Shown: positions 1 to 37,654 of the stretch, one piece after another | How positions within the stretch are numbered: position 1 is the stretch's first letter | Layout: the number at the start of each line of letters is the position of its first letter | DNA from: Minisyncoccota bacterium | GTDB lineage: Bacteria > Patescibacteriota > Minisyncoccia > Minisyncoccales > PWPS01 | DNA: 37,654 bases | Assembly (NCBI GenBank): GCA_021734685.1 | Contig: JAIPIL010000002.1 | Location: 1 to 37,654, forward strand | Reading direction: 5' to 3' | Notes under the pieces: generated by a model | Database searches by the model: none | Told to the model about the DNA's origin: nothing | The model's input: the letters and a program-made list of their open reading frames with translations, nothing else | Position numbers and translations under genes: made by a program

Positions 1-78
1 TACGGAGGAAGCAACCTCTTATTCGTTTTCCTAGGACTAGGAATAATCCAATCTTTAAGAAGAGACATAAAAACTTGA
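1..78 (+). CDS. 3' end of an upstream ORF (hydrophobic C-terminus), partial
   Basis: Frame 1 is open from the window edge (YGGSNLLFVFLGLGIIQSLRRDIKT), then TGA at 76-78. Too short to identify. Confidence 0.25.
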   Translation, partial: YGGSNLLFVFLGLGIIQSLRRDIKT

Positions 79-102
79 CAAAAAAAATATAATAAGTAAA
101 AT
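75..102 (+). promoter_or_regulatory. Candidate sigma70-type promoter for rpoBC
   Basis: TTGACA 75-80, 16-nt spacer, TAAAAT 97-102. A perfect TATAAT at 88-93 is too close to this -35. Confidence 0.4.
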
Positions 103-177
103 TATGAGGTGTACTAACTGCACTTAATTTATATATTGTGAAAACTCTTATTTCCTTAAGGTAAAAGCAAATATTTT

Positions 178-204
178 AGGATGTGAACTACTCACATCCT
201 TTTC
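178..204 (+). promoter_or_regulatory. Hairpin plus T-run in the rpoB leader (possible attenuator)
   Basis: AGGATGTGA (178-186) / TCACATCCT (192-200), 9-bp stem with loop ACTAC, followed by TTTT. A weaker CCCC...GGGG plus T6 follows at 204-229. Confidence 0.35.
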
Positions 205-277
205 CCCTAAACAGCATCGGGGCTTTTTTGTTTTATAACTCAGGGGGTATTAATGCCTAAGGCCTTACAACTAAACT

Positions 278-3200
278 ATGCAAAAAATAAAACACTTCGG
301 GAAGAAAAAAGTTCATTTTCCTATTCCTTATCTTTTTAATGTTCAGAAAGAAGCGTGGGAAGATTTTTGGGAAGAAAAACTAAAGACAATTTTTAGAGAA
401 GTTTCTCCTATTCGTGATTATAGCGGAAAACAGTGGGAGATATATTTTTTAGACTATAAACTAGGAAAACCAAAATACAAGAACGGAAAAGAAGCGAAAG
501 AAAACAATGACACCTATGAAGCTCCTTTAAAGATAGAAGTAGAACTTCGTAATCTGAAAACAAAGAAAAGCAAAAAACAAGAGATATTTTTGTGTGATTT
601 TCCGTTAATGACCGAGAAGAAAACATTTATTATTAACGGTGTAGAAAGAGTCGCTATCTCTCAACTTATTCGCTCCCCAGGAGCATTTTTTACGGCACAA
701 AACATAAAAGGAGAAAAGTGTTTTGGAGCAAAGATAGTTCCAAGTCGTGGAACTTGGCTTGAATTTCAAACAGAACCATCAGGATTTATAGGAGTAAAGA
801 TAGATCGTAGAAGAAAAGTTCCCGCAACTACTCTTCTTAAAGCGATCGGACTTCCTAATATGACTTATCCAGGATGGGATAAAGCAACAAACGAAGATGT
901 TTTATCTTTGTTTAAAGATGTTGATAAAGGGGAAGTTAAATTTATAGAAAAAACGCTAGAAAAAGACAGTTCTAAAAACAGAGAAACAGCACTGGTTGAG
1001 ATCTATCGCAGAATGCGCCCAGGAGACATCGTTACTCCCGAAACAGCAAGAGAACTTGTTGAAAATACATTTTTTAACTTTGGAAGATACGACATCTCAG
1101 AAGTTGGAAGATGGAAGATGTGGCAACGCTTACCAGAGTTAAAAGAAAAACTACCTAAAGGAAAAGAAAACAAAAAAATAGGAGTTGATGATCGCCTTCT
1201 TTATCCTGAAGATATTGTTGCAGTTTTAAGAGAAGTGGTCAGAATGAATAACGACAATCAAACTCACGAAGATGAGATAGATCATCTTGGAAACCGAAGA
1301 GTGAGACCATTTACAGAGATGCTTGAAAGCTCTCTTCGCTTAGGTCTTGCTAGGATGGAAAGAAACATTAAAGACAGAATTTCAACATCTGATACAGCTG
1401 GATTAAACCCAGCAAAACTAATCAACTCTCGTCCTTTTGCAACAGCAGTGCAAAGATTTTTCTCCTCTTCCCAGATATCACAGTTTATGGATTGTAATAA
1501 TCCTCTTTCTGAATCAGAACACAAAAGAAGACTAACATCCACCGGACCAGGGGGATTAAAAAGAGAAAGAGCAGGATTGGAAGCTCGTGATGTGCAGGCA
1601 TCTCACTACGGAAGAATATGTCCAATTCAAACTCCAGAAGGTCCAAATGTGGGACTGGTTAGTCACTTTGCGTTATATTCCAGAATGAATCACTACGGAT
1701 TTCTTGAAACACCTTACTTTAAAGTTGAGAAAACAAGAGTGACCTCAGAAGTTGTTTATCTTAACGCTCACGAAGAAGAAAAATATATTATTGCTCACGG
1801 AGGAGTTGAACTTAACGATAGTAAAAAAATAATTTCTGACAAAGTTGAAGGAAGATTAAAAGGAAAACCAGGAATTTTCAATAAAGAAGAGATACAACTA
1901 ATTGATGTTTCTGCGGAGCAGTTGATTTCTGTTGCAGCTTCAATGATTCCTTTTCTTCAAAACGACGATGCAAACAGAGCGTTGATGGGATCTAATATGC
2001 AACGCCAAGCAGTCCCTCTTCTTAATCCCCAAGCACCACTTGTCTCAACAGGAACAGAAGAGAAGATTGCTACTGACTCAGGACATGTAATTGTCAACGA
2101 GAAAGAAGGAGAAGTTGTTGAGATTGATGGAAGACACATCGTTGTTAAAAGTGGAAAAGAAAAGAAAGAATACTTTTTGGAAACATACTCTGAAACAAAC
2201 CAATATACTTGTTTTCACCAAAGACCAGTTGTAAAGAAAGGGGAAAAAGTTAAAAAAGGACAGTTTTTAACAGACGGAGGAGCAGTTGAAAACGGAAGAG
2301 TTGCTCTCGGACAGAATGTTCTAGTTGCCTTTATGCCGTGGAGAGGAAAAAACTTTGAAGATGCTGTTATCCTTTCAGAAAGACTTGTTAAAGATGATGT
2401 TTACACTTCTCTTCATATTGAAAGTTTTACTTGTGATGTAAGAGAAACAAAACTTGGGCCAGAAATAACAACAGCAGATATTCCTAATGTTTCTGAAGTT
2501 AAACTGAAAGATCTTGACGAAGATGGAATTATAAGAGTTGGGGCTGAGATAGGTCCTAACGATATTTTAGTTGGAAAGATTTCTCCAAAAGGAAAATCAG
2601 AACTAACAACCGAAGAAAGACTTTTAAAGGCAATTTTTGGAGAAAAAGCAAAAGATGTTAAAGACACCTCGCTCACTGTTGAGCACGGAAAAAAAGGAAG
2701 AGTTATCGCAGTTAAAGTTTTCACCAGAGATGAAGGACACAAGCTTGATCCAGGAGTAATTAAAAGAGTTGAAGTGAAAGTTGCTCAGATGAGAAAGATT
2801 AAAGCAGGAGATAAGCTTGCTGGAAGACACGGAAACAAGGGGGTTATATCACAAATACTTCCTCGTGAAGAGATGCCTTTTCTTGAAGACGGAACACCAG
2901 TTGATATTGTTTTAAATCCACTTTCTGTTGTTTCAAGAATGAACCTCGGACAGATACTTGAAACACATCTTGGATTAGCAGCAAAGAAAAACAACTACAT
3001 CGCAGTAACCCCATCTTTTTCAGGAGCAAGTGTTCAAGACATTGAAGACGAACTTGAAAAATCAGGACTTCCAAGAGATGGAAAGATGACTGTTTATGAT
3101 GGACAAACAGGAAAACCGTTCAAAAGAAGTGTTACTGTTGGTTACATCTATATGCTTAAGTTAGAGCATATGGTAGAAGATAAACTTCATATGCGTTCAA

Positions 3201-3493
3201 TTGGTCCTTACTCACTAATCACCCAACAACCACTCGGAGGAAAAGCTCAGTTTGGAGGACAGAGATTTGGAGAGATGGAAGTGTGGGCGTTAGAAGGATA
3301 CGGAGCAGCATACACACTGCAAGAGATGCTTACTATAAAATCAGATGATGTTCCAGGAAGAGCAGCCGCTTACGAATCAATCCTAAAAGGAGAACCAATC
3401 CAAACCCCAGGACTCCCAGCCTCCTTTGAACTTCTAGTAGCAGAAATAAAAGCAATGGGAATAGGAATAGAAGTAAAAAAAGACAAAAAATAA
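278..3493 (+). CDS. rpoB: DNA-directed RNA polymerase subunit beta
   Basis: 1071-aa ORF. Rif-region motif FFSSSQISQFMDCNNPLSESEHKRRLTSTGPGGL; GNRRVR; C-terminal GGQRFGEMEVWALEGYGAAYTLQEMLTIKSDD. Confidence 0.98.
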   Translation: MQKIKHFGKKKVHFPIPYLFNVQKEAWEDFWEEKLKTIFREVSPIRDYSGKQWEIYFLDYKLGKPKYKNGKEAKENNDTYEAPLKIEVELRNLKTKKSKKQEIFLCDFPLMTEKKTFIINGVERVAISQLIRSPGAFFTAQNIKGEKCFGAKIVPSRGTWLEFQTEPSGFIGVKIDRRRKVPATTLLKAIGLPNMTYPGWDKATNEDVLSLFKDVDKGEVKFIEKTLEKDSSKNRETALVEIYRRMRPGDIVTPETARELVENTFFNFGRYDISEVGRWKMWQRLPELKEKLPKGKENKKIGVDDRLLYPEDIVAVLREVVRMNNDNQTHEDEIDHLGNRRVRPFTEMLESSLRLGLARMERNIKDRISTSDTAGLNPAKLINSRPFATAVQRFFSSSQISQFMDCNNPLSESEHKRRLTSTGPGGLKRERAGLEARDVQASHYGRICPIQTPEGPNVGLVSHFALYSRMNHYGFLETPYFKVEKTRVTSEVVYLNAHEEEKYIIAHGGVELNDSKKIISDKVEGRLKGKPGIFNKEEIQLIDVSAEQLISVAASMIPFLQNDDANRALMGSNMQRQAVPLLNPQAPLVSTGTEEKIATDSGHVIVNEKEGEVVEIDGRHIVVKSGKEKKEYFLETYSETNQYTCFHQRPVVKKGEKVKKGQFLTDGGAVENGRVALGQNVLVAFMPWRGKNFEDAVILSERLVKDDVYTSLHIESFTCDVRETKLGPEITTADIPNVSEVKLKDLDEDGIIRVGAEIGPNDILVGKISPKGKSELTTEERLLKAIFGEKAKDVKDTSLTVEHGKKGRVIAVKVFTRDEGHKLDPGVIKRVEVKVAQMRKIKAGDKLAGRHGNKGVISQILPREEMPFLEDGTPVDIVLNPLSVVSRMNLGQILETHLGLAAKKNNYIAVTPSFSGASVQDIEDELEKSGLPRDGKMTVYDGQTGKPFKRSVTVGYIYMLKLEHMVEDKLHMRSIGPYSLITQQPLGGKAQFGGQRFGEMEVWALEGYGAAYTLQEMLTIKSDDVPGRAAAYESILKGEPIQTPGLPASFELLVAEIKAMGIGIEVKKDKK

Positions 3494-3507
3494 AAAGACA
3501 ATAATCT

Positions 3508-3594
3508 GTCATTCCCGCGAAAGCGGGAATCCAGTTTTGAAAATTAAGAAATTGAAAATTCATTGAAAATTGAAAATTGCCAAATTGAAAATTT
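3508..3594 (+). repeat. Intergenic repeat mosaic: HP-A hairpin plus TTGAAAA-type array
   Basis: HP-A GTCATTCCCGCGAAAGCGGGAATCCAG at 3508-3534. Array TTTTGAAAATTAAGAAATTGAAAATTCATTGAAAATTGAAAATTGCCAAATTGAAAATTTT at 3535-3594, identical to 9796-9856. Confidence 0.9.
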
Positions 3595-3635
3595 TAGTCA
3601 GTGTTTTAAAATTCAAAATTAATAATTATTAAATT

Positions 3636-6600
3636 ATGCGTGTAGAAGATATTATCGCCATAAAAATAAAACTGGCATCTCCAGACGACATCTTGAAGTG
3701 GTCTTATGGAGAAGTTTTAGAGCCAGAAACAATTAACTACCGCAATCAGAAGCCAGAAAAAGATGGTCTTTTCTGCGAAAAGATATTTGGCCCTGAAAAA
3801 GATTACAAGTGTTACTGTGGAAAGTATCGCAAAGTTAGATTTAAAGGAACTGTTTGTGATCGTTGCGGAGTTGAAGTAACAAAAGCATCGGTCAGAAGAG
3901 AGAGAATGGGACACATTAAACTTGCCTGTCCTATTGCTCACATCTGGTTTTTGCGTGGAATTCCATCAAGAATGGGGCTTGTTTTGGATATTCCGATGAA
4001 AAGATTAGAAGAAGTGGTTTACTTTAGTTCTTACATAATCACTAAAGTTGATGAAGAAAGTAAAAAGAAAGCAGTTAAGGAAATAAACAAAGAGCACAAA
4101 AAGAGAACAAAAGAGATAAATGCTGAATTCAAAGGTGAGGCTCTTGAAGAAGAGTTAGGTAAACTGAAAGAACAGTTTGACAAAGTAAAAGAAGAACTGA
4201 AATCAATCAAGCTTTTACAGATTCATTCAGAAGCAGAGTATCACCGTCTTTCTATGAAGTATGGAGAGATGTTTGAAGCAAAGTCAGGAGCAGAGGCACT
4301 TCGTGAAGTGTTTGAAAAGATTGATGTAGATAGCATAATTGAAGAGCTGAAAAAAGAAAAAGAAAAAACCGCATCGGTTGGAAGAAGAAAAAAAGCAATC
4401 CAAAGACTGAAACTATTTATCAGAATGAAGAAGGCAGGAATTAAGCCCGAGTGGATGTTTGTTACCATTCTTCCCGTTCTTCCTCCTGAGCTAAGACCAA
4501 TAATTCAACTTGATGGGGGAAGGTACGCATCCTCCGATCTAAATGATCTCTACCGAAGAGTTATAAACAGAAACAACCGCTTAAAGTATCTTTTGGAGAT
4601 AGACGCTCCAGAAGTTATTGTTCGTAATGAAAAAAGAATGCTTCAAGAAGCAGTGGATGCTCTTCTTGATAATCAGATGAGAAAGGGGGTTGTCACTCAA
4701 GCATCAACCGGAGGAACTCGTCTCTTGAAGTCGTTAGCTGATATGTTGAAAGGAAAACAAGGAAGATTTCGTCAAAACCTCCTTGGAAAGAGAGTTGACT
4801 ACTCCGGCCGTTCAGTGATTGTAGTCGGACCTAACTTAGAACTGAATCAGTGTGGAATTCCAAAACAGATGGCTCTTGAGATATTTAAACCGTTTGTTAT
4901 ATCAAAAATATTAGAACAAAAACTTGCCTACAATGTCCGAGGAGCGGGAAGATTGATAGAAGAAGGAACCGACGAAGTGTGGGCGATACTTGAAGAAGTT
5001 GTGAAAGGAAAAACGGTTCTTCTGAATCGTGCTCCTACCCTTCACCGTCTTGGAATACAGGCGTTTAAGCCCGTGCTTGTTGAAGGATACGCTCTTAGAA
5101 TTCATCCGTTTGTTTGTGAGGCGTTTAACGCTGACTTTGATGGAGATCAGATGGCGGTTCACCTTCCTCTCTCTGACAGAGCTCAACAAGAAACAAAAGA
5201 ACTGATGCTCTCTTCAAAAAATTTACTAAAGCCAGCAACTGGGCGTCCGGTTGTTTCACCTTCCCAAGATATTGTTCTGGGTTGTTACTTCTTAACAATG
5301 GAAGAAGACGGAGTAAAAGGAGAAGGAAGCTACTTCTCATCTCCTTTTCAAATTGAGAGTGCTTTAGAGTTTGAAAAGATAGATCTTCACGCTAAAGTAA
5401 AAATAAGAATGGATGGAAAAGTGGTTGAAACAACTGCTGGAAGAGTTATCTTTAATAAAGAACTACCAGAAGGAGTACCTTATCAGAACAAAACAATGAA
5501 ATCTCGTGATCTGAAAGGATTAGTTGAGTTTATAATTAGAGAGTATAAAGACAAAGAGCCACACAAGCTTCTTGATAAAATAAAAGATCTTGGTTTTGAG
5601 TATGCAACAACATCTGGTATCTCTTGGGGAATGAGTGATATTGTTGTTCCAAAAGAAAAGAAAGGAATTTTAGAAAAAGCTCAACAAGAGAAAGAGCAAG
5701 TTGAAAAATACTTCAACAAAGGACTTTTCTCCGATGAAGAAAGAAAAGAAAAAGTAATTGAGATCTGGTCAAAAGCAAAAAAACAAGTTGAGGAAAGCAT
5801 TCCAGGTGCTCTTCCTATCGGAGGGTCAGTGTTTATAATCCTTGACTCAGGAGCAAGAGGATCTTGGTCTCAGCCAATCCAGATGTCTGGAATGAAAGGA
5901 TTGGTAGTTAATCCGTCAGGAGATATTATAGAACTTCCGATAAAAAGTTCTTATCACGAGGGATTTCATCCTCTTGAGTACTTTATTTCAACTCACGGAG
6001 CAAGAAAAGGAACTGCTGATACGGCACTTTGTACAGCGCAGGCGGGATACCTTACTCGTCGTCTTATTGATGTTGCTCACGAAGTTATTGTCACTGAAGA
6101 TGATTGTGGCGATACAGAAGGAATTGAAGTGCTTAGAAAAGATGCTGACGACATATATCAAAATATGTTCTTCAAAATTAGCGGAAGAACCGCCTTGGAA
6201 GATATAAAAATAAAAGGAAAAGTTGTTGTTAAGAAAGGAGAAGTTATTGATGCTGAGAAGGCAAAAATAATTGATGAGTCGGGAATTCCTTCTATTAAAA
6301 TAAGATCTGCTTTGAAGTGTAAAACAGTTCAAGGAATATGCTCTAAATGTTACGGATGGGATATGGGAACAAACGAGATGGCAGGAAAAGGTTTCGCCGC
6401 AGGAATTATTGGTGCTCAGGCAATCGGAGAACCGGGAACTCAGCTCACAATGAGAACCTTCCACACTGGAGGAGTTGCTGGCGGTGCTGACATAACCCTT
6501 GGACTTCCTCGTGTTCAAGAGATTTTTGAAAGAAGAGTGCCAAAAGGAAAAGCAGAAATTTCAGATGTTGACGGAAAAGTTGTTGATATAACCGAAAACA

Positions 6601-7202
6601 GAGTAATTAAAATAAAACCAAGTGACAAGAAAACAAAGAAGAAGACAATTAATTATCAGATAGAACCAAAGAAAGCAATTTTTGTTAATGTTGGTGACAC
6701 TGTGAAAAAAGGAGACTCTCTTTGTGAGGGAAACATTGATATTAACAAGTTATTTAAACTAAGAAAAGGAGAATATACTCAAAAATACCTGTTAAAAGAA
6801 CTTCAGAAAGCGTATGTTTCTCAAGGAGTTGATATTCACGACAAACATGTTGAAGTTATTATTAAGCAGATGCTTTCAAGGGTTAGTATAACTGACCCAG
6901 GAGACAGTTCTTTTGCCCTGAAAGAAACAGTAGAGAAGAGAGCATTTTTAGCAGTTGAAAAAGAAATAAAGAAGAAGAAAGGAAATCCTCCAAAAGCCGA
7001 AGAAGTGCTTTTAGGAATATCAAAGGTTGCACTTACAACCGACTCCTTCTTCTCCGCCGCATCATTCCAACAAACATCAAAAGTTCTTATTGATGCTTGC
7101 CTTGAAGGAAAGGTGGATAACCTAACCGGAATGAAAGAAAATGTAATCATCGGAAAACTAATCCCATCAGGATCAGCATTCCAAAAAACAACAAAGAAAT
7201 AA
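3636..7202 (+). CDS. rpoC: DNA-directed RNA polymerase subunit beta'
   Basis: 1188-aa ORF. Zn-finger CYCGKYRKVRFKGTVCDRCGVEV, catalytic NADFDGDQMAVHLP, trigger-loop region GEPGTQLTMRTFHTGG. Confidence 0.98.
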   Translation: MRVEDIIAIKIKLASPDDILKWSYGEVLEPETINYRNQKPEKDGLFCEKIFGPEKDYKCYCGKYRKVRFKGTVCDRCGVEVTKASVRRERMGHIKLACPIAHIWFLRGIPSRMGLVLDIPMKRLEEVVYFSSYIITKVDEESKKKAVKEINKEHKKRTKEINAEFKGEALEEELGKLKEQFDKVKEELKSIKLLQIHSEAEYHRLSMKYGEMFEAKSGAEALREVFEKIDVDSIIEELKKEKEKTASVGRRKKAIQRLKLFIRMKKAGIKPEWMFVTILPVLPPELRPIIQLDGGRYASSDLNDLYRRVINRNNRLKYLLEIDAPEVIVRNEKRMLQEAVDALLDNQMRKGVVTQASTGGTRLLKSLADMLKGKQGRFRQNLLGKRVDYSGRSVIVVGPNLELNQCGIPKQMALEIFKPFVISKILEQKLAYNVRGAGRLIEEGTDEVWAILEEVVKGKTVLLNRAPTLHRLGIQAFKPVLVEGYALRIHPFVCEAFNADFDGDQMAVHLPLSDRAQQETKELMLSSKNLLKPATGRPVVSPSQDIVLGCYFLTMEEDGVKGEGSYFSSPFQIESALEFEKIDLHAKVKIRMDGKVVETTAGRVIFNKELPEGVPYQNKTMKSRDLKGLVEFIIREYKDKEPHKLLDKIKDLGFEYATTSGISWGMSDIVVPKEKKGILEKAQQEKEQVEKYFNKGLFSDEERKEKVIEIWSKAKKQVEESIPGALPIGGSVFIILDSGARGSWSQPIQMSGMKGLVVNPSGDIIELPIKSSYHEGFHPLEYFISTHGARKGTADTALCTAQAGYLTRRLIDVAHEVIVTEDDCGDTEGIEVLRKDADDIYQNMFFKISGRTALEDIKIKGKVVVKKGEVIDAEKAKIIDESGIPSIKIRSALKCKTVQGICSKCYGWDMGTNEMAGKGFAAGIIGAQAIGEPGTQLTMRTFHTGGVAGGADITLGLPRVQEIFERRVPKGKAEISDVDGKVVDITENRVIKIKPSDKKTKKKTINYQIEPKKAIFVNVGDTVKKGDSLCEGNIDINKLFKLRKGEYTQKYLLKELQKAYVSQGVDIHDKHVEVIIKQMLSRVSITDPGDSSFALKETVEKRAFLAVEKEIKKKKGNPPKAEEVLLGISKVALTTDSFFSAASFQQTSKVLIDACLEGKVDNLTGMKENVIIGKLIPSGSAFQKTTKK

Positions 7203-7220
7203 GAAAACAAAAGAAAAAAA

Positions 7221-7251
7221 GCTGTTGACACCTGGTGTTAACAGCTTTTTT
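7221..7251. terminator. Bidirectional intrinsic terminator between rpoC(+) and tRNA-Gly(-)
   Basis: GCTGTTGACA (7221-7230) / TGTTAACAGC (7236-7245), 10-bp stem with one G-U and loop CCTGG. A-run upstream, T-run 7246-7251. Confidence 0.75.
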
Positions 7252-7259
7252 ATTAAGTG

Positions 7260-7331
7260 AGCGGGCGATGGGACTCGAACCCACTTCACGACCTTGGAAG
7301 GGTCGGGTAATAGCCATTATACGACGCCCGC
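7260..7331 (-). tRNA. tRNA-Gly (anticodon UCC)
   Basis: The reverse complement GCGGGCG TC GTAT AATGGCTA TTAC C CGACC CTTCCAA GGTCG TGAA GTGGG TTCGAGT CCCAT CGCCCGC T folds as a 72-nt cloverleaf. GG in the D-loop, TTCGA T-loop, discriminator U, CCA not encoded. Confidence 0.92.
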
Positions 7332-7383
7332 ACTTAAATAAAATACTACAAACATATTATAGCAAAAAATTTAAATAAGTAAA

Positions 7384-7644
7384 CGCTTCCAAAGGAAGCG
7401 CGCGAAACAACGCAAAACAAAAACGCAAAACAACGCAAAACTTCTTCCACCGTCATTGCGAGGAGTGAAACGACGTGGCAATCCCATCATCCTTGCAGAA
7501 ACCATGAGATTCTTCGCTCCGCTCAGAATGACGGCGGAGTGTCATTCCCACCACCCCTGTCATTCCCGCGAAAGCGGGAATCCAGTTTAGTGTAGTTTCG
7601 CGTCCCAGTTTCGCGTCGTTTCGCGCAAACCACAAAGTGGTTTG
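7384..7644 (+). repeat. Composite palindromic repeat mosaic
   Basis: Hairpin CGCTTCC-AAA-GGAAGCG 7384-7400; ACGCAAAACA-type array 7398-7441; PAL-B 7452-7532; half-site GTCATTCCC 7541-7549; HP-A 7559-7585; inverted (GTTTCGCG) array 7586-7626; hairpin CAAACCAC-AAA-GTGGTTTG 7626-7644. Confidence 0.9.
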
Positions 7645-7672
7645 TTGACATTATCCATAATAAATATAGAAT
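7645..7672 (+). promoter_or_regulatory. Candidate promoter of the receiver-holA unit
   Basis: TTGACA 7645-7650, 16-nt spacer, TAGAAT 7667-7672. TTATCCATAATAA(T)AAATATA occurs twice (7651-7668 and 7689-7709) and could be an operator. Confidence 0.4.
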
Positions 7673-7712
7673 AAAGTAATAGAAGTATTATCCATAATAA
7701 TAAATATATATT

Positions 7713-8087
7713 ATGTCAGAAAACCAAAAAAAAGTTCTCGTAATAGAGGATGAAGAGATAATAAGGGGAATTTTACAAAAGAAGATAGAAAATGAGGGGT
7801 ATCAAGTTGAGATTGCTGTTGATGGTGAAGATGGAATCTCAAAAATAAGAGAAGTTATGCCGGATATAATTATTCTTGATATTGTTATGCCTAAAATGGA
7901 CGGATTTGCAGTTCTTGAAGAGATGAAGAAAGACGAAAACATTGCCAGCATTCCAGTAATCATTGTTTCCAACTCTGGACAACCAGTAGAAATTGACAAG
8001 GTTAAAGAGTACGGAGTTAAAGACTGGATAGTGAAAACAGAGTTTGATCCTCAAGAAGTAATAAACAAAATAAAAGCACAACTATGA
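7713..8087 (+). CDS. Stand-alone response-regulator receiver (CheY-like) protein
   Basis: 124 aa. Acidic pocket VLVIEDEE, phospho-acceptor context IILDIVMPKMDG, conserved SN...K (VIIVSNSG...KDWIVK). Confidence 0.9.
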   Translation: MSENQKKVLVIEDEEIIRGILQKKIENEGYQVEIAVDGEDGISKIREVMPDIIILDIVMPKMDGFAVLEEMKKDENIASIPVIIVSNSGQPVEIDKVKEYGVKDWIVKTEFDPQEVINKIKAQL

Positions 8088-9016
8088 TCGTTTTTTTGTA
8101 CGGAAAAGACACTTACCGTTCATTTGAGAAACTACAAGAGATAATAACTCAACACAAAAATAAATACGGAAATAGTTTGAATATAGAGTTTTTTGACGAG
8201 AAGTCATCTCTTAAAGAGCTTCTTGACTGCAGTAAACAGTTTTCAATGTTTACAAGTAAGCGCCTCGTGATAATAAACGGGGGCTTTTCTGTTTGGAGCG
8301 AAAACAAAGAGTTTTCAAAAAGCATTGATAATTTAAAAGACTCAGATGATGTCTTTGTTTTCAGAGAAGAAGCGTTACTGAAATCAAAAATAAAAATTAT
8401 AGAAAACAAGAAAGAGAAAGGGAAAGTTATGCTTCAAGAATTTTCTATTCTTTCTAAAGAAAAATTATTCAACTGGACAAAAAATATATTCATAAAAAAC
8501 GGCACTGAAATTGACAATGATGCCGTTTCACACATAACAAAAATAGGAGGCGACAACCTCTGGAGAATTAAAAGTGAATCAGAAAAGCTTTCTCTTTACA
8601 AAAAAAAGATAACAAAAAAAGACGCTGAATTTTTAGTAAAAACAGACATAAGTGCAAATATATTTAACACAATAGATGCAATCGGTGAAAAAAATAAAGA
8701 AAAAGCCCTCTCTTTCATCTACGATCACTTAGCAAAAGAGGATCACCCTCTCTACATCTTCTCAATGATTGTTTTCCAGTTCAGAAACTTGATAACCGTA
8801 AAGGATCTGAAAGAAAGAAACACTGAGTACAACGAAGCAAAGAAAAAAAGCGGACTTCACCCCTTCGTCTTTCAAAAAAGCTACAACCAAGCAGAAAAGT
8901 TCACTTTCCAAGAACTAAAAGACCTATACAAAAAACTATTCAGACTAGACCTAAAATCAAAAACAGGCCAAATAGAACCAACAACAGCCCTCCACCTATT
9001 CATATTCGAGTGCTAA
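8084..9016 (+). CDS. holA: DNA polymerase III delta subunit
   Basis: 310 aa. The N-terminus MIVFLYGKDTYRSFEKLQEI is typical of compact HolA. ATGA overlap with the upstream stop. Confidence 0.7.
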   Translation: MIVFLYGKDTYRSFEKLQEIITQHKNKYGNSLNIEFFDEKSSLKELLDCSKQFSMFTSKRLVIINGGFSVWSENKEFSKSIDNLKDSDDVFVFREEALLKSKIKIIENKKEKGKVMLQEFSILSKEKLFNWTKNIFIKNGTEIDNDAVSHITKIGGDNLWRIKSESEKLSLYKKKITKKDAEFLVKTDISANIFNTIDAIGEKNKEKALSFIYDHLAKEDHPLYIFSMIVFQFRNLITVKDLKERNTEYNEAKKKSGLHPFVFQKSYNQAEKFTFQELKDLYKKLFRLDLKSKTGQIEPTTALHLFIFEC

Positions 9017-9022
9017 GCTACC

Positions 9023-9214
9023 GCGCGCGAAACAACGCAAAACAAAAACGCGAAACTACGCAAAACTAGATTCCCGCTTTCACGGGAATGACAAACCCAT
9101 GTCCAACCCGGGGTTGGACATCAGTGAAACTCCGTCATTGCGAGGAGCGAAGCGACGTGGCAATCCCATTATCCTTGCAGCATCCATGAGATTCTTCGCT
9201 TCGCTCAGAATGAC
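9023..9214 (+). repeat. Repeat mosaic with an inverted HP-A copy
   Basis: ACGCAAAACA-type array 9023-9066; inverted HP-A CTAGATTCCCGCTTTCACGGGAATGAC 9066-9092; hairpin ATGTCCAA-CCCGGGG-TTGGACAT 9099-9121; PAL-B 9134-9214. Confidence 0.9.
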
Positions 9215-9234
9215 GGTGCATTAAACAAAAAAAA

Positions 9235-9267
9235 ATGACACAGATCAGACCTGTGCCATTTTTTTTG
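9235..9267. terminator. Bidirectional intrinsic terminator between holA(+) and rpsT(-)
   Basis: ATGACACAG (9235-9243) / CTGTGCCAT (9251-9259), one mismatch. A9 upstream and T8 downstream. Confidence 0.7.
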
Positions 9268-9276
9268 TTTAGAGAG

Positions 9277-9540
9277 TTACTTTTTTGCGGTAATTGATTT
9301 TGTTATTCTTGCTTTTTTTCTTGAAGCGTTGTTTTCTTTTATTATATTTTTCTTAGCTGCTTTATCAATTGCTTTGTATGCTTTAGGAAGAAGTTTTTCA
9401 GCATCTTTCTTCTTGTTATTTGAAACAAGAGTATCTATCTCCTTGATAGTATCTTTCATCTTTCTCCTATAACGCAAATTCAAAACACGACGCTTCTCGC
9501 TTTGTTTTAGTCTTTTTTTAGATGATTTTATATTTGGCAT
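9277..9540 (-). CDS. rpsT: 30S ribosomal protein S20
   Basis: 87 aa, MPNIKSSKKRLKQSEKRRVLNLRYRRKMKD..., basic helical protein typical of bS20. Confidence 0.92.
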   Translation of the reverse strand: MPNIKSSKKRLKQSEKRRVLNLRYRRKMKDTIKEIDTLVSNNKKKDAEKLLPKAYKAIDKAAKKNIIKENNASRKKARITKSITAKK

Positions 9541-9563
9541 ATTTTTATTACTTTATGACATAT

Positions 9564-9592
9564 AAAATAGCATTTTTTAACACTTTAGTCAA
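9564..9592 (-). promoter_or_regulatory. Candidate rpsT promoter
   Basis: On the minus strand: TTGACT (complement of 9587-9592), 17-nt spacer, TATTTT (complement of 9564-9569). About 20 nt upstream of the ATG. Confidence 0.35.
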
Positions 9593-9856
9593 CAAACCAC
9601 TTCGTGATTTGCGCGAAACAACGCAAAACAAAAATGCAAAACAACGCAAAACTTTTTCCACCGTCATTGCGAGGAGCGAAGCGACGTGGCAATCCCATTA
9701 TCTTTGCAGGAACTATGAGATTCTTCGCTTCGCTCAGAATGACGGTGAAGTATCATCTCCCCTCCCTCGTCATTCCCGCGAACGCGGGAATCCAGTTTTG
9801 AAAATTAAGAAATTGAAAATTCATTGAAAATTGAAAATTGCCAAATTGAAAATTTT
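9593..9856 (+). repeat. Composite repeat mosaic
   Basis: ACGCAAAACA-type array about 9610-9655; PAL-B 9663-9743; HP-A with GAAC loop 9769-9795; TTGAAAA-type array 9796-9856. Confidence 0.9.
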
Positions 9857-9904
9857 TATAACTCTTACTTTTTTTAATGTTATTAATTTGTTATACTTAC
9901 TCCA

Positions 9905-10441
9905 ATGATATATTACATAAAAGGAATAATTACTATTAAGGAGAAAGATTTTGTTGTTATTGAAAGTAACGGAGTTGGGTATAAGATTTTTGTTGCTCCT
10001 GAAACTAGAGATCTTCTTGAAAAGGAAGTAACTATCTACTGTTATACAAAAAAAACCGACAAAGAAAATCAACTTTACGGCTTTCCAGAAAAAGAAAACT
10101 TGGAGTTGTTTGAAAAACTTCTTAAGATATCAGGAATAGGTCCGAAGACAGCGCTCGGAATCTCTTCAATCGCCTCAATGGAAGAACTTAAAAAAGGAAT
10201 AGAAGTGGAAGATAAAAAGATAATAAAAAAGATCTTCAAGGTTGGAAAGAAGAAAGGAGAGCAGATTGTTTTTGAGATATCAAGAAAGATGATTCAAGAG
10301 AGCAAGGAAGATGAAGTTTATCAAGCCTTAAAGAGTCTTGGTTTTCAAGAATATGAAATTAACGAAGCGTTAAAAAATACTTCTTCAGAAGATAGCGACG
10401 AAGAAAGAATGGCGGAAGCTTTAAAATATCTAGGGCAATGA
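9905..10441 (+). CDS. ruvA: Holliday junction DNA helicase RuvA
   Basis: 178 aa. MIYYIKGII...VVIESNGVGYKIFV, LYGF, HhH motif ISGIGPKTALGI. Confidence 0.9.
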   Translation: MIYYIKGIITIKEKDFVVIESNGVGYKIFVAPETRDLLEKEVTIYCYTKKTDKENQLYGFPEKENLELFEKLLKISGIGPKTALGISSIASMEELKKGIEVEDKKIIKKIFKVGKKKGEQIVFEISRKMIQESKEDEVYQALKSLGFQEYEINEALKNTSSEDSDEERMAEALKYLGQ

Positions 10442-11691
10442 TAAAAGATGTAATCAGAAAAATAAAACCTGTTGTTAGTTTTTATCACTTTCTATACTCT
10501 TTTGCAGGAGCAGTGTGGTATCGTTTTCCTTCTCGCAAGATTACAGTTATCGGGGTTACTGGAACTAACGGAAAAACAACAACCGTTGACTTTGCTTCAC
10601 GAATAATGAAAAAGGGGGGACTTCGAGTTGCTTCCTTCTCTTCAATCAAATTTGAAATTGCAGGTGAAGAGGAGACAAACCTTTTCAAAATGACGATGCC
10701 GGGAAGAGCGTTTCTTCAAAAGATGATAAGAAGGGCAGTTGATAAAAAATGCGATGTTGTTGTGATGGAAGTAACATCAGAAGGGATAAAGCAACACCGT
10801 CACCGATTCATAAACTTTCAAGGAGCATGCTTCACAAACCTCTCTCCAGAGCATATTGAATCACACGGAGGATTTGAAAACTACCGAAAAGAAAAAGAGA
10901 AACTTTTCAAAAAAACAAAAAACCTACACATCATAAATATTGATGACGAAAACGCTGATTATTTTCTGAAGCATCGGAGCAGAGAAAAGATTCTGTGCAC
11001 CACAAAACAAGAAAAAAAGGAAAATCTTTTAAAGGCAGAAAAGATAGAATCAACCGCTAACGGCACAACCTTTTTTATTAACGATGAAAAATTTACTTTA
11101 GCGGTAGCTGGAAAGTTTAATGTTTACAACGCTCTTTCAGCAGTAGCGATTGCTAGCAGTCAAGGAGTTTCCCTTAAAGACGCAAAAGAAGCGCTCCAAG
11201 AAAAATTCACAGTAAGCGGAAGAATGGAACAAGTAGTCTCCTCTCCGTTCAAAGTTATAATTGATTACGCGGTTACTCCCGATGCCCTTGAACAACTATA
11301 CAAAGAAGTGAAAGAAAACTTTTCAGCAAACAAAATTATCGCCGTTTTTGGAGCTTGTGGGGGAGGAAGAGACAAGTGGAAGCGACCAAAATTAGGAGAG
11401 ATTGCGGGAAGATACTGCGATTATATAATTTTAACAAACGAAGACCCCTATGATGAAAATCCAGAAGAGATCTTAAACGACATTGAAAAAGGAGTTCCAA
11501 AAAACACTGCTTATGAAAAAATAATAGACCGAGAAGAAGCAGTGAAAAAAGCCCTAAAACAAGCCAAAGAAAAAGATATAGTAGTAATCACCGGAAAAGG
11601 ATCCGAACCATGGATGGCCCTATCAAAAGGAAAAAAAATCCCCTGGAGCGACAAGGAAGTAATTAAGAAACATTTGACAATTGACAATTGA
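10438..11691 (+). CDS. murE: Mur ligase, MurE-like (UDP-MurNAc-tripeptide synthetase), short N-terminus
   Basis: 417 aa. GVTGTNGKTTT P-loop, DYAVTPDAL, GACGGGRDKWKRPKLG, TNEDPYDENPEEI, ITGKGSE. ATGA overlap with ruvA. The last codons (LTIDN-stop) lie in a TTGACAA array. Confidence 0.8.
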   Translation: MIKDVIRKIKPVVSFYHFLYSFAGAVWYRFPSRKITVIGVTGTNGKTTTVDFASRIMKKGGLRVASFSSIKFEIAGEEETNLFKMTMPGRAFLQKMIRRAVDKKCDVVVMEVTSEGIKQHRHRFINFQGACFTNLSPEHIESHGGFENYRKEKEKLFKKTKNLHIINIDDENADYFLKHRSREKILCTTKQEKKENLLKAEKIESTANGTTFFINDEKFTLAVAGKFNVYNALSAVAIASSQGVSLKDAKEALQEKFTVSGRMEQVVSSPFKVIIDYAVTPDALEQLYKEVKENFSANKIIAVFGACGGGRDKWKRPKLGEIAGRYCDYIILTNEDPYDENPEEILNDIEKGVPKNTAYEKIIDREEAVKKALKQAKEKDIVVITGKGSEPWMALSKGKKIPWSDKEVIKKHLTIDN

Positions 11692-11770
11692 CATTTGACT
11701 TCTTGTTATTCCCGCCCACCCCTGTCATTCCCGCCCTCCCTTGTCATTCCCAGCTTGACTGGGAATCCAG
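11671..11770 (+). repeat. Repeat mosaic
   Basis: TTGACAA array 11671-11702 (contains the murE stop); half-sites GTTATTCCC 11705, GTCATTCCC 11724; HP-A CAG/CTTGA variant 11743-11770. Spacing 19 nt. Confidence 0.9.
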
Positions 11771-11810
11771 AAATCCTTATGTTTATTAATCAACTAACAA
11801 AAATTGAATT

Positions 11811-12746
11811 ATGAAAATAAAAGAGATATACCAGCTTGCAATTGAAAAAGGAATTGAAAAAGACTTTCGCTCAAAAGAAGAGATTGAAAGTATGCTCCTT
11901 CGTGTCAGTAAAAAATATGAAGCACTGAGCGATGAGAAGAAAGAACTTTTTGACAAAGAACGGCTCACAAATCCTTTCTCCGATACAAGAATTTTATACG
12001 GCGATCCAGAAAAAGAAGTTAAAAAAGTAATGATCGGAATTGACATTGACGGAGAAGAACTTCTTTTAGCAAAACAACTTCAAGACATAGATCTTGTCAT
12101 CTCTCATCATCCACGAGGAGTTGCCCTCGCTGGACTTGATGATGTGATGCAACTTCAGATCGATGTTTTGCATATGTACGGAGTTCCCGTAAACATTGCA
12201 GAAAAACTTTTAAAAAAGAGAATCGGAGAAGTTACCAGAGGACTTTCTCCGGCTAATCACAACCGAGCAGTTGATATGGCAAGAGCACTAGATATTCCTT
12301 TTATGTGCGTTCACACTCCTGCAGATAATTTTGCCGCTCGTTTTGTTGAAGAAAAACTTGAAAAAGAAAATCCTTACTCGGTCAAAGATGTTATCAACTC
12401 TCTTCTAACTGTTTACGAATATAGACAAGCAGAAAAAATGGGAGTTGGTCCAAAGATATTTGTTGGAGGAGGAGAAAACAGAGTTGGTAAAATTGTTATT
12501 ACAGAGTTTACTGGAGGAACAGAAGGATCTCCAGAAATTTATCAAAAACTAGCAGATGTAGGAGCGGGAACAATAATCGGAATGCACATATCTGAAAAAC
12601 ACAAAGAAAAAGCAGAAAAGGCCTGCGTAAATGTTGTAGTTGCCGGACATATGTCATCCGACTCAATCGGAGTAAACCTCTTATTCAAAGAAATAGAAAA
12701 AAAAGGAGTAAAAATATTCCCCTGCGGAGGACTAATAAGAAAATAA
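11811..12746 (+). CDS. NIF3-family (DUF34) dinuclear metal-centre protein
   Basis: 311 aa. DLVISHHP motif, C-terminal GHMSSD/GH pair typical of NIF3/YbgI. Confidence 0.8.
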   Translation: MKIKEIYQLAIEKGIEKDFRSKEEIESMLLRVSKKYEALSDEKKELFDKERLTNPFSDTRILYGDPEKEVKKVMIGIDIDGEELLLAKQLQDIDLVISHHPRGVALAGLDDVMQLQIDVLHMYGVPVNIAEKLLKKRIGEVTRGLSPANHNRAVDMARALDIPFMCVHTPADNFAARFVEEKLEKENPYSVKDVINSLLTVYEYRQAEKMGVGPKIFVGGGENRVGKIVITEFTGGTEGSPEIYQKLADVGAGTIIGMHISEKHKEKAEKACVNVVVAGHMSSDSIGVNLLFKEIEKKGVKIFPCGGLIRK

Positions 12747-12751
12747 TCCCC

Positions 12752-12915
12752 GTCATTGCGAGGAGCGAAGCGACGTGGCAATCCCTTGAACCCCCCCGTC
12801 ATTCCCGCCCTCCCCCGTCATTCCCAACTTGATTGGGAATCCAGTTTTGAATTTTGAATTTAGTATTTTGAATTTATTTAGAATTTGGTGCTTAGAATTT
12901 AGAATTTATTTTTTT
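12752..12915 (+). repeat. Repeat mosaic between convergent genes
   Basis: Single PAL-B arm GTCATTGCGAGGAGCGAAGCGACGTGGCAATCCC 12752-12785; half-site 12798-12806; HP-A CAA/CTTGA/TTG variant 12817-12844; TTTGAAT/TTAGAAT array 12845-12915 overlapping the Elp3 stop. Confidence 0.9.
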
Positions 12916-14433
12916 TGTCATGTATGTCCCCCTCAACTCATACCCGTTACTCCTCCAGTAATCCCTCGTCCCAACCCCTGCTATCACTGCAATCTTATCT
13001 TTCTTAAAATCTTCTCTTGCAATCTCTTCCGCTTTTTTAATAAGCATCCTTCCCATTCCTTTGTGTTGTGGGGAGTATAGAAAATCTCCCTTATCAGATA
13101 TTGAAATTGAACTTCCGTAAGTTTTTATTTCTCTTATAATCGCAGAGTGATTATTATCACGAAGCCGAAGAAGAGCATAAATAGTGTCTTTCTCTTTATT
13201 TTCTAAAGAAAGAAAAACTTCTTCTCCTCCAGAGGCTTGATATCTTTCTTCATAAAGAAAAACTTCTTCTCCGTGCTTGTATCTCTCTCGCACCTCTCTA
13301 CAACGGATACATTTGCATCGCCAGCCCTCGTTATTTGCCTTTCTCGCGATAACTTCTCTCAGGTTTGATGTTTTACACCCACCGCCGATACTTTCCGCTG
13401 GAATGTCCCGAAAAAGGCGTTGGATCCGAACATAAGAAGGGATAATATCTTTCTTTATCTTTAATATTATCTCTACCAACTCATCTCCGCTAAACGAAAC
13501 ATATTGTTTGCTCTTCCAAAGAGAGTAAAGGGGAGTGCCTTCCATAACCAAACACGGATATATTTTTAAAAAATCAGGACGAAAATCAGAATCAGAAAAC
13601 ATCCTTTCAAAAGTTTCAACATCTTTTTCAGGAGAACTTTTTGGAAGATTAAGCATTACTTGATAACACACTTTAAACCCAGCTTCTTTTAAAAGTTTTG
13701 TTGCTTCTATCGTTTCTTTTACTCCGTGCCCTCGTTTTATGAAACTTAAAACATCATCAAACAGTGATTGAACTCCCAGCTCAACCATCGTAACTCCCAA
13801 AATTCGCAACTTCTTCACTTCTTCTTTGTCTATGTAATCAGGTCTTGTTTCAACCGAAAGACAAACAATGCGGTGCTTTGCCTTCTCATTCTTCTCTTGA
13901 GCCTCTTTCAGGGTTGCACTTTTCTCTCCATTACACGCCTCGTAGCAACTTTTAATAAACCAGATCTTGTAAATATCTGGATAAAAAGACCAAGTTCCAC
14001 CAACAATCCGAACTTCCAACTTTTCAGTAGTGTGCCCGGTTTCTTCCAACGCTTTCAATCTTGTCCTAATCTGTTTCACCGGATGAAAGTTGTTGTTAAA
14101 AGCACGCATCGCCGCTGGTTCGTTCTTCAAGTAACTCTTCGGCATTCCCTTTTCTTCAGGGCAGTAGATACATCTACCAGGGCAAGGAAACGGCTTTGTT
14201 AAAACCGAAACATTAACCACTCCTGATAACGATCTAACCGGACGAGTTCTCAAAACAGAAACAACTTTTTCATCTCTTTCTTTATTTTTGTGGTAGAATT
14301 TAAGAAGAGAAGAATTTGTTGGAGTAGAAACCTTGTATTTTTTGGAAGCAACTTTCTTTGCTTTCTCTAACTCTTCCCTCGTTTTTATCTCTCCTCGTTT
14401 TATCTTTTCAATTATCTCTTGATTTATATCCAT
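12892..14433 (-). CDS. elp3: Elp3-type radical SAM plus GNAT tRNA U34 carboxymethyl-modification enzyme
   Basis: Radical-SAM cluster motif PFPCPGRCIYCPEE, C-terminal GNAT QHKGMGRMLIKKAEEIA. The ORF extends to 14454, but MDINQEIIEKI (ATG complement of 14431-14433) is the likelier start. Confidence 0.88.
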   Translation of the reverse strand: MDINQEIIEKIKRGEIKTREELEKAKKVASKKYKVSTPTNSSLLKFYHKNKERDEKVVSVLRTRPVRSLSGVVNVSVLTKPFPCPGRCIYCPEEKGMPKSYLKNEPAAMRAFNNNFHPVKQIRTRLKALEETGHTTEKLEVRIVGGTWSFYPDIYKIWFIKSCYEACNGEKSATLKEAQEKNEKAKHRIVCLSVETRPDYIDKEEVKKLRILGVTMVELGVQSLFDDVLSFIKRGHGVKETIEATKLLKEAGFKVCYQVMLNLPKSSPEKDVETFERMFSDSDFRPDFLKIYPCLVMEGTPLYSLWKSKQYVSFSGDELVEIILKIKKDIIPSYVRIQRLFRDIPAESIGGGCKTSNLREVIARKANNEGWRCKCIRCREVRERYKHGEEVFLYEERYQASGGEEVFLSLENKEKDTIYALLRLRDNNHSAIIREIKTYGSSISISDKGDFLYSPQHKGMGRMLIKKAEEIAREDFKKDKIAVIAGVGTRDYWRSNGYELRGTYMTKKINSKF

Positions 14434-15066
14434 ATGAAAAATAAAGACGCACAAAACATAATGAGAAACCTGCAGAAAGATTACAACCTAACGGCAGAAT
14501 CTTTCTCTGCTACTCGTGACAGAATGTGGCCTGAGTTAAAATTCTTGTTTGATTATAGCAAAAAAAACGAAAAAGTTCTTGATCTAGGGTGCGGAAACGG
14601 AAGATTTTCAAAGTATCTTCAAGAAACAGATTACACCGGAGCTGATTTTTCAGAAAAAATGATAGAGCAAGCAAAAAAAAGATTTCCCGACAAAAAATTC
14701 GTAGTAGCAGATGTCCTCAACCTCCCCTTTGAAGACAACTATTTTGACAAGATATACTCCGTAGCAATGATCCACCAGATCCCATCCCACAAGTATCGCC
14801 TCGAAGCCCTCCTAGAAATAAAAAGAACCCTAAAACCCACCGGCCAAATCTTCCTAACCGCATGGAAAGCGGAGCGGGGTTGGGGCTCGCACCGCTTTGA
14901 GCGGGGGGAGGGGAAGGATGTTTTTCTGAAAAGAGAAAGATATTACTATCTTTTTGAAAAAGGAGAACTATCCGAACTAGCAGAAGAAGCAGGATTCAAA
15001 GTAAAAGAAGAAGGCTTGGCACAACAAGACAACAGGAGTAATATATACATAGTAGCAAGGAAATAG
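14434..15066 (+). CDS. Trm9-like class I SAM-dependent methyltransferase
   Basis: From memory of yeast Trm9: FSATRDRMWPELKFLF vs FSQTRYKPWPIVTEFL; LDLGCGNGRF; VVADVLNLPFEDNYFDKIYSVAMIHQIPSHKYRLEALLEIKRTLKPTGQIFLTAW vs LVADGLNLPHKNETFDFAISIAVVHHWSTRERRVEVI...; RYYYLFEKGEL vs RFYHLYREGEL. Alternative starts at 14419 and 14461. Confidence 0.8.
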   Translation: MKNKDAQNIMRNLQKDYNLTAESFSATRDRMWPELKFLFDYSKKNEKVLDLGCGNGRFSKYLQETDYTGADFSEKMIEQAKKRFPDKKFVVADVLNLPFEDNYFDKIYSVAMIHQIPSHKYRLEALLEIKRTLKPTGQIFLTAWKAERGWGSHRFERGEGKDVFLKRERYYYLFEKGELSELAEEAGFKVKEEGLAQQDNRSNIYIVARK

Positions 15067-15284
15067 GCATTTGACATTTGACATTTGACTGTCATTCTGA
15101 GCGAAGCGAAGAATCCCATCATCTTTGCAGTCCACGAGAGATTGCCACGGGCTAAAGCCCTCGCAATGACGATGGAGTGTCACTCCCACATTCTTTGTCA
15201 TTCCCGCGAAAGCGGGAATCCAGTTTTGAAAATTAAAAAATTGAAAATTCATTGAAAATTGTCAAATTGAAAATTGAAAATTTT
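15067..15284 (+). repeat. Composite repeat mosaic
   Basis: TTGACAT array 15067-15089; PAL-B with swapped arm types 15091-15170; degenerate half-site 15178-15186; HP-A 15197-15223; TTGAAAA array 15224-15284. Confidence 0.9.
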
Positions 15285-15381
15285 AGTCATTAATTCAAAA
15301 TTACTCAAACTTGCTTTATTGAAAAAGGAGTCAGGTACCTTTTTTAGAAAAATCTAGTATCATAATAATAACAAACATAAT

Positions 15382-15717
15382 ATGAAAAACTTAGGAATAT
15401 CTTTAATCTTTGTAGGAATCGCTATCATCTTATTAGTAATGTTTTTTGCTTTTCAGATCTTTGTCCAAGAGGAAGAGCCACCTATGGTATTCAAAGAGAG
15501 AGAAGTGATGATTAGCGATGTTTTTGGAGGAATACCAGTAGCAACTGAAAACGGCGAAGAGATGGAGATAGCAATTGGAGAAGGTGTAAAAATAGAAGAT
15601 GTTTTTCCAATAAACAAAACCCTAAACCTCTCCGCATTCTCAATCTTCGCTTTCATAATCTTCTCCGGAGCAGTAAAACTAACAAAAATAGGAATAGAAA
15701 TAAAGCGTGACAATTGA
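15382..15717 (+). CDS. Hypothetical small membrane protein (2 TM segments)
   Basis: 111 aa with N- and C-terminal hydrophobic helices. The stop lies in a TTGACAA array. No recognisable family. Confidence 0.5.
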   Translation: MKNLGISLIFVGIAIILLVMFFAFQIFVQEEEPPMVFKEREVMISDVFGGIPVATENGEEMEIAIGEGVKIEDVFPINKTLNLSAFSIFAFIIFSGAVKLTKIGIEIKRDN

Positions 15718-15823
15718 CAATTAACAATTGACCTTTGACACATCACTGTCATTCCCACCCATCTGTCATTCCCGCGAAAGCGGGAATCCAGTCAAAAGTC
15801 ACATGTCAACTGTCAAATGTCAC
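15707..15823 (+). repeat. Repeat mosaic with complementary TGAC/GTCA arms
   Basis: GTGACAATTGACAATTAACAATTGACCTTTGACAC 15707-15741; half-site 15748-15756; HP-A 15765-15791; inverted array GTCAAAAGTCACATGTCAACTGTCAAATGTCAC 15791-15823. Confidence 0.9.
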
Positions 15824-15831
15824 TCTGCTTA

Positions 15832-15860
15832 TTGACTTAATCCTTGTTTTAGTGTATATT
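15832..15860 (+). promoter_or_regulatory. Near-consensus sigma70 promoter driving the structured RNA and tmRNA
   Basis: TTGACT 15832-15837, 17-nt spacer, TATATT 15855-15860. The predicted TSS, about 15866-15868, coincides with the first bases of the closing helix. Confidence 0.55.
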
Positions 15861-15863
15861 GAA

Positions 15864-16116
15864 GGGCATAGGATACGAACCAAACAACCTTTAGAAACTG
15901 ATAAATGAGTTGATTTCAAGAAACGACGACCTAGCTACATTGAGGAGGAGTGACGCAGAAATCAGCCATTTATCAGCTTCCCGTAGGGCGGATCAATTTT
16001 ATCCATATTCTGCGTTATTCGTGAACAAGGTATTTGGCAATACCTTTTATCACTCACGCCTTGAATATGAATAAAATTGATTCCGCTAAAGATCATTTGG
16101 TTCGTGTCCTATGCCC
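15864..16116 (+). ncRNA. Candidate structured RNA or long structured tmRNA precursor leader (unidentified class)
   Basis: No credible ORF. Closing helix of 21 bp, 15864-15884 / 16096-16116 (one G-U), extended by CTTTAG 15889-15894 / CTAAAG 16086-16091. Arm A: 15898-15907/15967-15976 plus 15911-15917/15958-15964. Arm B: 15988-16010/16063-16086, containing CGTGA/TCACG and AAGGTATT-TGGC-AATACCTT (16027-16046). Confidence 0.45.
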
Positions 16117-16122
16117 TGACTT

Positions 16123-16471
16123 GGGGATGCACGTTTCGACAAAATCTCATAGGAAAATATTGCAAGCCGAGCACAATCTCGTAAATCTTGACTTTCACAA
16201 TAAGTGCCAACTTATTTAAAGAAGAACCTGCATTGGCATTAGCTTAAACGCAGGCGTTCCCTTCCTGATTTCTCATAGGGGAGAGTGAATGTCATAAATG
16301 AGGATATGAGATTAAAATTTGAACTTTGTTTTAATCTTGAAAAAAATAAAGTTCGGGAGTAGAAAAATTTTTTCCGATTTAATTTTCTTACTTCTTTAAC
16401 CCCCAATCGGAATAAGCTTGTAGATGTATTTTTCTTGACTTTTGGACGGGAGTTCAATCTCCCCATCTCCA
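16123..16471 (+). ncRNA. ssrA: tmRNA (transfer-messenger RNA)
   Basis: 5' GGGGATGCACGTTTCGAC...GCAAGCCGAG (E. coli has GGGGCUG..UUCGAC..GCAUGCCGAG). 3' GGACGGGAGTTCAATCTCCC-CATCTCC-A (E. coli has GGACGCGGGUUCAACUCCCGCCAGCUCCA). The acceptor GGGGATG/CATCTCC has a G3-U70 pair. Tag ORF 16206-16247 is GCC AAC ... GCT TAA, giving ANLFKEEPALALA. CCA not encoded. Confidence 0.88.
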
Positions 16472-16488
16472 CATAACTTATATAAAAT

Positions 16489-17007
16489 TTGAAAAAGAAA
16501 ATAATTCCCGCAAACAATAAAATAAGAGCAAGAGAAGTGAGAGTTGTTACCGTTGATGGAGAGAACTTTGGCGTTGTTCCAATTGAAAAAGCACTGGAGC
16601 TTGCGAAAGAAAGAGAACTTGATCTTGTTCAGATTACTGATAATGTTGTTCCGCCTGTCTGTAAAATAATAGATTACGGAAAGTATCTTTATAAAGAAAA
16701 CAAGAAGAAGAGAAAGCAGAAAACAGTAACTAAATCACAAGTTAAATCTGTTCGCCTTGGCTTTGCAATATCTGATCACGATATGGAAATAAGAGCTAAT
16801 TCAACAGAGAAATTTTTAAATCAAGGAAGCACCGTTCGCGTTATTCTCCCACTGAAAGGAAGACAAAAAGCACTTGAAAGTGTTGCTCGCGAAAAACTAA
16901 AGTTTTTCATAGAGATGGTTGAAAAGAAGAACGAAATAAAAATAGAAAAAGAAATATCAAAAGAGCCTCGTGGATTAACAGTTGTAATCTCAGGGGCAAA
17001 CTCGTAA
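16489..17007 (+). CDS. infC: Translation initiation factor IF-3
   Basis: 172 aa. IRAREVRVV...ALELAKERELDLVQI...PPVCKIIDYGKYLY. Non-AUG start (TTG 16489; ATA/ATT at 16501-16506 also possible), as is typical for infC. Confidence 0.92.
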   Translation: MKKKIIPANNKIRAREVRVVTVDGENFGVVPIEKALELAKERELDLVQITDNVVPPVCKIIDYGKYLYKENKKKRKQKTVTKSQVKSVRLGFAISDHDMEIRANSTEKFLNQGSTVRVILPLKGRQKALESVAREKLKFFIEMVEKKNEIKIEKEISKEPRGLTVVISGANS

Positions 17008-17019
17008 CCTTTTAGAAAA

Positions 17020-17226
17020 ATGAAAAAAACAAGCCAAAAACCAAAAACAAGAAAATCTATATCAAAAAGATTTAAAATAACAAAAAACGGAAAAGTTATG
17101 CGCCGTCGCACAGGGCAGATGCATTACCGTGCAAAAATGAACGGAGACGAAAGAAGAACCCTCCGCCGTTTCGTAGAAATGTCCCCAGAAGAATCAAAAA
17201 AAATAAAAAAATCATTAACATACTAG
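17020..17226 (+). CDS. rpmI: 50S ribosomal protein L35
   Basis: 68 aa, basic, ...KSISKRFKITKNGKVMRRRTGQMH... Confidence 0.88.
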   Translation: MKKTSQKPKTRKSISKRFKITKNGKVMRRRTGQMHYRAKMNGDERRTLRRFVEMSPEESKKIKKSLTY

Positions 17227-17228
17227 CT

Positions 17229-17450
17229 AAAATTTTCAATTTGACAATTTTCAATTTTCAAATCCTAAGCACTAAATCCTAAACTCTAAACAAACCCAAA
17301 ATCCAAATGACAAAAATCCAAAACAAAAACACTGTCATTCTGAGCGAAGCGAAGAATCTCGTTTTGAATTTAGTATTTAGAATTTAGAGTTTATCATTTT
17401 AAATTTGTAATTTATTTTTGAAAATTGCCAAATTGAAAATTGAAAATTTT
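17229..17450 (+). repeat. 222-nt composite palindrome inserted between rpmI and rplT
   Basis: Inverted TTGAAAA array 17229-17262; CTAAA(T/C)C array 17263-17291; single PAL-B arm GTCATTCTGAGCGAAGCGAAGAATCTC 17334-17360; TTTAGAAT array 17361-17419; TTGAAAA array 17420-17450. Confidence 0.9.
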
Positions 17451-17458
17451 ATAAAACT

Positions 17459-17806
17459 ATGCCTAGAGTAAAAAGAGGAACAACTGCACATAAGAGAAGA
17501 AAAAATGTTTTGCGAGAAGCAAAGGGTTTTCGTTGGGGAAGAAGCACAAAGTTCAAAGCCGCTAAACAGGCTTTAATGAAAGCTTGGAGTTACTCTTACC
17601 GTGACCGAAAGGTAAAGAAGAGAACAATGAGAAGACTATGGAACATCTCCATCAACACCGCCTGCAGAGAAAACGGAATAATCTATCGCGATTTCATCTT
17701 TAAACTAAGAGAAAAAAACATAAAACTAAACCGAAAAGTTTTAAGCGAGATAGCAAACAACCGTCCAGAAACGTTTGTTAAGATCTTAGAAGAAGTAAAG
17801 AAGTAA
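17459..17806 (+). CDS. rplT: 50S ribosomal protein L20
   Basis: 115 aa, MPRVKRGTTAHKRRKNVLREAKGFRWGRS... Confidence 0.95.
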   Translation: MPRVKRGTTAHKRRKNVLREAKGFRWGRSTKFKAAKQALMKAWSYSYRDRKVKKRTMRRLWNISINTACRENGIIYRDFIFKLREKNIKLNRKVLSEIANNRPETFVKILEEVKK

Positions 17807-17828
17807 AGAAACAACAAAACAATAAAAA

Positions 17829-17856
17829 ATCGCGGGGCCTAACCTCGCGATTTTTT
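17829..17856. terminator. Bidirectional intrinsic terminator between rplT(+) and smpB(-)
   Basis: ATCGCGGGG (17829-17837) / CCTCGCGAT (17843-17851), A-run upstream and T6 downstream. Confidence 0.75.
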
Positions 17857-17864
17857 CGTTTCAT

Positions 17865-18299
17865 TTAAAGTCGTCTTAAATCTCTTTCAATTGTTTTTCT
17901 TTTCAGTGCTTCTCGCTTGTCGTACTTCTTTTTTCCTCTTCCGACTCCGATCTCTAGTTTAATCAATCTTTTTTTCGTATAAATACTTAGAGGAATAATA
18001 GAAATTCCTCGCTCTTTCTTTTTTCCAGAAAGATAATCAATCTGCTTTCTACTTAAAAGCAGTTTTCTTTTTCTTCGTGGGTCGTAATTTTCAGAGGTGT
18101 TTTTTGGTTGATAGGGGGAGATGTGGCAGTTAACAAGAAAGCACTCGTTGTCATCAACAGAAACAAAAGCACCAACAAGCGAAGCCTTCCCTTCGCGCAC
18201 TGCTTTAACCTCTTTCCCAAGTAAAACAATTCCCGCCTCCATCTTCTCTAAGATGTGGTAATCAAAAGTAGCTTTCTTGTTCTTAACTAAAACAGGCAT
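17865..18299 (-). CDS. smpB: SsrA-binding protein SmpB
   Basis: KNKKATFDYHILEKMEAGIVLLGKEVK...; C-terminal basic tail. The ORF extends to 18347, but MPVLVKNKKA (start at complement of 18297-18299) matches the SmpB N-terminus. Confidence 0.92.
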   Translation of the reverse strand: MPVLVKNKKATFDYHILEKMEAGIVLLGKEVKAVREGKASLVGAFVSVDDNECFLVNCHISPYQPKNTSENYDPRRKRKLLLSRKQIDYLSGKKKERGISIIPLSIYTKKRLIKLEIGVGRGKKKYDKREALKRKTIERDLRRL

Positions 18300-18326
18300 T
18301 AACCCAATTCTACCACAAAACAAAAT

Positions 18327-18556
18327 GTTTCCAAAGGAAACACGCAAAACAACGCGAAACTTTTCCCTCCGTCATTCTGAAGGAGGGAAACGACTGAAGA
18401 ATCCCATCACCTCTGCAATCACCATGAGATTCTTCACTTCACTACGCTCCGTTCAGAATGACAGTGGGGTATCATTCCCACCCCCCCTGTCATTCCCGCA
18501 AAAGCGGGAATCCAGTCAATAGTCAAAAGTCACATGTCAAATGTCAATTGTCAACC
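18327..18556 (+). repeat. Composite repeat mosaic in the divergent smpB/argS spacer
   Basis: Hairpin GTTTCC-AAA-GGAAAC 18327-18341; ACGCAAAAC array 18342-18360; PAL-B (92 nt) 18371-18462; degenerate half-site 18471-18479; HP-A with AAAA loop 18489-18515; GTCAA array 18515-18556. Confidence 0.9.
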
Positions 18557-18596
18557 ACCATTGGGCTTGCTCATAAATTATGTTATAATAATTACT

Positions 18597-20234
18597 ATGA
18601 TTAAGCGCGAGATAGAAAAAATCATCAAAGACTGTTCAGGTGAAGATGGAAAAGTTGAGAAGCCGATCTCTGAACACGGGGATTACGCTTCCAGCGTTGC
18701 TTTTGATATTGCCAAGAAAGAAAAGAGAAACCCAAATCAGATCGCTGAAGAACTTAAAGATAAAATAAAATCAGAACTCTTTGAAAAAGTGGAGGTGAAA
18801 GGAGGGTTTTTAAACTTTTTTATCGCTGAAGACGCATTAAAAAAAGAAATCTCCTTGATCTTAGAACAGAAAGAAGAGTACGGAAGAGGAAACAAAGAAA
18901 AAACAGTAGTTGTTGATTACTCCTCACCAAACATTGCAAAGCCGTTTGGAATAGGACACCTCCGCTCCACAATAATCGGTCAAGCAATATATAACATCTA
19001 TAATTTTTGGGGGTGGAAGACTATCGGCGTTAATCACTTAGGTGATTGGGGAACGCAGTATGGAAAGATAATTTGCCAGATAAAAAAAGAAAACTTGGAT
19101 CCAGAAAAACTCTCTATAAAAGAACTTGAAGCAGTTTATGTTCGCTTTCACAAAGAAGCGGACGAAGACCCAGAGATAGAAAAAGAAGGAAGAGAGTGGT
19201 TTCACAAGCTGGAGAGAGGAGACGAAGAAGCAGTCAGAATGTGGGAGATATGCCGAAAAAAAAGCATTGAAGAGTTTAACAAGATATATCAAAAATTAGG
19301 AGTAGCAATAGATCACACCACCGGAGAAAGTTTTTATCAGGACAAGATTCAAGCAGTAATAGACGAAGCAGTTGAAAAGAAGGTAGCCGTAGAAAGCGAA
19401 GGAGCGCTCGTTGTCCACTTTCAAGATATGCCATCAGTTATAATCCAGAAGTCAGACGAAAGCACAACCTATCTTGCTCGCGATTTATCAGCAGTGAAGT
19501 ATCGCCTTGAAACTTTTTCTCCCGATCTTTTTATATACGAAGTGGGCGCAGAACAAACACTGTATATGAAACAGCTGTTTGCCACCGTAGAAAAATTAGG
19601 ATGGGCAAAAAAAGAACAGTTTGTTCATATGGCGCACGGGTTGTTTCGACTTAAAGACGGAAAACTTTCTACTAGAAAAGGGAAAACAATTCACCTTGAA
19701 GAAGTGCTTTCTCTTGCTGAAGAAAAAGCAAAAAAAATAATAGAAGATTCACTTTCTAGTGATCTTACAGAACAAGAAAAAGAAAAGATCTCTGAAACAG
19801 TGGCGATGGGAGCGGTTAAGTATAACGGACTAAAAAGTCACCACCGTCGCGATGTAGTTTTTGATTGGGATAGGGTGCTTGCCCTAAAAGGTGATTCAGG
19901 ACCATACTTACAATACACCTGTGTTCGTTGCAAAAGAGTTCTTGAAAAAGCAGGAGAGGGAGATTTTTCTGAAACAGAGAAGTTTAATGAAAACGAAAGA
20001 AAGTTAGCTTTGCGATTAGTTGAGTTCAAAGAAGTAGTTGAAGTTGCCGGAGAAACTTTTTCTCCAAACATAATTGCCGACTATGCACACCGATTAGCAA
20101 AAGATTTTAACCTTCTATATGAAGGGACAAAAATAGTAGGAAGCAAAAAAAGAATTGTCCTAACAAAAGCAACAAAAAATGTCCTAACAACCAGCCTATC
20201 ACTCCTAACTGTATCACTTCCGGACAAAATGTGA
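18597..20234 (+). CDS. argS: Arginine--tRNA ligase
   Basis: SSPNIAKPFGIGHLRSTIIG (HIGH region), C-terminal ...LTVSLPDKM typical of ArgRS. The track start 18534 lies in the repeat array; ATG 18597 (MIKREIEKII) is preferred. Confidence 0.93.
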   Translation: MIKREIEKIIKDCSGEDGKVEKPISEHGDYASSVAFDIAKKEKRNPNQIAEELKDKIKSELFEKVEVKGGFLNFFIAEDALKKEISLILEQKEEYGRGNKEKTVVVDYSSPNIAKPFGIGHLRSTIIGQAIYNIYNFWGWKTIGVNHLGDWGTQYGKIICQIKKENLDPEKLSIKELEAVYVRFHKEADEDPEIEKEGREWFHKLERGDEEAVRMWEICRKKSIEEFNKIYQKLGVAIDHTTGESFYQDKIQAVIDEAVEKKVAVESEGALVVHFQDMPSVIIQKSDESTTYLARDLSAVKYRLETFSPDLFIYEVGAEQTLYMKQLFATVEKLGWAKKEQFVHMAHGLFRLKDGKLSTRKGKTIHLEEVLSLAEEKAKKIIEDSLSSDLTEQEKEKISETVAMGAVKYNGLKSHHRRDVVFDWDRVLALKGDSGPYLQYTCVRCKRVLEKAGEGDFSETEKFNENERKLALRLVEFKEVVEVAGETFSPNIIADYAHRLAKDFNLLYEGTKIVGSKKRIVLTKATKNVLTTSLSLLTVSLPDKM

Positions 20235-20256
20235 GGAGGTAGGACACACCCTTCTT

Positions 20257-20422
20257 GTCATTCTGAGCGAAGCGAAGAATCCCATCATCTTTGCAAAAAC
20301 CATGAGATTCTTCACTTCACTTTGTTCCGTTCAGAATGACGGTGGAATGTCATTCCCAGCTTGACTGGGAATCCAGAAATCAGCGTTTTCAAAATTCAAA
20401 ATTCGTAATTCAAAATTAAACC
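20257..20422 (+). repeat. Composite repeat mosaic
   Basis: PAL-B 20257-20340; HP-A CAG/CTTGA variant 20349-20376; AAAATTC array running up to the ileS ATG (20377-20422). Confidence 0.9.
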
Positions 20423-23290
20423 ATGGATAATCAAAAAGGAATCTTCTCCGAGGAGGAAGAAAAAGTAATCTCTTTCTGGGAGAAACAAAATATTTTTAAA
20501 AAGTCAGTTGAAAAAGATGCTCCCAACGGAAGTTACATCTTTTATGACGGCCCTCCGTTCATAACTGGACTTCCTCACTACGCAACTCTTCTCCCCAGCA
20601 TCGCAAAAGATGTAATTCCCCGATACTTCACAATGAAAGGGTATCGCGTTGATCGTGTTTGGGGATGGGACTGCCACGGGCTTCCCGCTGAAAACAAAGT
20701 TGAAGAAAAGTTGGAACTAAAAAACAAAAAAGACATTGAAGAACTCGGTGTTGATAAATTTGTTAATGCCTGTTTTGACTATGTCCGAACTGGTTCTGAA
20801 CAGTGGAAGTGGTATATCGACCGAATCGGAAGATGGGTTGACTTAGACAACGCCTACAAAACAATGGATCTCAACTTTATGGAGAGTGTTATCTGGGCGT
20901 TCAAAGAACTTCACGAAAAAGGACTAATCTACGAGGGACACCGGACATCACTTCACTGTCCTCGTTGTGCAACCCCTCTCTCAAAATTTGAGATAACAAT
21001 GGATGCTGATTCTTATAAAGATATTGAAGAAGAAGCGATCGTTGTTCGTTTCAAACTTGAAAACGGAAGATACCTTCTCTCGTGGACAACTACTCCGTGG
21101 ACGATTCCGGGAAATCTAGCACTGGCTGTTGGAAAAAACATAGAGTATAAAATTATTGAATTTAACAAAGAAGAGTATATTTTATCACCAGAAAGTATTG
21201 AACTTGTTTTCAGTGAAAAAGAGTACAAAGAAAAAGGAAGCATTAAAGGAGAAGAGTTGCTCGGCTTAAAGTACACTCCTGTTTTCAATCTGAAAAACAA
21301 AGAACTCTCTGAAAACAAAAACGCTTTCAAAGTTTATCACGCTGATTTTGTAAACACCGAAGAAGGAACCGGAGTGGTGCACATTGCTCCAAACTTTGGT
21401 GAGGATGATTTTGAACTTGGAAAAAAGATAGAACTACCAGTTGTTGATCTGATGGATGAGAACGGAGCCTATACTACAGAAGCAGGAGAGTGGAACGGTC
21501 TATACTTCAAAAAAGCAGGAAAAAAAGTAATAGAAGATCTCCAAGAAGACTTACTTTTAAAACACAACTACACTCACTCCTACCCTTTCTGTTACCGTTG
21601 CAAAACCCAACTAATTCACAAAACGCAGAAAGCGTGGTATCTGAAAATTAGCGCGATAAGAGAAGCGATGATTAAGAACAACGAGAAGATTAACTGGGTT
21701 CCTGATCACTTCAAAGAAGGAAGATTTAAATACAACCTAGAGAATGCTCCTGACTGGTGTCTTTCTCGCTCTCGCTACTTCGGTTCACCCGTTCCCGTTT
21801 GGAAGTGTTCCTGCGGAGAAGTAAAAGTAGTTGGCTCAGTAGAAGAGCTGGAAAAGTTAAGCAAACAAAAAGTCACCGATCTCCACCGTCCGTTCATAGA
21901 CAACATTGTTTTTGATTGTGAAGAGTGTGGACAACAGATGAAAAGAATTCCAGAAGTGCTTGACTGCTGGTTTGAATCTGGTTCAATGCCTTTCGGTCAG
22001 TTCCACTATCCTTTCCAAAACAAAGAGAAGTGGGAAGAACTTTTTCCATCTGATTTCATAATAGAGTACACCGGACAACTGCGAGGCTGGTTCTACTACC
22101 TTCACGCTTTATCAACCGCTCTCTTTAACGATGTTGCCTTTAAAAATGTTATCGTCACCGGAGTTCTTGCGGGTAACGACGGAAGAAAGATGAGCAAGTC
22201 TCTCGGGAACTACCCCGATCCAAAAGGAACCCTAGACAAGTACGGAAGCGACGCGCTAAGAATATACTTTATGTCTAGCCCAATTATGATGGGTGGCGAT
22301 ATGAACATCTTAGAAGAAGACATCCAGAACGCTCTCCGTAAAAATGTGATGCTTCTTTGGAATGTTGTTAATTTCTACGAGATGTTTTCAACTGAAAGCG
22401 AGAAGATAGAGAACGATTCTCTTAAAGCCCCACAATCAGAAAACGAGATGGACAACTGGATAATCTCTCGCTTAAACGAAACCATTATCGGAGTAGAAGA
22501 AAACTTGAAAAGCTACAATATGCCTGCTTCGTCATCTTTCATCTCTTCTTTCATTGATGACCTCTCCACTTGGTACATCAGAAGATCACGCGACAGGTTC
22601 AAAAGTGAAGACAGAGAAGAAGCAGTAACTGCAACAAAAACAACCCAGTTTGTTCTGTGGTCATTTTCAAAAGCAGTTGCGCCCGTAATGCCGTTTATCG
22701 CCGAAAGAGTTTGGCAGAAGATGACGGGAAACGATTTCAACGATGGAGAAAAATCAGTTCACCTCACAGCTTTTCCAACTCCTGAAAAAAACATAATAAA
22801 TCAAGAACTCTTAGAAGATATGAAGAAAGTGAGAGAAGTGGTTTCTCTTGCCCTGAAACAACGAGTAGATGCCGGAGTAAAAGTTAGACAACCGTTAGGA
22901 AAACTTCTTGTGAAAAGCAATATAAACAAAAACCTTCTTTACTTGATCAGAGAAGAAGTGAATGTGAAAGAAGTAGTAGTTGACAACAAGATAGAAGAAG
23001 AAGTCCAACTTGATCTAGAGATAACTCCTGAACTAAAAGAGGAAGGGGATTTCCGAGAAGTAGCAAGAACAATTCAAACTCTAAGAAAACAAGCAGGATT
23101 AGTTCCCGAAGACAAGATAACTTTACTTTATCAAGGAGAAGGGTTTGAAAACTTCTTTGAAAAATGGAAAGAAAACCTAAAAAAAGAAACCGGAACCGAA
23201 AAAATAAAAAAAGAAACAACAAAAACCCCAAAAGCACAAAAAAAGACAAAAATCCAAAACAAAGAAATTGTTTTGACAATTGACAATTAA
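20423..23290 (+). CDS. ileS: Isoleucine--tRNA ligase
   Basis: 955 aa. PPFITGLPHYATLL (HIGH-type), KMSKSLGN, editing domain WTTTPWT. The last codons (VLTIDN-stop) lie in a TTGACAA array. Confidence 0.96.
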   Translation: MDNQKGIFSEEEEKVISFWEKQNIFKKSVEKDAPNGSYIFYDGPPFITGLPHYATLLPSIAKDVIPRYFTMKGYRVDRVWGWDCHGLPAENKVEEKLELKNKKDIEELGVDKFVNACFDYVRTGSEQWKWYIDRIGRWVDLDNAYKTMDLNFMESVIWAFKELHEKGLIYEGHRTSLHCPRCATPLSKFEITMDADSYKDIEEEAIVVRFKLENGRYLLSWTTTPWTIPGNLALAVGKNIEYKIIEFNKEEYILSPESIELVFSEKEYKEKGSIKGEELLGLKYTPVFNLKNKELSENKNAFKVYHADFVNTEEGTGVVHIAPNFGEDDFELGKKIELPVVDLMDENGAYTTEAGEWNGLYFKKAGKKVIEDLQEDLLLKHNYTHSYPFCYRCKTQLIHKTQKAWYLKISAIREAMIKNNEKINWVPDHFKEGRFKYNLENAPDWCLSRSRYFGSPVPVWKCSCGEVKVVGSVEELEKLSKQKVTDLHRPFIDNIVFDCEECGQQMKRIPEVLDCWFESGSMPFGQFHYPFQNKEKWEELFPSDFIIEYTGQLRGWFYYLHALSTALFNDVAFKNVIVTGVLAGNDGRKMSKSLGNYPDPKGTLDKYGSDALRIYFMSSPIMMGGDMNILEEDIQNALRKNVMLLWNVVNFYEMFSTESEKIENDSLKAPQSENEMDNWIISRLNETIIGVEENLKSYNMPASSSFISSFIDDLSTWYIRRSRDRFKSEDREEAVTATKTTQFVLWSFSKAVAPVMPFIAERVWQKMTGNDFNDGEKSVHLTAFPTPEKNIINQELLEDMKKVREVVSLALKQRVDAGVKVRQPLGKLLVKSNINKNLLYLIREEVNVKEVVVDNKIEEEVQLDLEITPELKEEGDFREVARTIQTLRKQAGLVPEDKITLLYQGEGFENFFEKWKENLKKETGTEKIKKETTKTPKAQKKTKIQNKEIVLTIDN

Positions 23291-23441
23291 CATGCAACAT
23301 GTTACTCTCTCTGGATTCCCAGTCAAGCTGGGGATGACAAAGAGGTGTCATTCCCGCCCCACCTGTCATTCCCGCGAAAGCGGGAATCCAGAAATCCGTG
23401 TTCATCAGTGTTCACATCCGCGTAAATCCGCGTGTTTAATC
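23273..23441 (+). repeat. Repeat mosaic with a head-to-head HP-A doublet
   Basis: TTGACAA array 23273-23305; inverted HP-A CTGGATTCCCAGTCAAGCTGGGGATGAC 23311-23338; half-site 23347-23355; forward HP-A 23365-23391; CCGTGTTCA-type array 23392-23441. Confidence 0.9.
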
Positions 23442-23445
23442 AAAA

Positions 23446-24102
23446 ATGTTCACTCACCATCGTACTCAAGCAATAATCCTAGATGACAAACAAGTTGGTG
23501 AAGCCGATCGGATTTTTACTTTTTACACCAAAGACTTTGGAAAGATAACTGCAACCGGAAGATCAATTAGAAAAGGGAAGTCAAAGCTGAAAATGAACAC
23601 TCAACTCTTCTCTTTCTCAGAGATAGAGTTTATCCAAGGAAGAAAAAACAACACCCTCACTGACGCTGTCCTTTTATCAAGTTTCAGAAAAACAAAAAAC
23701 AACTTAGCAAAACTCTCTCTCTTCTACCGCATCGCCGAAACCACCCTCTCTTTCATAAAAGAACAAGAGAAAGACGAGAAGATCTTTAACCTTCTTCTTG
23801 AAACCCTTCAAGAAGTGGAAGAAAAAAACCTCTCCAAAGAAAAGCTGAAAATAATGTGGTGTGCCTACACTTTTCGCCTACTTTATTTTTTAGGATATAA
23901 GTTATATACTAAGGAGTGTATGATCTGTGAAGAGAAGATAGAAGCAGAGTGCTACTTCAACCCCGAAGGAAAAGGAGTAGTCTGCCCAAAATGCTACCCA
24001 AAAAACCCAACCGGAATCTACATAGACGACATAAAAAAAGTATTCCTAACAAACCCAAACCGTTGCATAAAAATAACAAAAAGCTATATAAATAACATAT
24101 AG
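23446..24102 (+). CDS. recO: DNA repair protein RecO
   Basis: 218 aa. MFTHHRTQAIILDDKQVGEADRIFTFYTKDFGKITATGRSIRK (OB fold), C-terminal Cys cluster CMICEEK...VCPKC. Confidence 0.88.
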   Translation: MFTHHRTQAIILDDKQVGEADRIFTFYTKDFGKITATGRSIRKGKSKLKMNTQLFSFSEIEFIQGRKNNTLTDAVLLSSFRKTKNNLAKLSLFYRIAETTLSFIKEQEKDEKIFNLLLETLQEVEEKNLSKEKLKIMWCAYTFRLLYFLGYKLYTKECMICEEKIEAECYFNPEGKGVVCPKCYPKNPTGIYIDDIKKVFLTNPNRCIKITKSYINNI

Positions 24103-24423
24103 AAATAATTTTCAATTTGGCAATTTTCAATTTTCAATGAATGACCAAATGACCAAATGACCAAAACAACCATTTCTGTCATTCTGAAGGAGTGAAACGA
24201 CTGAAGAATCCCATCATTCTTGTAAAAACCATGAGATTCTTCACTACGCTACGCTTCGTTCAGAATGACGGTGGGGTGGCTCTCACGCCCCCTGTCATTC
24301 CCACCCCCACCTGTCATTCCCGCTCCCCCTCTTGTCATTCCCGCGAAAGCGGGAATCCAGTTTTGAAAATTAAAAAATTGAAAATTCATTGAAAATTGCC
24401 AAATTGAAAATTGAAAATTTTAG
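24103..24423 (+). repeat. 321-nt composite palindromic mosaic
   Basis: Inverted TTGAAAA array plus ATGACCAA x3 24103-24177; PAL-B (92 nt) 24178-24269; half-sites 24294 and 24313; HP-A 24334-24360; TTGAAAA array 24361-24423. Confidence 0.9.
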
Positions 24424-24440
24424 TCAGTGTTTTAATAATT

Positions 24441-24842
24441 ATGCCAAAAGTCAAAAGTCAAAAGTCAATTGTTAAATGTCAAAGTGGTTTCACCCTAATG
24501 GAACTAATGATCGTAATTGGGCTTCTGGTTATTTTCACCACCTTAACGATTCCTTACGGACTTAATTTTTATAACGCTCGGATGTTAGAAGAAGAAACCG
24601 CAAGCGTTGCAACTGTAATTGAGAGAGCAAGAGCTCACGCCGTATCAGGAAAAGAAGACAGCGATTGGGGAGTCCGATTTTTATACGCCCAAAATCAGTT
24701 CACAATATTCAAAGGAAGTTCTTGCGGATCAGGAACAATATACCAAACATTTAATCTAAACGACTCAACCGAACTAGAAAGCGAAATAAACTGCATAATC
24801 TTCGAAAGACACACAGGAATCCCAAAAATATATAATAACTAG
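24441..24842 (+). CDS. Type IV pilin-like protein (prepilin N-terminal cleavage/methylation domain)
   Basis: MPKVKSQKSIVKCQSG|FTLMELMIVIGLLVIF is a class III signal peptide. The track start 24411 (TTG) lies in the repeat array; ATG 24441 is preferred. The leader is encoded by a GTCAAAA array (24444-24487). Confidence 0.85.
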   Translation: MPKVKSQKSIVKCQSGFTLMELMIVIGLLVIFTTLTIPYGLNFYNARMLEEETASVATVIERARAHAVSGKEDSDWGVRFLYAQNQFTIFKGSSCGSGTIYQTFNLNDSTELESEINCIIFERHTGIPKIYNN

Positions 24843-24986
24843 TGACAATTGACATGTGACATGTGACTGTCATTCCCGCCCCCACTTGTCATTCCCAGCT
24901 TGACTGGGAATCCAGTTTGTAATTTTGAACATTGTAATTTGTAATTTATTTGGAATTTGTAATTTAGAATTTGTAATTTAATATCT
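24842..24986 (+). repeat. Repeat mosaic
   Basis: GTGACA array 24842-24867; half-site 24869-24877; HP-A CAG variant 24888-24915; TTTGTAA array 24916-24986 running up to the next ATG. Confidence 0.9.
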
Positions 24987-26600
24987 ATGTTAAAAAAAAT
25001 AACCATAATCCTACTAATCCTAGTCTTAATCTCTGCCGGAGTTGCTTACTTTTATTACCAAAGAAACATCTTCGGACAAGACAAAGTTCACTTTGAACTA
25101 ACTGCATCGGAAGATGTAATTACTGGAGAAGAGATGGAGTACACCGTGAGATACAAAAACAACAGTGATACTCGCCTAGAAGAATTTCTTCTTGTTTTTG
25201 AGTATCCTGAAAACTCACTTCCCGTTGAAGATGAAGAAGAAGATGAAAACATAATAAAACGCGGTGATTTTAGAAGAGAAATAAATGTAGGAGAGTTAAA
25301 CCCAGGGGAAGAAAAAATGGTTATCTTTAAAGCACTTCCTTTTGGAAAAGTAGATGATTCTTTAGAAGCAAAAGCGTGGATTAGTTATGTTCCTAAAAAT
25401 CTCACCTCTAAATATGAAGTAAACCGAGAACACACTTCCTTTATAGACAGCGTTCCGATTGATTTTGAGATTCAAATGCCATCAACCGTTGATCCAAGCA
25501 GAGAAGAAAGTATCCGCTTACTTTTTTCCTCTGACATAGAACAACCCTTGACTGACATAGAAGTAAAAGTTGAGTATCCAGAAAATTTTTACTTGATAAG
25601 AAGCACTCCAAAAACCGATGCCGATGAAAACGATTTTTGGAGATTGCCAGTACTAAACAAAGGAGATGACGGGGCAATAGATATAGACGGCCGTTTTGAA
25701 GGAGAGTCAGGAGATGTAAAGATAGTCCGAGCAACGCTCGGAGTATGGATAAACGACAACTTTATTGTTCTAAAAGAAGCATCAGAAGGAACTTCTATCT
25801 CGCAGAGCAGTCTTCTTTTCACAATTCTAATGAACGGAAAAGATGAGTATGTTGCCTCTCCAGGAGAGTTTGTTCACTACGAGATATTCTTCCGAAACAT
25901 CGGCCAAGAAACACTAAAAGATCTCTTTCTTCTCGTTGATCTGGACAAAACAACAATTGATCTTGATAAAGTAGAGCCGATGAACGGAAGATATCAAGAA
26001 GACAGAGATATAATAATATGGAGCCATGTTTTTAATTCTGAACTTCAATCACTAAGAGAAGACGAAGAAGGGAAAGTTGAGTTCTGGGTTGAGATAAAGA
26101 AAGATCTTCCGTTTGAGCCAGAAGTAGAGATAAAAGCAACAATGGAGAAAGCAATGAAAGAGATGGTTGCTTTAATAAACACAACCATTGAACTTAAACA
26201 AGAGATTACTACCGACTATCCTGAAAAAGACGGAAAGTCAACATTTAGCGCAAAGTGGGAGTTTGAAAGTTTGTTCAACGACATAGAAGATGTGAAGTTA
26301 GAAACAGAACTGAGCCGGTTTGCAACAATTGAAAAAGAGCAACTACCAGAAGGAGTAGAGCTTTCCTTTAACTCAATAACAAAAGAAGTAGAAATAACAG
26401 TTGACGAAGTACAAGCAAGAGAAAAAATAGAGATAGTACTTGAGATAGAGATGGATCCATCAAGAGAACTAACCGAAGAAGACACCCTAATCCACGAAAC
26501 AGTACTATCAGCAAAAGACAAACACACAAAACAACCAATAGCAGAAACAACAAAAGCAATAAAAATGCCAACAGAAGAAACCACAGAAGAAGAGGAGTAA
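24987..26600 (+). CDS. Hypothetical membrane-anchored, highly acidic extracellular protein
   Basis: 537 aa, N-terminal TM (ITIILLILVLISAGVAYFYY), then an E/D-rich beta-like sequence. Adjacent to a pilin. No family recognised. Confidence 0.7.
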   Translation: MLKKITIILLILVLISAGVAYFYYQRNIFGQDKVHFELTASEDVITGEEMEYTVRYKNNSDTRLEEFLLVFEYPENSLPVEDEEEDENIIKRGDFRREINVGELNPGEEKMVIFKALPFGKVDDSLEAKAWISYVPKNLTSKYEVNREHTSFIDSVPIDFEIQMPSTVDPSREESIRLLFSSDIEQPLTDIEVKVEYPENFYLIRSTPKTDADENDFWRLPVLNKGDDGAIDIDGRFEGESGDVKIVRATLGVWINDNFIVLKEASEGTSISQSSLLFTILMNGKDEYVASPGEFVHYEIFFRNIGQETLKDLFLLVDLDKTTIDLDKVEPMNGRYQEDRDIIIWSHVFNSELQSLREDEEGKVEFWVEIKKDLPFEPEVEIKATMEKAMKEMVALINTTIELKQEITTDYPEKDGKSTFSAKWEFESLFNDIEDVKLETELSRFATIEKEQLPEGVELSFNSITKEVEITVDEVQAREKIEIVLEIEMDPSRELTEEDTLIHETVLSAKDKHTKQPIAETTKAIKMPTEETTEEEE

Positions 26601-26809
26601 TTTTCAATTTCAAACCCCCGTCATTCTGAAGGAGTGAAACGACTGAAGAATCCCATCATTCTTGTAAAAGCCATGAGATTCTTCGCTTCGCTCAGAATGA
26701 CGATGGAGTGTCATTGCCGCCCCCCCCCACTTGTCATTCCCAGCTTGACTGGGAATCCAGTCATCCGTGTTCATCCGTGTTCACATCCGTGTAAATCCGT
26801 GTGTTTAAT
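26601..26809 (+). repeat. Composite repeat mosaic
   Basis: Short inverted TTGAAAA remnant 26601-26614; PAL-B 26620-26701; degenerate half-site 26710-26718; HP-A CAG variant 26733-26760; CCGTGTTCA array 26761-26809. Confidence 0.9.
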
Positions 26810-26819
26810 AAAAAAAATT

Positions 26820-28067
26820 ATGAAAAAAACCCTCCCAAACAATCTCCGCATCCTAACCCTCCCTCTTGAAAACACCCGTGTTGCCACGGTGTTTGTTTTA
26901 GTTAAAACTGGTTCAAAATACGAACAGAAAGAAACCTCCGGAATATCACACTTTGTGGAACATATGCTCTTCAAAGGAACAGAAAAAAGAAAAACCCCTC
27001 TTGAAGTCGCGGAAGAGTTAGACAAAGTAGGTGGAGTTTACAACGCCTTCACCGGCGAAGAGTACACCGGCTACTACGCAAAAGTTAATGTTGATAAGTT
27101 CTCCCTAGCCCTTAACTGGGTCTCAGACATCTACCTAAACTCCCTTCTCCCAGAAAAAGAGGTGGAGAAAGAAAAAGGAGTAATCAAAGAAGAGATAAAT
27201 ATGTACTTTGATAATCCGATGGCCCACTGTGAACTTCTCTTCCAAGAGCTTCTTTACGGTGACCAACCAGCAGGATGGAACATCGCAGGAACAAAAGAAA
27301 CTGTATCAGCAACCACTCGCAAAGATCTCTTAACTTATATGGAATCACAGTATAAGGCGGAAAATACGGTAGTCGTTGTTGCCGGAAACATAAACAAAGA
27401 AAAAGTGGAAGAAGAAGTGGCACAGGCGTTCTCCACAATCAAGACGGGCACCCCTAGAAAAGCACACCCCGTAGTGGAAAACCAAGAAGGACCAGCAGTC
27501 CTAAACTTCTACAAAGAAACTGATCAAACGCACCTCATCTTAGGAGCAAGAGCATTCAATATGTTCAGCGAACACCGCTACTCCCAAGAAGTGCTTGCTT
27601 CAATCTTAGGAGGAATGATGAGCTCTCGCTTGTTCTCAAAGATAAGGGAAGAGATGGGACTTGCTTACTACATTAAAACAAGCATTGATGACAACCCCGA
27701 CACCGGCGTTTTATACACAAGAGCAGGAGTTGAAAACAGCAAAACCGAAGACGCCGTAAAAGCAATAATGAACGAGTATAAAAAAATAACCGAAGAAAAA
27801 GTAACCGAAAAAGAACTAACAAAAACCAAAGAACACATAAAAGGAAAAACCGCAATAAGTCTTGAATCATCAGACTCGTTAGCCTACTTCCACGCAGTAA
27901 ACGAACTCCTAGAAAACAGAACATACACCCCCGAAGAGATCTTCAAAGCAATAGACAGCGTAACCGCAGAACAGATCCAACAAACAGCAAAAAAAATCTT
28001 CCAACCAAAAAACCTAAACCTAGTGGTATTAGGACCACACAAAAAAACAACCCTCCCGTCATTCTGA
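26820..28067 (+). CDS. M16-family (pitrilysin/insulinase-like) zinc peptidase
   Basis: HxxEH zinc motif in SHFVEHMLFKGT. The track start 26634 lies inside PAL-B; ATG 26820 (MKKTLPNNLRILTLPLEN) is preferred. The TGA stop lies inside a PAL-B arm. Confidence 0.9.
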   Translation: MKKTLPNNLRILTLPLENTRVATVFVLVKTGSKYEQKETSGISHFVEHMLFKGTEKRKTPLEVAEELDKVGGVYNAFTGEEYTGYYAKVNVDKFSLALNWVSDIYLNSLLPEKEVEKEKGVIKEEINMYFDNPMAHCELLFQELLYGDQPAGWNIAGTKETVSATTRKDLLTYMESQYKAENTVVVVAGNINKEKVEEEVAQAFSTIKTGTPRKAHPVVENQEGPAVLNFYKETDQTHLILGARAFNMFSEHRYSQEVLASILGGMMSSRLFSKIREEMGLAYYIKTSIDDNPDTGVLYTRAGVENSKTEDAVKAIMNEYKKITEEKVTEKELTKTKEHIKGKTAISLESSDSLAYFHAVNELLENRTYTPEEIFKAIDSVTAEQIQQTAKKIFQPKNLNLVVLGPHKKTTLPSF

Positions 28068-28380
28068 ACGAAGCGAAGCGTAGTGAAGAATCCCAACGAG
28101 AATTTTCAATTTTCAATTTGACAATTTTCAATAAATGACCAAATTTCCAAATGATTTAATTTTAAAACAACCATCTGTCATTCTGAAGGAGTGAAACGAC
28201 TGAAGAATCCCATCATCCTTGCAGAAACCATGAGATTCTTCGCTTCGCTCAGAATGACGGCGGAGTGCCATTCTCACCCCCTCCCTGTCATTCCCGCGAA
28301 AGCGGGAATCCAGAAACCAGTTTTGAAAATTAAAAAATTGAAAATTCATTGAAAATTGAAAATTGCCAAATTGAAAATTA
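28058..28380 (+). repeat. Composite palindromic mosaic
   Basis: Single PAL-B arm GTCATTCTGAACGAAGCGAAGCGTAGTGAAGAATCCC 28058-28094; inverted TTGAAAA array plus ATGACCAA 28098-28176; PAL-B 28177-28258; HP-A 28287-28313; TTGAAAA array 28321-28380. Confidence 0.9.
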
Positions 28381-28423
28381 AAACAAATTTGTCATTTCAA
28401 ATTTTTTATATATAATAAAAACA

Positions 28424-29440
28424 ATGCAAGAAAAAGCACCAAAAAACACCCTAGATCTCTCTTGGGGCGCTATAATTAAAATAGTTCTTGCTATTTTAGG
28501 CATCTACCTCATCTACCAGATATCAGAAATCTTGGTGTGGATTGTTTTTGCTTTTGTCATATCAATTCTTTTCAGCCCACTTGTGGAGTGGTTGAGAAAG
28601 ATAAAAATCCCCCGAAGCATCTCCGTAATAGTAGTTTACACTGGTTTTTTCGGACTAATCTCTCTCTTCGCATACTTAACCGTTCCGGTTCTGTACTCAG
28701 AGATGAAAACTCTTGCCACCGAGATTCCAAAACACATTGAAACAATCTCTCCATACTTGAAGTATATCGGTTTTGAAGCAGGGGAAACAATGGAAGATTT
28801 TACCGCAGTCTTCTTTGAATCGTTTGAAAAAATTATGGCAAATGTGTTCAGTTTTCTTGCGGTGATGTTCGGAGGGTTCTTCTCCGCAGCATTTATTATC
28901 ATCTTGGCGTTCTTCATCTCTCTTGAAGGAAACACCGTAGAAAAGGGAATAGAAGTGTTAGTCCGAGAGGACAACAAAAAAAGAGTTTTATCTCTATGGG
29001 AAAGGTGCCGTAGTCAAGTTAGTAAGTGGTTCTTGATACGACTACTCGCCGGAACATTTGTTGGACTTGCCTCATACATCGCTTTCTACTTCCTCGGCGT
29101 TGAGTATGCTCTTCTGTTCGCAGTAATCGGAGGAATACTAAACATCATCCCTTACATCGGACCAGTATTTGCCGGACTAGTATTCTCTGCGATTCTTATT
29201 CTAACCAATCCCGTTCAAGCATTTTTCGTAATAATCGCCTTCACCGTAATTCAAACAATAGAAAGCGCAGTAACTCCTTACCTCTCCGAAAAAATAATGG
29301 GAGTAAGCTCAGTCTTAGTTCTAATAGCAATAACCATCGGCGGATCCCTCTGGGGAGCCCTAGGAGCAATCCTAGCAATCCCCCTACTAGGAATAATCTT
29401 CGAATTCACAAAAGCATACCTAGAAAAAAGAAAGAAGTAA
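28424..29440 (+). CDS. AI-2E family transporter (PerM/UPF0118)
   Basis: 338 aa polytopic membrane protein with a ...GGILNIIPYIGPV... signature. Confidence 0.85.
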   Translation: MQEKAPKNTLDLSWGAIIKIVLAILGIYLIYQISEILVWIVFAFVISILFSPLVEWLRKIKIPRSISVIVVYTGFFGLISLFAYLTVPVLYSEMKTLATEIPKHIETISPYLKYIGFEAGETMEDFTAVFFESFEKIMANVFSFLAVMFGGFFSAAFIIILAFFISLEGNTVEKGIEVLVREDNKKRVLSLWERCRSQVSKWFLIRLLAGTFVGLASYIAFYFLGVEYALLFAVIGGILNIIPYIGPVFAGLVFSAILILTNPVQAFFVIIAFTVIQTIESAVTPYLSEKIMGVSSVLVLIAITIGGSLWGALGAILAIPLLGIIFEFTKAYLEKRKK

Positions 29441-29581
29441 CAAAAATTTTCAATTTGGCAATTTTCAATTTTCAATAAATTTTCAAATGACCAAATTTCC
29501 AAACAATAAAAACAATTCCCAGCGCCTCAATTGTCATTCCCAGCGTCTCAATTGTCATTCCCAGCTTGACTGGGAATCCAG
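29441..29581 (+). repeat. Repeat mosaic forming the left flank of the GIY-YIG gene
   Basis: Inverted TTGAAAA array plus ATGACCAA 29441-29513; two ATTCCCAGCG(C/T)CTCAATTGTC units 29514-29553; HP-A CAG variant 29554-29581. Confidence 0.9.
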
Positions 29582-29894
29582 TAAACCGTCACCATGAAAA
29601 CATACTACGTTTACATTATGGCAAGCAAAAGAAACGGCACCCTTTATATCGGAGTAACCAATGACTTGGAAAGAAGAATATACGAACACAAAAATAATAT
29701 TATAAAAGGATTCACAGAAAAATATAAAGTTCATTATCTTGTATATTACGAAGAAACAAGTGATATAAAAACAGCAATAGAAAGAGAAAAACAAATAAAA
29801 AAATGGAACAGAAAATGGAAGTTAGAATTAATTGAAAAAGAAAATAAAGAGTGGGTAGATTTAACTACTGGATTCCCGCTTTCGCGGGAATGAC
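29554..29894 (+). mobile_element. Candidate REPtron-like cassette: GIY-YIG gene between inverted HP-A hairpins
   Basis: Left HP-A (forward) 29554-29581, right HP-A (inverted, exact consensus) 29868-29894. 341 bp in total. Confidence 0.4.
29594..29893 (+). CDS. Small stand-alone GIY-YIG nuclease family protein (COG2827/UPF0213-like)
   Basis: 99 aa. YYVYIMASKRNGTLYIGVTNDLERRIYEH...KQIKKWNRKWK is the GIY...YIG...R...E core. The last 8 codons and the TGA lie in an inverted HP-A copy. Confidence 0.9.
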   Translation: MKTYYVYIMASKRNGTLYIGVTNDLERRIYEHKNNIIKGFTEKYKVHYLVYYEETSDIKTAIEREKQIKKWNRKWKLELIEKENKEWVDLTTGFPLSRE

Positions 29895-29931
29895 AAAAAG
29901 GTTTTTAAAATTCGTAATTCAAAATTAACTC

Positions 29932-31383
29932 ATGTTCATCACCACCAGCATCGCATACACCAACGCCCCGCCTCACATCGGGTTTGCTTTGGAACTTCTT
30001 CAGGCCGATGTTATTGCAAGATACAACCGTCAACAAAATGTTGCCGTTTATTTTTTAACTGGAACCGATGAGCACGGCCACAAGATTGCAAAGAAAGCGG
30101 AAGAAGAAGGAAAAACCCCCCAACAGTTTGTTGACGAGATAACTGAAAAATACAAACTACTAACTGAAAAACTAAACATCTCCAACGATGACTTTATCAG
30201 AACTACCGATCAAGAAAAACACTGGAAAGGAGTTTACAAGATGTGGAACAAGTTAAAAGAAAGTGGAGACATCTACAAAAAAAAGTATGAAGGACTATAC
30301 TGCGTCGGATGCGAAGCGTTCAAAAGAGAAAAAGAACTGGTTGACGGAAAGTGCCCTGACCACAACAAAGAACCAGAGTTAGTAAAGGAAGAGAACTACT
30401 TCTTCCGTCTCTCAAAATACGAAACCGAGATAAAAAAACTAATCCAAGGTGACACCTTGGAAGTTGTTCCCGAGGGAAGAAAGAAAGAGATTCTTAACTT
30501 TTTAGAGGAAGGATTGGAAGACATAAGTGTTTCAAGAAGCACAAAAATTTTGAAGTGGGGGATTCCCGTTCCTGATGATGACTCACAAGTTCTTTATGTC
30601 TGGGTTGACGCTCTAACAAACTACATCTCTGCCCTCGGATACGGAGAAAACGAAGAAAAACTTGAAAAGTACTGGCCAGCCGACATCCACTTCATCGGAA
30701 AAGACATCTTAAGATTTCACGCGGTAATCTGGATCGGAATGCTTCTTTCTGCAGGATTAAAAATTCCAAAGAAGATACTATCACACGGACACATAACCTC
30801 ACAAGGAAAAAAGATGTCAAAAACACTGGGAAATGTAGTTGACCCTTTCACTATAATAGAAAAGTACGGAGTAGATCCCGTCCGTTACTACCTCTTATCA
30901 GAAATCCCAACATTATCTGATGGAGATTTTTCAGAAAGCCGTTTCATAGAAAAATACAACGCCGACCTAGCCGACGGAGTAGGAAACCTAACCTCCCGAA
31001 TAATCTCCCTAGCCAAAAAACACCCCCCCGTCATTCTGAACGAAGCGAAGCGTAGTGAAGAATCCCATTATCCTTGCAAAAACCATGAGCTTATAGAGGA
31101 GCAGTACCACCAACTAATGAAAGAACTCAAAATCAGCGAAGCCATTGAAAAAATCTGGGAAGTAATCCACCTAACCGACAAGTACATAGAAGAAGAAAAA
31201 CCATGGGAAAAAAAAGAAAACTCCAAACAAGTAGTTGAAACCCTCTTCTCAACAATAAACAAAATCGCAGAAATGCTAACCCCAATCCTCCCCGAAACAG
31301 CCCAAAAAATAAAAAAACAAACAGAAACAAAACAAAAAACCGTATTATTCCCAAAACAACCATCTGTCATTCTGAAGGAGTGA
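29932..31383 (+). CDS. metG: Methionine--tRNA ligase (short form)
   Basis: 483 aa. N-terminal HIGH-type PPHIGF, KMSKTLGN, Cys knuckle CVGCEAF...CPDH. Carries an in-frame repeat insertion and a repeat-derived C-terminus. Confidence 0.95.
   Translation: MFITTSIAYTNAPPHIGFALELLQADVIARYNRQQNVAVYFLTGTDEHGHKIAKKAEEEGKTPQQFVDEITEKYKLLTEKLNISNDDFIRTTDQEKHWKGVYKMWNKLKESGDIYKKKYEGLYCVGCEAFKREKELVDGKCPDHNKEPELVKEENYFFRLSKYETEIKKLIQGDTLEVVPEGRKKEILNFLEEGLEDISVSRSTKILKWGIPVPDDDSQVLYVWVDALTNYISALGYGENEEKLEKYWPADIHFIGKDILRFHAVIWIGMLLSAGLKIPKKILSHGHITSQGKKMSKTLGNVVDPFTIIEKYGVDPVRYYLLSEIPTLSDGDFSESRFIEKYNADLADGVGNLTSRIISLAKKHPPVILNEAKRSEESHYPCKNHELIEEQYHQLMKELKISEAIEKIWEVIHLTDKYIEEEKPWEKKENSKQVVETLFSTINKIAEMLTPILPETAQKIKKQTETKQKTVLFPKQPSVILKE
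31030..31089 (+). repeat. PAL-B left arm plus loop inserted in frame inside metG
   Basis: GTCATTCTGAACGAAGCGAAGCGTAGTGAAGAATCCCATTATCCTTGCAAAAACCATGAG is 60 nt, or 20 codons (VILNEAKRSEESHYPCKNHE). The arm is identical to 28058-28094. Confidence 0.85.
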
Positions 31384-31570
31384 AACGACTGAAGAATCCC
31401 ATCATCCTTGCAGAAACCATGAGATTCTTCGCTCCGCTCAGAATGACGGCGGAGTGTCACTCCCACCCCCCCCTGTCATTCCCGCGAAAGCGGGAATCCA
31501 GTTTGTAATTTTGGACATTGTAATTTGTAATTTATTTGGAATTTGTAATTTTGAATTTGTAATTTAAATT
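31366..31570 (+). repeat. Composite repeat mosaic
   Basis: PAL-B 31366-31447 (contains the metG stop at 31381-31383); degenerate half-site 31456-31464; HP-A 31475-31501; TTTGTAA array 31502-31570. Confidence 0.9.
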
Positions 31571-31598
31571 TTGACTTTTCAAAATTATTAAATATACT
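31571..31598 (+). promoter_or_regulatory. Candidate promoter of pilB
   Basis: TTGACT 31571-31576, 16-nt spacer, TATACT 31593-31598. It shares AAATATACTTAAAAT with the pilin promoter at 34893-34908. Confidence 0.45.
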
Positions 31599-31638
31599 TA
31601 AAATTAAACAATAAAATTATTTATAAAACTCGCATCAT

Positions 31639-33339
31639 ATGTTAATTTCGGAGGAAAAACTAAGAAAACTATTATTAGAAGGTGGCTATATGAAAGAGAA
31701 CGATTTTGATATGACCCAGAAAGAAGCCGCTGGAAAAACAATTGATCTTCAAGAACTAATTGTAGAAAAAGGATTTATCCGAGACGAAACTCTCGGAAGA
31801 ATCGTTGCCGATGAAGCCGGTTACGACTACCTTGATCTAAAAAAAGCAGACATCGCAGACATAACAGACGAGATGCTCCAACACATCCCCGAAGTAGTTG
31901 CTGTTGCTCAAAAGATAGTCGTCTTCAAGGAAGAAGAAGAGTCTTTCAAAGTAGCAACTTGCCATCCTGACAACTATCCATTCTTTAAAGTATTAGAACA
32001 GAAAACCGGCAAGAAAGCCGAAGCTTACTACTCCACCCCTTTTGATATTCAGCAAGCCCTGAAGAGATATAAAGGAGATCTGATGACCGAAGTTAAACGC
32101 CTGATTAGAGAACTTGAAAAATCACCAACCGGAGCTGAAGAAAATGTGGTTGAGTTTGTAGACCTCATTATGGAGTATGCTCACTCCAACTTGGCATCTG
32201 ATGTTCATGTTGAACCACTCTCAGAGTTTGCAATTGTTAGGTTTAGAATAGATGGAATTTTACATAAAGTAGCTGAGTATCCAAAAAAACAACTTCACGA
32301 AAGAATATCATCAAGAATTAAAATTCTTGCAAAATTGCGAACCGATGAAAAATCCGCCGCTCAAGACGGTAGATTTAACTACAAAACAACTGGTGGATCA
32401 GTTGATGTTCGTGTTTCCATTATGCCCGCAACTGAAGGAGAAAATATTGTTATGCGTCTTCTTATTCAGAGAGGAAAAAGGTTTTCAATGGATGAACTTG
32501 GACTTCTTGATCACGACTTAAAGAAATTAAGAGCCGCGGTTCAGAAGCCCTACGGAATGGTGCTCTCGGTTGGACCAACTGGTAGTGGTAAAACGACTAC
32601 TCTCTACTCTGTTTTACAGACCCTAAACGAACCAGAAGTTAACATTATGACAATTGAAGATCCGGTTGAGTATGAAATAGAAGGAGTGCAACAAACCCAA
32701 GTTAATCACGCAAAAAACATCACTTTCCCAACCGGACTCCGAACTATTGTTCGTCAGGATCCAGATATCGTGATGGTTGGAGAGATCCGTGACGGTGAAA
32801 CAGTTGATATGGCGCTCAACTCTGCAATGACGGGGCACTTGGTTCTCTCAACAATGCATGCGAACGACGCCGCCACAACATTCCCTCGTTTCTTAGAGAT
32901 GGGAGCAGAGCCGTTCCTTGTGGCTTCTTCTGTTAATGTTGCGATCGCCCAAAGATTGGTAAGACAGGTCTGCCCTGACTGTAAAGAAAGTTATCACCTT
33001 AGCGAAGAACAGATAACTACTCTCAAAGAAGAAGAGGAAGGACTTGTAAGTATGATAAAAGAAATTGCCGGAGAAAAAGAGATGAAAGACATTACTTTTT
33101 ATCGCGGAAAAGGGTGCAAGTTCTGTAACGAAACAGGGTACCTATCAAGAACCGCAATCTTTGAAGTGTTAGAAGTAACCGAAGAGATAAGAAACTTAAT
33201 TGTCCAAAAAGAATCCTCCGAGATAATAAGAAGAAAAGCAATGGAACAAGGAATGTCAACAATGATGCAAGACGGAGTAGCAAAAGCCCTAAAAGGAAAA
33301 ACAACCCTAGAAGAAATAAGAAAAGTAGCGAAAACCTAA
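31639..33339 (+). CDS. pilB: Type IV pilus / type II secretion assembly ATPase (PilB/GspE family)
   Basis: 566 aa. Walker A GPTGSGKTTT, Asp box, Walker B VMVGEIRD, His box, tetracysteine CPDC...CKFC. Confidence 0.92.
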   Translation: MLISEEKLRKLLLEGGYMKENDFDMTQKEAAGKTIDLQELIVEKGFIRDETLGRIVADEAGYDYLDLKKADIADITDEMLQHIPEVVAVAQKIVVFKEEEESFKVATCHPDNYPFFKVLEQKTGKKAEAYYSTPFDIQQALKRYKGDLMTEVKRLIRELEKSPTGAEENVVEFVDLIMEYAHSNLASDVHVEPLSEFAIVRFRIDGILHKVAEYPKKQLHERISSRIKILAKLRTDEKSAAQDGRFNYKTTGGSVDVRVSIMPATEGENIVMRLLIQRGKRFSMDELGLLDHDLKKLRAAVQKPYGMVLSVGPTGSGKTTTLYSVLQTLNEPEVNIMTIEDPVEYEIEGVQQTQVNHAKNITFPTGLRTIVRQDPDIVMVGEIRDGETVDMALNSAMTGHLVLSTMHANDAATTFPRFLEMGAEPFLVASSVNVAIAQRLVRQVCPDCKESYHLSEEQITTLKEEEEGLVSMIKEIAGEKEMKDITFYRGKGCKFCNETGYLSRTAIFEVLEVTEEIRNLIVQKESSEIIRRKAMEQGMSTMMQDGVAKALKGKTTLEEIRKVAKT

Positions 33340-33604
33340 CAAAAATTTTCAATTTTCAATTTGACAATTTTCAATGAATGACCAAATTTCCAAATGACCA
33401 AAACAACCATTCCTGTCATTCTGAAGGAGCGAAGCGACTGAAGAATCCCATCATCCTTGCAGAAACCATGAGATTCTTCGCTCCGCTCAGAATGACGGCG
33501 GAGTGTCATTCCCACCCCCTCACCTGTCATTCCCGCGAAAGCGGGAATCCAGAAACCAGTTTTGAAAATTAGAAAATTGAAAATTGCCAAATTGAAAATT
33601 AAAC
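33340..33604 (+). repeat. 265-nt composite palindromic mosaic between pilB and pilC
   Basis: Inverted TTGAAAA array plus ATGACCAA 33340-33414; PAL-B 33415-33496; half-site 33505-33513; HP-A 33526-33552; TTGAAAA array 33553-33604. Confidence 0.9.
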
Positions 33605-33608
33605 ATCC

Positions 33609-34655
33609 ATGTTTCTAGATTCCATATCCACTCAAGAAAAGGTAGATTTTGTTAAAAATCTTGCCCTTCTCATAAAAAGCGGAAAACCCGTTAACGAGTC
33701 TTTTGATCTTCTTTCTCGTCAGGCTCGTTCTTCGGTTATGAGAAAGACCCTTGAGAACGCAAAAGAAAAATCAGAGAGAGGAACTCCGCTTCACCAGATA
33801 TTTGAAGAAAGCCCTCACTTTGAAAAAGTGTTCGTCAGTTTTATCAGAGCCGGAGAAGAATCAGGAACTCTTGAAAAAAACTTACTAAACCTTACTAGTT
33901 GGCTTGAAAGACAACACACTCTTAAAAAAGAAATTAAATCAGCAACTCTTTATCCAAAGATAATTGTCACTTTTGCAGTTGTTCTTAGTGCAGGACTTGC
34001 ACTCTTTGTTCTTCCAAACTTAGTGCCGATCTTTGCCACTCTTGATGTTGAACTCCCCCTCGCAACAAGAGTTCTGCTCTACATCTCAAATGTGATGCAA
34101 GATTACGGATTATACATTATCGGAGGATTAGCAGGTTTCATATTTGCGATATACTTGCTCTTCAAACTAGAACCACTAAAAAGACTGTGGCACCGTTTTT
34201 TGTTGATAACTCCCGTTGCGGGAAGTATGGCAAAAGATTACCAACTAACCGTTATCTCCCAACTAATATCAACCCTCTTCCGAAGCGGATTAACAATCAA
34301 CGCTTCCTTAGAGATCATCTCTGACTCAGTAACAAACACAAGATACCAAGACGCCCTAGACCAGATAAGAGAAAGAGTAGCAAAAGGAACAAGTTTCTCT
34401 GAAACACTAAAAAACTACCCTGATCTTTTTTCAGAAGTATTCATATCAGTAGTTGCCACCGGAGAACAAACTGGTTCCTTTGGAGAATCATTTGACTACC
34501 TATCCGAGTTCTTTGCCACCCGCCTAACAGAAAAATCAAAACGCCTACCAGTAGTAATAGAACCACTATTACTGATAGGAATAGGAGTATTCGTATTCCT
34601 AATAGCAATAGCAATAATAATGCCAATATACGAAGTAACAAAAGGGTTGTACTAA
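33609..34655 (+). CDS. pilC: Type IV pilus / T2SS platform protein (PilC/GspF family)
   Basis: 348 aa. Duplicated GspF-type domains (...FIRAGEESGTLEKNL... and ...VVATGEQTGSFGESF...), 3 TM segments. Confidence 0.88.
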   Translation: MFLDSISTQEKVDFVKNLALLIKSGKPVNESFDLLSRQARSSVMRKTLENAKEKSERGTPLHQIFEESPHFEKVFVSFIRAGEESGTLEKNLLNLTSWLERQHTLKKEIKSATLYPKIIVTFAVVLSAGLALFVLPNLVPIFATLDVELPLATRVLLYISNVMQDYGLYIIGGLAGFIFAIYLLFKLEPLKRLWHRFLLITPVAGSMAKDYQLTVISQLISTLFRSGLTINASLEIISDSVTNTRYQDALDQIRERVAKGTSFSETLKNYPDLFSEVFISVVATGEQTGSFGESFDYLSEFFATRLTEKSKRLPVVIEPLLLIGIGVFVFLIAIAIIMPIYEVTKGLY

Positions 34656-34665
34656 ACACCCCCCC

Positions 34666-34870
34666 GTCATTCTGAGCGAAGCGAAGAATCCCATCGTAAA
34701 AGCACCAAATCCAAAATCACAAATCCCAAATAAGCACCAATAACCAAAACCCAAAATCCAAAACAACAATTTGTCATTCCCAGCTTGACTGGGAATCCAG
34801 TTTGTAATTTTGAAAATTTGAATTTGTAATTTATTTGTAATTTGTAATTTTGAATTTGTAATTTAATTTT
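34666..34870 (+). repeat. Composite repeat mosaic
   Basis: Single PAL-B arm 34666-34692; AAATCC/AAATCAC array 34693-34772; HP-A CAG variant 34773-34800; TTTGTAA array 34801-34870. Confidence 0.9.
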
Positions 34871-34874
34871 TTTC

Positions 34875-34902
34875 TTTACAAAAAAAAATTTATAAATATA
34901 CT
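34875..34902 (+). promoter_or_regulatory. Candidate promoter giving a leaderless pilin mRNA
   Basis: TTTACA 34875-34880, 16-nt spacer, TATACT 34897-34902. The ATG at 34909 is 7 nt downstream of the -10. Confidence 0.4.
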
Positions 34903-34908
34903 TAAAAT

Positions 34909-35334
34909 ATGAGAAGAAATTTCACACAAAAAGGATTCACCACCCCCCGTCATTCTGACACCCCCCGTCATTCTGAGCGAAGCGAAGAATCCCATCAAAA
35001 AAACGCTTTCACTATAATAGAACTCCTCGTAGTAGTAGCAGTAATTGCAATACTCGCTATCTTAATCCTTATCCCTTTACAAAACGCCCGTGAAAACGCA
35101 AGAATAACAAAAGGACTTCACTTCGCAGAACAGATCCACCGCAAAATTATGCTAGAAAATGAAAGCGAATACAAGTTTGATGACGCCACTCCAGGAACTT
35201 GGCTCACCGAAGGAGAAACAGTAACAGACTTCTCAAACAGCGGAAACGACGGAACAGTAGCCGGACAAGTCTATGTCCAAGCAGAAGGAGTCCCAGGAAC
35301 AGAAAACCCAGCAATATACTTCGACGGAAACTAA
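34909..35334 (+). CDS. Type IV pilin-like protein with a repeat-expanded leader, ending at the start of a LamG-type module
   Basis: MRRNFTQKGFT-[TPRHSDTPRHSERSEESHQKNA]-FTIIELLVVVAVIAILA. The bracketed part is encoded by PAL-B arm copies (34949-34959 and 34967-34993). The C-terminus ...SGNDGTVAG...NPAIYFDGN-stop resembles the entry into a LamG domain. Confidence 0.8.
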   Translation: MRRNFTQKGFTTPRHSDTPRHSERSEESHQKNAFTIIELLVVVAVIAILAILILIPLQNARENARITKGLHFAEQIHRKIMLENESEYKFDDATPGTWLTEGETVTDFSNSGNDGTVAGQVYVQAEGVPGTENPAIYFDGN

Positions 35335-35336
35335 AA

Positions 35337-35590
35337 CGCTTCCAAAGGAAGCGCGCGAAACAACGCAAAACCCCCCCCTGTCATTCTGAAGGAGTGAAAC
35401 GACTGAAGAATCCCATCATCCTTGCAGAAACCATGAGATTCTTCGCTTCGCTCAGAATGACAACAGGATGTCATTCCCGCGAAAGCGGGAATCCAGAAAC
35501 CCCGCATCCGTCATTCTGAGCGAAGCGAAGAATCCCGTTTTGAAAATTAGAAAATTCAAAATTGATTCAAAATTCAAAATTCAAAATTAA
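35337..35590 (+). repeat. Composite repeat mosaic
   Basis: Hairpin CGCTTCC-AAA-GGAAGCG 35337-35353 (same as 7384-7400); short ACGCAAAAC array 35351-35371; PAL-B 35380-35461; HP-A 35470-35496; single PAL-B arm 35510-35536; TTGAAAA/TTCAAAA array 35537-35590. Confidence 0.9.
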
Positions 35591-35595
35591 TAATC

Positions 35596-36603
35596 ATGTC
35601 TAACTCAATAAACAAAAAACTATCCCTAACCCTCAGTCTCCTCACCCTAACCTTATCCCTCACCCTCGCCTCTCCCGCTTCCGCAGAATGTACTGGAGGT
35701 TCTGTAAACGGTTGGGCTTGGTCTGACAACATCGGCTGGATATCTCTTAGTTGTGAAAACCAAGGAGACGAAGTTGATTACGCTCTTAATATAGACGCAG
35801 GAACTGGACTTGTCAGTGGATACGCTTGGTCAGAAGTTGTTGGTTGGATAAGTTTTAATGAAGCAGATCTAACTGATTGTCCTGAAGGAACTTGCGAAGC
35901 AAGAGAAGTAGATGGCGTTTTAACCGGATGGGCAAAAGTAATTGACACCGACGAAGAAGGAACCTACTACGGCGAGTATGATGAGTGGATCTCACTCTCT
36001 GGAGAAGCCGACGACGCAACAGAGTACGGAGTAGAAGTTGATGATATGGGAAACATCACTGGTGGTTTTGCATACGGAGATCAAACCGTCGGATGGATAG
36101 AGTTTGGATACAGCAGTTCTGGTGGAGGAATTCCAGGAGAACTACCGGGAGTTGGAGATGGTAACTACATCTCACTGCTTGGAAGTGAAAACTGGCCTGA
36201 CAAATTTGATAGCATAACATTTAGTGCATGGGTCTACTGGGAAGGAGTAGGAACTCAAGAAACATCTGGTATCTACGGAATAACGACAGACGAAACATTC
36301 GTTGAGTTTGAAGTTCTCGCTGACGGAGAGTTACGACTTGCCCTCAACGGAAACATACAAACCACAGACGAAGTCATCAAAGAAGAAAAATGGACCCATA
36401 TTTCTTTCACATACAAAGGGGGAGAAAGTAGATGGGCAAGAATATATGTTGACGGAGAAAAGGTAGGCGAAAATCAGTTCAACGCAGGATCACTAAACAT
36501 CCCAACCGAAGACGGATTCCACGCAATAGGAAGCGCCGGCCTAAACAAAAACTTCAACGGCTACATAACAAGAATCCGCCTATACCACAATATTTTTGAG
36601 TAA
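35596..36603 (+). CDS. Secreted protein: four Trp-rich repeats plus a C-terminal LamG (concanavalin-like) domain
   Basis: Signal peptide ...LTLASPASA|E. Repeats GWAWSDNIGWISL, GYAWSEVVGWISF, GWAKV...DEWISL, GFAYGDQTVGWIEF. LamG-like DGNYISL...ITFSAWVYW...WTHISFTY...IYVDGEKV...FNGYITRIRLY. Confidence 0.8.
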   Translation: MSNSINKKLSLTLSLLTLTLSLTLASPASAECTGGSVNGWAWSDNIGWISLSCENQGDEVDYALNIDAGTGLVSGYAWSEVVGWISFNEADLTDCPEGTCEAREVDGVLTGWAKVIDTDEEGTYYGEYDEWISLSGEADDATEYGVEVDDMGNITGGFAYGDQTVGWIEFGYSSSGGGIPGELPGVGDGNYISLLGSENWPDKFDSITFSAWVYWEGVGTQETSGIYGITTDETFVEFEVLADGELRLALNGNIQTTDEVIKEEKWTHISFTYKGGESRWARIYVDGEKVGENQFNAGSLNIPTEDGFHAIGSAGLNKNFNGYITRIRLYHNIFE

Positions 36604-36621
36604 AGAAATGCCAACATTCCT

Positions 36622-36814
36622 GTCATTCTGAAGGAGTGAAACGACTGAAGAATCCCATCATTCCTGCAGAAACCATGAGATTCTTCACTTCACTTCGTTC
36701 TGTTCAGAATGACAGGGTGGCGTGTCATTCTGAGCGAAGCGAAGAATCCCATTTGTAATTTTGAAAATTTGAATTTGTAATTTATTTGTAATTTGTAATT
36801 TGTAATTTAACAAT
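36622..36814 (+). repeat. Repeat mosaic
   Basis: PAL-B (92 nt) 36622-36713; single PAL-B arm 36724-36750; TTTGTAA array 36752-36814 running up to the next ATG. Confidence 0.9.
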
Positions 36815-37114
36815 ATGTATAACCCAACAATAAACATAAGCTGGAAAAAAGCTGTAATCGGCTTAATAATTTTAATAATATTAGCAGGAGTTATTTTCGC
36901 TGTTTATAACATATACTTCGGACCCCCAACTGAAGAAGAGATAGAACAACAAGAAAGAGAAATCCTAGACGCAAAAATACAACAAGAAAGAAGCGCCCTA
37001 GACCAAGCAAGAGAAGACGCCAGAGGAGATGAGTACATTCCTCCAACAACAGAAGAAAGAGAAGAAGACATAGAAAAACAAATAGAAGAACTACAAAACC
37101 TACGTCGCCGATAA
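36815..37114 (+). CDS. Hypothetical small membrane-anchored protein with a charged coiled region
   Basis: 99 aa. TM VIGLIILIILAGVIFAVYNIYF followed by an E/R/Q-rich helix. No family recognised. Confidence 0.55.
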   Translation: MYNPTINISWKKAVIGLIILIILAGVIFAVYNIYFGPPTEEEIEQQEREILDAKIQQERSALDQAREDARGDEYIPPTTEEREEDIEKQIEELQNLRRR

Positions 37115-37116
37115 CG

Positions 37117-37316
37117 GCGCGCGAAACAACGCGAAACTGAAAACGCAAAACAACGCAAAACTTCACCCCCCCCGTCATTCTGAAGGAGTGAAACGACTGA
37201 AGAATCCCATCATCCTTGCAAAAACCATGAGATTCTTCGCTTCGCTCAGAATGACGGCGGAGTGTCATTCCCAGCTTGACTAGGAATCCAGTAATCAGCG
37301 TTCATCAGCGTTTTTC
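37117..37316 (+). repeat. Composite repeat mosaic
   Basis: ACGCAAAAC array 37117-37161; PAL-B 37174-37255; HP-A CAG variant with one stem mismatch (CTAGG) 37264-37291; ATCAGCGTT array 37292-37316. Confidence 0.9.
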
Positions 37317-37356
37317 AAAATTAAAAAATTAAATATTCATTTAAAATTAATAAAAA

Positions 37357-37654
37357 ATGTATAAATCCATCAACAATAAAATATCCCTTACTCTTGGAGT
37401 TTTCTTCTCAATATTCTTATTATCCCTTGCTGTTTTTGCTTGGACGGAGCCAACAGAAGCTCCTCCAGGAGGAAATATTCCTTATCCAATAAATGCTGTA
37501 GACAGTGCTCAGTATAAAACCGGAGCACTCGGCGTAGGAGGAGTATTCCAAACTGACACCGAAACTCATCTAGCAGTAGATAGTGGTACTGTCGGAATCG
37601 GAACAGAAACAACAGGAGGACTCCTTGGGCTAAAAGATGCAAATACATACATTG
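37357..37654 (+). CDS. Partial CDS: membrane-anchored or secreted Gly/Thr-rich protein (continues past the window)
   Basis: Absent from the ORF track because it is open-ended. ATG 37357: MYKSINNKISLTLGVFFSIFLLSLAVFAWTEPTEAPPGGNIPYPINAVDSAQYKTGALGVGGVFQTDTETHLAVDSGTVGIGTETTGG... No stop before 37654. The overlapping antisense ORF 37388-37648 is low-complexity. Confidence 0.6.
   Translation, partial: MYKSINNKISLTLGVFFSIFLLSLAVFAWTEPTEAPPGGNIPYPINAVDSAQYKTGALGVGGVFQTDTETHLAVDSGTVGIGTETTGGLLGLKDANTYI

Follow-up and report, generated by a model that had tools for sequence, protein, structure and literature searches.

Scattered along the 37.6-kb window (the whole stretch of DNA analyzed here) are copies of a short hairpin-forming repeat, HP-A. 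The questions raised by this locus are what the repeat is, what acts upon it, and why its copies point predominantly in one direction.

The hairpins and their family

The original prediction listed 23 copies of HP-A in 37.6 kb, and each was found at the coordinates that it gave. The density is 0.6 per kb, against a chance expectation of 0.00-0.01 matches (100 dinucleotide shuffles). By inner sequence, 14 copies belong to the GCGAAAGC type, eight to the AGCTTGACT type (variant B), and one to the AACTTGATT type (variant C). The GTC on the 5' side of the palindrome and the C on its 3' side are retained in all 23.

HP-A had been considered not to belong to a described repeat family. That claim falls on its own terms, for the consensus is that of the published NTS/SRM hairpin. 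The Neisseria NTS, CGTCATTCCCGCGMAVGCGGGAATCYRG, contains dRS3 and is equivalent to the "Ssn-related motif" (SRM) of Chenal et al. 2025, Nat Commun (PMC11893778). When compared with the patterns from that report, all 14 of the GCGAAAGC-type copies fit the SRM pattern, and 12 of the 14 fit the NTS consensus with one mismatch or fewer. The two consensus sequences differ only in the first base (T here, C there), the oriented flanks and the hairpin are alike, and in both systems the copies are intergenic and strongly over-represented. The variant B and C copies (9/23), with their 9-nt inner sequences, do not fit the SRM pattern as published. Cutting and binding depend critically on the GTC and the 3' C, and the activity of Nm SsnA is abolished by an altered palindrome even when the hairpin is kept (PMC11893778). 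Given these observations, the variant B and C copies may require another enzyme or may be inactive.

Of the GCGAAAGC-type copies, that in the rpoB-rpoC spacer (3508..3534, +) matches the consensus exactly and fits both the NTS and SRM patterns, and that in the divergent spacer between the tRNA-Gly(-) and response-regulator(+) genes (7559..7585, +) likewise matches the consensus and the NTS/SRM pattern. Pattern matches were also observed at 15197..15223 (+) and, upstream of the tmRNA, at 15765..15791 (+). Three further pattern matches within this group display altered inner sequences: the GTGAAAGC type, with a G-T pair and a CTAG tail, in the convergent holA(+)/rpsT(-) spacer (9066..9092, minus strand), the GCGAACGC type, with a GAAC loop, in the divergent rpsT(-)/ruvA(+) spacer (9769..9795, +), and the GCAAAAGC type, with an AAAA loop, in the divergent smpB(-)/argS(+) spacer (18489..18515, +). 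The others on the plus strand are positioned at 23365..23391 (ileS-recO spacer), 24334..24360, 28287..28313, 31475..31501, 33526..33552 (pilB-pilC spacer), and 35470..35496. Variant B copies are located on the plus strand at 11743..11770 (NTS-like, outside the SRM regex), 20349..20376 (argS-ileS spacer), 24888..24915, 26733..26760 (upstream of an M16 peptidase gene), 34773..34800, and 37264..37291 (with a CTAGGAAT arm), and on the minus strand at 23311..23338 (with an ATCCCC arm, ileS-recO spacer). The NTS-like variant C copy lies in the convergent spacer before elp3(-) (12817..12844, +). The remaining two copies delineate a gene described below. The placement of the hairpins in spacers or at gene ends, as originally described, holds with two annotations: the copy at 26733 is within a mechanically called GTG open reading frame, yet upstream of the start called in a close relative (L001), and that at 29868 overlaps the stop codon of a GIY-YIG gene.

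The original prediction missed that HP-A forms part of a larger mosaic of intergenic modules. Spacers generally contain one copy, which comes after an inverted-repeat element of another kind and before AT-rich tandem repeats. Many copies are also preceded by half units corresponding to the 5' arm, which form polar arrays upstream of hairpins (84:3 across phyla). In the window, all on the plus strand, single half units are found directly 5' of the hairpin at 7559 (7541..7558) and 5' of those at 12817 (12798..12816), 15765 (15748..15764), 23365 (23347..23364), 24888 (24869..24887), 31475 (31456..31474), and 33526 (33505..33525), with a degenerate one at 26733 (26710..26732). Pairs precede the hairpins at 11743 (11704..11742, 19 nt each, repeat family D8), 24334 (24294..24333), and 29554 (29512..29553, 21 nt each, ATTCCCAGCGYCTCAATTGTC, copies of the variant B arm); in L001 the last array contains five. 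A mosaic of this kind is reminiscent of dRS3 in the neisserial intergenic mosaic elements, or NIMEs (PMC1797815). The ATTCCC-N8-GGGAAT core is common to both, although nine copies here have N9; both are embedded among other short repeat families, and in both the arrays vary between strains. In Neisseria, however, several dRS3 copies are separated by RS elements, whereas here a spacer usually holds a single hairpin, and NIMEs were stated to be absent outside Neisseria (PMC1797815).

In-frame repeat insertions were also observed in metG. Rickettsia palindromic elements are short repeats inserted in frame in essential protein genes, and the likeness is limited to that feature; their sequences are unrelated to HP-A and the elements are much longer.

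Conservation of the stem

It had been proposed that selection acts on the hairpin itself rather than on a reading frame, and this is borne out by stem pairing maintained across 597 copies from many phyla. Of the 59 inner-sequence types, 46, accounting for 579 copies, retain two or more additional stem pairs, as compared to 14% of random 8/9-mers. The covariation among these 59 types lies at stem positions 7-8. As single-stranded DNA, the three versions in the window fold to the predicted 8-bp hairpin, with energies of -9.0, -7.3, and -6.6 kcal/mol. The suggestion that the element is handled as single-stranded DNA also fits the family, for the characterized partner, the Ssn nuclease, acts solely on single-stranded DNA and on one strand only (PMC11893778).

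The ssn gene and its cassette

Situated between two inverted HP-A copies is a gene, ssn (29594..29893, +), that had been overlooked. It encodes a 99-aa single-domain GIY-YIG nuclease (Pfam PF01541 at 2e-18) homologous to Neisseria SsnA, and it is the single such gene seen in the 37.6-kb window. In a gap-free BLASTP alignment with gonococcal SsnA (94 aa), the two proteins are 60% identical (E = 2e-38), and the catalytic Tyr/Tyr/Glu residues, Y7/Y18/E65, align with Y6/Y17/E64 of SsnA. A tblastn hit in an N. gonorrhoeae chromosome (E = 2e-27) corresponds to a 94-aa open reading frame that has the residues published for SsnA (Y6, Y17, and E64) and is positioned within an array of 16 NTS copies. 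On the basis of these comparisons, HP-A is most likely the NTS/SRM hairpin, the repeat within which the Neisseria dRS3 lies, and the gene at 29594-29893 that of its cognate Ssn nuclease.

The left end of the cassette is a variant B hairpin (29554..29581, +) that starts 40 nt before the ATG, and the right end is a GCGAAAGC-type hairpin (29868..29894, minus strand) whose GTCATT provides the TGA stop of ssn. Both ends could be read in 12 ssn copies; nine of these have a plus-strand hairpin 32-40 nt ahead of the ATG, and ten have a minus-strand hairpin overlapping the 3' end of the gene. The gene has hairpins on either side in Neisseria as well. The arrangement differs, however, and this counts against the match: in the Patescibacteria cassette the nearest hairpins face toward the gene, whereas at gonococcal ssnA they face away from it (minus upstream, plus downstream).

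The similarity in DNA between the window and six other Patescibacteria loci (L002-L007) is confined to 29553-29900, hairpin to hairpin. The cassette adjoins ligA in L002, and in L004-L007 it is flanked by frr and the gene of an M50 peptidase. Two relatives lack ssn at the syntenic site: L249 is devoid of repeats at this locus, where metG and the AI-2E transporter gene overlap, and in L250 a solo hairpin occupies the position of ssn. Since a hairpin-to-hairpin unit occurs in unrelated contexts and is missing at the syntenic site in two relatives, the sequences indicate gain and loss of ssn as a cassette. The complement of solo hairpins also differs between the window and L001, two strains that are ∼89% identical. 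Some spacers contain a hairpin in one strain but not in the other, the ileS-recO spacer is missing in L001, the GCGAAAGC-type copy at 24334 is replaced by variant B at the same L001 site, and the L001 ortholog of the copy at 20349 carries a 24-nt insertion in its loop.

The gene also bears on what type of enzyme services the repeats. As in REP/BIME-RAYT and IS200/IS605 systems, short hairpins recognized as single-stranded DNA flank a cognate gene, occur in mosaic clusters, and exhibit strand polarity; transposition of HP-A would be hypothetical. A reading of the copies as REP elements, with a RAYT (an IS200/IS605-type tyrosine transposase) as their enzyme, is scarcely credible even though they are short, extragenic, hairpin-forming, and clustered in mosaics like BIMEs. 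The flanked gene encodes a GIY-YIG enzyme rather than an HUH/Y1 transposase, and there is no RAYT gene in the window. The 5' signature of REP elements is GT[AG]G, and here it is GTCA. Another model is provided by dRS3, a documented integration target of Neisseria filamentous prophages (PMC1797815, PMC11893778), according to which the palindrome would be a double-stranded target of a site-specific recombinase or transposase whose gene lies elsewhere. At least 120 stretches, drawn from many phyla and including seven Patescibacteria groups, contain the exact 27-mer, as do 68 stretches of viral or prophage contigs, the latter in keeping with such a role. We nevertheless regard it as highly improbable: no gene for a recombinase or transposase is present in the window, a symmetric double-stranded site would not be expected to have conserved non-palindromic flanks and asymmetric loops, and it is ssn that is physically linked to the hairpins.

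Orientation of the copies

The reported orientation bias is real, with 20 copies on the plus strand and three (9066, 23311, 29868) on the minus strand (one-sided binomial p = 2.4e-4). The original prediction took orientation to follow the DNA strand rather than local transcription. Because 27 of the 31 annotated genes and RNAs in the window are also on the plus strand, DNA strand and transcription cannot be separated as the orientation cue. Every spacer adjoining a minus-strand gene also adjoins a plus-strand gene, no hairpin in the window lies between two minus-strand genes, and only one minus-strand gene, rpsT, is followed by a hairpin, at 9066, a copy that likewise occupies the minus strand. 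Rather than being a property of the family, the bias is specific to this lineage. Solo copies between co-directional genes point with the genes in a ratio of 20:2 in the window and L001, as compared to 23:17 and 17:10 elsewhere, where approximately one-half of the copies have another on the opposite strand no more than 150 nt away.

An orientation that follows transcription would be expected if the hairpins acted as RNA, namely as intrinsic terminators, mRNA 3'-end stabilizers, or processing sites. The 20:2 ratio agrees with this, the plus-strand RNA would contain a GC-rich stem and a GAAA loop, and in many copies CCAG and then TTTT follow. Only the hairpin at 9066 of the 23 is terminator-like, however, and canonical terminators are separate entities, such as that at 9266-9228(-), which directly follows rpsT and precedes the hairpin at 9066. 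No Rfam family matched the hairpins, and constraint on RNA structure alone would not preserve an identical 27-mer with unpaired flanks from Patescibacteria to Actinomycetes. The opposite-strand pairs and unbiased solo copies found elsewhere likewise argue against it, as does the failure of Neisseria SsnA to bind the RNA form (PMC11893778). Such a role is, in our view, improbable.

The bias could instead arise, in an extension of the original prediction, if the hairpins were ends or derivatives of a single-stranded DNA transposon of the IS200/IS605-like "peel and paste" type, with Ssn as the nuclease/transposase and with excision and insertion on the lagging-strand template. The hairpin-gene-hairpin build in unrelated contexts and the empty sites in relatives are IS-like, Ssn is specific for one strand and for single-stranded DNA, and the half units gather 5' of the hairpins, where Ssn cuts. 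The active strand would be on the lagging-strand template if the majority gene direction marks that of replication, although the GC skew of the window is not monotonic and gives no replication direction. GIY-YIG enzymes are not known to form a covalent DNA intermediate, nor has Ssn any known strand-transfer activity. Moreover, a target-site signature is not readable because the insertions are mosaics, and solo copies elsewhere show no bias relative to genes. The analogy was raised by the authors of PMC11893778, and we consider transposition of this type possible but unlikely. It is compatible with the assignment to the NTS/SRM-Ssn system, to which it adds a mechanism of spread.

A proposed role for the hairpins

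Folding, binding, and cutting by the NTS/SRM-Ssn system have been described for the Neisseria and Wolbachia enzymes, from which we infer the same steps for ssn. When the plus strand becomes single-stranded, the motif would fold into its 8-bp hairpin, and Ssn would bind the hairpin and the following C and cut the same strand a few nucleotides 5' of the GTC. Double-stranded DNA, RNA, and the complementary strand would be left uncut. The copies would thereby mark almost every spacer as a site that can be nicked when single-stranded DNA is exposed, whether in imported transforming DNA, in the lagging-strand template, or in the non-template strand of transcription bubbles, and such nicking may modulate recombination. 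The transformation-restriction role known from Neisseria does not predict the 20:3 bias. The cassette and its derivatives would constitute a selfish, IS/MITE-like repeat family.

The host is a member of the Patescibacteria (Parcubacteria group), which are without mention in the main text of PMC11893778, and its copies are mostly solitary and one-way. The new details are a loop variant outside the published motif, polar arrays of half units, and the in-frame insertions in metG. The system is one already described, found here in a new host and unusual only in its abundance and one-way orientation in a tiny bacterium of the candidate phyla radiation.

Identity of the hairpins

A scan of the window with the 27-mer GTCATTCCCGCGAAAGCGGGAATCCAG, allowing three or fewer mismatches, yielded 14 sites, and the pattern ATTCCC-N9-GGGAAT provided nine further ones; the chance expectation for both patterns, as judged from shuffled sequence, is 0.00-0.01 matches. 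A broader regular expression run over the window revealed no additional true copies. The original prediction's counts of the three versions (14 of the GCGAAAGC type, eight of the AGCTTGACT type, referred to here as variant B, and one of the AACTTGATT type, variant C), their coordinates, and their strands (20 plus and three minus) were all reproduced. The GTC on the 5' side of the palindrome and the C on its 3' side are retained in 23 of 23 copies, and as single-stranded DNA the 8-bp hairpin folds at -9.0, -7.3, and -6.6 kcal/mol for the three versions. The ATTCCC/GGGAAT inverted repeat of the 20-bp dRS3 is present throughout, with its arms separated by eight nucleotides in 14 hairpins and by nine in the remaining nine. 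It was the ATTCCC-N8-GGGAAT arrangement, which we took to be dRS3, that led to the published system.

The Neisseria Transformation Sequence (NTS) has been defined as CGTCATTCCCGCGMAVGCGGGAATCYRG, with dRS3 lying within it, and a degenerate "Ssn-related motif" (SRM) was defined in the same study (Chenal et al. 2025, PMC11893778). The cognate protein, SsnA, is a 94-aa GIY-YIG protein that binds the motif solely as single-stranded DNA and on one strand only, and that cleaves a few nucleotides upstream of it. Binding critically requires the C after the palindrome, whereas cutting critically requires the three preceding bases. Genes encoding SsnA homologues in many phyla typically have the motif on their flanks (PMC11893778).

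With one mismatch allowed, the NTS consensus fits 12 of the 23 hairpins, all of the GCGAAAGC type. The SRM pattern, HGTCWYN(0-2)YYVSBRHN(0-5)WNVSBRGN(0-2)RNCYNB (PMC11893778), fits 14 of the 23, namely every copy of that type. The nine hairpins with 9-nt loops (AGCTTGACT and AACTTGATT) fall outside both patterns, and both arms and both flanks are common to all copies. As in the NTS and the SRM, the direction of each hairpin is set by its non-palindromic flanks. The hairpins and their partner gene are thus the already characterized NTS/SRM-Ssn system (PMC11893778), and the earlier description of them as an undescribed family does not hold. Variant B occurs in at least 120 metagenome stretches yet escapes the published search pattern, and the copy numbers in the literature may thus be too low. 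The 27-mer is found unchanged, together with its unpaired flanks, in Patescibacteria, Proteobacteria, Chloroflexi, Planctomycetes, and Actinomycetes. Such identity across phyla indicates that the sequence is recognized by a conserved protein and argues against local RNA folding. Among viral or prophage contigs of IMG/VR, 68 stretches contain the exact 27-mer; these added nothing decisive.

The proposal that selection acts on the hairpin itself proved sound. For the analysis of covariation, the window and 247 fetched loci together supplied 597 copies, among which there are 59 distinct inner sequences. Of these, 46 (579 copies) keep at least two extra base pairs beside the ATTCCC/GGGAAT arms, drawn from GC/GC, AG/CT, AA/TT, GA/TC, GT/AC, TG/CA, and GG/CC, whereas random 8- or 9-mers reach two or more in 14% of cases. 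This excess argues for selection on the hairpin. A MAFFT alignment of the 23 copies assigned the 1-nt difference in length to the stem rather than to the loop, which would make a covariance model misleading, and the stem pairs were therefore counted by script over the 597 copies.

Several other identities for the hairpins were considered. An intrinsic terminator would combine a GC-rich stem with an adjoining T run, and in pattern scans a T run lies within 0-2 nt of such a stem in just one of the 23 hairpins; genuine terminators sit apart from them, for example one that immediately follows rpsT and precedes hairpin 9066. A search of the window against Rfam returned the tmRNA and one tRNA only, with no family match for the hairpin. 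ARAGORN additionally called a 92-nt tRNA-Ser(GCT) at 1389-1480 (-) within rpoB, which lacks Rfam support and is probably a false positive. A REP/RAYT pair would call for a Y1 (IS200/IS605-type) transposase; the gene lying between hairpins encodes a GIY-YIG protein, and no transposase family was matched in the window. Likewise, the genes required if the hairpins were targets of a recombinase were not found in the window. The label NIME fits only loosely. In Neisseria, dRS3 arrays flank RS elements of 50-150 bp, whereas here there is usually one hairpin per spacer and no alternation with RS elements, hairpin pairs being limited in the window to 23311/23365 and the ssn cassette.

The ssn gene and its cassette

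The open reading frame at 29594-29893 encodes a single-domain GIY-YIG protein of 99 aa in which PF01541 spans residues 4-77 (2e-18), the sole other match being the overlapping T5orf172. The homology criterion of the published study is a tblastn E value below 1e-10 to Neisseria SsnA (PMC11893778). Against an N. gonorrhoeae chromosome the 99-aa protein gave E = 2e-27, and by BLASTP it is 60% identical, with no gaps, to the gonococcal 94-aa open reading frame (E = 2e-38), the comparison being with the gonococcal orthologue rather than with the N. meningitidis protein. This direct comparison was made possible by the plasmid collection PLSDB, in which two 2.17 Mb N. gonorrhoeae chromosomes (NZ_CP119140.1 and NZ_CP119142.1) are filed as plasmids. 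The gonococcal protein contains Tyr 6, Tyr 17, and Glu 64, the residues mutated in PMC11893778, and in the gap-free alignment these catalytic positions correspond to Tyr 7, Tyr 18, and Glu 65 of the window protein. Around the gonococcal gene lies an array with 16 NTS copies, and the window's 27-mer is contained exactly in one of them. By its homology to SsnA, the window protein is a predicted Ssn single-stranded DNA nuclease, a group placed in the GIY-YIG family cd10448 of the CDD. The UPF0213 structures 1YWL and 1ZG2 match it weakly (E about 1e-3), and its best named homologues are nearly all from Patescibacteria (Wildermuthbacteria, Parcubacteria group, Azambacteria, Sungiibacteriota).

Two hairpins enclose the gene: 29554(+), with its start 40 nt ahead of the ATG, and 29868(-) at the 3' end, whose GTCATT provides the TGA stop codon. 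Indeed, the stop codons of both the M16 peptidase gene (28058-28067) and ssn (29889-29894) fall within GTCATT repeat ends, which means that the final codons of each protein come from a repeat. Most ssn copies at other loci are bracketed by hairpins in a similar fashion. In the Patescibacteria loci the plus hairpin lies 32-39 nt ahead of the ATG and the minus hairpin overlaps the stop exactly where it does in the window. The neighboring genes differ: in one locus (L002) the homologue adjoins ligA, and in four others (L004-L007) it lies between frr and an M50 peptidase gene. Similarity at the DNA level between the window and the other Patescibacteria ssn loci extends from 29553 to 29900 only, that is, from hairpin to hairpin.

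Two syntenic relatives do not have ssn. In the first (L249), the genes run in the order argS-ileS-recO-x-M16-AI-2E-metG, with 59% identity for the AI-2E protein; the AI-2E gene and metG overlap, and GTCATT-type repeats are entirely absent from the locus. In the second (L250, 81% identical), the spacer is composed of two half units (tandem copies of the 5' arm of the hairpin only), a solo hairpin, and other modules. The closest relative, L001, shares about 89% DNA identity with the window. Its ssn cassette differs at three positions in 348 nt, and the adjacent genes are 91-96% identical. The ileS-recO spacer with its two hairpins is present in the window and absent from L001, additional copies specific to L001 lie after ssn, within metG, and before pilB, and at one site the GCGAAAGC version of the window is replaced by AGCTTGACT. 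The L001 orthologue of hairpin 20349 (1004-1055) carries a 24-nt loop insertion between ATTCCCAGC and TTGACTGGGAAT, in keeping with the published result that cutting does not need the loop. Target-site duplications were sought at the strain-specific insertions and no readable junction signature was seen, the insertions being mosaics of several modules. A far denser arrangement than that of the window is found in an 8.2 kb contig of 33% GC (L128, JGI contig Ga0255347_1000526), where 24 hairpins surround an ssn homologue at 5627-5923.

Spacer mosaic and hairpin orientation

The window is compact, with about 38% GC, and carries rpoB, rpoC, holA, rpsT, ruvA, murE, elp3, the tmRNA, infC, rplT, smpB, argS, ileS, recO, metG, pilins, pilB, and pilC; 27 of the 31 annotated genes and RNAs are on the plus strand. 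Intergenic DNA accounts for about 15% of it. Bases repeated elsewhere in the window make up about 71% of the intergenic sequence versus 0.8% of the coding sequence. These repeat-rich spacers probably explain the short contigs of close relatives. The contigs of the closest AI-2E homologues are mostly 2-6 kb, and the ends of two of them (L248 and L250), which lie in or beside repeat modules, suggest that the repeats break metagenome assemblies.

The hairpin is one module among several in an intergenic mosaic. From left to right, a typical spacer contains a second inverted-repeat element, one or two C-rich half units, the hairpin, AT-rich tandem repeats, and the start codon. The second element pairs a GTCATTCTGAAGG... 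or GTCATTGCGAGG... module on the plus strand with a GTCATTCTGAGCGAAGCGAAGAATC-type module about 85 nt away on the minus strand; across the copies the plus module takes the form GTCATTCTGAAGGAG... or GTCATTGCGAGGAG..., and once GTCATTCTGAGCG... There are 13 copies of the second element, all facing the same way and, as a rule, immediately 5' of an NTS hairpin (7452-7532, 9134-9214, 9663-9743, 18371-18462, 20257-20340, 24178-24269, 26620-26701, 28177-28258, 31366-31447, 33415-33496, 35380-35461, 36622-36713, and 37174-37255). Its ends have GTCATT...AATC in common with the NTS. As single-stranded DNA, the GTCATT...AATCC modules fold no better than shuffled sequence, which sets them apart from hairpins of the NTS kind. 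The second elements may be candidate targets of another Ssn-like enzyme. In relatives at 81-82% identity, GTCATTGCGAG... modules are expanded in place of the NTS hairpins.

The AT-rich tandem modules between the hairpin and the following start are built from TGAAAAT or GTAATTT units (for example at 3535-3627, 9796-9888, 15224-15316, 24361-24405, 24916-24986, 28321-28395, 31502-31590, and 34801-34887), and related GACAATT and ATCCGTGTTC-type units occur elsewhere. Hexamer pairs of sigma-70-like sequence are present in several of them (for example TTGAAA-16-TAAAAT at 3585-3612), and the modules could serve as putative shared promoters. A terminator-like hairpin module on the minus strand, CGCG..TGTTT.GCG.G followed by a CTTCCTTTGGAAGCG-like sequence, occurs three times (7383-7414, 18325-18356, and 35336-35367).

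The orientation bias noted in the original prediction, 20 plus versus three minus, is real (p = 2.4e-4). It had been ascribed to the DNA strand rather than to local transcription, on the basis of spacers next to minus-strand genes. All of these spacers (at tRNA-Gly, rpsT, elp3, and smpB) also touch a plus-strand gene, and no spacer between two minus-strand genes holds a hairpin; within the window, orientation is thus confounded with gene direction. Each of the three divergent spacers has its hairpin on the plus strand, nearer the plus gene. Of the two convergent spacers, one contributes a plus and the other a minus hairpin, the minus copy lying downstream of rpsT. For an IS200/IS605-like single-stranded DNA transposon, orientation would be tied to the lagging-strand template across the genome; the GC skew of the window does not change monotonically and so indicates no direction of replication.

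At 240 other loci (L008-L247, from two collection scans), roughly half of the copies are accompanied on the opposite strand by another one no more than 150 nt away. Strands along these loci usually alternate as +-+-, often with plus-then-minus pairs 40-110 nt apart that look like miniature ssn cassettes devoid of the gene. Solo copies between co-directional genes, as defined there by crude longest-ORF calls, stand at 23:17 and 17:10 by orientation, versus 20:2 in the window and L001. The gonococcal ssnA surroundings contain six plus versus 10 minus hairpins in 3.2 kb. The bias is a property of the lineage, represented by the 37.6 kb of the window and a 13-kb relative, and not of the family. 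Within the window, 13 of 13 second elements and every half unit (all on the plus strand) have the polarity of the hairpins, and the constraint is therefore one on the spacer mosaic as a whole. None of the 240 fetched loci, when searched for the repeat modules of the window, had them.

Half units and the possible spread of Ssn sites

A half unit joins GTCATTCCC to the opening bases of the inner sequence specific to the hairpin beside it; 8-10 bases of unrelated sequence come next, and the units recur every 17-23 nt. In the window, 10 of 10 half units sit immediately 5' of a hairpin and on its strand; the corresponding figures are 10 of 12 in L001 and 66 versus three at all other loci. Pooled across phyla, 84 are on the 5' side versus three on the 3' side, whereas units comprising the 3' arm only do not cluster at hairpins (2:3). 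This polarity is not mentioned in PMC11893778. Half-unit arrays were also observed at 11580-11760 of L001 and in three further loci (L066, L045, and L025).

The insertions extend into coding sequence. In metG (29932-31383), an in-frame 35-nt GTCATTCTGAACG... module at 31030-31064 is translated as VILNEAKRSEESH. At the same site in L001 metG (10455-12089), there are a half-unit array and a full hairpin (about 11580-11800), the hairpin being translated as VIPAKAGIQ, and the L001 MetG protein is 61 residues longer overall than that of the window.

The accumulation of half units where Ssn cuts suggests a possible nick-associated duplication. On the proposed mechanism, the GIY-YIG nuclease would make a nick, and template switching would then take place on the lagging-strand template. 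Assuming that replication runs in the direction of most genes, the active strand would be located on the lagging-strand template, and it would also be the non-template strand of transcription; both would be exposed as single-stranded DNA. Half units pile up 5' of the hairpin, the side on which Ssn cuts, and in this Patescibacteria lineage one-way hairpins, half units, and the second element have colonized nearly every spacer and even the metG reading frame. We regard it as rather unlikely that the Ssn nick itself makes its target site grow in a polar manner and spread. If it did, Ssn/NTS would be a self-propagating single-stranded DNA element of a new mechanistic class, beyond a restriction-like modulator of transformation.

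Neither an account of these repeats in Patescibacteria nor a follow-up paper on SsnA was found in the literature, and the window thus presents a known Ssn/NTS system in a host lineage for which no published description was found. The proper annotation is of the hairpins as NTS/SRM sites and of the 99-aa open reading frame as an Ssn single-stranded DNA nuclease. The polar half-unit arrays and the lineage-specific bias provide testable handles on whether Ssn propagates its own sites. The host range of the system extends to the Patescibacteria, organisms with reduced genomes and with type IV pilus or competence-like genes (pilB, pilC, and pilins in the window), for which control of incoming single-stranded DNA could matter.

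Follow-up and report, generated by a model that had tools for sequence, protein, structure and literature searches.

Copies and fragments of PAL-B

The window, the whole stretch of 37,654 nt analysed here, belongs to a 456-kb assembly (genome G000) and carries full copies and fragments of the repeat PAL-B together with the gene for a small GIY-YIG protein, Ssn-1 (Table 1). All 14 full copies listed by an earlier sequence-only reading start where it had placed them, measure 80-92 nt and lie on the plus strand, and a profile built from these 14 copies re-scores them at E = 3e-10 to 2e-27. The conserved loop that had been described was also recovered, as the word CATCCTTGCAGAAAC has nine matches with at most two mismatches, against 0.1 expected. 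The eight reported fragments are present and are again all on the plus strand, but most of them are complete solo units rather than broken PAL-Bs. Across the assembly, we found 37 full copies and 19 partial matches. PAL-B is a real and abundant intergenic repeat.

Table 1. PAL-B dimers, solo units and the Ssn-1 locus in the window. Letters denote arm types (left/right).
Feature	Position	Strand	Remark
PAL-B dimer a/c	7452..7532	+	Type a on the left (GCGAGGAG…GTGGC), type c on the right; without long-hairpin fold
PAL-B dimer a/c	9134..9214	+	
PAL-B dimer a/c	9663..9743	+	
Solo type a unit	12752..12784	+	
PAL-B dimer c/g	15091..15170	+	Right arm of GGGCTTTAGCCC type; long hairpin not significant
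Solo type c unit	17334..17360	+	
PAL-B dimer b/f	18371..18462	+	92 nt
PAL-B dimer c/f	20257..20340	+	DNA fold z = -5.5
PAL-B dimer b/f	24178..24269	+	DNA fold z = -5.2
PAL-B dimer b/c	26620..26701	+	No PAL-B between the flanking anchors in G012; anchoring uncertain here
Solo type f unit	28058..28094	+	
PAL-B dimer b/c	28177..28258	+	Orthologous site in G012 without PAL-B
HP-A2 unit	29554..29581	+	Precedes the Ssn-1 start codon by 12 nt
Ssn-1 gene	29594..29893	+	99 aa, single-domain GIY-YIG, Ssn-like (Pfam GIY-YIG E = 2e-18); HP-A units on both sides
HP-A1 unit, reversed	29868..29894	-	Supplies the final codons of Ssn-1, including its stop
Type f unit and linker	31030..31092	+	In frame within the metG ORF (…VILNEAKRSEESHYPCKNHE…)
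PAL-B dimer b/c	31366..31447	+	Overlaps the 3' end of the metG ORF; orthologous site in G012 without PAL-B
PAL-B dimer b/c	33415..33496	+	pilB/pilC spacer; f/f' dimer here in G012
Solo type c unit	34666..34693	+	
Truncated unit and solo type c unit	34949..34995	+	Fragment starts 34949/34967; 5' part of a pilin-like ORF
PAL-B dimer b/c	35380..35461	+	
Solo type c unit	35510..35536	+	
PAL-B dimer b/f	36622..36713	+	
Solo type c unit	36724..36752	+	
PAL-B dimer b/c	37174..37255	+	

Dimer anatomy, arm types and the HP-A partner

Each PAL-B consists of two inverted units of the form (C/T)GTC-ATT…AAT-C, with the tags facing outward and the tails facing a linker of 20-22 nt. This linker is kept across the genome copies and in G012, a close congener that is syntenic with G000 at 86-92% nucleotide identity. 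PAL-B had been read as a single imperfect palindrome. That description has to be given up: PAL-B is a heterodimer, with unlike arm types in 36 of the 37 genome dimers, and a long hairpin is out of reach for roughly one in four window copies. The proposed pairing, 10 bp on the outside and 12 bp on the inside, applies to the ten window copies in which both arms are ATTCT-type (z = -2.75 to -5.5 for the DNA fold). It does not apply to the other four, three GCGAGG/CT copies and one CT/GGGCTTTAGCCC copy, in which GTCATT/AATGAC alone pairs (z = -0.1 and -0.8). Similarly, small hairpins had been proposed for every arm, which is true only in part. HP-A and arm types d and g fold clearly (z ~ -2.4 for d and g). 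Types a and c fold weakly, with the expected shape but no better than shuffles, and b and f do not fold.

All arm types share the plan GTCATT…AATC(C/T). They start with the tag (C/T)GTC-ATT, which agrees with the HGTC tag of Ssn-related motifs (SRMs), and have a C directly after AAT, while the interior of the palindrome is variable and often purine-rich. The arms are 26-37 nt long, with a 5-bp outer stem and an interior of 16-27 nt. Arm types are exchanged between copies, as had been suggested: ten left-right combinations occur among the 37 genome copies, and four orthologous sites in G012 carry other arms.

As the PAL-B arms and HP-A follow one plan (a YGTC tag, an ATT…AAT palindrome and a 3' C), they form a single superfamily. 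A same-orientation HP-A is found 8-64 nt downstream of 11 of the 14 window copies, or 12 if a one-mismatch HP-A2, 8 nt past the copy at 37174, is included. The association, expected from the sequence-only reading, extends beyond the window, with HP-A downstream of 20 of the 37 genome copies versus upstream of two, and is also seen in G012. HP-A1 corresponds to the published NTS consensus, except that its first base is T rather than C. The published SRM search pattern, HGTCWYN(0-2)YYVSBRHN(0-5)WNVSBRGN(0-2)RNCYNB, has 33 matches in the whole genome (0.8 in shuffles), of which 31 are HP-A1-type units, and matches none of the PAL-B arm types. HP-A1 and HP-A2 have the 8-bp stem, 4- or 5-nt loop and CCA tail by which CGTC-tagged REPs (families 1-4) are defined, and in our own reading HP-A1, with its 8-bp stem and 4-nt loop, fits the range of these families. 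The PAL-B arms fall outside the definition of an AT-start stem of 8-9 bp, a loop of 4-5 nt and a CCA-consensus tail (PMC3733652).

Ssn-like nucleases, congeners and distribution across phyla

The genome encodes a second single-domain GIY-YIG protein, the 92-aa Ssn-2 on contig C12 (Pfam E = 3e-15). Neither protein contains any domain other than GIY-YIG according to Pfam, and the Y, Y, G, R, E and N columns are invariant among the aligned homologs. Ssn-1 and Ssn-2 thus have the features of the Ssn family (~90-100 aa, GIY-YIG alone, catalytic Tyr/Arg/Glu), with a presumptive assignment to cd10448. NCBIfam gave only a weak sub-threshold match for them, which we count against the Ssn reading of PAL-B. 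The sequence-only reading did not recognise the family of CGTC-tagged REP dimers and of motifs recognised by Ssn-type nucleases; one such nuclease is encoded in the window.

Inverted units flank the ssn genes in several genomes. Ssn-2 has a type d arm (+) on one side and an arm of CT type (-) on the other, so that the gene sits where PAL-B has its linker, and c/b-type and d-type arms flank the homologs of Ssn-2 found in G005 and G001 at 78-80% identity. The Ssn-1 homolog in G011 has HP-A on either side, as Ssn-1 does, and Ssn-1 is a candidate partner nuclease of the HP-A class.

Among 40 relatives, the dimer pattern was matched in only three, a count to be read with a strict pattern that misses variant dimers. 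G012 holds 21 PAL-B copies. At 12 compared orthologous PAL-B sites it has PAL-B at four, each time with different arms, and it carries HP-A2 at compared sites where G000 carries HP-A1. In more distant congeners the pilB-pilC spacer is 10-50 nt long and repeat-free. The site comparison of G000 and G012 revealed no insertion or excision event, nor any clean empty site whose borders could be defined. The distribution of PAL-B among relatives is patchy, and its turnover between the two congeners is fast. No Ssn match was found in G012 at E <= 1e-5, and G001 and G005, both with Ssn-2 homologs, contain no dimer that fits the strict pattern, although G001 does hold a dimer with a different linker.

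Beyond these relatives, the dimer plan with the junctions AATCYCAY…GAGATT occurs at more than 120 loci in many phyla, where we estimate that ~1 would be expected by chance. The arms are unlike in 92 of 96 cross-phyla dimers, and 34 of the 50 genomes with such dimers encode an Ssn homolog. Outward-facing tags are found on both sides of 21 of the 32 intact ssn loci, versus ~2 by chance in our own estimate. At many loci the ssn stop codon falls in TGAGATTGC, and the same junction is present in the dimers. The linker and the interior of the ssn cassette show no clear sequence homology.

Origin of PAL-B and its relation to known repeats

As the inverted-unit arrangement of PAL-B is the one that brackets ssn genes, we consider it likely that PAL-B is a gene-less heterodimer of CGTC-REP/Ssn-motif units, the counterpart of the unit(+)-ssn-unit(-) cassette. 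It is probably a gene-less, mobile relative of a known repeat/nuclease system and not a new kind of element; its mobility and its link with the nuclease are what we infer. When DNA is single-stranded, as lagging-strand template or transforming DNA, a resident Ssn would bind a folded unit and, by analogy with the distance measured for Neisseria SsnA, might nick ~4 nt 5' of GTC. The dimer would then present one cleavable unit per strand, located at its two outer borders, and repair, copying or re-insertion after the nick could lead to spread, homogenisation within the genome and arm swaps. The unequal arms may stop PAL-B from becoming a long perfect palindrome. Recognition by Ssn is uncertain, as no fold is predicted for arms b and f by themselves. 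Also counted against the Ssn explanation are the occurrence of PAL-B in G012 without an Ssn match, the Ssn-2 homologs of G001 and G005 without strict-pattern dimers, and the position of the PAL-B arms outside both the SRM pattern and the CGTC stem/loop definition. The site comparison that yielded no insertion or excision event, the linker that does not resemble the ssn cassette interior and the activity of SsnA, shown only for cutting, weigh on the same side.

Among the closest described systems is that of NTS/SRM and the Ssn family, which consists of small GIY-YIG endonucleases that cut ssDNA site-specifically. According to Chenal et al. (Nat Commun 2025, PMC11893778), SsnA depends on GTC to cleave and on the C following the palindrome to bind. 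In the PAL-B arms the HGTC tag is retained, as are a palindrome starting with AT and the C 3' of it. Like the NTS-ssnA-NTS arrangement in that paper, the two ~95-aa GIY-YIG proteins found here, known from sequence, are each bracketed by inverted units. Unlike the SRMs it describes, the PAL-B arms are longer, have only a 5-bp outer stem with a purine-rich interior and fail the pattern. PAL-B is gene-less, and gene-less dimers are not described in the available text (PMC11893778). The host also differs from the published SRM/Ssn case in its ~0.5-Mb genome with very high repeat density.

The CGTC-tagged REP families, which include Neisseria dRS3 and Rickettsia RPE-4/RPE-6 (Di Nocera et al., BMC Genomics 2013, PMC3733652), consist mostly of dimers, often heterodimers, with conserved spacers, and no transposase was known for them. 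PAL-B resembles them in its CGTC/TGTC tag, AT-start stems and short C-rich tail, in its mostly inverted dimers with favoured heterodimers and conserved spacers, and in having some intragenic copies and no RAYT association. Patescibacteria-like genomes are not among the phyla covered there (PMC3733652).

REPIN/RAYT systems and E. coli BIMEs likewise have two inverted REP units with a spacer in intergenic regions, together with a single-copy partner enzyme that presumably processes hairpins in ssDNA. Like PAL-B, E. coli BIMEs join unlike units (Y with Z). REPIN/RAYT differ from PAL-B in their GTAG tag, as opposed to GTC, and in their HUH/Y1 transposase, as opposed to a candidate GIY-YIG nuclease. 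IS200/IS605 elements and their miniatures offer a mechanistic analogy only: their hairpin ends are recognised on ssDNA and cut at a fixed distance on the 5' side of the hairpin, and exposure of the lagging-strand template would be expected to give an orientation bias. Their enzyme belongs to another superfamily, and the cleavable units of PAL-B are on opposite strands. SsnA has been shown only to cut DNA, not to join it, and we know of no strand-transfer activity for an Ssn.

A role mainly in RNA, as a 3'-UTR or intercistronic element (a terminator, a block to 3'-exonucleases or an RNase III target) of the kind reported for E. coli REP/BIME, seems unlikely. Nearly all PAL-B copies are intergenic and near the stop codon of the upstream gene, their orientation is biased with that of the genes (21 co-directional versus 5 opposite), and RNA folding is good (z = -3 to -6) where both arms are of CT type. 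However, the quarter of window copies that lack the long hairpin and the units within ORFs do not fit this role, and as orthologous spacers in congeners either are free of PAL-B or hold other arms, a conserved regulatory role at these sites is unnecessary. An intrinsic terminator was rejected, since what comes after PAL-B is GGYGGRGT plus a further unit, with no T-tract. The RNA or RNase III route, which the sequence-only reading had proposed to check, is also made less likely by the characterised Ssn enzyme, which acts on ssDNA and does not bind RNA (PMC11893778).

We regard it as improbable that PAL-B copies are inert relics, multiplied and reshuffled only by general homologous recombination and replication slippage, with the GIY-YIG genes as cargo or chance neighbours. 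The many PAL-B copies of G012, a genome with no detectable Ssn, would agree with this, as would arrays of truncated units that resemble slippage products and mosaics that also hold other small ORFs of a four-helix-bundle/Avd-like type. However, relics would not explain the recurrence of the unit(+)-ssn-unit(-) order across phyla, the flanking of each of the two resident Ssn paralogs by its own unit class, or that the bases kept in every arm type are those needed by SsnA (PMC11893778). It is very unlikely that PAL-B is a REPIN mobilised by a genome-encoded RAYT-type (IS200-like, HUH/Y1) transposase: although a doublet with spacer is the REPIN layout (PMC3116915) and the genome has two Y1_Tnp (PF01797) genes with palindromes flanking each, these palindromes, ATGTCCAACCCGGGGTTGGACAT (~15 places) and CCCGAGGTGAGACCTCGGG (~9 places), are unrelated and neither is a GTCATT unit, PAL-B does not have the GTAG tag of a REPIN doublet, and CGTC-type REPs were never found beside RAYT genes (PMC3733652).

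Returning to the gene-less counterpart of the ssn cassette, a broader reading is tentative: PAL-B-type heterodimers may be the miniature, non-autonomous form of a very widespread IS-like element mobilised by Ssn, in which nicking followed by copying or repair would move the dimers, homogenise them and recombine their arms. If so, Ssn would be the missing transposase for the CGTC-tagged REP superfamily as a whole, from Neisseria dRS3 and Rickettsia RPE to many others, and these repeats would represent a mechanism of mobility independent of both DDE and HUH enzymes.

Copies, arms and folding of PAL-B

The 14 full copies of PAL-B, the intergenic repeat in which two inverted arms surround a conserved linker, were all recovered where the sequence-only reading had placed them. 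They measure 80–92 nt and lie on the plus strand. The loop word, CATCCTTGCAGAAAC, has nine matches at up to two mismatches, against 0.1 expected. PAL-B is real and non-random. Across the assembly (456 kb in 30 contigs, of which the window is contig C4), a profile made from the 14 window copies detected 37 full copies and a further 19 partial ones. Eight further elements, previously described as PAL-B fragments, are present and all on the plus strand, but most of them are complete single units. The genome contains 161 such GTCATT…AATC units, of which 58 lie in the window, as do 14 of the 37 full copies, yet the window makes up only 8% of the assembled bases. Because assemblies break at repeats, assembly may account for part of this enrichment. 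The window carries rpoB/rpoC, metG and type IV pilus genes (pilB, pilC, pilins); in Neisseria, clustering of the Ssn-recognised motif NTS around particular genes has been reported. The in-frame units within metG and a pilin-like ORF (see the table) recall the palindromic elements of Rickettsia.

Each PAL-B dimer consists of a forward unit, (C/T)GTC-ATT…AAT-CC, a 20–22-nt linker, CAT-CATCCTTGCAGAAAC-CAT, and a reversed unit, GAGATT…AATGAC. In nearly all copies the left arm terminates in AATCC and the right arm in AATCT. Six arm types combine in 10 left × right ways among the 37 dimers; unlike types are paired in 36 of these dimers, and arms of equal length in none.

Folding depends on the arms. 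Copies with two ATTCT-type (CT-type) arms form one long hairpin (z = -2.75 to -5.5 as DNA, -3.2 to -6.1 as RNA), whereas mixed a/c and c/g copies gave no long hairpin (z = -0.1 to -1.5). Folded singly, the short hairpin units HP-A1 and HP-A2 give strong hairpins (z = -5.1 and -4.2), and arms d and g moderate ones (z about -2.4). For arms a and c the predicted shape is the expected one, but shuffles score as well; for arms b and f no hairpin was predicted. Sheared G·A pairs and GAA mini-loops (GCGAAGC, GTGAAAC) are frequent in the arms and receive no credit in the folding model, so the fold energies may be underestimates. GCGAAGC is a DNA mini-hairpin of unusual stability. In the inner mini-hairpin of window arms a, b and c it alternates with GTGAAAC (e.g., 28191-28197 versus 33429-33435), a two-sided change from C:G to T:A that keeps the pairing.

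PAL-B is usually found near the stop codon of the left-hand gene. According to crude ORF-based gene calls, 21 copies are co-directional with both neighbours and 5 opposite, while 6 lie between convergent and 2 between divergent genes. In 11 of the 14 window copies by script count, an HP-A in the same orientation lies no more than 100 nt downstream; the count is 12 if a one-mismatch HP-A2, 8 nt past PAL-B 37174, is included. Genome-wide, HP-A lies downstream of 20 of the 37 copies and upstream of 2. The next tag begins exactly 8 nt past AATGAC in 20 of the 37 copies, with the spacer consensus GGYGGRGT. This is twice the 4-nt SsnA cut-to-GTC distance reported in Neisseria and fits end-joining at cut sites, which we regard as a coincidence rather than as evidence.

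Entire spacers are larger mosaics, in which AT-rich tandem arrays are inverted between the two sides. Short-period arrays (TTTTCAATTT…, GCGCGAAACAACGCAAAAC…, TTGACA…) stand to the left of the PAL-B/HP-A core and recur inverted on its right; the relative G012 shares these arrays at the orthologous sites. One to three truncated units (GTCATTCCC plus a C-rich 9–12-mer) may be stacked before a full HP-A (11723-11768, 24293-24340, 29532-29581 and others in the window), and the relative G001 carries eight truncated CT-type units in succession (L125:1150-1350). Slippage and repeated nick repair are candidate origins of these stacks.

Family identity and the Ssn nucleases

The unit plan of PAL-B is that of CGTC-tagged REPs and of NTS and other Ssn-related motifs. 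CGTC-tagged REPs have a CGTC or TGTC tag, AT-initiated stems and a short C-rich tail. They form mostly inverted dimers, favour heterodimers, have conserved spacers and are identical with Neisseria dRS3 and Rickettsia RPE-4/6; in 2013 they had no associated transposase (PMC3733652). According to a 2025 report, NTS is CGTCATTCCCGCGMAVGCGGGAATCYRG. Its nuclease there is SsnA, a GIY-YIG protein of 94 aa, which binds NTS in single-stranded DNA only and makes its cut 3 nt upstream; cleavage needs the three bases preceding the palindrome, and binding the C following it (PMC11893778). The same report describes ssn genes as typically bracketed by the motif and the NTS-ssnA-NTS layout as IS-like (PMC11893778). 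NTS differs from HP-A1 only at the first base, which is C in NTS and T in HP-A1. Searching the genome with the published SRM pattern gave 33 matches, where shuffles gave 0.8; HP-A1-type units account for 31 of the matches, and PAL-B arms for none. PAL-B is a variant within a known superfamily, in which the arms are long and interrupted and heterodimers are near-obligate.

Two proteins encoded in the genome, Ssn-1 and Ssn-2, consist of a single GIY-YIG domain, and such units flank both genes (see the table). The two arms around Ssn-2 place the gene in the linker's position. Congener homologs share this layout, with c-like(+)/b(-) arms in G005, a d(+) arm and a GATCC-type(-) arm in G001, and HP-A on either side in G011, whose protein is nearer Ssn-1. 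Each paralog class appears to pair with its own hairpin class, at three loci each. PAL-B and the ssn cassette have the same arrangement, which is not a claim of derivation. A linker left over from ssn ORF ends, as in a deletion derivative, was rejected: only the unit tails CCCAT/ATGAG are shared, and the 14–16-nt linker core had no match in the ssn cassettes compared (this genome and congeners).

To follow the dimers further afield, we used a pattern of forward unit, AATCYCAY junction, 14–22-nt spacer and GAKATY junction. It occurs at at least 120 loci, against about 1 expected by chance by our own estimate. The matches listed include Patescibacteria, Chloroflexota, Bacteroidota, Cyanobacteria, Bacillota, Acidobacteriota, Rickettsia, Burkholderiales and others. 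Among the 96 complete dimers in these matches, arms are at least 90% alike in only 4 and equal in length in only 7, and z falls below -2 in the folds of 38% of left and 27% of right arms. An Ssn homolog (E <= 1e-8) was present in 34 of the 50 dimer-bearing genomes among the matches listed. Outward tags stand on both sides of 21 of 32 intact ssn loci, against about 2 by chance (again our own estimate), and at many loci the ssn stop codon lies within TGAGATTGC, the same junction as in dimers. Architecture, conserved contact bases and co-occurrence suggest that PAL-B is linked to Ssn, which may cleave and mobilise it.

Repeat-associated features of the genome (locations are in the window unless a contig is named)
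Feature	Location	Strand	Remarks
Composite-palindrome spacers	7398-7626, 24103-24423, 28098-28380, 33340-33604, others		
Ssn-1	29594-29893		HP-A2(+) 12 nt ahead of ATG; last codons and stop encoded by HP-A1(-)
Ssn-2	C12:1311-1586		Type d arm (+) ending AATCCCAT ahead of ATG; stop, then AGATTCTTCAC…, CT-type arm (-)
Unit in metG	31030-31092	+	Translated in frame, …VILNEAKRSEESHYPCKNHE…
Unit in pilin-like ORF, 5'/N-terminal part	34949-34995	+	Translated in frame, …RHSDTPRHSERSEESH…
Two IS200-like Y1 transposase genes (PF01797)	C25:48917-49585 and C22:603-1322		Each flanked by its own palindrome

Turnover and alternative explanations

Across 40 relatives, the dimer pattern was found only in G012 (21 copies), G011 (1) and G024 (1); it does not capture dimers whose linker differs, an example of which is present in G001. 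G012 and the window share synteny at 86–92% nucleotide identity, and 12 window PAL-B sites fall within syntenic stretches. PAL-B is present in G012 at four of these (7452, 9134, 9663, 33415), with different arm types each time, and absent at five or more; HP-A2 stands at those of the compared sites where the window has HP-A1. In more distant congeners, the pilB-pilC spacer is 10–50 nt long and without repeats. Between the two genomes, no clean empty site with definable insertion borders or target duplications was found, as the spacers are too divergent. The differences show that copies are gained, lost and homogenised within a genome over short times, which supports the earlier proposal of exchange among copies.

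At the ortholog of window 29441-29931, G012 (L150, reverse strand) has a four-helix-bundle ORF (PF05635/TIGR02436) where Ssn-1 lies between AT-rich arrays. An Avd-like ORF (PF22296; C12:812-1192) lies among PAL-B copies and terminates within a PAL-B right arm. Alternative small cargo genes are thus found in the mosaics.

Exchange could also have come about by passive recombination among copies with no nuclease involved; this is possible, as G012 is rich in PAL-B and no Ssn was detected there. The turnover itself speaks against a conserved role in regulation at particular sites. Together with the missing T-tract after PAL-B and the copies that do not fold, it also disfavours the reading that PAL-B acts as RNA. 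The sequencing runs in which the window occurs are all DNA metagenomes, whose short unitigs end at the repeats. At gathering thresholds, Rfam gave the tmRNA and a single tRNA as its only window hits, with no family at PAL-B. A terminator was rejected, since the T-tract is absent and orthologous spacers lack PAL-B, as was an IHF site in the linker, where inspection gave no convincing consensus match. Assignment to a RAYT/REPIN system fails because both Y1_Tnp genes have unrelated palindromes at their flanks. One of these, ATGTCCAACCCGGGGTTGGACAT, occurs at about 15 places, including one in the window (9099-9121) beside PAL-B 9134; the other, CCCGAGGTGAGACCTCGGG, occurs at about 9, one of them inside the Y1 ORF itself. 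The two genes and their palindromes look like separate RAYT/REP-type systems beside the Ssn-type repeats.

Repeats and nucleases in a reduced genome

The window joins two published lines, the CGTC-tagged REPs of 2013 and the Ssn ssDNA nucleases of 2025. Here gene-less dimers bordered like an ssn cassette occur beside two nuclease paralogs, each bordered by a hairpin class of its own, and arms are seen to have been replaced rapidly between two congeners. Whether Ssn enzymes are the makers and movers of these repeats is now a testable question. In a reduced genome of ~0.5 Mb, most spacers along 37 kb can bear PAL-B-type repeats, as can classical operons and even ORFs.

Follow-up and report, generated by a model that had tools for sequence, protein, structure and literature searches.

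The Correia/NEMIS elements, which are MITEs from Neisseria, are small and non-coding, carry terminal inverted repeats of 24–26 bp, and are associated with a 2-bp (TA) duplication; they are often found beside promoters, are co-transcribed with their neighbours, and give rise to an RNA hairpin which is cut by RNase III (PMC2229807, PMC2649163). ERIC is co-transcribed with flanking genes and has an orientation-dependent effect on mRNA stability which involves the fold of the ERIC RNA (PMC2229807). MITEs of the RUP/IS630-Spn1 type are non-autonomous, are mobilised in trans via their terminal repeats, and show a 2-bp target duplication at TA, the classical target of IS630/Tc1-type enzymes (PMC2229807). 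Rickettsia palindromic elements (RPE) have been described inside the genes for tmRNA and RNase P RNA (Ogata et al., 2002, as cited in PMC2229807).

Here, we describe a palindromic segment of 255 bp (15863–16117) which is located between a sigma-70-type promoter and the first nucleotide (G1, 16123) of the tmRNA in a 37,654-nt stretch of DNA (referred to as the window) from the chromosome of an uncultured Patescibacteria (CPR) bacterium. We consider it likely that this segment is one copy of a small, non-coding, and non-autonomous MITE-like element that represents a new family from Patescibacteria.

In its behaviour, the element is closest to Correia, ERIC, and RUP. It resembles the Correia elements in being small and non-coding, in having terminal inverted repeats, and in its insertion beside a promoter. 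However, Correia elements measure 100–155 bp, fold into one hairpin, and are present in hundreds of copies, whereas the copies reported here have a length of 255–400 bp, form a three-way or four-way junction, and are known from two loci. The Correia elements show no sequence similarity to the element from the window. With ERIC/IRU from enterobacteria and BOX from pneumococcus, the element shares imperfect palindromes, location in transcribed intergenic DNA, and the existence of size variants which differ in internal modules. ERIC differs by its length of 127 bp and its 7-bp terminal repeats (as compared to 255 bp and 32 nt), and BOX by having neither clear terminal repeats nor duplications; unlike in these cases, the strand data for the element do not favour selection at the RNA level. 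In contrast to RUP and other IS630 MITEs, the window copy is flanked by GA rather than by TA, and an IS630-type gene was not found in the window. To our knowledge, its terminal repeats (AGGG...) are also unlike those at IS630 ends.

As is the case for RPE, a palindromic mobile repeat is apparently tolerated within the ssrA transcription unit. While RPE reside inside the mature RNA, the insert described here is confined to the leader region that separates the −10 box from G1, and it would leave the mature tmRNA as it is. Intervening sequences (IVS) of 23S rRNA are lineage-sporadic insertions into a stable RNA which have a long closed helix and are excised by RNase III without harm. They differ from the element by being located inside the mature rRNA rather than in a leader, and we know of none at unrelated loci.

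Position, fold, and coding content of the segment

The neighbouring genes in the window are housekeeping genes (rpoB/C, ruvA, argS, ileS, smpB, infC-rpmI-rplT) together with genes for type IV pili. Initiation factor IF-3 from the window is 97% identical to that of a MAG designated "Patescibacteria group bacterium"; exact look-ups of the window IF-3 and of the upstream 111-aa protein found neither of them on record. The ssrA gene (16123–16474, + strand) matches Rfam family RF00023 over its full length (116.5 bits, model positions 1–374 of 374), with G1 at the position assigned in a first-pass annotation of this DNA. The promoter had also been placed correctly (15832–15860, + strand). It consists of the −35 box TTGACT (15832–15837), a 17-nt spacer, and the −10 box TATATT (15855–15860), matches the consensus at 10 of 12 positions in a consensus scan, and belongs to the host gene rather than to the element.

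The terminal helix that closes the segment (15864–15884 with 16096–16116) had been described as comprising 21 bp. It was recovered with one mismatch, and its sequence has two matches in the window, which are the two helix strands themselves (zero expected). This helix is, however, only the core of a longer inverted repeat of 32 nt with 88% complementarity (15863–15894 and 16086–16117), and the segment extends over 255 bp rather than 253 nt once the terminal A/T pair is included. The right repeat is identical to the ssrA-proximal repeat from three contigs of a related species (L015, L020, and L023, see below) except for position 16094. The terminal inverted repeats (31–32 bp in the various copies, AGGGCATAGGAYACGAACCAAA...) enclose two long hairpin modules, both of which are found where they had been claimed. 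Arm 1 (about 15894–15980) forms a long hairpin, the apex of which is purine-rich and conserved (CTACATTGAGGAGGAG). Arm 2 (15988–16086) is a long interrupted hairpin (inverted pair of 19 nt, 95%) with a nested hairpin of 8 bp, AAGGTATT-TGGC-AATACCTT, at its tip.

The segment had been noticed as highly structured, and indeed its computed fold is far beyond that of shuffled sequences on both strands. The fold energy is −106.9 kcal/mol for the + strand (z −12.7) and −117.2 kcal/mol for the − strand (z −14.1), and either single strand of the element is predicted to fold into a closed three-way junction. Because the complementary strand folds even better, and because 89 of the 91 pairs in the fold are Watson–Crick pairs, we attribute the structure of the window segment to DNA palindromy and not to a strand-specific RNA signature.

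There is no ORF of more than 61 aa in the segment, consistent with the previous statement that it lacks a credible ORF. The longest internal ORF of the element (54 aa) has no homologue among 5.8 billion proteins; the same search was meant to reveal further copies in which a gene had been miscalled, and found none. Similarity to the rest of the window, including its abundant mosaic repeats, was not detected, as had been stated. Rfam 15 was searched at gathering and at permissive thresholds with three versions of the element (A, the window; B, contig L026; C, contig L035). This covariance-model check, which had been proposed for the detection of a known RNA family, resulted exclusively in chance matches to miRNA-type hairpins, with 13–24 bits as compared to gathering scores of 66–195. 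The earlier failure to match RNase P RNA, SRP RNA, or 6S RNA is thus upheld. Neither a terminator-like site nor an internal outward promoter for ssrA was found in the element, and the window is devoid of transposase genes; no autonomous partner with matching terminal repeats was found either.

A number of other candidates were rejected. A T-arm-like sequence (GGTTCGAATCC) is present, but a tRNA-like gene was dismissed as there is no cloverleaf and no match with ARAGORN or Rfam. A retron (msr/msd) was dismissed because no reverse transcriptase is encoded nearby and the element occurs at two loci, and group I introns and self-cleaving ribozymes because of the lack of an Rfam signal. An IS110 bridge-RNA-like element was dismissed since its two target sites show no relation to each other and no recombinase was found. 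A small-peptide gene starting with GTG at 15950 is not conserved in the diverged arm of L035. Elements of the IS200/IS605 type have neither long terminal inverted repeats nor a target duplication, and the PATEs derived from them have distinct left and right subterminal hairpins; a PATE was dismissed in view of the long inverted repeats at the termini and of the TA/TA duplication in L035.

Filled and empty sites at ssrA and at a second locus

The ssrA loci from relatives were retrieved via the proteins IF-3 and L35, and the tmRNA genes were then located. In six related lineages (L003/L004/L016, L005/L006, L008, L009, L010/L011, L012–L014), the site is empty, with the promoter 10–17 nt upstream of tmRNA G1 and nothing between them. 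The conserved ssrA promoter consists of TTGAC(T/C), a 17-nt spacer, and the −10 region GTGTATA(T/C)T, and it is kept in eight related sequences (L003/L016, L005/L006, L008, L009, L010/L011, L012–L014, L017, L018). In the closest of the six empty-site relatives, which has a tmRNA with 93% identity to that from the window, the sequence reads TATATT-GTTAGAAATT-GGGG, as compared to TATATT-GA-(255 bp)-GA-CTT-GGGG in the window. Because the relatives show the same promoter abutting the tmRNA without the segment, the window promoter is the ancestral ssrA promoter, with the structured segment having been inserted 2 nt after the −10 box.

A sister species (species B), which was found via the L35 look-up and is represented by several JGI samples, shows 85–92% identity to the window in the flanking genes. 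Its ssrA site is filled in L015 (full-length element) and also in L020 and L023, the contigs of which end within the element so that its right-hand 44–76 nt are present. L017 and L018 have an empty site, even though they are 99.3–99.9% identical to the element carriers in the downstream region (99.3–99.6% when compared to L020 and L023). The leader of L018 is of the ancestral type (GTTAGGACTT). That of L017 (AAGGGCTAAAC) keeps the first bases of the element and, from its sequence, looks like a deletion footprint. In a third species (species C, GCA_034661095.1), the ssrA site is empty. The first-pass annotation had suggested to look for conservation upstream of ssrA, but the site proved to be empty in six lineages and in two conspecific alleles. 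The distance between the element and G1 differs between the two ssrA carriers, being 6 versus 18 nt when counted from the end of the 21-bp helix and 5 versus 17 nt when counted from the CCCT end of the element.

The left flank of the element in L015 is unrelated to the ssrA promoter, and following the adjoining gene led to a second locus (locus 2). This is the spacer between a gene for a phosphonate-binding protein and a FISUMP/Fib_succ_major gene, and it is unrelated to ssrA. Locus 2 is filled in L026 (a 105-kb contig), L028, L031, and L033 (spacer of 392 nt with a 267-bp copy) and is empty in L025, L029, and L032 (spacer of 128 nt). The terminal repeat in L026 has 31 nt with one mismatch. 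In species C (L035), locus 2 is occupied by a derivative of 400 bp, with position and orientation unchanged. The interior of this derivative is partly duplicated so that it has three long arms and a fourth short hairpin. The documented insertion loci are thus the 5' flank of ssrA and the phosphonate-binding/FISUMP spacer, and for both of them filled and empty alleles occur within one species. Further copies were not found in 246 kb of compared sequence, and the window contains one copy.

Contig L015 has a hybrid composition. The repeat on its ssrA side belongs to the window type, whereas everything else in the element, together with the opposite flank, corresponds to locus 2. The contig is either a recombinant of two copies or a repeat-induced chimeric contig, and the joining of an ssrA copy to a locus-2 copy is the expected behaviour of a repeat. 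Three contigs (L020, L023, L030) break inside the element.

One genome collection and, with two scans, a metagenome collection were searched with exact patterns. The terminal repeat gave one chance match, within coding sequence of a Bacillota MAG, among the GTDB representative genomes and no match among the JGI metagenome contigs. No match was obtained from the JGI metagenomes with the conserved ssrA promoter either, although L005 and L006 contain this pattern; this zero carries little weight because the collection is devoid of relevant samples, as judged from the missed known positives. Exact scans of IMG/VR (terminal repeat, both arms, nested hairpin, repeat core, apex motif) and BLASTN comparisons to phage and plasmid collections were negative.

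Comparison of the junctions revealed that the window copy is flanked by the direct repeat GA (15861–15862 and 16118–16119), a putative target-site duplication, so that the previous statement that none is visible is not quite right. The junctions read [GA]AGGG...CCCT[GA] for the window at ssrA, [TA]AGGG...CCCT[TA] for species C (L035) at locus 2, and [TA]...[TG] with a 5-nt microdeletion for species B (L026) at locus 2. On its right side, the window sequence GA-CTT-GGGG matches the empty site of L018 (GTTAG-GA-CTT-GGGG), and the flanks in L035 are colinear with the empty site ...tatta[TA]gagtaa.... When compared to the nearest empty ssrA sites, the window is also devoid of about 5 nt (GTTAG), and this junction is not a textbook one. 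The target bases differ between the copies (TA/TA in L035, TA on one side in L026, GA/GA in the window). The two clean 2-bp matches (GA/GA and TA/TA) are suggestive of a target-site duplication but are not proof of it; as far as can be judged from these junctions, they point to a transposase with a 2-bp stagger.

At both insertion sites, a −10-like hexamer precedes the element by 0–2 nt, and it is the same end of the element that is proximal to it. At locus 2, the promoter is a consensus match in AT-rich DNA, where 3 such sites were found with 1.5 expected. With two sites and a consensus-level promoter at one of them, we regard this placement as a lead and not as a result.

Divergence of the copies and alternative explanations

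Over an interior of about 190 nt, the window copy and the copies from species B differ by 4 substitutions and one 12-nt indel (98% conserved). The flanking third-codon positions (infC, rplT, smpB, argS) are 78–83% identical between the window and species B, and the tmRNAs are 91.7% identical. Because the interior is nearly identical while the third-codon positions are at 78–83%, the copies share a more recent ancestor than the genomes that carry them. This would be expected if the element is mobile, with strong constraint as the alternative. The indel affects arm 1 of the window copy, which lacks 12 nt (GAAAGGTAGCGT) present in all other full-length copies. A small apical hairpin that is otherwise conserved is without its 5' half in this copy, and there are three C·A/A·C mismatches in the inner repeat. 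The window copy looks degenerate or degenerating and, in view of the deletion and these mismatches, it may be an immobile relic.

Three types of terminal repeat were encountered: I (GGGCATAGGAYACG), II (GGGTGTGGGATYCG), and III (GGGTRCGAGATTCG). The two arms of the repeat change together, with 3 compensatory pairs between types I and II (repeat positions 4, 5, and 7). The alignment of arm 1 from four versions contains 7 compensatory pairs, including transversions, with 97.6% of the cells being paired, and not one of 500 shuffles was as good; in the duplicated arm 1 from species C, the stem is quite different and yet still paired. An apex of about 45 nt (CGACGACGAAAGGTAG..CTACATTGAGGAGGAG) is constant across the copies. 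The nested stem of arm 2 is identical in the copies from species B, while its loop is TGGC in the window and AGTC in those copies. This structural conservation exceeds that of an ordinary decaying MITE and hints at a constraint acting on single-stranded DNA or RNA. The maintained fold could reflect a folding requirement for mobility.

Which strand might be concerned was addressed for the three versions. For version A (window), there are 2 G·U pairs on the tmRNA-sense strand versus 7 on the complement, and the fold energies are −109.6 versus −119.4 kcal/mol. The corresponding values are 2 versus 3 and −131.4 versus −130.9 kcal/mol for version B (L026), and 3 versus 9 and −154.1 versus −161.1 kcal/mol for version C (L035). 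In all three versions, A·C mismatches are commoner on the tmRNA-sense strand than on its complement. These strand data lend no support to an RNA encoded in the direction of tmRNA. That no clear strand call can be made had already been stated, and this holds across versions A, B, and C, as the strands fold about equally without consistent preference.

The compensatory changes (3 pairs in the terminal helix, 7 in arm 1), the conserved apex, and the contrast between 98% conservation of the interior and about 80% at third-codon positions would also fit a structured RNA gene that is mobile or horizontally exchanged, that inserts just past −10 boxes of the host, and the RNA of which is functional or needed for spread. 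Such an RNA would be transcribed from its first nucleotides, in agreement with both copies following a −10-like hexamer in the same orientation, and at ssrA it would be released by RNase P. We consider this quite unlikely. The tmRNA-sense strand has fewer G·U pairs and more A·C mismatches in all three versions and is not the better folder in two of them. Half of the conserved small apical hairpin is missing from the window copy, the element is dispensable as shown by empty alleles within one species, no Rfam family matches, the locus-2 promoter does not exceed a consensus match in AT-rich DNA, and recent transposition explains the high interior identity equally well. A related proposal, which we consider unlikely, is that the family represents a structure-constrained "mobile leader" with a fold under selection, which targets the stretch between −10 box and transcription start in a fixed orientation so that every copy is born as a 5' leader. 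If so, the folded RNA or single-stranded DNA would be part of the life cycle of the element, and in the case of the window it would be released by RNase P from pre-tmRNA.

Alternatively, a recombinase or a HUH-type enzyme might mobilise the element in the form of folded single-stranded DNA, comparable to integron attC sites or to PATEs derived from IS200/IS605. Either strand closes into a fully paired multi-way junction, the structure is kept while the stem sequence changes, and two of three sites have junctions with small deletions and no clean duplication. However, the long terminal inverted repeats and the clean TA/TA in L035 are a signature of DDE transposition, and there is no HUH or integron integrase gene near the element. 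The weak excess of G·T-compatible mismatches on one strand is not significant (roughly 5 versus 10 independent events). This explanation is very unlikely in our opinion. The possibility that the segment is a regulatory or processing leader, which evolved as a lineage-specific extension of the tmRNA precursor, is hardly credible. Its location between promoter and G1, its presence at ssrA in two species, and the coincidence of the predicted transcription start with the closing helix would fit such a leader. Nevertheless, a dedicated leader is in practice refuted by the empty ssrA alleles, which are found in six related lineages and within a species, and by the locus-2 copies, which lie between two protein-coding genes; the spacing to G1 also varies between carriers. 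An assembly or amplification artefact (a chimeric palindrome in a single contig) has next to no probability. Palindromes can arise in amplified or mis-assembled metagenomic DNA, and there are contigs which break inside the element as well as the hybrid L015, but at least nine assemblies and samples independently yielded homologous copies, at two loci and with consistent junctions, which refutes this reading.

A probable MITE-like element in the putative ssrA leader

The assignment of the segment as MITE-like is based on its small size (255 bp, with MITEs being roughly under 600 bp), the absence of a gene, its terminal inverted repeats (window and L026), its occurrence at two or more unrelated loci (5' flank of ssrA and locus 2), its insertion polymorphism at both of them, and the probable 2-bp duplication. 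It is neither a conserved RNA gene nor a dedicated leader of tmRNA. The first-pass annotation had favoured an unknown ncRNA or an unusually elaborate tmRNA leader, and it had named in advance the lack of conservation upstream of ssrA and the presence of copies elsewhere as arguments against this. Both were encountered: nothing is conserved between promoter and ssrA in the relatives, and homologues are present or absent between assemblies at an unrelated locus. The ncRNA/leader reading thus fails. The DNA-level alternative which had been mentioned, a MITE with terminal inverted repeats, is supported by filled and empty sites, the second locus, and the probable 2-bp duplication, so that the overall interpretation was right in its alternative and not in its headline.

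We assume that mobility is provided in trans by a transposase which identifies the element by its inverted repeats and cuts with a stagger of 2 bp. By analogy, a TA-targeting enzyme of the IS630/Tc1 type may be responsible. With the window copy having landed 2 nt past the −10 box of ssrA, transcription would start at about 15866–15868, inside the left repeat. Given its position downstream of the −10 box and ahead of G1, the whole element is probably transcribed as a self-folding 5' leader of about 255 nt in pre-tmRNA. To this extent, the notion of a precursor leader probably remains valid, but the leader is a by-product of the landing site and not a feature of tmRNA. RNase P generates the 5' end of tmRNA, and a cut at 16122/16123 would probably remove the leader, resulting in mature tmRNA. 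The long closing helix (19–21 bp) could also be a substrate of RNase III, as is the RNA of Correia elements (PMC2229807). In the predicted fold of pre-tmRNA (15866–16477), the insert is an independent closed domain which is connected by a 7-nt linker, and the acceptor stem of tmRNA is intact. The insertion would thus be tolerated, and it is expected to be near-neutral rather than functional for tmRNA.

The comparison of filled and empty sites serves as a worked example of how such cases can be settled. It removes a false lead from annotation, because a strongly structured segment beside tmRNA resembles a new RNA gene. Novelty remains in the closed multi-way-junction architecture, in the structure-preserving evolution, and in the location of both known sites just after a −10-like hexamer. 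In the transcription unit of a stable RNA, the few bases which separate the −10 box from the mature 5' end may represent a safe harbour for mobile elements, as RNase P would trim whatever lands there. Mobile elements of Patescibacteria (CPR) have been little studied, and the MITE-like family to which the element belongs appears not to have been described before.

Terminal repeats and apex motif of the element

The terminal repeats of type II and type III copies of the MITE-like element contain the sequence GGTTCGAATCCCAC / GGTTCGAATCTCG, which corresponds to the canonical T-arm sequence of tRNAs followed by an acceptor-like run. It is found in both the 267-bp copy at the second insertion site, locus 2, of the sister species B (L026, 4666-4697 and 4902-4933) and the 400-bp derivative from species C (L035, 2509-2541 and 2879-2910). 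The T-arm-like sequence is weaker in the window copy (16096-16116). The fact that a T-arm sequence is followed by an acceptor-like run suggests that the 3' part of a tRNA gene may have given rise to the terminal repeats; a cloverleaf was not detectable.

All versions of arm 1 share a constant, purine-rich apex motif of about 45 nt (CGACGACGAAAGGTAGYG..TARCTACATTGAGGAGGAG), which is unchanged even where the underlying stem is wholly different (window 15935-15950; L026 4833-4871; L035 2679-2716 and 2812-2849). Within this motif lies a hairpin of 5 bp that shows a single compensatory change. Its first 12 nt are missing from the window copy.

Other repeats, genes and RNA predictions

Nearly all intergenic regions of the window are densely occupied by mosaic repeat modules which are unrelated to the element (e.g., at 7400-7590, 15090-15320, 15700-15830, 24100-24450, and 31290-31590). 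These include runs of the GTCATTCCCGCGAAAGCGGGAATCCAG, TGTCATTCTGAGCGAAGCGAAGAATCCC, GTCATTCCCAGCTTGACTGGGAATCC, and TTGAAAATTG type and occur in both orientations and in many combinations. Two protein-coding genes also show no link to the element: an Elp3-like radical-SAM/acetyltransferase gene (12892-14454, minus strand), which is conserved in relatives (domains PF23613, PF04055, and PF16199 in its counterpart from L003), and a gene for a stand-alone GIY-YIG nuclease-domain protein of 99 aa (29594-29893, plus strand).

ARAGORN predicted a tRNA-Ser(gct) at 1389-1480 (minus strand) within the rpoB ORF (278-3493). Because this call lacks Rfam support, we consider it probably a false positive. 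The tmRNA (16123-16474, plus strand) scores 116.5 bits with Rfam, yet was not called by ARAGORN.

A scan of the metagenome_contigs collection with TTGACTTAATNNNNNTTTTRGTGTATATT returned no match, though the exact pattern is present in two JGI contigs carrying related ssrA loci (L005/L006). The samples behind these contigs are evidently absent from that collection, and negative scans of it are therefore weak evidence.

Insertion sites and allelic variation at ssrA

At both insertion sites, a -10-like hexamer is located 0-2 nt upstream of the element, which turns its AGGG end, on the arm 1 side, towards the hexamer. The hexamer is TATATT at ssrA (within window 15855-15862); at locus 2, as seen in the empty allele L025, it is TATTAT (4934-4939, minus strand), part of a TTGCAT-17-TATTAT site that faces the phosphonate-binding-protein gene. 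Such placement could reflect a preference for TA-rich targets or a more specific cause.

In species B, the empty ssrA allele L017 (4060-4077) has the leader AAGGGCTAAAC instead of the ancestral GTTAG-type leader. Because the first 5-6 nt of the left junction of the element are retained there, this leader resembles the footprint that an imprecise deletion of the element would leave. Contig Ga0484710_000763 links the copy at ssrA to the one at locus 2, with the join inside the element (L015, 3792-4060; identical to L027); either two copies have recombined in a genuine rearrangement, or the assembly is chimeric. Three further contigs (L020, L023, L030) break off within the element.

Relatives differ greatly in the 5' flank of ssrA (L009 107-1147; L012/L013 2057-2584; upstream of ssrA in L015/L017/L018). 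In one lineage, an IS of the rve family lies roughly 100 nt upstream of ssrA; in another, a DUF6364 gene adjoins a ParE/YafQ-like toxin gene between smpB and ssrA, a possible toxin-antitoxin pair. Species B itself has at least three different alleles of the ssrA upstream flank.

Follow-up and report, generated by a model that had tools for sequence, protein, structure and literature searches.

The NTS hairpin, with consensus CGTCATTCCCGCGMAVGCGGGAATCYRG, is the recognition site of the Ssn enzymes, which are GIY-YIG single-strand DNA nucleases (PMC11893778). A variant with T in place of the first C is listed among the CGTC REPs (PMC3733652). In Anabaena variabilis and Halothiobacillus neapolitanus, dimers of REPs lie inside longer palindromes; these outer palindromes have a unique consensus of 41-55 bp and none was found without REPs (PMC3733652).

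We focused on the spacer between recO and a type IV pilin-like gene (24103-24423) in a window of 37,654 nt, the whole stretch of DNA analysed. With a probability of about 0.62, selfish, fast-changing and non-autonomous repeats make up this spacer as a nested mosaic that was neither built nor selected at the locus; the mosaic would resemble the NIMEs (intergenic mosaic elements) of Neisseria, the BIMEs of E. coli and MITEs. A single copy of F1, a palindromic element that is MITE-like and lineage-specific, would form its outer layer and supply two different arms of ~60 nt. The core would combine known kinds of hairpin, namely a REPIN-like doublet (PAL-B) and an NTS/CGTC-1 hairpin (H) with duplicated half-sites. 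The features are as follows.

23446-24102, + strand: recO, the gene 5' of the spacer element, with Pfam RecO_N and RecO_C.
24107-24142, + strand: outer left arm, F1 type A, of AATTTTC heptads with a TTTGGC interruption; inverted repeat of 24384-24419.
24140-24177, + strand: inner type A arm, 3.2 copies of AATGACCA leading into the linker AAAACAACCATTTCT, with no complement in the right arm.
24178-24269, + strand: PAL-B, a REPIN-like doublet of two oppositely oriented GTCATTCT...AGAATCC units; inverted repeat 24178-24191 / 24256-24269.
24285-24344, + strand: 5' half-site GTCATTCCCRC and a C-rich tract, in three direct repeats of period 19-21.
24334-24360, + strand: hairpin H, GTCATTCCCGCGAAAGCGGGAATCCAG, an NTS/Ssn-related motif of the CGTC-1 REP or dRS3 type.
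24361-24419, + strand: right arm, F1 type B, TTTTGAAAATTAAAAAATTGAAAATTCATTGAAAATTGCCAAATTGAAAATTGAAAATT.
24411-24439, + strand: promoter-like match TTGAAA-17-AATAAT, by consensus only, formed by the arm end and unique DNA 5' of the pilin start.
24441-24842, + strand: type IV pilin-like gene, Pfam N_methyl, with its leader encoded by a CAAAAGT array at 24445-24483.

A preliminary description of the window had proposed that whole spacers are composite palindromes with arms of short tandem repeats. This architecture is real. Positions 24107-24131 and 24388-24412 are 100% complementary over 25 nt; the extended arms, 24107-24142 and 24384-24419, are 83% complementary over 36 nt. The spacer folds at -106.7 kcal/mol, compared with -58.4 +/- 4.8 for shuffled versions (z = -10). 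With the cores removed, the arms alone beat shuffles at all seven loci that the description named (z -3.9 to -6.6); none of 200 dinucleotide shuffles per locus was as good. Arms from different families do not pair with one another. At gathering thresholds, Rfam models matched only tmRNA and tRNA in the whole window and none matched a spacer.

Two conserved types can be distinguished among the F1 arms, AATTTTCAA/TTGAAAATT. Type A reads ...CAATGAATGACCAAATTTCC... and type B reads ...CAATGAATTTTCAATTTCTTAATTT.... The arms span ~60 nt and are inverted repeats only in their outer ~30 nt, where AATTTTC heptads surround a TTTGRC interruption. A 24-nt anchor occurs 82 times in the window's genome (G000) and a sister species (G012), as 33 A arms, 34 B arms and 15 others. 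Every one of the ~23 complete F1 pairs in these genomes joins an A to a B, and in elements bearing H the A arm is always 5' of H in its forward orientation. Hence, arms are inherited as members of a family, and copies have spread within the genome.

PAL-B recurs across many spacers and related composites occupy much of the window.

28098-28380, + strand: second F1 composite, with A arm, PAL-B, H and B arm.
33340-33604, + strand: third F1 composite, in the pilB-pilC spacer; the sole architecture common to the sister species, where the H stem variant differs.
17229-17450, + strand: nested composite in the rpmI-rplT spacer, with F1 arms outside, F4 arms inside and one central U hairpin.
15707-15823, + strand: F2 composite, with a TTGACA-type array, half-site, H and a GTCAA-type array.
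7398-7626, + strand: F3 composite, with a CGCGAAAC array, PAL-B, H and a GTTTCGCG array; the only two-armed F3 spacer across the two genomes.
34693-34870, + strand: F4 composite, with AAATCC/AAGCACC arrays, an H variant and TTTGTAATTT arrays; F1 arms stand at this site in the sister species.
3523-3595, + strand: 3' part of H with a B arm, which is a solo right arm between rpoB and rpoC; all 73 nt recur unchanged at 9784-9856.
29445-29931, + strand: gene-carrying version of the architecture, with A arm, half-sites, forward H, ssn-like GIY-YIG gene (29594-29893), reverse H and a TTCAAAATT-type array.

F2 (TTGACA), F3 (CGCGAAAC) and F4 (AAATCCTAAA / TTTGTAATTT) behave like F1, as further modules, each mirror-symmetric about a hairpin core. 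Complementarity between the F4 arms at 34693-34870 is loose. Some spacers are short of one arm; 3494-3635 lacks the left and 29441-29593 the right. Others pair arms of mixed family: F2 left with F1 right at 15067-15381, F3 with F2 at 18348-18533 and F2 with F4 at 24843-24986. About half of all arms are solo or face an arm of another family. The repeat reported as 3531-3594 equals 9792-9855 is exact, and the full identical run covers the 73 nt listed above. Identity at two loci, whose sister-species orthologues differ, fits the suggestion of recent spread or gene conversion.

Automated tests of within- against between-locus complementarity, in three versions with regex-defined cores and mis-set boundaries, gave weak signals (p 0.13-0.5). 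The boundary faults, to which we attribute part of this weakness, included k-mers in neighbouring genes, a split PAL-B and arms more than 60 nt from the core. These tests were replaced by motif-family contingency tables, a side and orientation table, and duplex energies of arms delimited by hand. Across 411 spacers of the window's genome and the sister species, left and right forms of F1 co-occur (OR 43, p 5e-21), with 25 convergent, no divergent and two interleaved cases. The same is true of F4 (OR 39, p 1e-12; 14 convergent, none divergent) and F2 (OR 5.8). For F3, left and right forms showed no association in these spacers; both occurred once (7398-7626), the left alone 11 times and the right alone 10 times.

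We also counted arms around 184 cores as forward left, forward right, reverse-complement left and reverse-complement right. The counts were 81/0/1/112 for F1, 52/0/0/30 for F3 and 20/0/0/17 for F5. One polarity is common to all arm families: on either strand, A/C-rich sequence lies 5' of the core and G/T-rich sequence lies 3'. Nothing in a purely selfish model calls for this polarity, so a function or mechanistic constraint may hide there. The two arms also vary in step by lineage, both being AATTTTC, both AAATTTC or both TTATCAA. Arm pairing thus survives as a weaker claim, in which complementarity is a property that each repeat family maintains through arms that co-evolve within lineages.

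Genes of the window's genome and the sister species are 85-92% identical and syntenic. Their spacers are another matter. Architecture agrees in just one of 23 orthologous spacers, and two are empty in the sister species. The exception is pilB-pilC, where the H stem variant is the only difference between the two. The sister species' recO-pilin spacer is without F1 arms. These comparisons count against the proposal that pairing is selected at each locus; missing arms in a relative's orthologous spacers were an outcome that the preliminary description had itself named as refuting. Spacer content changes far more quickly than the sequences of the genes on either side. Some module is found in almost every spacer of both species.

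Wider searches gave the following distribution. The exact hairpin pattern is abundant in three of 14 genomes of the genus, present as a single copy in a fourth, and found in one genome of a neighbouring genus. The pilB-pilC spacers of genomes G006 and G009 are short and without the element. Among 185,579 species genomes, a set from which records of the window's genome were possibly omitted, the exact F1 anchor matched only the sister species, plus one chance hit. Scanning metagenomes for near-identical strains returned four distant matches and no orthologous loci.

Could the host select the structure itself? Long RNA or DNA hairpins might serve as bidirectional terminators, insulators, RNase III sites or mRNA stabilisers. 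Were any arm family sufficient for this, turnover without loss would be explained. The very stable folds (z = -10) and the presence of a module in almost every spacer of both species are consistent with such a role. So is the layout, since an A/C-rich arm, a GC-rich hairpin and a G/T-rich arm on either strand resemble a bidirectional intrinsic terminator. Furthermore, the elements interrupt the classical operons rpoB-rpoC, rpmI-rplT and pilB-pilC, which means that the genes beyond them have to remain expressed. Correia elements of Neisseria provide a precedent for repeats with such effects (PMC2649163). However, the elements are missing entirely from most congeners, whose spacers are short; the sister species has two empty orthologous spacers, and around half of the arms are solo. 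The T-run 3' of H is short and begins 3 nt from the stem, and few H sites appeared terminator-like in a scan. We consider selection of this kind unlikely.

The cores point to exchange. Hairpin H fits the NTS consensus save for T at the first C, and contains ATTCCC-N8-GGGAAT. We counted 55 ATTCCC..GGGAAT sites in 456 kb; almost all lie between ORFs, and their GTC...CCAG flanks are constant. Orientation of H shows no correlation with GC skew (44 vs 41) and a moderate bias with respect to gene strand (61 vs 26). Basic F1 elements of 140-170 nt, in both species, have AT-rich cores without a hairpin; F1 elements as a whole span 140-330 nt. The core of a G011 sister family (~190 nt) likewise has no hairpin. 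At C25:36656, F4 arrays with H are matched by a plain core in the sister-species orthologue. Between the AI-2E transporter gene and metG, the same arms enclose ssn in the window's genome and a PF05635/TIGR02436 four-helix-bundle gene in the sister species, in the order A arm, four-helix-bundle gene, B arm. Hence, the arms stay constant while the cores and cargo that they enclose are exchanged.

The ssn-like gene (29594-29893) encodes 99 aa with a Pfam GIY-YIG match of 2e-18. It has a forward H upstream and a reverse H at its 3' end. A second GIY-YIG copy, on another contig (~C12:1311-1588), has U-type hairpins on both sides. In the sister species, no ssn homologue was found at E <= 1e-5, despite more than 100 matches to element modules. 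By analogy with the published system, the predicted Ssn would cleave single-stranded DNA strand-specifically 5' of H. RAYT-like (Y1_Tnp) genes are also present in the genome, flanked by their own hairpins, CATGTCCAACCCGGGGTTGGACATG and CCCCGAGGTGAGACCTCGGG; their flanks contain no PAL-B, H or A/B arms.

A bolder interpretation makes the A and B arms the termini of a bacterial foldback element or cassette site of a kind not described before. Co-evolving heptad arms would then frame exchangeable cargo (AT-rich cores, NTS/REPIN hairpins, the ssn gene or the four-helix-bundle gene). Folded single strands would be moved or swapped by Ssn or a RAYT-like enzyme, rather than by a DDE transposase. If so, the universal polarity would be a mechanistic requirement of the reaction. 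We regard this interpretation as doubtful, at perhaps one chance in several.

Several arrays had been described as stacks of -35-like hexamers (TTGACA, TTGAAA), which might drive neighbouring genes outward from both ends of an element. TTGAAA and TTGACA units do face outward on both sides, and one 10-of-12 match, immediately 5' of the pilin gene, draws on the final TTGAAA of the B arm. Promoters can arise at the ends of Correia elements (PMC2649163). However, promoter-like matches are not enriched (40 vs 34.1 +/- 5.7). The best (28389-28416, 31571-31598 and 34875-34902) are by start codons, in unique DNA outside the arms, and the sister species retains the TATACT box (31593-31598) that lies upstream of pilB. 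Arms also adjoin the 3' ends of convergent genes (12747-12891), and F1 arms play no part in driving the same pilin gene in the sister species. A promoter role for the arrays is thus very improbable.

The preliminary description had further raised fold-back copying, in which one arm templates the other. A cut near the hairpin would allow the 3' end to fold back and copy the opposite flank, so that the second arm is made at the locus. The arms are indeed convergent in every case, with a hairpin core between them, and that hairpin is the published target of a single-strand nuclease whose cut falls immediately 5' of the site. Moreover, the sister species' rpmI-rplT spacer holds only a solo 26-nt piece of B arm, compared with the full palindrome in the window's genome. 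The arms themselves argue otherwise. A and B differ systematically beyond the outer ~30 nt, in dozens of copies from two species, and the invariable A with B pairing is not what copying predicts. A G/A polymorphism at anchor position 14 does not co-vary between paired arms, being the same in six pairs and different in five in the window's genome, and the same in one and different in 12 in the sister species. For F1 left arms, right arms from other loci are equal or better partners than their own; the left arm at 24103 forms a duplex of -53.3 kcal/mol with the 28098 right arm, against -36.1 with its own. Unique flanking sequence was never found duplicated in inverted form. Snap-back synthesis is very improbable, being already disfavoured for F1 on these grounds.

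Assembly artefact was rejected because an independent MAG shows the same modules and synteny.

We return to the nested mosaic of non-autonomous repeats. Spread and reshuffling would proceed via single-stranded or recombination intermediates. Candidate agents are hairpin-acting enzymes, namely Ssn and the RAYT-like transposases of the genome. Homologous recombination between dispersed arms is a candidate route, and its substrate may include DNA imported through the type IV pilus system. Deletion of unstable palindromes probably left the solo arms behind, and the elements are probably tolerated because gene promoters lie outside them.

Some results count against this reading. No transposase was found between A and B arms, which enclose only ssn or the four-helix-bundle gene; no DDE_3 (IS630-type) gene occurs in four genomes, and the RAYT-like genes have other hairpins in their flanks. 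Orthologous sister-species flanks, which are AT-rich, were searched for empty sites and target-site duplications, and gave no clean filled and empty pair, because the supposedly "empty" spacers consist of AT-rich short-period arrays and few spacers of either species are unoccupied. The sister species' lack of an ssn homologue, the shared polarity and the weak automated tests also weigh against it.

On this reading, a streamlined genome of about half a megabase in the Patescibacteria tolerates dense, fast-evolving repeat mosaics, even within rpoB-rpoC, rpmI-rplT and pilB-pilC. The Ssn/NTS and NIME picture, so far drawn from Neisseria, would extend to the candidate phyla radiation. The sister species serves as a natural experiment, in which arms that stay constant around swapped cores, together with different genes at a single site, point to cassette-like exchange; this could bear on how NTS/CGTC repeats multiply. 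Such elements also explain assembly breaks, spurious ORFs and altered protein ends in MAGs of this kind.

Eukaryotic Foldback (FB) transposons have long inverted terminal arms of tandem short repeats, with a centre that is variable or absent. The analogy is one of architecture and implies no homology, since FB transposons belong to another domain of life and are of kilobase scale. Closer in size are MITEs and Correia elements (CREE), which are also small (140-330 nt here), multi-copy and intergenic, with terminal inverted repeats around a variable core. Like Correia elements, those described here lie at gene ends and carry possible outward promoter-like hexamers. Unlike MITEs, they have arms that are complementary in the outer half only, no parent IS was found, and the cores are swapped and may hold hairpin repeats or a small gene.

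The mosaic of oppositely oriented hairpins with specific linkers recalls BIMEs and REPINs. PAL-B (24178-24269) resembles a REPIN in that two REPs are inverted to form a longer hairpin. As in REPIN/RAYT systems, RAYT-like genes with cognate flanking hairpins are present in the genome; unlike those systems, the hairpins belong to families other than PAL-B, H and the arms. BIMEs have no counterpart of the AT-rich tandem-array arms. H is a REP of the CGTC-1 type (Di Nocera 2013, PMC3733652), with an 8-bp stem, 4-nt loop, CCA tail and the TGTC tag variant. The palindromes around REP dimers differ from our arms, which span ~60 nt, consist of tandem heptads, belong to several families, are A/B asymmetric and also occur without REPs.

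There is also a close likeness to the NIME and Ssn/NTS systems of Neisseria (Bentley 2007, PMC1797815; Chenal 2025, PMC11893778). The host differs, being a Patescibacteria genome of ~0.5-0.6 Mb. In NIMEs, hairpins frame RS units, whereas here inverted pairs of 7-10 nt tandem units frame the hairpin. The NIME topology, with RS units of 50-150 bp between dRS3 repeats, is thus inverted here, and hairpins stand on both sides of a module in some spacers only. Also unlike NIMEs, the arms occur as stand-alone palindromic elements without a hairpin. The shared features are several. The hairpin is essentially the same, with T for the first C. AT-richer repeat modules from many families are interspersed with GC-rich hairpins, and syntenic arrays differ strongly between close genomes (one of 23 spacers alike here). 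As in the Ssn/NTS system, a small GIY-YIG ssn-like gene is bracketed by hairpins and, as in minimal mobile elements, alternative gene cassettes occupy one site.

The recO-pilin spacer (24103-24423) is a nested mosaic. It is an asymmetric, MITE-like palindromic element with NTS/CGTC hairpins and a REPIN-like inverted doublet, PAL-B, at its centre. The parts and neighbours are as follows.

23446-24102, recO, the upstream neighbour
24107-24142, outer left arm: AATTTTC heptads with a TTTGGC interruption
24140-24177, array of three AATGACCA units, then the linker AAAACAACCATTTCT
24178-24269, PAL-B: two inverted GTCATTCT...AGAATCC units
24285-24344, half-site GTCATTCCCRC and C-rich tract: three direct repeats
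24334-24360, hairpin H, GTCATTCCCGCGAAAGCGGGAATCCAG
24361-24419, right arm
24441-24842, type IV pilin-like gene, the downstream neighbour

Complementarity between 24107-24131 and 24388-24412 is perfect over 25 nt, and is 83% when extended to 36 nt. The spacer folds far better than its shuffles (-106.7 versus -58.4 ± 4.8 kcal/mol). Much of this energy is supplied by the GC-rich centre. Hence, we computed duplex energies for the arms only, removing cores by hand at the seven loci named in the preliminary description and using 200 dinucleotide shuffles for each. At every locus the arms alone beat 200 of 200 shuffles (z -3.9 to -6.6), so complementarity beyond chance is confirmed for all seven. 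Arms of different families barely paired (-1 to -19 kcal/mol).

Hairpin H matches the NTS consensus CGTCATTCCCGCGMAVGCGGGAATCYRG except for T in place of the first C. The NTS is the binding site of SsnA, a 94-aa GIY-YIG nuclease that is strand-specific and cleaves single-stranded DNA a few nt 5' of the hairpin; the SsnA gene is typically flanked by the motif (Chenal et al. 2025, PMC11893778). H is also of the CGTC-1 REP type, having an 8-bp stem, a 4-nt loop and a CCA tail. TGTC is a listed variant of the CGTC tag (Di Nocera et al. 2013, PMC3733652). The window contains an ssn-like gene (29594-29893; Pfam GIY-YIG, 2e-18); H> lies upstream of it and the inverted <H at its 3' end. Contig C12 has a second copy, bracketed by hairpins of another type, U. 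The orientation of H is moderately biased toward the gene strand (61/87) and bears no relation to GC skew. The spacer core is of a known kind; the arms are the part left to explain.

The window's genome, G000, is a 456 kb assembly of 30 contigs with ~35% G+C, and the window is one entire 37.6 kb contig. Its genes are housekeeping and lie on the + strand nearly throughout. They include rpoB, rpoC, recO, infC, rplT, pilB, pilC, pilins and arginyl-, isoleucyl- and methionyl-tRNA synthetases. This contig holds 33 of the assembly's 76 regex-defined hairpins, has 38.3% G+C versus ~35% in most contigs and is only 86% coding. Either the repeat load is very uneven among contigs or the remainder is hidden by assembly breaks at repeats. 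The closest genome among those compared, G012 (annotated as a Patescibacteria group MAG, JAYEKQ01), is syntenic with the entire window, with 85-92% nucleotide identity in larger gene blocks.

We rebuilt G012 from fetched regions and analysed 411 spacers over both genomes. Left and right forms of one array family co-occur far above chance. At 184 hairpin cores, an array keeps to one side and one orientation, independent of the direction of the asymmetric hairpin H.

Table. Co-occurrence of left and right array forms (411 spacers), and counts around 184 cores (forward form left/forward form right/reverse-complement left/reverse-complement right)
F1: odds ratio 43, p 5e-21; 25 convergent, 0 divergent, 2 interleaved; 81/0/1/112
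F2: odds ratio 5.8; interleaved for the most part (noisy, with 6-mer motifs)
F3: no association; both arms in 1 spacer, left only in 11, right only in 10; 52/0/0/30
F4: odds ratio 39, p 1e-12; 14 convergent, 0 divergent; 60/5/15/78
F5: counts around cores only; 20/0/0/17

Solo arms and arms opposite another family make up about half of the total. Hence, the earlier claim that arms match within a locus stands as a strong tendency but not as a rule. Every arm family in both genomes shares one polarity on either strand: the 5' side of the core is A/C-rich and the 3' side G/T-rich. Bidirectional terminators are laid out in this way, as are outward-facing TTGACA/TTGAAA units. The polarity could come from common descent of the heptad families, or a functional or mechanistic constraint may lie behind it; no explanation so far requires it. 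Arm arrays extend into coding sequence at 11670-11699 and 24445-24483. The former, an ACAATTG array, is the 3' end of a Mur ligase family gene (10438-11691), the G012 orthologue of which directly adjoins the next gene. The latter, a CAAAAGT array, encodes the pilin leader.

Are arms made locally or inherited? The two genomes together carry 82 F1 arms. Most of these, followed from the outer end to the core, belong to one of two conserved types: A, ...CAAT(G/A)AATGACCAAATTT... (33 copies), and B, ...CAATGAATTTTCAATTT(C/T)TTAATTT... (34 copies). Truncated or variant copies account for the remaining 15. All of the ~23 complete pairs join one A to one B, and A lies on the 5' side of H> wherever H is present. 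A and B are complementary only in the outer ~30 nt. Partner arms do not co-vary at the G/A polymorphism of the anchor (GGCAA or GACAA): they agree in 6 G000 pairs and differ in 5, and in G012 they agree in 1 pair and differ in 12. Furthermore, F1 left arms pair with right arms of other loci as well as, or better than, with their own; the 24103 left arm gives -53.3 kcal/mol with the 28098 right arm versus -36.1 with its own. These observations speak against fold-back copying in place, one of two origins put forward in the preliminary description. The A/B asymmetry is kept in dozens of copies in two species. Hence, F1 propagates by copying of the whole element from family members, and one arm is not synthesised off the other in place. 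F1 copies are inherited as family members.

The other proposed origin, selection for pairing at each locus, fails on orthologous spacers. Only 1 of 23, pilB-pilC, has the same architecture in both genomes, and F1 arms are absent from the G012 recO-pilin spacer. That spacer, 246 nt long, contains H hairpins and one other hairpin together with an F3 left array and ATCCGTGTT arrays. Hence, at least for F1, arms are neither made nor selected at each locus. In pilB-pilC, the H stem-loop (33529-33548) is GCGAAAGC in G000 versus AGCTTGACT in G012, with conserved flanks. The whole stem variant has been replaced, as expected of gene conversion and not of point mutation. The rpmI-rplT spacer is 239 nt with a nested palindrome in G000 and 44 nt in G012, where only 26 nt of a B arm are kept. 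Two spacers of 119 and 315 nt are essentially missing from G012, and pilC-pilin has F4/F4 arms in G000 versus F1/F1 in G012, with the same H variant inside. Spacer content turns over much faster than genes diverge. A 73 nt stretch is exactly identical between two loci (3523-3595 and 9784-9856), and the earlier suggestion of recent spread or gene conversion holds. The G012 orthologue of 37115-37356 is ~950 nt versus 242 nt and includes a repetitive open frame in which 'KHFD..' units recur; H hairpins flank this insert.

In congeners further removed, the pilB-pilC spacer is short and lacks the element. Only 3 of 14 genomes in the genus, plus 1 genome from a neighbouring genus, carry the exact hairpin pattern in abundance; a fourth in the genus has one copy. 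A scan of 185,579 species genomes, from which the window's own genome records were possibly left out, found the exact F1 anchor only in G012 and in one chance match. Two further relatives, G011 and G018, carry related arm families in which both arms share a variant heptad (AAATTTC/GAAATTT, or a TTATCAA interruption). Shared variants by lineage, together with differing orthologous spacers, argue that complementarity is kept at the family level, as for transposon ends, and not at the locus level. An unrelated metagenome contig (Ga0172366_10093910, ~1350-1480) has an F1-like arm pair inside an apparent open frame; an intein-like (Hint) segment follows immediately downstream.

Contents between arms also vary. 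F1 also exists in a basic form of 140-170 nt, the core of which is plain AT-rich sequence (C14:130-278, C20:6768-6936 and C25:37502-37648 in G000; G012 orthologues exist). The element at C25:36656 has F4 arrays and H at its centre, and its G012 orthologue (D37:4695) is basic. In G000, the spacer that separates the AI-2E transporter gene from metG (29441-29931) has an A arm, H>, ssn, <H and a TTCAAAATT array. The G012 site (JAYEKQ01 contig 21, reverse strand) has an A arm, a 129-aa four-helix-bundle/23S-rRNA-IVS gene (PF05635, 4.6e-17; TIGR02436, 1.4e-22) and a B arm. The left frame is an F1 type A arm in both. Given hairpin-free elements and differing cargo at the same sites, arms are therefore constant frames, between which cores and cargo are swapped. 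In G011 an ssn homologue is located elsewhere, apparently in the metG-pilB spacer, between a left F3 array and right GTTTTGAC arrays.

Spread and reshuffling probably proceed via folded single strands, homologous recombination among dispersed arms, or both. Candidate players in G000 are the ssn-like GIY-YIG nucleases and RAYT-like Y1 transposases, and its type IV pilus apparatus could import DNA. Solo arms would plausibly be deletion remnants of unstable palindromes. Among IS630-type (DDE_3) and Y1 transposases we found none tied to the arms and, using orthologous flanks, no target-site duplication of the elements. The two RAYT-like genes of G000 (C25:48910-49584 and C22:584-1324; Pfam Y1_Tnp, frames of 225 and 247 aa) have a hairpin of their own on either side, CATGTCCAACCCGGGGTTGGACATG for one and CCCCGAGGTGAGACCTCGGG for the other. 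Hairpin CATGTCCAACCCGGGGTTGGACATG occurs in the window spacer 9017-9276, where the related hairpin lies at ~9098-9125. G012 has three more RAYT-like genes with other hairpins. Several REP/RAYT-type systems and the Ssn/NTS system coexist in these half-megabase genomes. A minority reading is that the arms delimit a new hairpin-nuclease-driven foldback or cassette element.

Promoter-like matches were not enriched (40 versus 34.1 ± 5.7). The strongest sigma-70-like matches (28389-28416, 31571-31598 and 34875-34902) fall between arm and start codon, in unique DNA. G012 shares the conserved TATACT box at 31593-31598, upstream of pilB. Two of these matches stop 7-8 nt short of ATG (28424 and 34909) and, as predicted promoters, would give leaderless or nearly leaderless mRNAs. 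Arms also adjoin the 3' ends of convergent genes.

Our searches found no literature linking Patescibacteria with REP, RAYT or MITE repeats. The closest known system is the NIMEs of Neisseria, in which dRS3/NTS hairpins are interleaved with >100 families of AT-richer RS repeats; NIMEs are highly variable at syntenic positions and are said to be unobserved outside Neisseria (PMC1797815). The alternative genes at the AI-2E-metG site, ssn and four-helix-bundle, resemble Neisseria minimal mobile elements. Some REP dimers, CGTC-1 included, sit within longer palindromes (PMC3733652), a layout close to the hairpins within arms described here. Unlike in NIMEs and REP dimers, arms in the window are tandem-heptad arrays of several families, are asymmetric (A and B) and frame the hairpin instead of being framed by it. 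They also occur without hairpins, and can enclose a small gene.

Follow-up and report, generated by a model that had tools for sequence, protein, structure and literature searches.

The ssn locus and its product

Within the window, the 37.6-kb stretch of DNA that was analyzed as a whole, a single copy of the ssn gene (29594-29893, + strand) lies among housekeeping genes in the interval between the AI-2E transporter gene and metG. Its product is a 99-aa nuclease of the Ssn family with GIY-YIG as its single domain; the predicted catalytic residues are Y7, Y18 and E65. The Pfam GIY-YIG model (PF01541) matched residues 4-77 with an E-value of 2.2e-18, and the only other Pfam match was to the overlapping T5orf172 model, with no accessory domain. 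When Pfam and NCBIfam were searched, a Y1 HUH transposase domain (Y1_Tnp) was not matched in the ssn protein and GIY-YIG was its sole domain. The sole NCBIfam match, to a group I intron endonuclease model, was weak (20.7 bits against a cut-off of 56), and a search of a phage collection returned no homologue of the 99-aa protein. The structure search did not return a solved Ssn structure; only UPF0213 proteins were matched, at E of about 1e-3, a level that argues against membership in UPF0213.

In Neisseria, the 94-aa single-domain GIY-YIG enzyme SsnA recognizes CGTCATTCCCGCGMAVGCGGGAATCYRG, the NTS hairpin, and binds it in single-stranded form (Chenal et al. 2025, Nat Commun 16:2388, PMC11893778). 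Aligned without gaps to the 94-aa orthologue of N. gonorrhoeae, which was taken from gonococcal chromosomes mis-filed as plasmids and stands here in place of the meningococcal protein, the 99-aa protein showed 60% identity (51 of 85 residues). The E-value was 2e-38 in the pairwise comparison and 2e-27 in tblastn on N. gonorrhoeae chromosomes, both lying below the tblastn/blastp threshold of E < 1e-10 by which Chenal et al. 2025 defined Ssn homologues. Y7, Y18 and E65 are invariant across 24 homologues and, in the pairwise comparison made via the gonococcal orthologue, align with the published catalytic residues Y6, Y17 and E64 of Nm SsnA. On this sequence evidence, the ORF at 29594-29893 very probably encodes an SsnA homologue, an Ssn-family nuclease for which the hairpins dispersed over the window would be the cognate recognition sites.

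Hairpins and half copies flanking ssn

The whole ssn cassette, with limits set by comparison with relatives, spans about 395 nt (29513-29907, +) and consists of half copies, a forward hairpin, the gene, a reverse hairpin and a short tail. The half copies are two tandem 21-nt units (29513-29553, +) of the form ATTCCCAGCG[C/T]CTCAATTGTC, which comprise the tag and 5' arm only and precede the forward hairpin on its 5' (tag) side. The ATTCCCAGCG 10-mer starts at 29515 and at 29536, a spacing of 21 nt, and is absent from the rest of the window.

The forward hairpin GTCATTCCCAGCTTGACTGGGAATCCAG (29554-29581, +) can be written as GTC-ATTCCCAG-CTTGA-CTGGGAAT-CCAG, with an 8-bp stem and a 5-nt loop, and resembles the CGTC-2 family. 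Folded as single-stranded DNA, it gave -7.3 kcal/mol (z = -3.9). It retains the GTC tag and the post-stem C, both of which are critical according to Chenal et al. 2025 (PMC11893778). This hairpin goes unmatched by the published SRM pattern, as the tag, outer stem and tail fit but the inner stem and loop fail. From its end, a 12-nt leader, TAAACCGTCACC (29582-29593, +), leads to the ATG of ssn and is conserved in the relatives L001 and L111.

The reverse hairpin (29868-29894, -) is of the NTS type, being the exact reverse complement of GTCATTCCCGCGAAAGCGGGAATCCAG, and belongs to the CGTC-1/dRS3 type. It is matched by the SRM pattern at 29868-29895, agrees with the NTS consensus at 27 of 28 positions and gave -9.0 kcal/mol as a single-stranded DNA fold (z = -5.5). 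This hairpin overlaps the last codons of ssn, encoding ..TGFPLSRE plus the TGA stop, and the ...GFPLSRE C-terminus, given by the overlap of hairpin and stop, recurs among homologues. The GTC tags of the ssn-flanking pair point outward.

Hairpins dispersed over the window

Including the pair at ssn, 23 hairpins were counted in the window (0.61 per kb), of which 20 are forward and three reverse (9066-9092, 23311-23338 and 29868-29894), an orientation bias with a two-sided binomial p of 4.9e-4. They occur at about one per intergenic region and none within a coding sequence, and 20 of the 23 are co-oriented with genes. The 9-mer GTCATTCCC occurs 30 times forward and twice in reverse. Measured on the 37.6-kb window alone and not on a whole genome, the SRM pattern had 15 matches, compared with 0.11 in dinucleotide-preserving shuffles.

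NTS-type hairpins lie on the + strand at 3508-3534 (with the GCGAAAGC loop region), 7559-7585 (half copy at 7541), 9769-9795, 15197-15223, 15765-15791 (half copy at 15748), 18489-18515 (a GCAAAAGC variant), 23365-23391 (half copy at 23347), 24334-24360 (two half copies, at 24294 and 24313), 28287-28313, 31475-31501, 33526-33552 (half copy at 33505) and 35470-35496; a GTGAAAGC variant lies on the - strand at 9066-9092. The copy at 9769-9795, read together with the preceding C (9768), agrees with the Neisseria NTS consensus at 28 of 28 positions, and 12 window copies agree at 27 of 28. Hairpins of the CAG/CTTGA type were found on the + strand at 11743-11770 (half copy at 11724), 20349-20376, 24888-24915 (half copy at 24869), 26733-26760, 34773-34800 and, with one mismatch, 37264-37291. 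The copy at 34773-34800 lies in the T2SSF|pilin intergenic region, the site of an extra ssn cassette in L001. On the - strand, a CAG/CTTGA-type copy with one mismatch (23311-23338) forms a tags-outward pair with the hairpin at 23365, and the CAA/CTTGA/TTG variant at 12817-12844 (+; half copy at 12798) carries a compensatory stem change. All 10 half copies sit on the tag side of a hairpin, which is the reported cleavage side.

Both subtypes fit the definitions of CGTC-tagged REPs, as TGTC-ATTCCCGC-GAAA-GCGGGAAT-CCA (CGTC-1) and TGTC-ATTCCCAG-CTTGA-CTGGGAAT-CCA (CGTC-2), and by these sequence definitions the NTS/SRM elements are CGTC-tagged REPs. An Rfam scan of the window returned one tmRNA and one tRNA and no match at the hairpins, and a terminator scan did not flag them because CCAG parts the stem from any T run. 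Since the GC skew switches sign within the window, the replication strand is not assignable; we conjecture that hairpin orientation may be tied to the lagging-strand template.

The earlier sequence-only reading of this stretch had already described the ORF, both hairpins and the half copies, and all of its coordinates and sequences were correct on recheck. Its count of three inverted copies among 23 is reproduced by our census, its report of extra half copies 21 nt apart is confirmed, and its caution that only one gene copy is visible holds for the window.

The hairpin bracket in homologues from other species

To see the arrangement outside the window, we took a census of 80 usable homologues from other species, covering at least 15 phyla, in which GTC-tagged hairpins were scored up to 120 nt upstream of the gene. 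A forward hairpin was present within 120 nt upstream in 56 of the 80 and a reverse one there in 9; at or after the stop codon, a reverse hairpin was present in 57 and a forward one in 10. The complete bracket, forward upstream and reverse downstream, was found in 46 of the 80 homologues, and the opposite arrangement in two. Moreover, in 15 of the 80 a reverse hairpin covers the stop codon at exactly the offset seen in the window. The sequence-only reading had proposed looking for inverted hairpins beside GIY-YIG paralogs in this genome and its relatives, and its description of a REPtron-like layout built on a GIY-YIG enzyme in place of a Y1 HUH transposase is borne out by these 46 brackets and by the sole domain of the ssn protein. 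It had also cautioned that the two flanking copies belong to different stem/loop subfamilies, which is true but ordinary, as loop length differs between the two arms in 13 of the 46 brackets. The left and right arms of one bracket were more alike than random pairings, the observed value being reached in none of 2000 shuffles.

At loci L004-L007 the cassette is present and hairpins have not spread; at L005-L007, from three related genomes, no GTC-tagged hairpin turned up in 15-16 kb apart from the ssn-flanking pair. At the gonococcal ssnA locus, the flanking NTS tags point inward, opposite to those of the window. Given Neisseria, the outward-tag bracket is not universal.

The cassette compared between relatives

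Close relatives for site comparison were reached via MetRS homologues. L001 and L111 derive from JGI 3300035105, and L110 from GCA_034661095.1. In the interval between the AI-2E gene and metG, ssn is present in the window and in L111. In the syntenic relative L110, homology to the window ends sharply at 29512 and restarts at 29908, and the ssn cassette is replaced by a 367-nt segment with a PF05635 gene. L001 carries the cassette at a different locus, the T2SSF|pilin site, with homology from about 29533 to 29900 and unrelated flanks; no cassette is present at that site in the window or in L110. Third-codon-position divergence between the window and L001 was 7% for ssn versus 21.8% for a neighbouring gene (p=4e-4). 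The number of half copies beside ssn is two in the window, one in L001 and five in L111. A metagenome scan with the AI-2E transporter for empty sites returned only a 24%-identical relative. Thus the cassette is a unit of about 395 nt that is present, absent or swapped between strains, and the polymorphism between relatives, in a comparison of the kind that the sequence-only reading had suggested for the repeats, is seen both as a swap in L110 and, at T2SSF|pilin, as absence or an extra copy in L001.

Between the window and L111, ssn is 99.3% identical, and the end of the AI-2E gene matches at 165 of 167 positions (98.8%). We considered a cassette-specific transfer between the two and dropped it, as the adjacent AI-2E end is near-identical too; the near-identity shows a recombination tract that ends at the cassette.

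Duplicate cassettes were found in several genomes. In Ca. Desulfacyla euxinica, two copies with unrelated flanks share 98.6% identity over 517 nt, and no target-site duplication was visible at these copies. A perfect 20-bp terminal inverted repeat encloses one of the duplicate cassettes, and one duplicate copy has decayed, with a premature stop. Recent jumps might show up as one and the same Ssn protein in more than one context, and we looked for such cases. The identical proteins P0114 and P0093 were each found in one fixed context in at least 10 samples each, which argues against high activity; because these contexts are fixed, the cassette is stable in most cases, which weakens a purely selfish reading.

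Proposed working of the system and alternative explanations

SsnA binds one strand and cuts it a few nucleotides upstream of the hairpin, and biochemistry on four Ssn members showed activity on single-stranded DNA only, strand-specific and with an upstream cut, double-stranded DNA and RNA being inactive (PMC11893778). The sequence-only reading had supposed that the GIY-YIG protein may recognize or cleave the hairpin family, and this was right insofar as those four members act on essentially the same hairpin (PMC11893778) and the window's protein is 60% identical to the Neisseria orthologue. From this literature we infer the biochemical activity of the window's Ssn. By homology, it would bind the hairpin only in single-stranded DNA and only on the strand reading 5'-GTCATTCCC...GGGAATCCAG-3', and it would use Y7, Y18 and E65 with Mg2+ to cut the backbone by hydrolysis, a few nucleotides to the 5' side of GTC. 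The gene travels with its own outward-tag hairpin pair as the cassette of about 395 nt, and the same hairpins have spread to almost all intergenic regions of this genome, 20 of 23 on the coding strand. Our best guess, which is uncertain, takes the ssn cassette for a selfish module that has been largely domesticated. By cutting exposed single-stranded hairpins, Ssn may shape the recombination of incoming or replicating DNA, as SsnA shapes transformation in Neisseria (PMC11893778), and host repair might occasionally copy the cassette and hairpins to new hairpin sites. The nuclease might in addition propagate the hairpin family, as the earlier reading had also raised; that the cassette is present, absent, swapped or duplicated does not show the nuclease as the mover.

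In a stronger version, which we offer tentatively as the less likely outcome, NTS-ssn-NTS would still be mobile today and would represent a new mechanistic class of element: a single-stranded DNA nick beside a hairpin would let host replication or repair copy or ligate the cassette, and solo hairpins as well, into further hairpin sites. If so, the half-copy arrays on the cut side (two, one and five by strain) might be scars of repeated cut-and-repair, and the 20:3 strand bias might mark the strand exposed during replication. 

The alternative that survives best is an autonomous transposon with Ssn as its transposase, in which NTS-ssn-NTS excises and inserts as single-stranded DNA and mobilizes solo hairpins as non-autonomous passengers. 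It overlaps the domesticated-module explanation and goes further. The conserved inverted bracket (46 of 80 homologues) speaks for it, as do the second-locus cassette of L001 where two relatives have none, the duplicate copies in several genomes, including the one with a 20-bp terminal inverted repeat and the decayed one, and the lower third-codon-position divergence of ssn than of its neighbour (7% against 21.8%, window/L001). The position of the half copies, all 10 of them at the tag end of a hairpin, where cleavage is reported, fits it too. The strong strand bias of the hairpins also resembles that of IS200/IS605 elements, which show a lagging-strand bias. However, being hydrolytic and passing through no covalent intermediate, GIY-YIG enzymes cannot rejoin strands on their own. 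The loci of P0114 and P0093 are stable over many samples, L004-L007 have the cassette without hairpin spread, the Desulfacyla copies show no target-site duplication, and the L001 polymorphism is equally explicable by recombination between directly repeated hairpins. We consider this transposon possible but on balance doubtful.

A primary role of the hairpins in transcription or as RNA elements, for instance as terminators, mRNA stabilizers or insulators, with a secondary link to the nuclease, is improbable. Their distribution, about one per intergenic region, outside coding sequence and mostly co-oriented with genes, would suit such a role, and many REPs are probably transcribed (Di Nocera 2013), but the terminator scan was negative at the hairpins, they had no Rfam match and SsnA does not bind the RNA form of the hairpin (PMC11893778). 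This explanation also leaves aside why ssn keeps its own pair in genomes without other copies.

Less probable still is a homing endonuclease of the I-TevI type, which would make double-strand breaks at empty hairpin sites so that the gene is copied in by recombinational repair. In its favour are the GIY-YIG fold, a classic one among homing endonucleases, the sole, weak NCBIfam match, to group I intron endonucleases, and the presence or absence of the cassette at fixed sites. Against it, the ssn protein is a bare catalytic domain without a DNA-binding domain, members of the Ssn family do not cut double-stranded DNA (PMC11893778), no intron or intein context was seen at ssn, the phage collection held no homologue and most hairpin sites are empty. 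Finally, chance flanking, a caveat of the sequence-only reading, would make the protein an unrelated housekeeping nuclease of the UPF0213/YhbQ type. The density of 0.61 hairpins per kb and the different subtypes of the two copies might favour this, but it is already contradicted and has a negligible probability, since data from outside the window exclude it (46 brackets against two in the opposite arrangement among 80 homologues, with the identical stop-overlap offset in 15; the flanking pair alone in 15-16 kb at L005-L007), and within the window only three reverse copies occur in 37.6 kb, one of them fused to the ssn stop codon, while UPF0213 structures match at E of about 1e-3 only.

Comparison with known systems

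The window gene and its hairpins are a CPR example of the published Ssn nuclease/NTS-hairpin system; the earlier idea was right, and it is a rediscovery. The enzyme family, the hairpin, the bracket layout and the REP/RAYT analogy were all published in 2025: Chenal et al. reported the NTS-ssnA-NTS layout across phyla, likened it to an insertion sequence and compared it with IS200/IS605 and REP/RAYT (PMC11893778). New here are the host, probably a member of Patescibacteria, the density of about one hairpin per intergenic region with 20 of 23 on the gene strand, the strain comparisons that show the 395-nt cassette swapped, missing or extra, and the half-copy arrays that always lie on the reported cleavage side. 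The system is hereby extended to streamlined CPR genomes, in which the DNA taken up by about one hairpin in each intergenic region is a high cost for so small a genome, and a clear rule of bracket orientation emerges over at least 15 phyla. The natural 'before and after' comparisons between close relatives are the type of evidence by which it can be decided whether and how cassettes move.

The 99-aa protein resembles the Ssn family (cd10448) in being a single-domain GIY-YIG enzyme of 94-99 aa with the same Tyr/Tyr/Glu spacing. Like SsnA/NTS of Neisseria, the window has a hairpin that agrees at 27-28 of 28 positions, an inverted bracket around the gene and many hairpins. In contrast with Neisseria, the host is probably of Patescibacteria/CPR, a group that the paper, based on RefSeq reference genomes, does not mention (PMC11893778); the tags point outward, not inward as at the gonococcal locus; the hairpins are mostly single and co-oriented with genes, not clustered; the second subtype, CAG/CTTGA, falls outside the published SRM pattern; and the ssn stop codon lies inside a hairpin.

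CGTC-tagged REPs, which include Neisseria dRS3 and Rickettsia RPE-4/RPE-6, were described in five phyla, none of them CPR, and a dedicated enzyme for them was not found (Di Nocera et al. 2013, BMC Genomics 14:522). The hairpins of the window share with them the (C/T)GTC tag, an 8-bp stem starting from AT, a 4- or 5-nt loop, the CCA tail, the intergenic location and outward-tag pairs. They differ in that an enzyme gene lies inside a pair and in that single copies outnumber pairs in the window. If the reading as an active element is true, Ssn would be what the CGTC REP superfamily, with dRS3 and some palindromic elements of Rickettsia among its members, has lacked: its 'missing transposase'.

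With homing endonucleases of the I-TevI type and with UPF0213/YhbQ, the ssn protein has the catalytic fold and motifs in common, but it lacks a DNA-binding domain and an intron context; single-stranded DNA specificity is reported for the Ssn family, and UPF0213 structures match it weakly. In the 'minimal mobile elements' of Neisseria, transformation and homologous recombination in the flanks exchange gene cassettes at repeat-rich sites that have conserved genes on either side. The AI-2E/metG slot is similar, with ssn or the PF05635 gene as alternative cassettes in close relatives and a recombination breakpoint at the hairpin.

As in REPtrons and IS200/IS605, a nuclease gene sits between inverted copies of a genome-wide hairpin repeat, a folded single-stranded DNA hairpin is recognized and cut beside, and non-autonomous hairpins far outnumber the gene. 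The window's enzyme, however, is a hydrolytic GIY-YIG nuclease and not a Y1 HUH transposase; Ssn has no covalent 5'-phosphotyrosine intermediate and no intrinsic rejoining, it is not known to transpose, and its hairpin carries the tag GTC in place of the GTAG of REPtrons. Taken all together, the ssn cassette is an analogue of the REPtron in layout and not a member of that family.

The ssn gene and its flanking hairpins

The ssn gene (29594-29893, forward strand) is present once in the window and encodes a 99-aa protein whose sole domain is GIY-YIG (PF01541, E=2e-18). A forward hairpin, GTCATTCCCAGCTTGACTGGGAATCCAG (29554-29581), ends 12 nt before the ATG and is preceded by two 21-nt half copies, each consisting of the GTC tag and the 5' arm, with a 10-mer ATTCCCAGCG that is unique to this flank within the window. 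On the other side, a reverse hairpin, CTGGATTCCCGCTTTCGCGGGAATGAC (29868-29894), contains the last codons and the stop of ssn; its sequence is exactly reverse-complementary to the hairpin found most often in the window. When coordinates and sequences were rechecked, the sequence-only reading had described this arrangement accurately in every detail. The neighbouring genes are housekeeping genes (M16 peptidase, AI-2E transporter, MetRS, PilB, PilC, prepilin, RecO and IleRS), and the closest Ssn and MetRS homologues are annotated as Patescibacteria, Parcubacteria or Wildermuthbacteria. A tmRNA (16123-16474, forward strand; Rfam RF00023, 116 bits) and a tRNA (7260-7331, reverse strand; Rfam) were also located, and several mechanical ORFs over these regions are spurious.

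According to the available text of Chenal et al. (2025, PMC11893778), SsnA of N. meningitidis, a single-domain GIY-YIG protein of 94 aa (CDD cd10448), targets the repeat CGTCATTCCCGCGMAVGCGGGAATCYRG (NTS, an extended dRS3), binding it as ssDNA only and on that strand only, and cutting a few nt upstream of it, with no action on dsDNA or RNA. Cutting requires Y6, Y17 and E64, and the most important NTS bases are the three preceding the palindrome and the C following it. Three more Ssn homologues, one from Wolbachia, act likewise on their own hairpins. The same text reports hairpins near 71% of ssnA homologues and on both sides of 42%, the gene in 81% of genomes with >200 hairpins, and a reduction by SsnA of transformation by NTS-bearing DNA in Neisseria. 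For comparison, we used the 94-aa gonococcal orthologue, recovered from N. gonorrhoeae chromosomes in PLSDB, where the 2.17-Mb chromosome NZ_CP119140.1 is filed as a plasmid. Window Ssn is 60% identical to it over 85 residues without gaps, and its Y7, Y18 and E65 align with the SsnA catalytic residues. Judged by sequence, window ssn and its hairpins fit the published Ssn/NTS system. Exactly these hairpins were described by Di Nocera et al. (2013, PMC3733652) as 'CGTC-tagged REPs', built from a (C/T)GTC tag, a stem of 8 bp whose first bases are AT, a loop of 4 or 5 nt and a terminal CCA tail, and occurring mostly in pairs with tags outward; they were equated with dRS3 and two Rickettsia palindromic elements, and judged to 'apparently lack a dedicated transposase'.

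Conservation of the bracket among homologues

Taking a single genome for each species, we assembled 80 loci that span at least 15 phyla, and scanned 120 nt on either side of the 80 usable genes for GTC-tagged perfect hairpins. A forward hairpin lay upstream of 56 of the 80 genes and a reverse one upstream of 9, while at or after the stop the reverse hairpin was found in 57 and the forward in 10. Forward-upstream and reverse-downstream hairpins occurred together in 46/80 and the opposite in 2/80, and in 15/80 the reverse hairpin overlapped the stop with the same offset as in the window. In the Parcubacteria loci L005-L007, the sole two GTC-tagged hairpins in 15-16 kb are those flanking ssn. As such, the bracket is a property of the ssn gene, and the hairpins expanded independently of it, in particular genomes. 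Nearly all window intergenic regions >100 nt carry a hairpin, and the sequence-only reading had cautioned that ssn could be flanked by chance among such dense repeats; the 46 brackets against 2 and the isolated pairs in L005-L007 all but rule this out. Another of its caveats, that the two flanking copies belong to different subfamilies, is true, yet such mixed brackets make up 13 of the 46. Paired arms of one bracket are more alike than random pairings (0/2000 shuffles reached the observed value).

Among the closest 120 homologues, many C-termini read ...TGFPLSRE, which is the reverse hairpin translated in frame, and others ...DWIPDQVGDD, from a related hairpin in a different frame. Several mis-called N-termini start with a translation of the forward hairpin (MSFPRKRES, CHSRES). 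At one homologue locus two genes are present, each paired with a different hairpin type, and the locus from Ca. Omnitrophus magneticus SKK-01 (L044, JYNY01000221.1) has only ssn (69% identity) and the hairpins in common with the window.

Hairpins and a second repeat family in the window

Our recount of both subtypes gave 20 forward and 3 reverse hairpins (p=4.9e-4, two-sided binomial), as the sequence-only reading had counted among 23. Coding sequence lacks them, except for the one fused to the 3' end of ssn. As single-stranded DNA both subtypes form stable folds, and they agree with the CGTC-1 and CGTC-2 families (definitions of Di Nocera et al. 2013, PMC3733652). The NTS consensus was matched at 27/28 positions in 12 copies and at 28/28 in one (9768-9795), and the search pattern of Chenal et al. 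gave 15 matches in the window versus 0.11 in shuffles. All 10 of the half copies GTCATTCCC sit 17-21 nt from a full hairpin on its tag side. In the close-relative locus L111, the reverse hairpin is accompanied on its tag side by two half copies, both of them reverse. Strains differ in how many left half copies they carry, with 2 in the window, 1 in the relative L001 and 5 in L111. Since Ssn enzymes are reported to cut on the tag side (available text of Chenal et al. 2025, PMC11893778), the half-copy arrays may have arisen as by-products of cleavage followed by repair. The forward hairpin 5' of ssn in L001 (~1369-1420) carries a 24-nt loop insertion (CATGTGCTCGGCTACGACCGGGTA).

The second family, PAL-B, has 7 forward and 9 reverse window copies, and its fold as ssDNA is weak (-1.9 kcal/mol). 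A mosaic of ~170-200 nt is common to at least nine intergenic regions, including 24103-24410, 28068-28423, 31384-31638, 33340-33608 and 35335-35595, in the order GTCATTCTGAAGGAGTGAAACGACTGAAGAATCCCATCATCC..., reverse PAL-B GATTCTTCGCTTCGCTCAGAATGAC, C-rich half copy, NTS hairpin and AT-rich TTGAAAATT-type tract, where the first two form a ~105-nt unit with inverted ends. In a prepilin-like ORF (34909-35334), PAL-B GTCATTCTGAGCGAAGCGAAGAATCCC and a half copy form a 72-nt in-frame insertion (34944-35015) exactly at the G|F cleavage site, MRRNFTQKG-[FTTPRHSDTPRHSERSEESHQKNA]-FTIIELL. The insertion is absent in L001, and the orthologue in the third relative, L110, is of the same uninterrupted length (117 aa). 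It is a recent repeat insertion in coding sequence, and the near-perfect 7-nt duplication flanking it (TTCACCA / TTCACTA) looks like a target-site duplication. In metG (29932-31383), an in-frame PAL-B-like repeat, PPVILNEAKRSEESH (31029-31098), lies in the linker between the catalytic and anticodon-binding domains of MetRS. This spot measures 70 nt in the window, 102 nt in L110 (6143-6244) and 214 nt in L111 (1935-2148), where it holds a full NTS hairpin (2074-2096). The linker of this essential gene appears to be a hotspot where repeats insert in frame, recalling Rickettsia palindromic elements.

Presence, exchange and duplication of the cassette

Mobility was examined in three close relatives with the window's gene order, L001, L110 and L111, a comparison that extends beyond the available text of PMC11893778. 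At site A, between the AI-2E and metG genes, ssn is present in the window and L111. In L110 (4612-5001, corresponding to window 29513-29907), a 129-aa PF05635 gene (23S rRNA intervening-sequence protein) with no hairpins flanking it replaces ssn; two different small genes alternate at this site. L110 is syntenic with the window over 12.5 kb (86-89% nucleotide identity), and its homology ends at 29512 and restarts at 29908, which delimits a cassette of 395 nt. At site B, which lies between PilC (T2SSF) and the prepilin gene, an ssn cassette is present in L001, and the window and L110 have one forward hairpin only. L001 and L111 share a sample of origin, so its population carries ssn at site A as well as site B, possibly within one genome. 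The window and L001 have in common a segment that starts at the half copies and extends six bases beyond the reverse hairpin, with unrelated flanks; third-codon-position divergence between them is 7% in ssn versus 21.8% in PilC, the adjacent gene (p=4e-4). In L111, ssn (298/300 positions) and the AI-2E end (165/167) are nearly identical to the window, but metG is only 90.7% identical, which places a recombination breakpoint at the right-hand hairpin.

In Ca. Desulfacyla euxinica (L055, L062; 2862-3378), the cassette lies within a 517-nt unit present in two copies, 98.6% identical with unrelated flanks. A perfect terminal inverted repeat of 20 bp, GCATTACCAGTTTGTTAAAG, bounds the unit, which holds a second, nested hairpin pair; no target-site duplication was evident at either copy. 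Another metagenome-assembled genome has two ssn copies of 95.5% identity, one with a premature stop. In L025 (~3025-3027), where one of two copies in the same metagenome-assembled genome has a TGA at codon 9, either that copy is decaying or the stop is recoded. Two observations speak against high activity: two identical Ssn proteins (P0114, P0093) each keep one fixed context across at least 10 samples, and in L004-L007 the cassette is present and the hairpins have not spread. In our reading, the cassette forms a unit, stable as a rule and often present in a single copy, which is relocated or exchanged from time to time.

Proposed mechanism and comparison with known systems

GIY-YIG enzymes cut DNA by hydrolysis and are unable to rejoin it; the cassette can therefore move only with the help of host replication, repair or recombination. 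With tags outward, cuts are predicted just outside the cassette, one per strand. An autonomous transposon, NTS-ssn-NTS moved by Ssn as its transposase, would suit the duplicated Desulfacyla unit with its terminal inverted repeat; set beside the chemistry of the enzyme and the fixed contexts of P0114 and P0093, we consider it doubtful. That ssn, variably present at site A, is a homing endonuclease, or that the hairpins are pure RNA elements, is unlikely alongside the hairpin-directed, ssDNA-only action of SsnA. We favor a selfish module that would be mostly domesticated, in which the cassette and hairpins may now and then be copied to new sites as a side effect. By analogy with Neisseria, the leading, less certain candidate for its cell role is control of recombination of hairpin-bearing single-stranded DNA. 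Consistent with that role, type IV pilus genes lie close to ssn, and this lineage probably depends on DNA uptake.

Taken together, the ssn/hairpin observation is confirmed, and its initial interpretation as a REPtron-like GIY-YIG cassette acting on hairpins is supported, in a system already published in 2025 (PMC11893778). In the available text, its authors likened NTS-ssnA-NTS to an insertion sequence, with IS200/IS605 and REP/RAYT as comparisons; their genome set is RefSeq reference genomes, and the Patescibacteria group goes unmentioned there. What is new is an Ssn member from another host group, along with some useful comparative detail. In the gonococcal locus (L089, NZ_CP119140.1), a reverse NTS (1355-1381) lies upstream of ssnA (1489-1773) and a forward NTS (1777-1803) downstream, and their tags point inward, whereas those of the window and most of the 80 loci point outward. 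Outward orientation is thus common, not obligatory.

Follow-up and report, generated by a model that had tools for sequence, protein, structure and literature searches.

How does a fragment of a hairpin repeat that is abundant between genes come to lie within the reading frame of an essential aminoacyl-tRNA synthetase, and what does it do to the enzyme there? This question is raised by the metG gene of a tiny-genome member of the Patescibacteria, which is described here within a window of 37,654 nucleotides, the whole stretch of DNA that was analyzed. The answer we favor, with a probability of roughly 80%, is that the metG segment is a truncated modular hairpin repeat (left arm plus loop) in an indel-tolerant linker of methionyl-tRNA synthetase (MetRS), where it would be translated as a disordered surface loop that replaces the native one as well as the first turn of helix 2. 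It would have no function beyond joining the helices, and in sister lineages the exchange of its content would far outpace the divergence of the rest of the gene. The positions of the gene, of the repeat modules, and of a neighboring nuclease gene are collected in Table 1.

Table 1. Positions of metG, its repeat-derived segment, and related features within the window
Feature	Position	Strand	Remarks
Solo arm copy	28058-28094	+	provides the stop codon for the M16 peptidase gene upstream
GIY-YIG nuclease gene (29594-29893) between inverted modules	29554-29894	+	Pfam GIY-YIG, 2.2e-18
Bracket modules b and a	29554-29578 (b); 29871-29894 (a)	+ (b); - (a)	around the GIY-YIG gene; directly upstream of metG
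metG, methionyl-tRNA synthetase, 483 aa	29932-31383	+	host gene; ORF intact through the repeat
C-run spacer CCCCCC, codons P365-P366	31024-31029	+	same spacer before other family copies
37-nt arm module, type f	31030-31066	+	GTCATTCTGAACGAAGCGAAGCGTAGTGAAGAATCCC; codons V367 to first base of H379
Loop segment of composite element	31067-31089	+	ATTATCCTTGCAAAAACCATGAG; 13-copy loop family
Complete composite element (left arm, loop, right arm), 82 nt	31366-31447	+	metG 3' end
Module a, dRS3-consensus hairpin	31475-31498	+	GTCATTCCCGCGAAAGCGGGAATC; intergenic array 3' of metG
Truncated and full module in leader of pilin-like gene (ORF 34909-35334)	34949-34991	+	second in-frame absorption

A repeat fragment in the reading frame of metG

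Profile, motif, and fold comparisons agree in identifying the metG product as a class I, MetRS1-type methionyl-tRNA synthetase. The protein matches Pfam tRNA-synt_1g (369 bits with a cut-off of 20.1, 2.5e-110) and Anticodon_1 (37.8 bits with a cut-off of 25.1), and it aligns to the PDB MetRS structure 2csx with an E value of 3.7e-125. In an 18-sequence alignment, the KMSKT motif lies at residues 294-298, with K294, S296, and K297 invariant and M295 nearly so, and the HIGH position reads H15-I-G17-F18, the same across the clade. Residues N352, R356, and W425, which we take to be equivalent to N391, R395, and W461 of the E. coli enzyme, are invariant among 88 MetRS orthologs. The AlphaFold model has a pLDDT of 92.1 and a pTM of 0.92, and a Foldseek search with this model matched the MetRS of S. 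aureus, Brucella, T. thermophilus, and A. aeolicus at TM scores of 0.82-0.89. With dN/dS values of 0.089-0.096 against the closest orthologs, the gene is, as judged by this sequence comparison, under purifying selection.

Within this gene, 60 nt of the forward strand (31030-31089) belong to an abundant hairpin-repeat family, as the sequence-only reading of this DNA had proposed. The 37-nt arm matches the solo copy listed in Table 1 without mismatch (37/37; chance expectation 0), and a third copy with 2 mismatches is located on the minus strand at 24233-24269. The 20-mer ATCCTTGCAAAAACCATGAG (31070-31089) in the adjoining loop is a member of a 13-copy family with 13/13 copies on the plus strand, where 0.03 would be expected by chance. 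The right boundary of the segment (31089/31090) agrees with the native flank CTT..., which is common to the orthologous loci L002 and L003. The segment starts at position 1 of codon 367 (31030 - 29932 = 1098 = 366 x 3) and its translation is VILNEAKRSEESHYPCKNHE, the stretch of the predicted protein that spans it being ...KKHPPVILNEAK...; the frame is thus intact, as had been noted, and it is the only stop-free one of the three forward frames of the 60-mer. As the frame is intact and the flanks are under selection, the segment is probably translated.

Two details of that earlier description required adjustment. The repeat had been placed directly after a helix, and it does follow the helix end ...SLAKKH, but two prolines encoded by the C-run intervene. 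A C-rich spacer also precedes many intergenic copies (for example at 34666, 34949, and 37174) as well as the modules in orthologous metG linkers. As this is the usual spacer before intergenic copies, the C-run is probably repeat-derived material too, which would bring the element-derived stretch to about 66-69 nt. The segment had also been described as a left arm plus loop. The metG copy does consist of these two parts, without a right arm, but elsewhere in the window complete elements have this 37-nt arm type on the right and reversed; the left-arm version, followed by the loop, is found in an element of a sister genome (L001, 8639-8732). The flanks of the metG segment, ...CACCCCCCC/GTCATT and CATGAG/CTTATAGAG, have no duplication in common. 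A 37/37 match with a copy at a distance of 3 kb means that the segment either is young or was converted recently, and it therefore shows no protein-level selection of its own.

The repeat family and its hairpins

The window contains about 58 modules of the form GTCATT[CG]...[CG]AATC within its roughly 19% of non-coding DNA. Arrays of modules follow most genes and differ between the window and L001-L006, and the family saturates the intergenic DNA of this genome. Only in metG does a module lie in the middle of a gene of the window, and other copies contribute to gene ends. In metG itself, the complete element at the 3' end supplies the tail ...VILKE and the stop codon (31381-31383), a tail that is absent from the metG orthologs, which end in ...LFPK(x). 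In the pilin-like gene, the leader MRRNFTQKGFTTPRHSDTPRHSERSEESHQKNA/FTIIELLVV corresponds to MRKKSSKNA/FTIIELLVV in the L001 ortholog, a clean in-frame gain of 24 aa built from repeat modules. In addition, two in-frame module pairs are present inside Sphingopyxis ileS, and one member of the module family occurs across phyla.

Searches of other resources returned little. No Rfam family matches the repeats or the metG segment, no phage match to the array was obtained, IMG/VR contains no exact copy of the metG arm type, and an exhaustive phmmer search with a 40-aa repeat peptide gave 0 matches. A full-text literature search for the repeat DNA and peptides led only to the sequence upstream of N. 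gonorrhoeae pilE, and no description of such repeats in Patescibacteria was found in the literature.

The family hairpins are centered on the very stable mini-hairpins GCGAAGC and GCGAAAGC. The complete element at the metG 3' end folds into a strong hairpin (-29.3 kcal/mol, z -4.4), as does module a downstream of it (-13.6 kcal/mol, z -5.0). The arm in metG reaches only -6.1 kcal/mol when folded alone (z -1.1), and the insert has z values of -1.1 to -1.3. The intragenic copy, being without a right arm, has lost the strong hairpin of complete elements. An intrinsic terminator or promoter within the insert was also considered and was rejected for want of a match on the plus strand.

Replacement of the native linker

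The segment is located in a linker that follows helix 1 of the anticodon-binding domain and is not conserved, its native sequence being unconserved among repeat-free orthologs, in line with the earlier view that the position is variable. The expectation that an alignment would reveal a clean 20-aa indel was not borne out and this reading was rejected. At the linker, the window MetRS is about 4 aa longer or 1 aa shorter than PDB MetRS structures, with gaps of at most 4 aa, and its span from GNL to PWE measures 76 aa as compared to 65-76 aa in most of 113 orthologs (mode 73). As these lengths are near-equal, the repeat takes over from the native loop together with the beginning (first turn) of helix 2 and is not a net addition to the protein. 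The 20 residues encoded by the segment are present in 0/119 homologues, and the proposal of a repeat at this site stands in this respect as well.

Structure prediction is consistent with this replacement. In the model of the window MetRS, a helix at 335-363 is followed by a 19-residue coil (364-382) and by helices at 383-397 and 401-422, with pLDDT values below 50 at residues 369-380 of the coil and above 90 in the remainder of the model. A repeat-free ortholog (P0008) is modeled with a helix at 339-368, an ordered 8-residue loop, and a helix at 377-395. The final codons of the loop segment, KNHE, are modeled as the first turn of helix 2. On the AlphaFold model the segment thus appears as an exposed, low-confidence coil, the surface loop that had been anticipated, which is predicted to be disordered and to occupy a position compatible with the fold.

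Turnover of the linker in related genomes

At the metG site, other members of this module family are read in the DNA of five among the six closest orthologs; their linkers, in L001, L002, L004, L005, and L006, contain GTTATTCCCGCGAAAGCGGGAATC, GTCATTGCGAGG...GCAATC, GTCATTCTGAGTGAAACGAAGAATC, and tandem 18-nt half-modules, and the linker of the sixth (L003), also read from DNA, has no repeat module. The MetRS of L039, which is 55% identical, likewise has a repeat at the linker, with 12-mers matching intergenic DNA of its own contig. Outside the linker, the metG genes of L004 and L005 share 94.6% identity (dS 0.20), and yet their linker contents are unrelated. Among 88 orthologs, the rare insertion blocks of at least 5 aa all lie in this linker, with the exception of two 5-aa blocks. 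From the modules at the site in the five closest and one distant ortholog, we conclude that the linker is a recurrent hot spot with fast turnover, in effect a sink in which selfish DNA collects and is replaced. The idea that an intergenic-type repeat was absorbed into MetRS is therefore retained as regards an in-frame fragment in an intact gene, but not as a single event.

A scan of metagenome contigs with the exact pattern of the left flank found no empty-site allele in a very close relative, and a related-locus search of metagenome and genome contigs returned no close relative besides L001. A protein search for fragmentary alleles with the C-terminal domain alone produced 3 distant matches. 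As the closest repeat-free ortholog is only 83% identical, the original insertion and the displaced native sequence are not exactly reconstructable. Separately, the low-complexity linkers of two further proteins, P0026 (SNPKFEIRNPKQIPN...) and P0047 (ISNFQFLISNKF...), resemble AT-rich intergenic repeats; on their own contigs, P0026 has no 12-mer matches and P0047 has two, which are low-complexity and AT-rich, and neither protein was counted.

Taken in this light, the truncated repeat copy would sit in the sole indel-tolerant place of MetRS, the linker between helices 1 and 2 of the anticodon-binding domain. Translated as a disordered surface loop, it would, we infer, do no more than link the two helices. 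The linker would behave as an intergenic mosaic array embedded in a gene, its content being swapped for other family modules, likely by recombination or gene conversion with other copies or, as an alternative likely route, by repeated insertion and in-frame deletion. The segment may persist because it is read in its only stop-free forward frame, because the partner arm needed for a strong hairpin has been lost, and because the site is structurally permissive.

The same turnover could also be expected of an adaptive hypervariable loop, in which linker exchange is selected, for example because it adjusts tRNA binding or evades a MetRS-targeting inhibitor, toxin, or partner, and the repeats serve as ready-made cassettes. 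We regard this as unlikely. It would account for linker content that swaps much faster than the remaining gene diverges, as between L004 and L005, and for the recurrent reuse of the site across distant lineages, and the topology of the modeled helices (335-363, 383-397, 401-422) suggests that the linker and the anticodon-contacting W425 may share one end of the bundle, which would allow an effect on tRNA binding; a paper on MetRS-tRNA recognition offers no residue-level information about the loop. For similar arrays in Neisseria, a role in promoting the variation of neighboring genes has been proposed (PMC1797815). However, the native linker is unconserved in repeat-free orthologs, the segment is modeled as disordered, and no partner or toxin is known. 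The insert is identical in DNA to a non-coding copy, so that nothing points to selection on the peptide, and the fact that family members are also found in C-terminal tails and a cleaved pilin leader fits passive tolerance.

A misjoin at a repeated k-mer during metagenome assembly, by which the repeat was introduced or rearranged, is very improbable, even though near-identical repeats, which are known to cause misassembly, saturate the genome, and this MetRS protein is known from one contig alone. Both flanks of the segment are metG and in frame, the C-terminal 97 residues of MetRS would not reappear after a misjoin of two loci, and in-frame repeats at the same codon-level site are found in six independent assemblies (L001, L002, L004, L005, L006, and L039).

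Slighter still is the chance that the segment is present in the DNA and yet absent from the protein through RNA processing or ribosomal bypassing, that is, as an intron, an intein, or a bypass. Nothing direct speaks for such a removal, the nearest parallel being the intervening sequences known from the rRNA genes of Patescibacteria (PMC11270868). The frame would be irrelevant to a segment that is removed, but 7/7 repeat-bearing alleles have inserts that are a multiple of three and stop-free, with the modules carrying stops in other frames, a count that is biased towards in-frame alleles by a protein search that returns intact ORFs only. Furthermore, the segment is without strong structure or Rfam match, and a self-splicing intron would need more than 60 nt. 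Last, a reversed direction, with the repeat family derived from metG or the 20 residues native to MetRS, has no point in its favor and can practically be set aside in view of the absence of these residues from all 119 homologues, the different modules at the site in relatives, the roughly 58 family modules in the window, and the one member found across phyla.

Comparison with known repeat systems

The nearest precedents are the Rickettsia palindromic elements (RPEs; Ogata et al. 2000 Science, 2002 Genome Res) and, in Neisseria, the dRS3 repeats and neisserial intergenic mosaic elements (NIMEs). The in-frame position of the segment recalls the RPEs. As summarized in PMC10969869, these are dispersed palindromic selfish repeats of about 100-150 bp that occur intergenically and in frame in housekeeping genes, with a conserved peptide encoded by each family and with insertions that leave the ORF intact and are judged compatible with the fold. 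By this description, the family studied here is similar in that its members occupy intergenic DNA and also the reading frame of an intact housekeeping gene, there in a loop position that is, on the model, fold-compatible. It differs in its units, which are hairpin modules of 24-37 nt in mosaics, the metG piece measuring 60-69 nt (37-nt arm plus 23-nt loop); in the relatives, which carry different modules and peptides at the metG site in place of a family-specific peptide; in its net effect, by which a native loop is replaced and no peptide is added; and in its phylum, Patescibacteria as opposed to that of Rickettsia.

A second resemblance is to the dRS3 repeats of Neisseria. Module a (ATTCCCGCGAAAGCGGGAAT) exactly fits the 20-bp inverted repeat ATTCCC-N8-GGGAAT, this consensus has 14 exact matches in the window where 0 are expected, and N. 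gonorrhoeae has the 24-mer of module a in identical form, both in sequence records and in the region 5' of pilE. The metG arm, with ATTCT-N21-AGAAT, departs from the consensus. The family as a whole resembles NIMEs in its mosaic, intergenic arrays that vary between relatives, but NIMEs are described as non-coding (PMC1797815) and the metG copy is in coding sequence. The host is also different, a member of the Patescibacteria with 38% GC, and no Piv/IS110-type recombinase or filamentous prophage gene was found among the ORFs of the 37.6-kb window.

The REP and BIME sequences of enterobacteria, which are accompanied by RAYT (Y1) transposases, are mosaics of short imperfect palindromes and fixed linker motifs; they mostly lie immediately 3' of genes and show an orientation bias, and by definition REPs are extragenic. 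The repeats described here share the mosaic plan, the position, and the bias, with a complete element that is an 82-nt hairpin. Unlike REPs, the metG copy is intragenic, and no RAYT gene is encoded in the window, where the sole module-associated nuclease gene is the small GIY-YIG gene. Finally, prokaryotic MITEs such as BOX, ERIC, and Correia are non-autonomous and can fuse in frame with host ORFs (PMC10969869). The metG repeat does the same, but its fragment has neither a target-site duplication nor terminal inverted repeats, and its unit is much shorter.

A GIY-YIG gene bracketed by modules

The GIY-YIG gene upstream of metG, which encodes a 99-aa protein, is bracketed by inverted modules, and this arrangement was observed for five GIY-YIG genes (in the window, L002, L004, L006, and L064), which represent four genomic contexts. 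Together with its bracket, the gene forms a candidate mobile unit. A wider reading, which we hold only tentatively and consider rather unlikely, is that the modules would constitute a pan-bacterial, dRS3-like hairpin family with the bracketed GIY-YIG gene as its autonomous form. Solo modules and arrays, including the metG copy, would then be non-autonomous copies or footprints, and stop-free frames would allow modules to become established, in several phyla, at permissive loops of essential proteins. Should this hold, the dRS3/NIME repeat class would gain a named mobilizing enzyme; so far a phage-encoded transposase/recombinase candidate is the only mobilizer proposed for it (PMC1797815).

Implications

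The dRS3-consensus link and the module-bracketed GIY-YIG gene provide testable leads on repeat mobility. For protein evolution, the orthologs offer a natural series of swapped linkers in an aminoacyl-tRNA synthetase, next to the site that binds the anticodon. In annotation and phylogenomics, segments encoded by repeats can distort alignments of Patescibacteria marker proteins and inflate apparent divergence. Most broadly, the metG segment brings the Candidate Phyla Radiation (Patescibacteria) into a phenomenon described mainly in Rickettsia, that of selfish DNA within essential genes, with features that go beyond the Rickettsia case as summarized in PMC10969869: native structure is replaced, one enzyme loop is hit repeatedly, and the turnover of this loop is far above that of the rest of the gene.

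An in-frame repeat segment in metG

The metG product carries the Pfam domains tRNA-synt_1g (2.5e-110) and Anticodon_1, has A. aeolicus MetRS 2csx as its nearest solved structure (3.7e-125), and finds its top database matches among proteins annotated as Patescibacteria methionyl-tRNA synthetase (MetRS). Within this gene, the first 37 nt of a 60-nt segment at 31030-31089 (the arm, 31030-31066) are identical to 28058-28094, and a third copy of the arm lies on the minus strand at 24233-24269 with two mismatches; the number expected by chance is zero. The 20 nt after the arm belong to a 13-copy "loop" family, for which 0.03 copies are expected by chance. As the segment begins 1098 nt into the gene (31030 - 29932), a multiple of three, the 60 nt are read in frame as VILNEAKRSEESHYPCKNHE, in the only one of the three forward frames that is free of stops. 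The sequence-only reading had described an in-frame 60-nt repeat encoding this peptide, and the perfect arm match and the offset confirm it as a real feature.

The metG piece consists of an f-type arm (types are defined below) in forward orientation plus the loop, and its right arm is missing; a complete element with f as its left arm is present in a sister genome (ortholog locus L001, 8639-8732). RNA folding of the segment lacking the right arm gave no significant structure (z -1.1 for the arm, -1.3 for a 69-nt stretch), and no terminator-like or promoter-like sites were found on the + strand inside the segment.

The repeat family across the window

The pattern GTCATT[CG]...[CG]AATC matches ~58 modules in the 37.6-kb window, which we sorted into six recurring types, a-f (see table). 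Mosaic arrays of these modules fill almost all intergenic gaps, in a window with a coding share of ~81% whose genes are core genes (rpoB, rpoC, ileS, argS, recO, infC, rplT, smpB, pilB/C and others). A frequent 82-nt composite, e(+) followed by a 23-nt loop and a reversed c or f, folds as a strong hairpin (-29.3 kcal/mol, z -4.4). Rfam holds no family covering these repeats. Of these genes, metG is the only one with a mid-gene module; in a pilin-like gene, modules lie within the leader.

The + strand holds all 13 loop segments (e.g. 7489, 20287, 28215, 31404, 37212) as well as almost every a and b module. The + strand composite at 18371-18462 is downstream of no + strand gene, as its flanking genes, smpB and argS, are divergently transcribed; repeat orientation may track the chromosome strand instead of transcription.

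Features of the window and of related loci (L-numbers, other fetched loci; positions of these are their own)
Feature	Position	Strand	Description
Module type a			GTCATTCCCGCGAAAGCGGGAATC
Module type b			GTCATTCCCAGCTTGACTGGGAATC
Module type c			GTCATTCTGAGCGAAGCGAAGAATC
Module type d			GTCATTGCGAGGAGCGAAGCGACGTGGCAATC
Module type e			GTCATTCTGAAGGAGTGAAACGACTGAAGAATC
Module type f			GTCATTCTGAACGAAGCGAAGCGTAGTGAAGAATC
tRNA gene	7260-7331	-	after rpoC
tmRNA gene	16123-16474	+	116.5 bits; upstream of infC
smpB	17865-18347	-	near tmRNA gene
M16 peptidase end	28058-28067		...LPSF (stop), TGA within GTCATTCTGA
GIY-YIG protein end	29871-29893		...TGFPLSRE (stop)
metG ORF	29932-31383	+	483 aa, methionyl-tRNA synthetase
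MetRS end	31366-31383		...QPSVILKE (stop)
Pilin-like gene	34909-35334		modules at 34949-34991 (truncated and full c module)
L001 linker			truncated a, full a (GTTATTCCCGCGAAAGCGGGAATC), d module; peptide PPVIPASFVIPAKAGIQSSCHCEEQSDEAIP; 89% identical (alignment)
L002 linker	1930-2100		~7 tandem 18-nt half-modules (...CCTGTCATTCCCGCC...), then a module; GNL-to-PWE 124 aa
L004 linker			a-type module, different frame; peptide CHSREGGNP
L005 linker			c-type module; peptide VILSETKNL
L006 linker			truncated module, then GTCATTGCGAGCGAAGCGAAGCAATC, then GTCATTCTGAGCGTAGCGAAGAATC
Bracketed GIY-YIG, window	29554-29894
Bracketed GIY-YIG, L002	344-684
Bracketed GIY-YIG, L004	1944-2298
Bracketed GIY-YIG, L006	1-330
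Bracketed GIY-YIG, L064	3005-3377
Contexts of bracketed GIY-YIG			upstream of metG; downstream of metG; upstream of AI-2E transporter gene; IMG/VR contig

Turnover of the linker in relatives

The same site was read in the fetched DNA of the six closest metG orthologs (L001-L006), and five carry modules of differing type and frame (see table). The L003 linker has no module, though seven lie elsewhere on its contig. Outside the linker, L004 and L005 share 94.6% nucleotide identity (dS 0.20); within it they have only the flanks in common. The window, L001 and L002 (dS 0.39-0.53) have only the left edge AAAAAACAYCCCCC in common. In a distant MetRS, P0089 (locus L039, 55% identical), the site holds GTCATTCTGAGC...GCGAAGAATCCC and a second repeat, with 12-mer matches to intergenic DNA of its own contig. 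Across an 88-sequence alignment, rare insertion blocks of at least 5 aa all fall in the linker except for two 5-aa blocks near residues 425-428. The linker is the sole indel-tolerant place in MetRS, and it has been colonised repeatedly.

The L002 half-module, CCTGTCATTCCCGCC plus 3 nt, is read in frame as a proline-rich product (PVTPAS SVTPAS PITPAT PVIPAT ...). The L003 linker contains a perfect 8-bp palindrome at 2135-2155, CACAATTA G TAATTGTG, which could be chance or a remnant of another element. Repeat-like or low-complexity linkers were also seen in the Patescibacteria MetRS proteins P0060, P0062, P0073, P0026, P0047 and P0102, with peptides PACRQAR...PAGRAG, RTLQGAGSRT, SNPKFEIRNPKQIPNSKFQ and ISNFQFLISNKF; a DNA check of two of them found no 12-mer match on its own contig for P0026 and two unconvincing, low-complexity AT-rich matches for P0047.

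Replacement of the native linker

The interpretation in the sequence-only reading stood only in part: the clean 20-aa indel it had predicted is not seen, as the alignment to solved MetRS structures has no 20-residue gap at the site. There, the window MetRS exceeds the A. aeolicus and T. thermophilus enzymes by 4 aa and falls 1 aa short of the Brucella one. Across 113 Patescibacteria orthologs, the span between the conserved GNLxxR and PWE is mostly 65-76 aa (mode 73), and the window MetRS has 76. The closest repeat-free ortholog (P0004, locus L003; 83% identical) reads K-Y-ESITISNCGK-LEVASL-YH at the site, and the window K-H-PPVILNEAKRSEESHYPCKNHE-LIEEQ-YH.

The AlphaFold model of the repeat-free ortholog P0008 (pLDDT 94.6) has a helix at 339-368, a confident 8-residue loop and a helix at 377-395. 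That of the window MetRS (pLDDT 92.1, pTM 0.92; TM 0.82-0.89 to MetRS structures as a whole) has helices at 335-363 and 383-397, joined by a 19-residue coil (364-382) whose pLDDT falls below 50 at 369-380. Comparison of the two models indicates that repeat-coded residues substitute for the native loop along with the first turn of helix 2, and that the final four of them, KNHE, are predicted to be recruited into helix 2.

The metG sequence outside the linker has a dN/dS of 0.089 between window and L001 and of 0.096 between window and L002. Invariant in 88 orthologs are the KMSKS region and three residues, N352, R356 and W425, which we take to be counterparts of E. coli MetRS anticodon-contact residues. 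By these sequence comparisons, the repeat-bearing metG genes are not pseudogenes.

Other genes touched by repeats

The leader of the pilin-like gene has gained a clean in-frame 24 aa from modules (MRRNFTQKGFTTPRHSDTPRHSERSEESHQKNA before FTIIELLVV vs MRKKSSKNA before FTIIELLVV in the L001 ortholog), the window's second repeat absorption, in a peptide normally cleaved off. Three genes, metG among them, also owe their C-terminal tail and stop codon to repeats (see table), and their orthologs end differently.

In ileS of the alphaproteobacterial Sphingopyxis indica plasmid pMC4 (L150, NZ_CP076395.1 30515-33586), a-like modules occur in frame as two inverted pairs, one (RHPRESGDPERASANPTLDSRFRGND) at ~aa 338-364, in a stretch not alignable to solved IleRS, and the other (RHPRESGNPERASADANMDSRFRGND) near the C-terminus; in-frame dRS3-like modules in synthetase genes thus extend beyond Patescibacteria.

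Comparison with known repeats

Rickettsia palindromic elements (RPEs) are dispersed palindromic repeats with in-frame insertions in housekeeping genes (PMC10969869). By description, the metG repeat behaves likewise, but its units are far shorter and form mosaics, and they replace a native segment, with turnover at one site, rather than add to it. The family also resembles the Neisseria dRS3/NIME arrays. Module a fits the dRS3 consensus ATTCCC-N8-GGGAAT (PMC1797815), with 14 copies in the window vs 0 expected (e.g. 3511, 7562, 15200, 28290, 31478, 33529, 35473); the metG arm does not fit and was rejected as dRS3. N. gonorrhoeae has a 24-mer identical to module a upstream of pilE (PMC7593972), this 24-mer occurs in 109 IMG/VR contigs, and blastn of an array containing it matched plasmid-collection entries from Neisseria, Azospirillum, Photobacterium, Sphingobium and Sphingopyxis. 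Module a is a cross-phylum repeat without a described mobiliser. GCGAAGC and GCGAAAGC, both found in the modules, are exceptionally stable DNA mini-hairpins (PMC13037366). We found no paper that reports repeats of this kind, or the peptides they encode, for Patescibacteria.

Five GIY-YIG nuclease genes (95-99 aa), from two subfamilies and four genomic contexts, are all bracketed: a forward module immediately precedes the start codon, and a reverse a-type module lies at the stop codon or overlaps it. L001, L003 and L006 lack the gene at the corresponding position; as a counter-example, the GIY-YIG gene of L113 has no bracket. The slot between the AI-2E transporter gene and metG holds a GIY-YIG gene in the window (29594-29893) and L002, and a 23S_rRNA_IVP (four-helix-bundle) gene in L001 (4612-5001). 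We regard the bracketed gene as a candidate mobile unit that may also mobilise the repeats; a further reading, in which such genes represent the autonomous form within a dRS3-like family that spans phyla, seems improbable.

Proposed tolerance and mechanism

The main rival explanation is that the rapid exchange of the linker is itself under selection, in favor of which helix topology would place the linker and W425 at one end of the bundle. Misassembly of the metG segment is unlikely, as metG is in frame on both flanks and an allele of the same kind is present in six other assemblies.

Under the tolerance that we propose, a modular selfish hairpin repeat would have entered the linker between helices 1 and 2 of the anticodon-binding domain, either ancestrally or several independent times, and in-frame deletions would then have trimmed away native residues and the right arm. 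Linker content has since been swapped, probably through gene conversion or recombination involving the many other copies, or through fresh insertions; a recent event would be consistent with the 37/37 match to the copy 3 kb upstream. We infer that three filters jointly explain the only mid-gene copy among the ~58: the loop is permissive, the frame is open and the hairpin partner is lost. The segment most likely has no role beyond joining two helices, and to this account as a whole we assign a probability of about 0.8.
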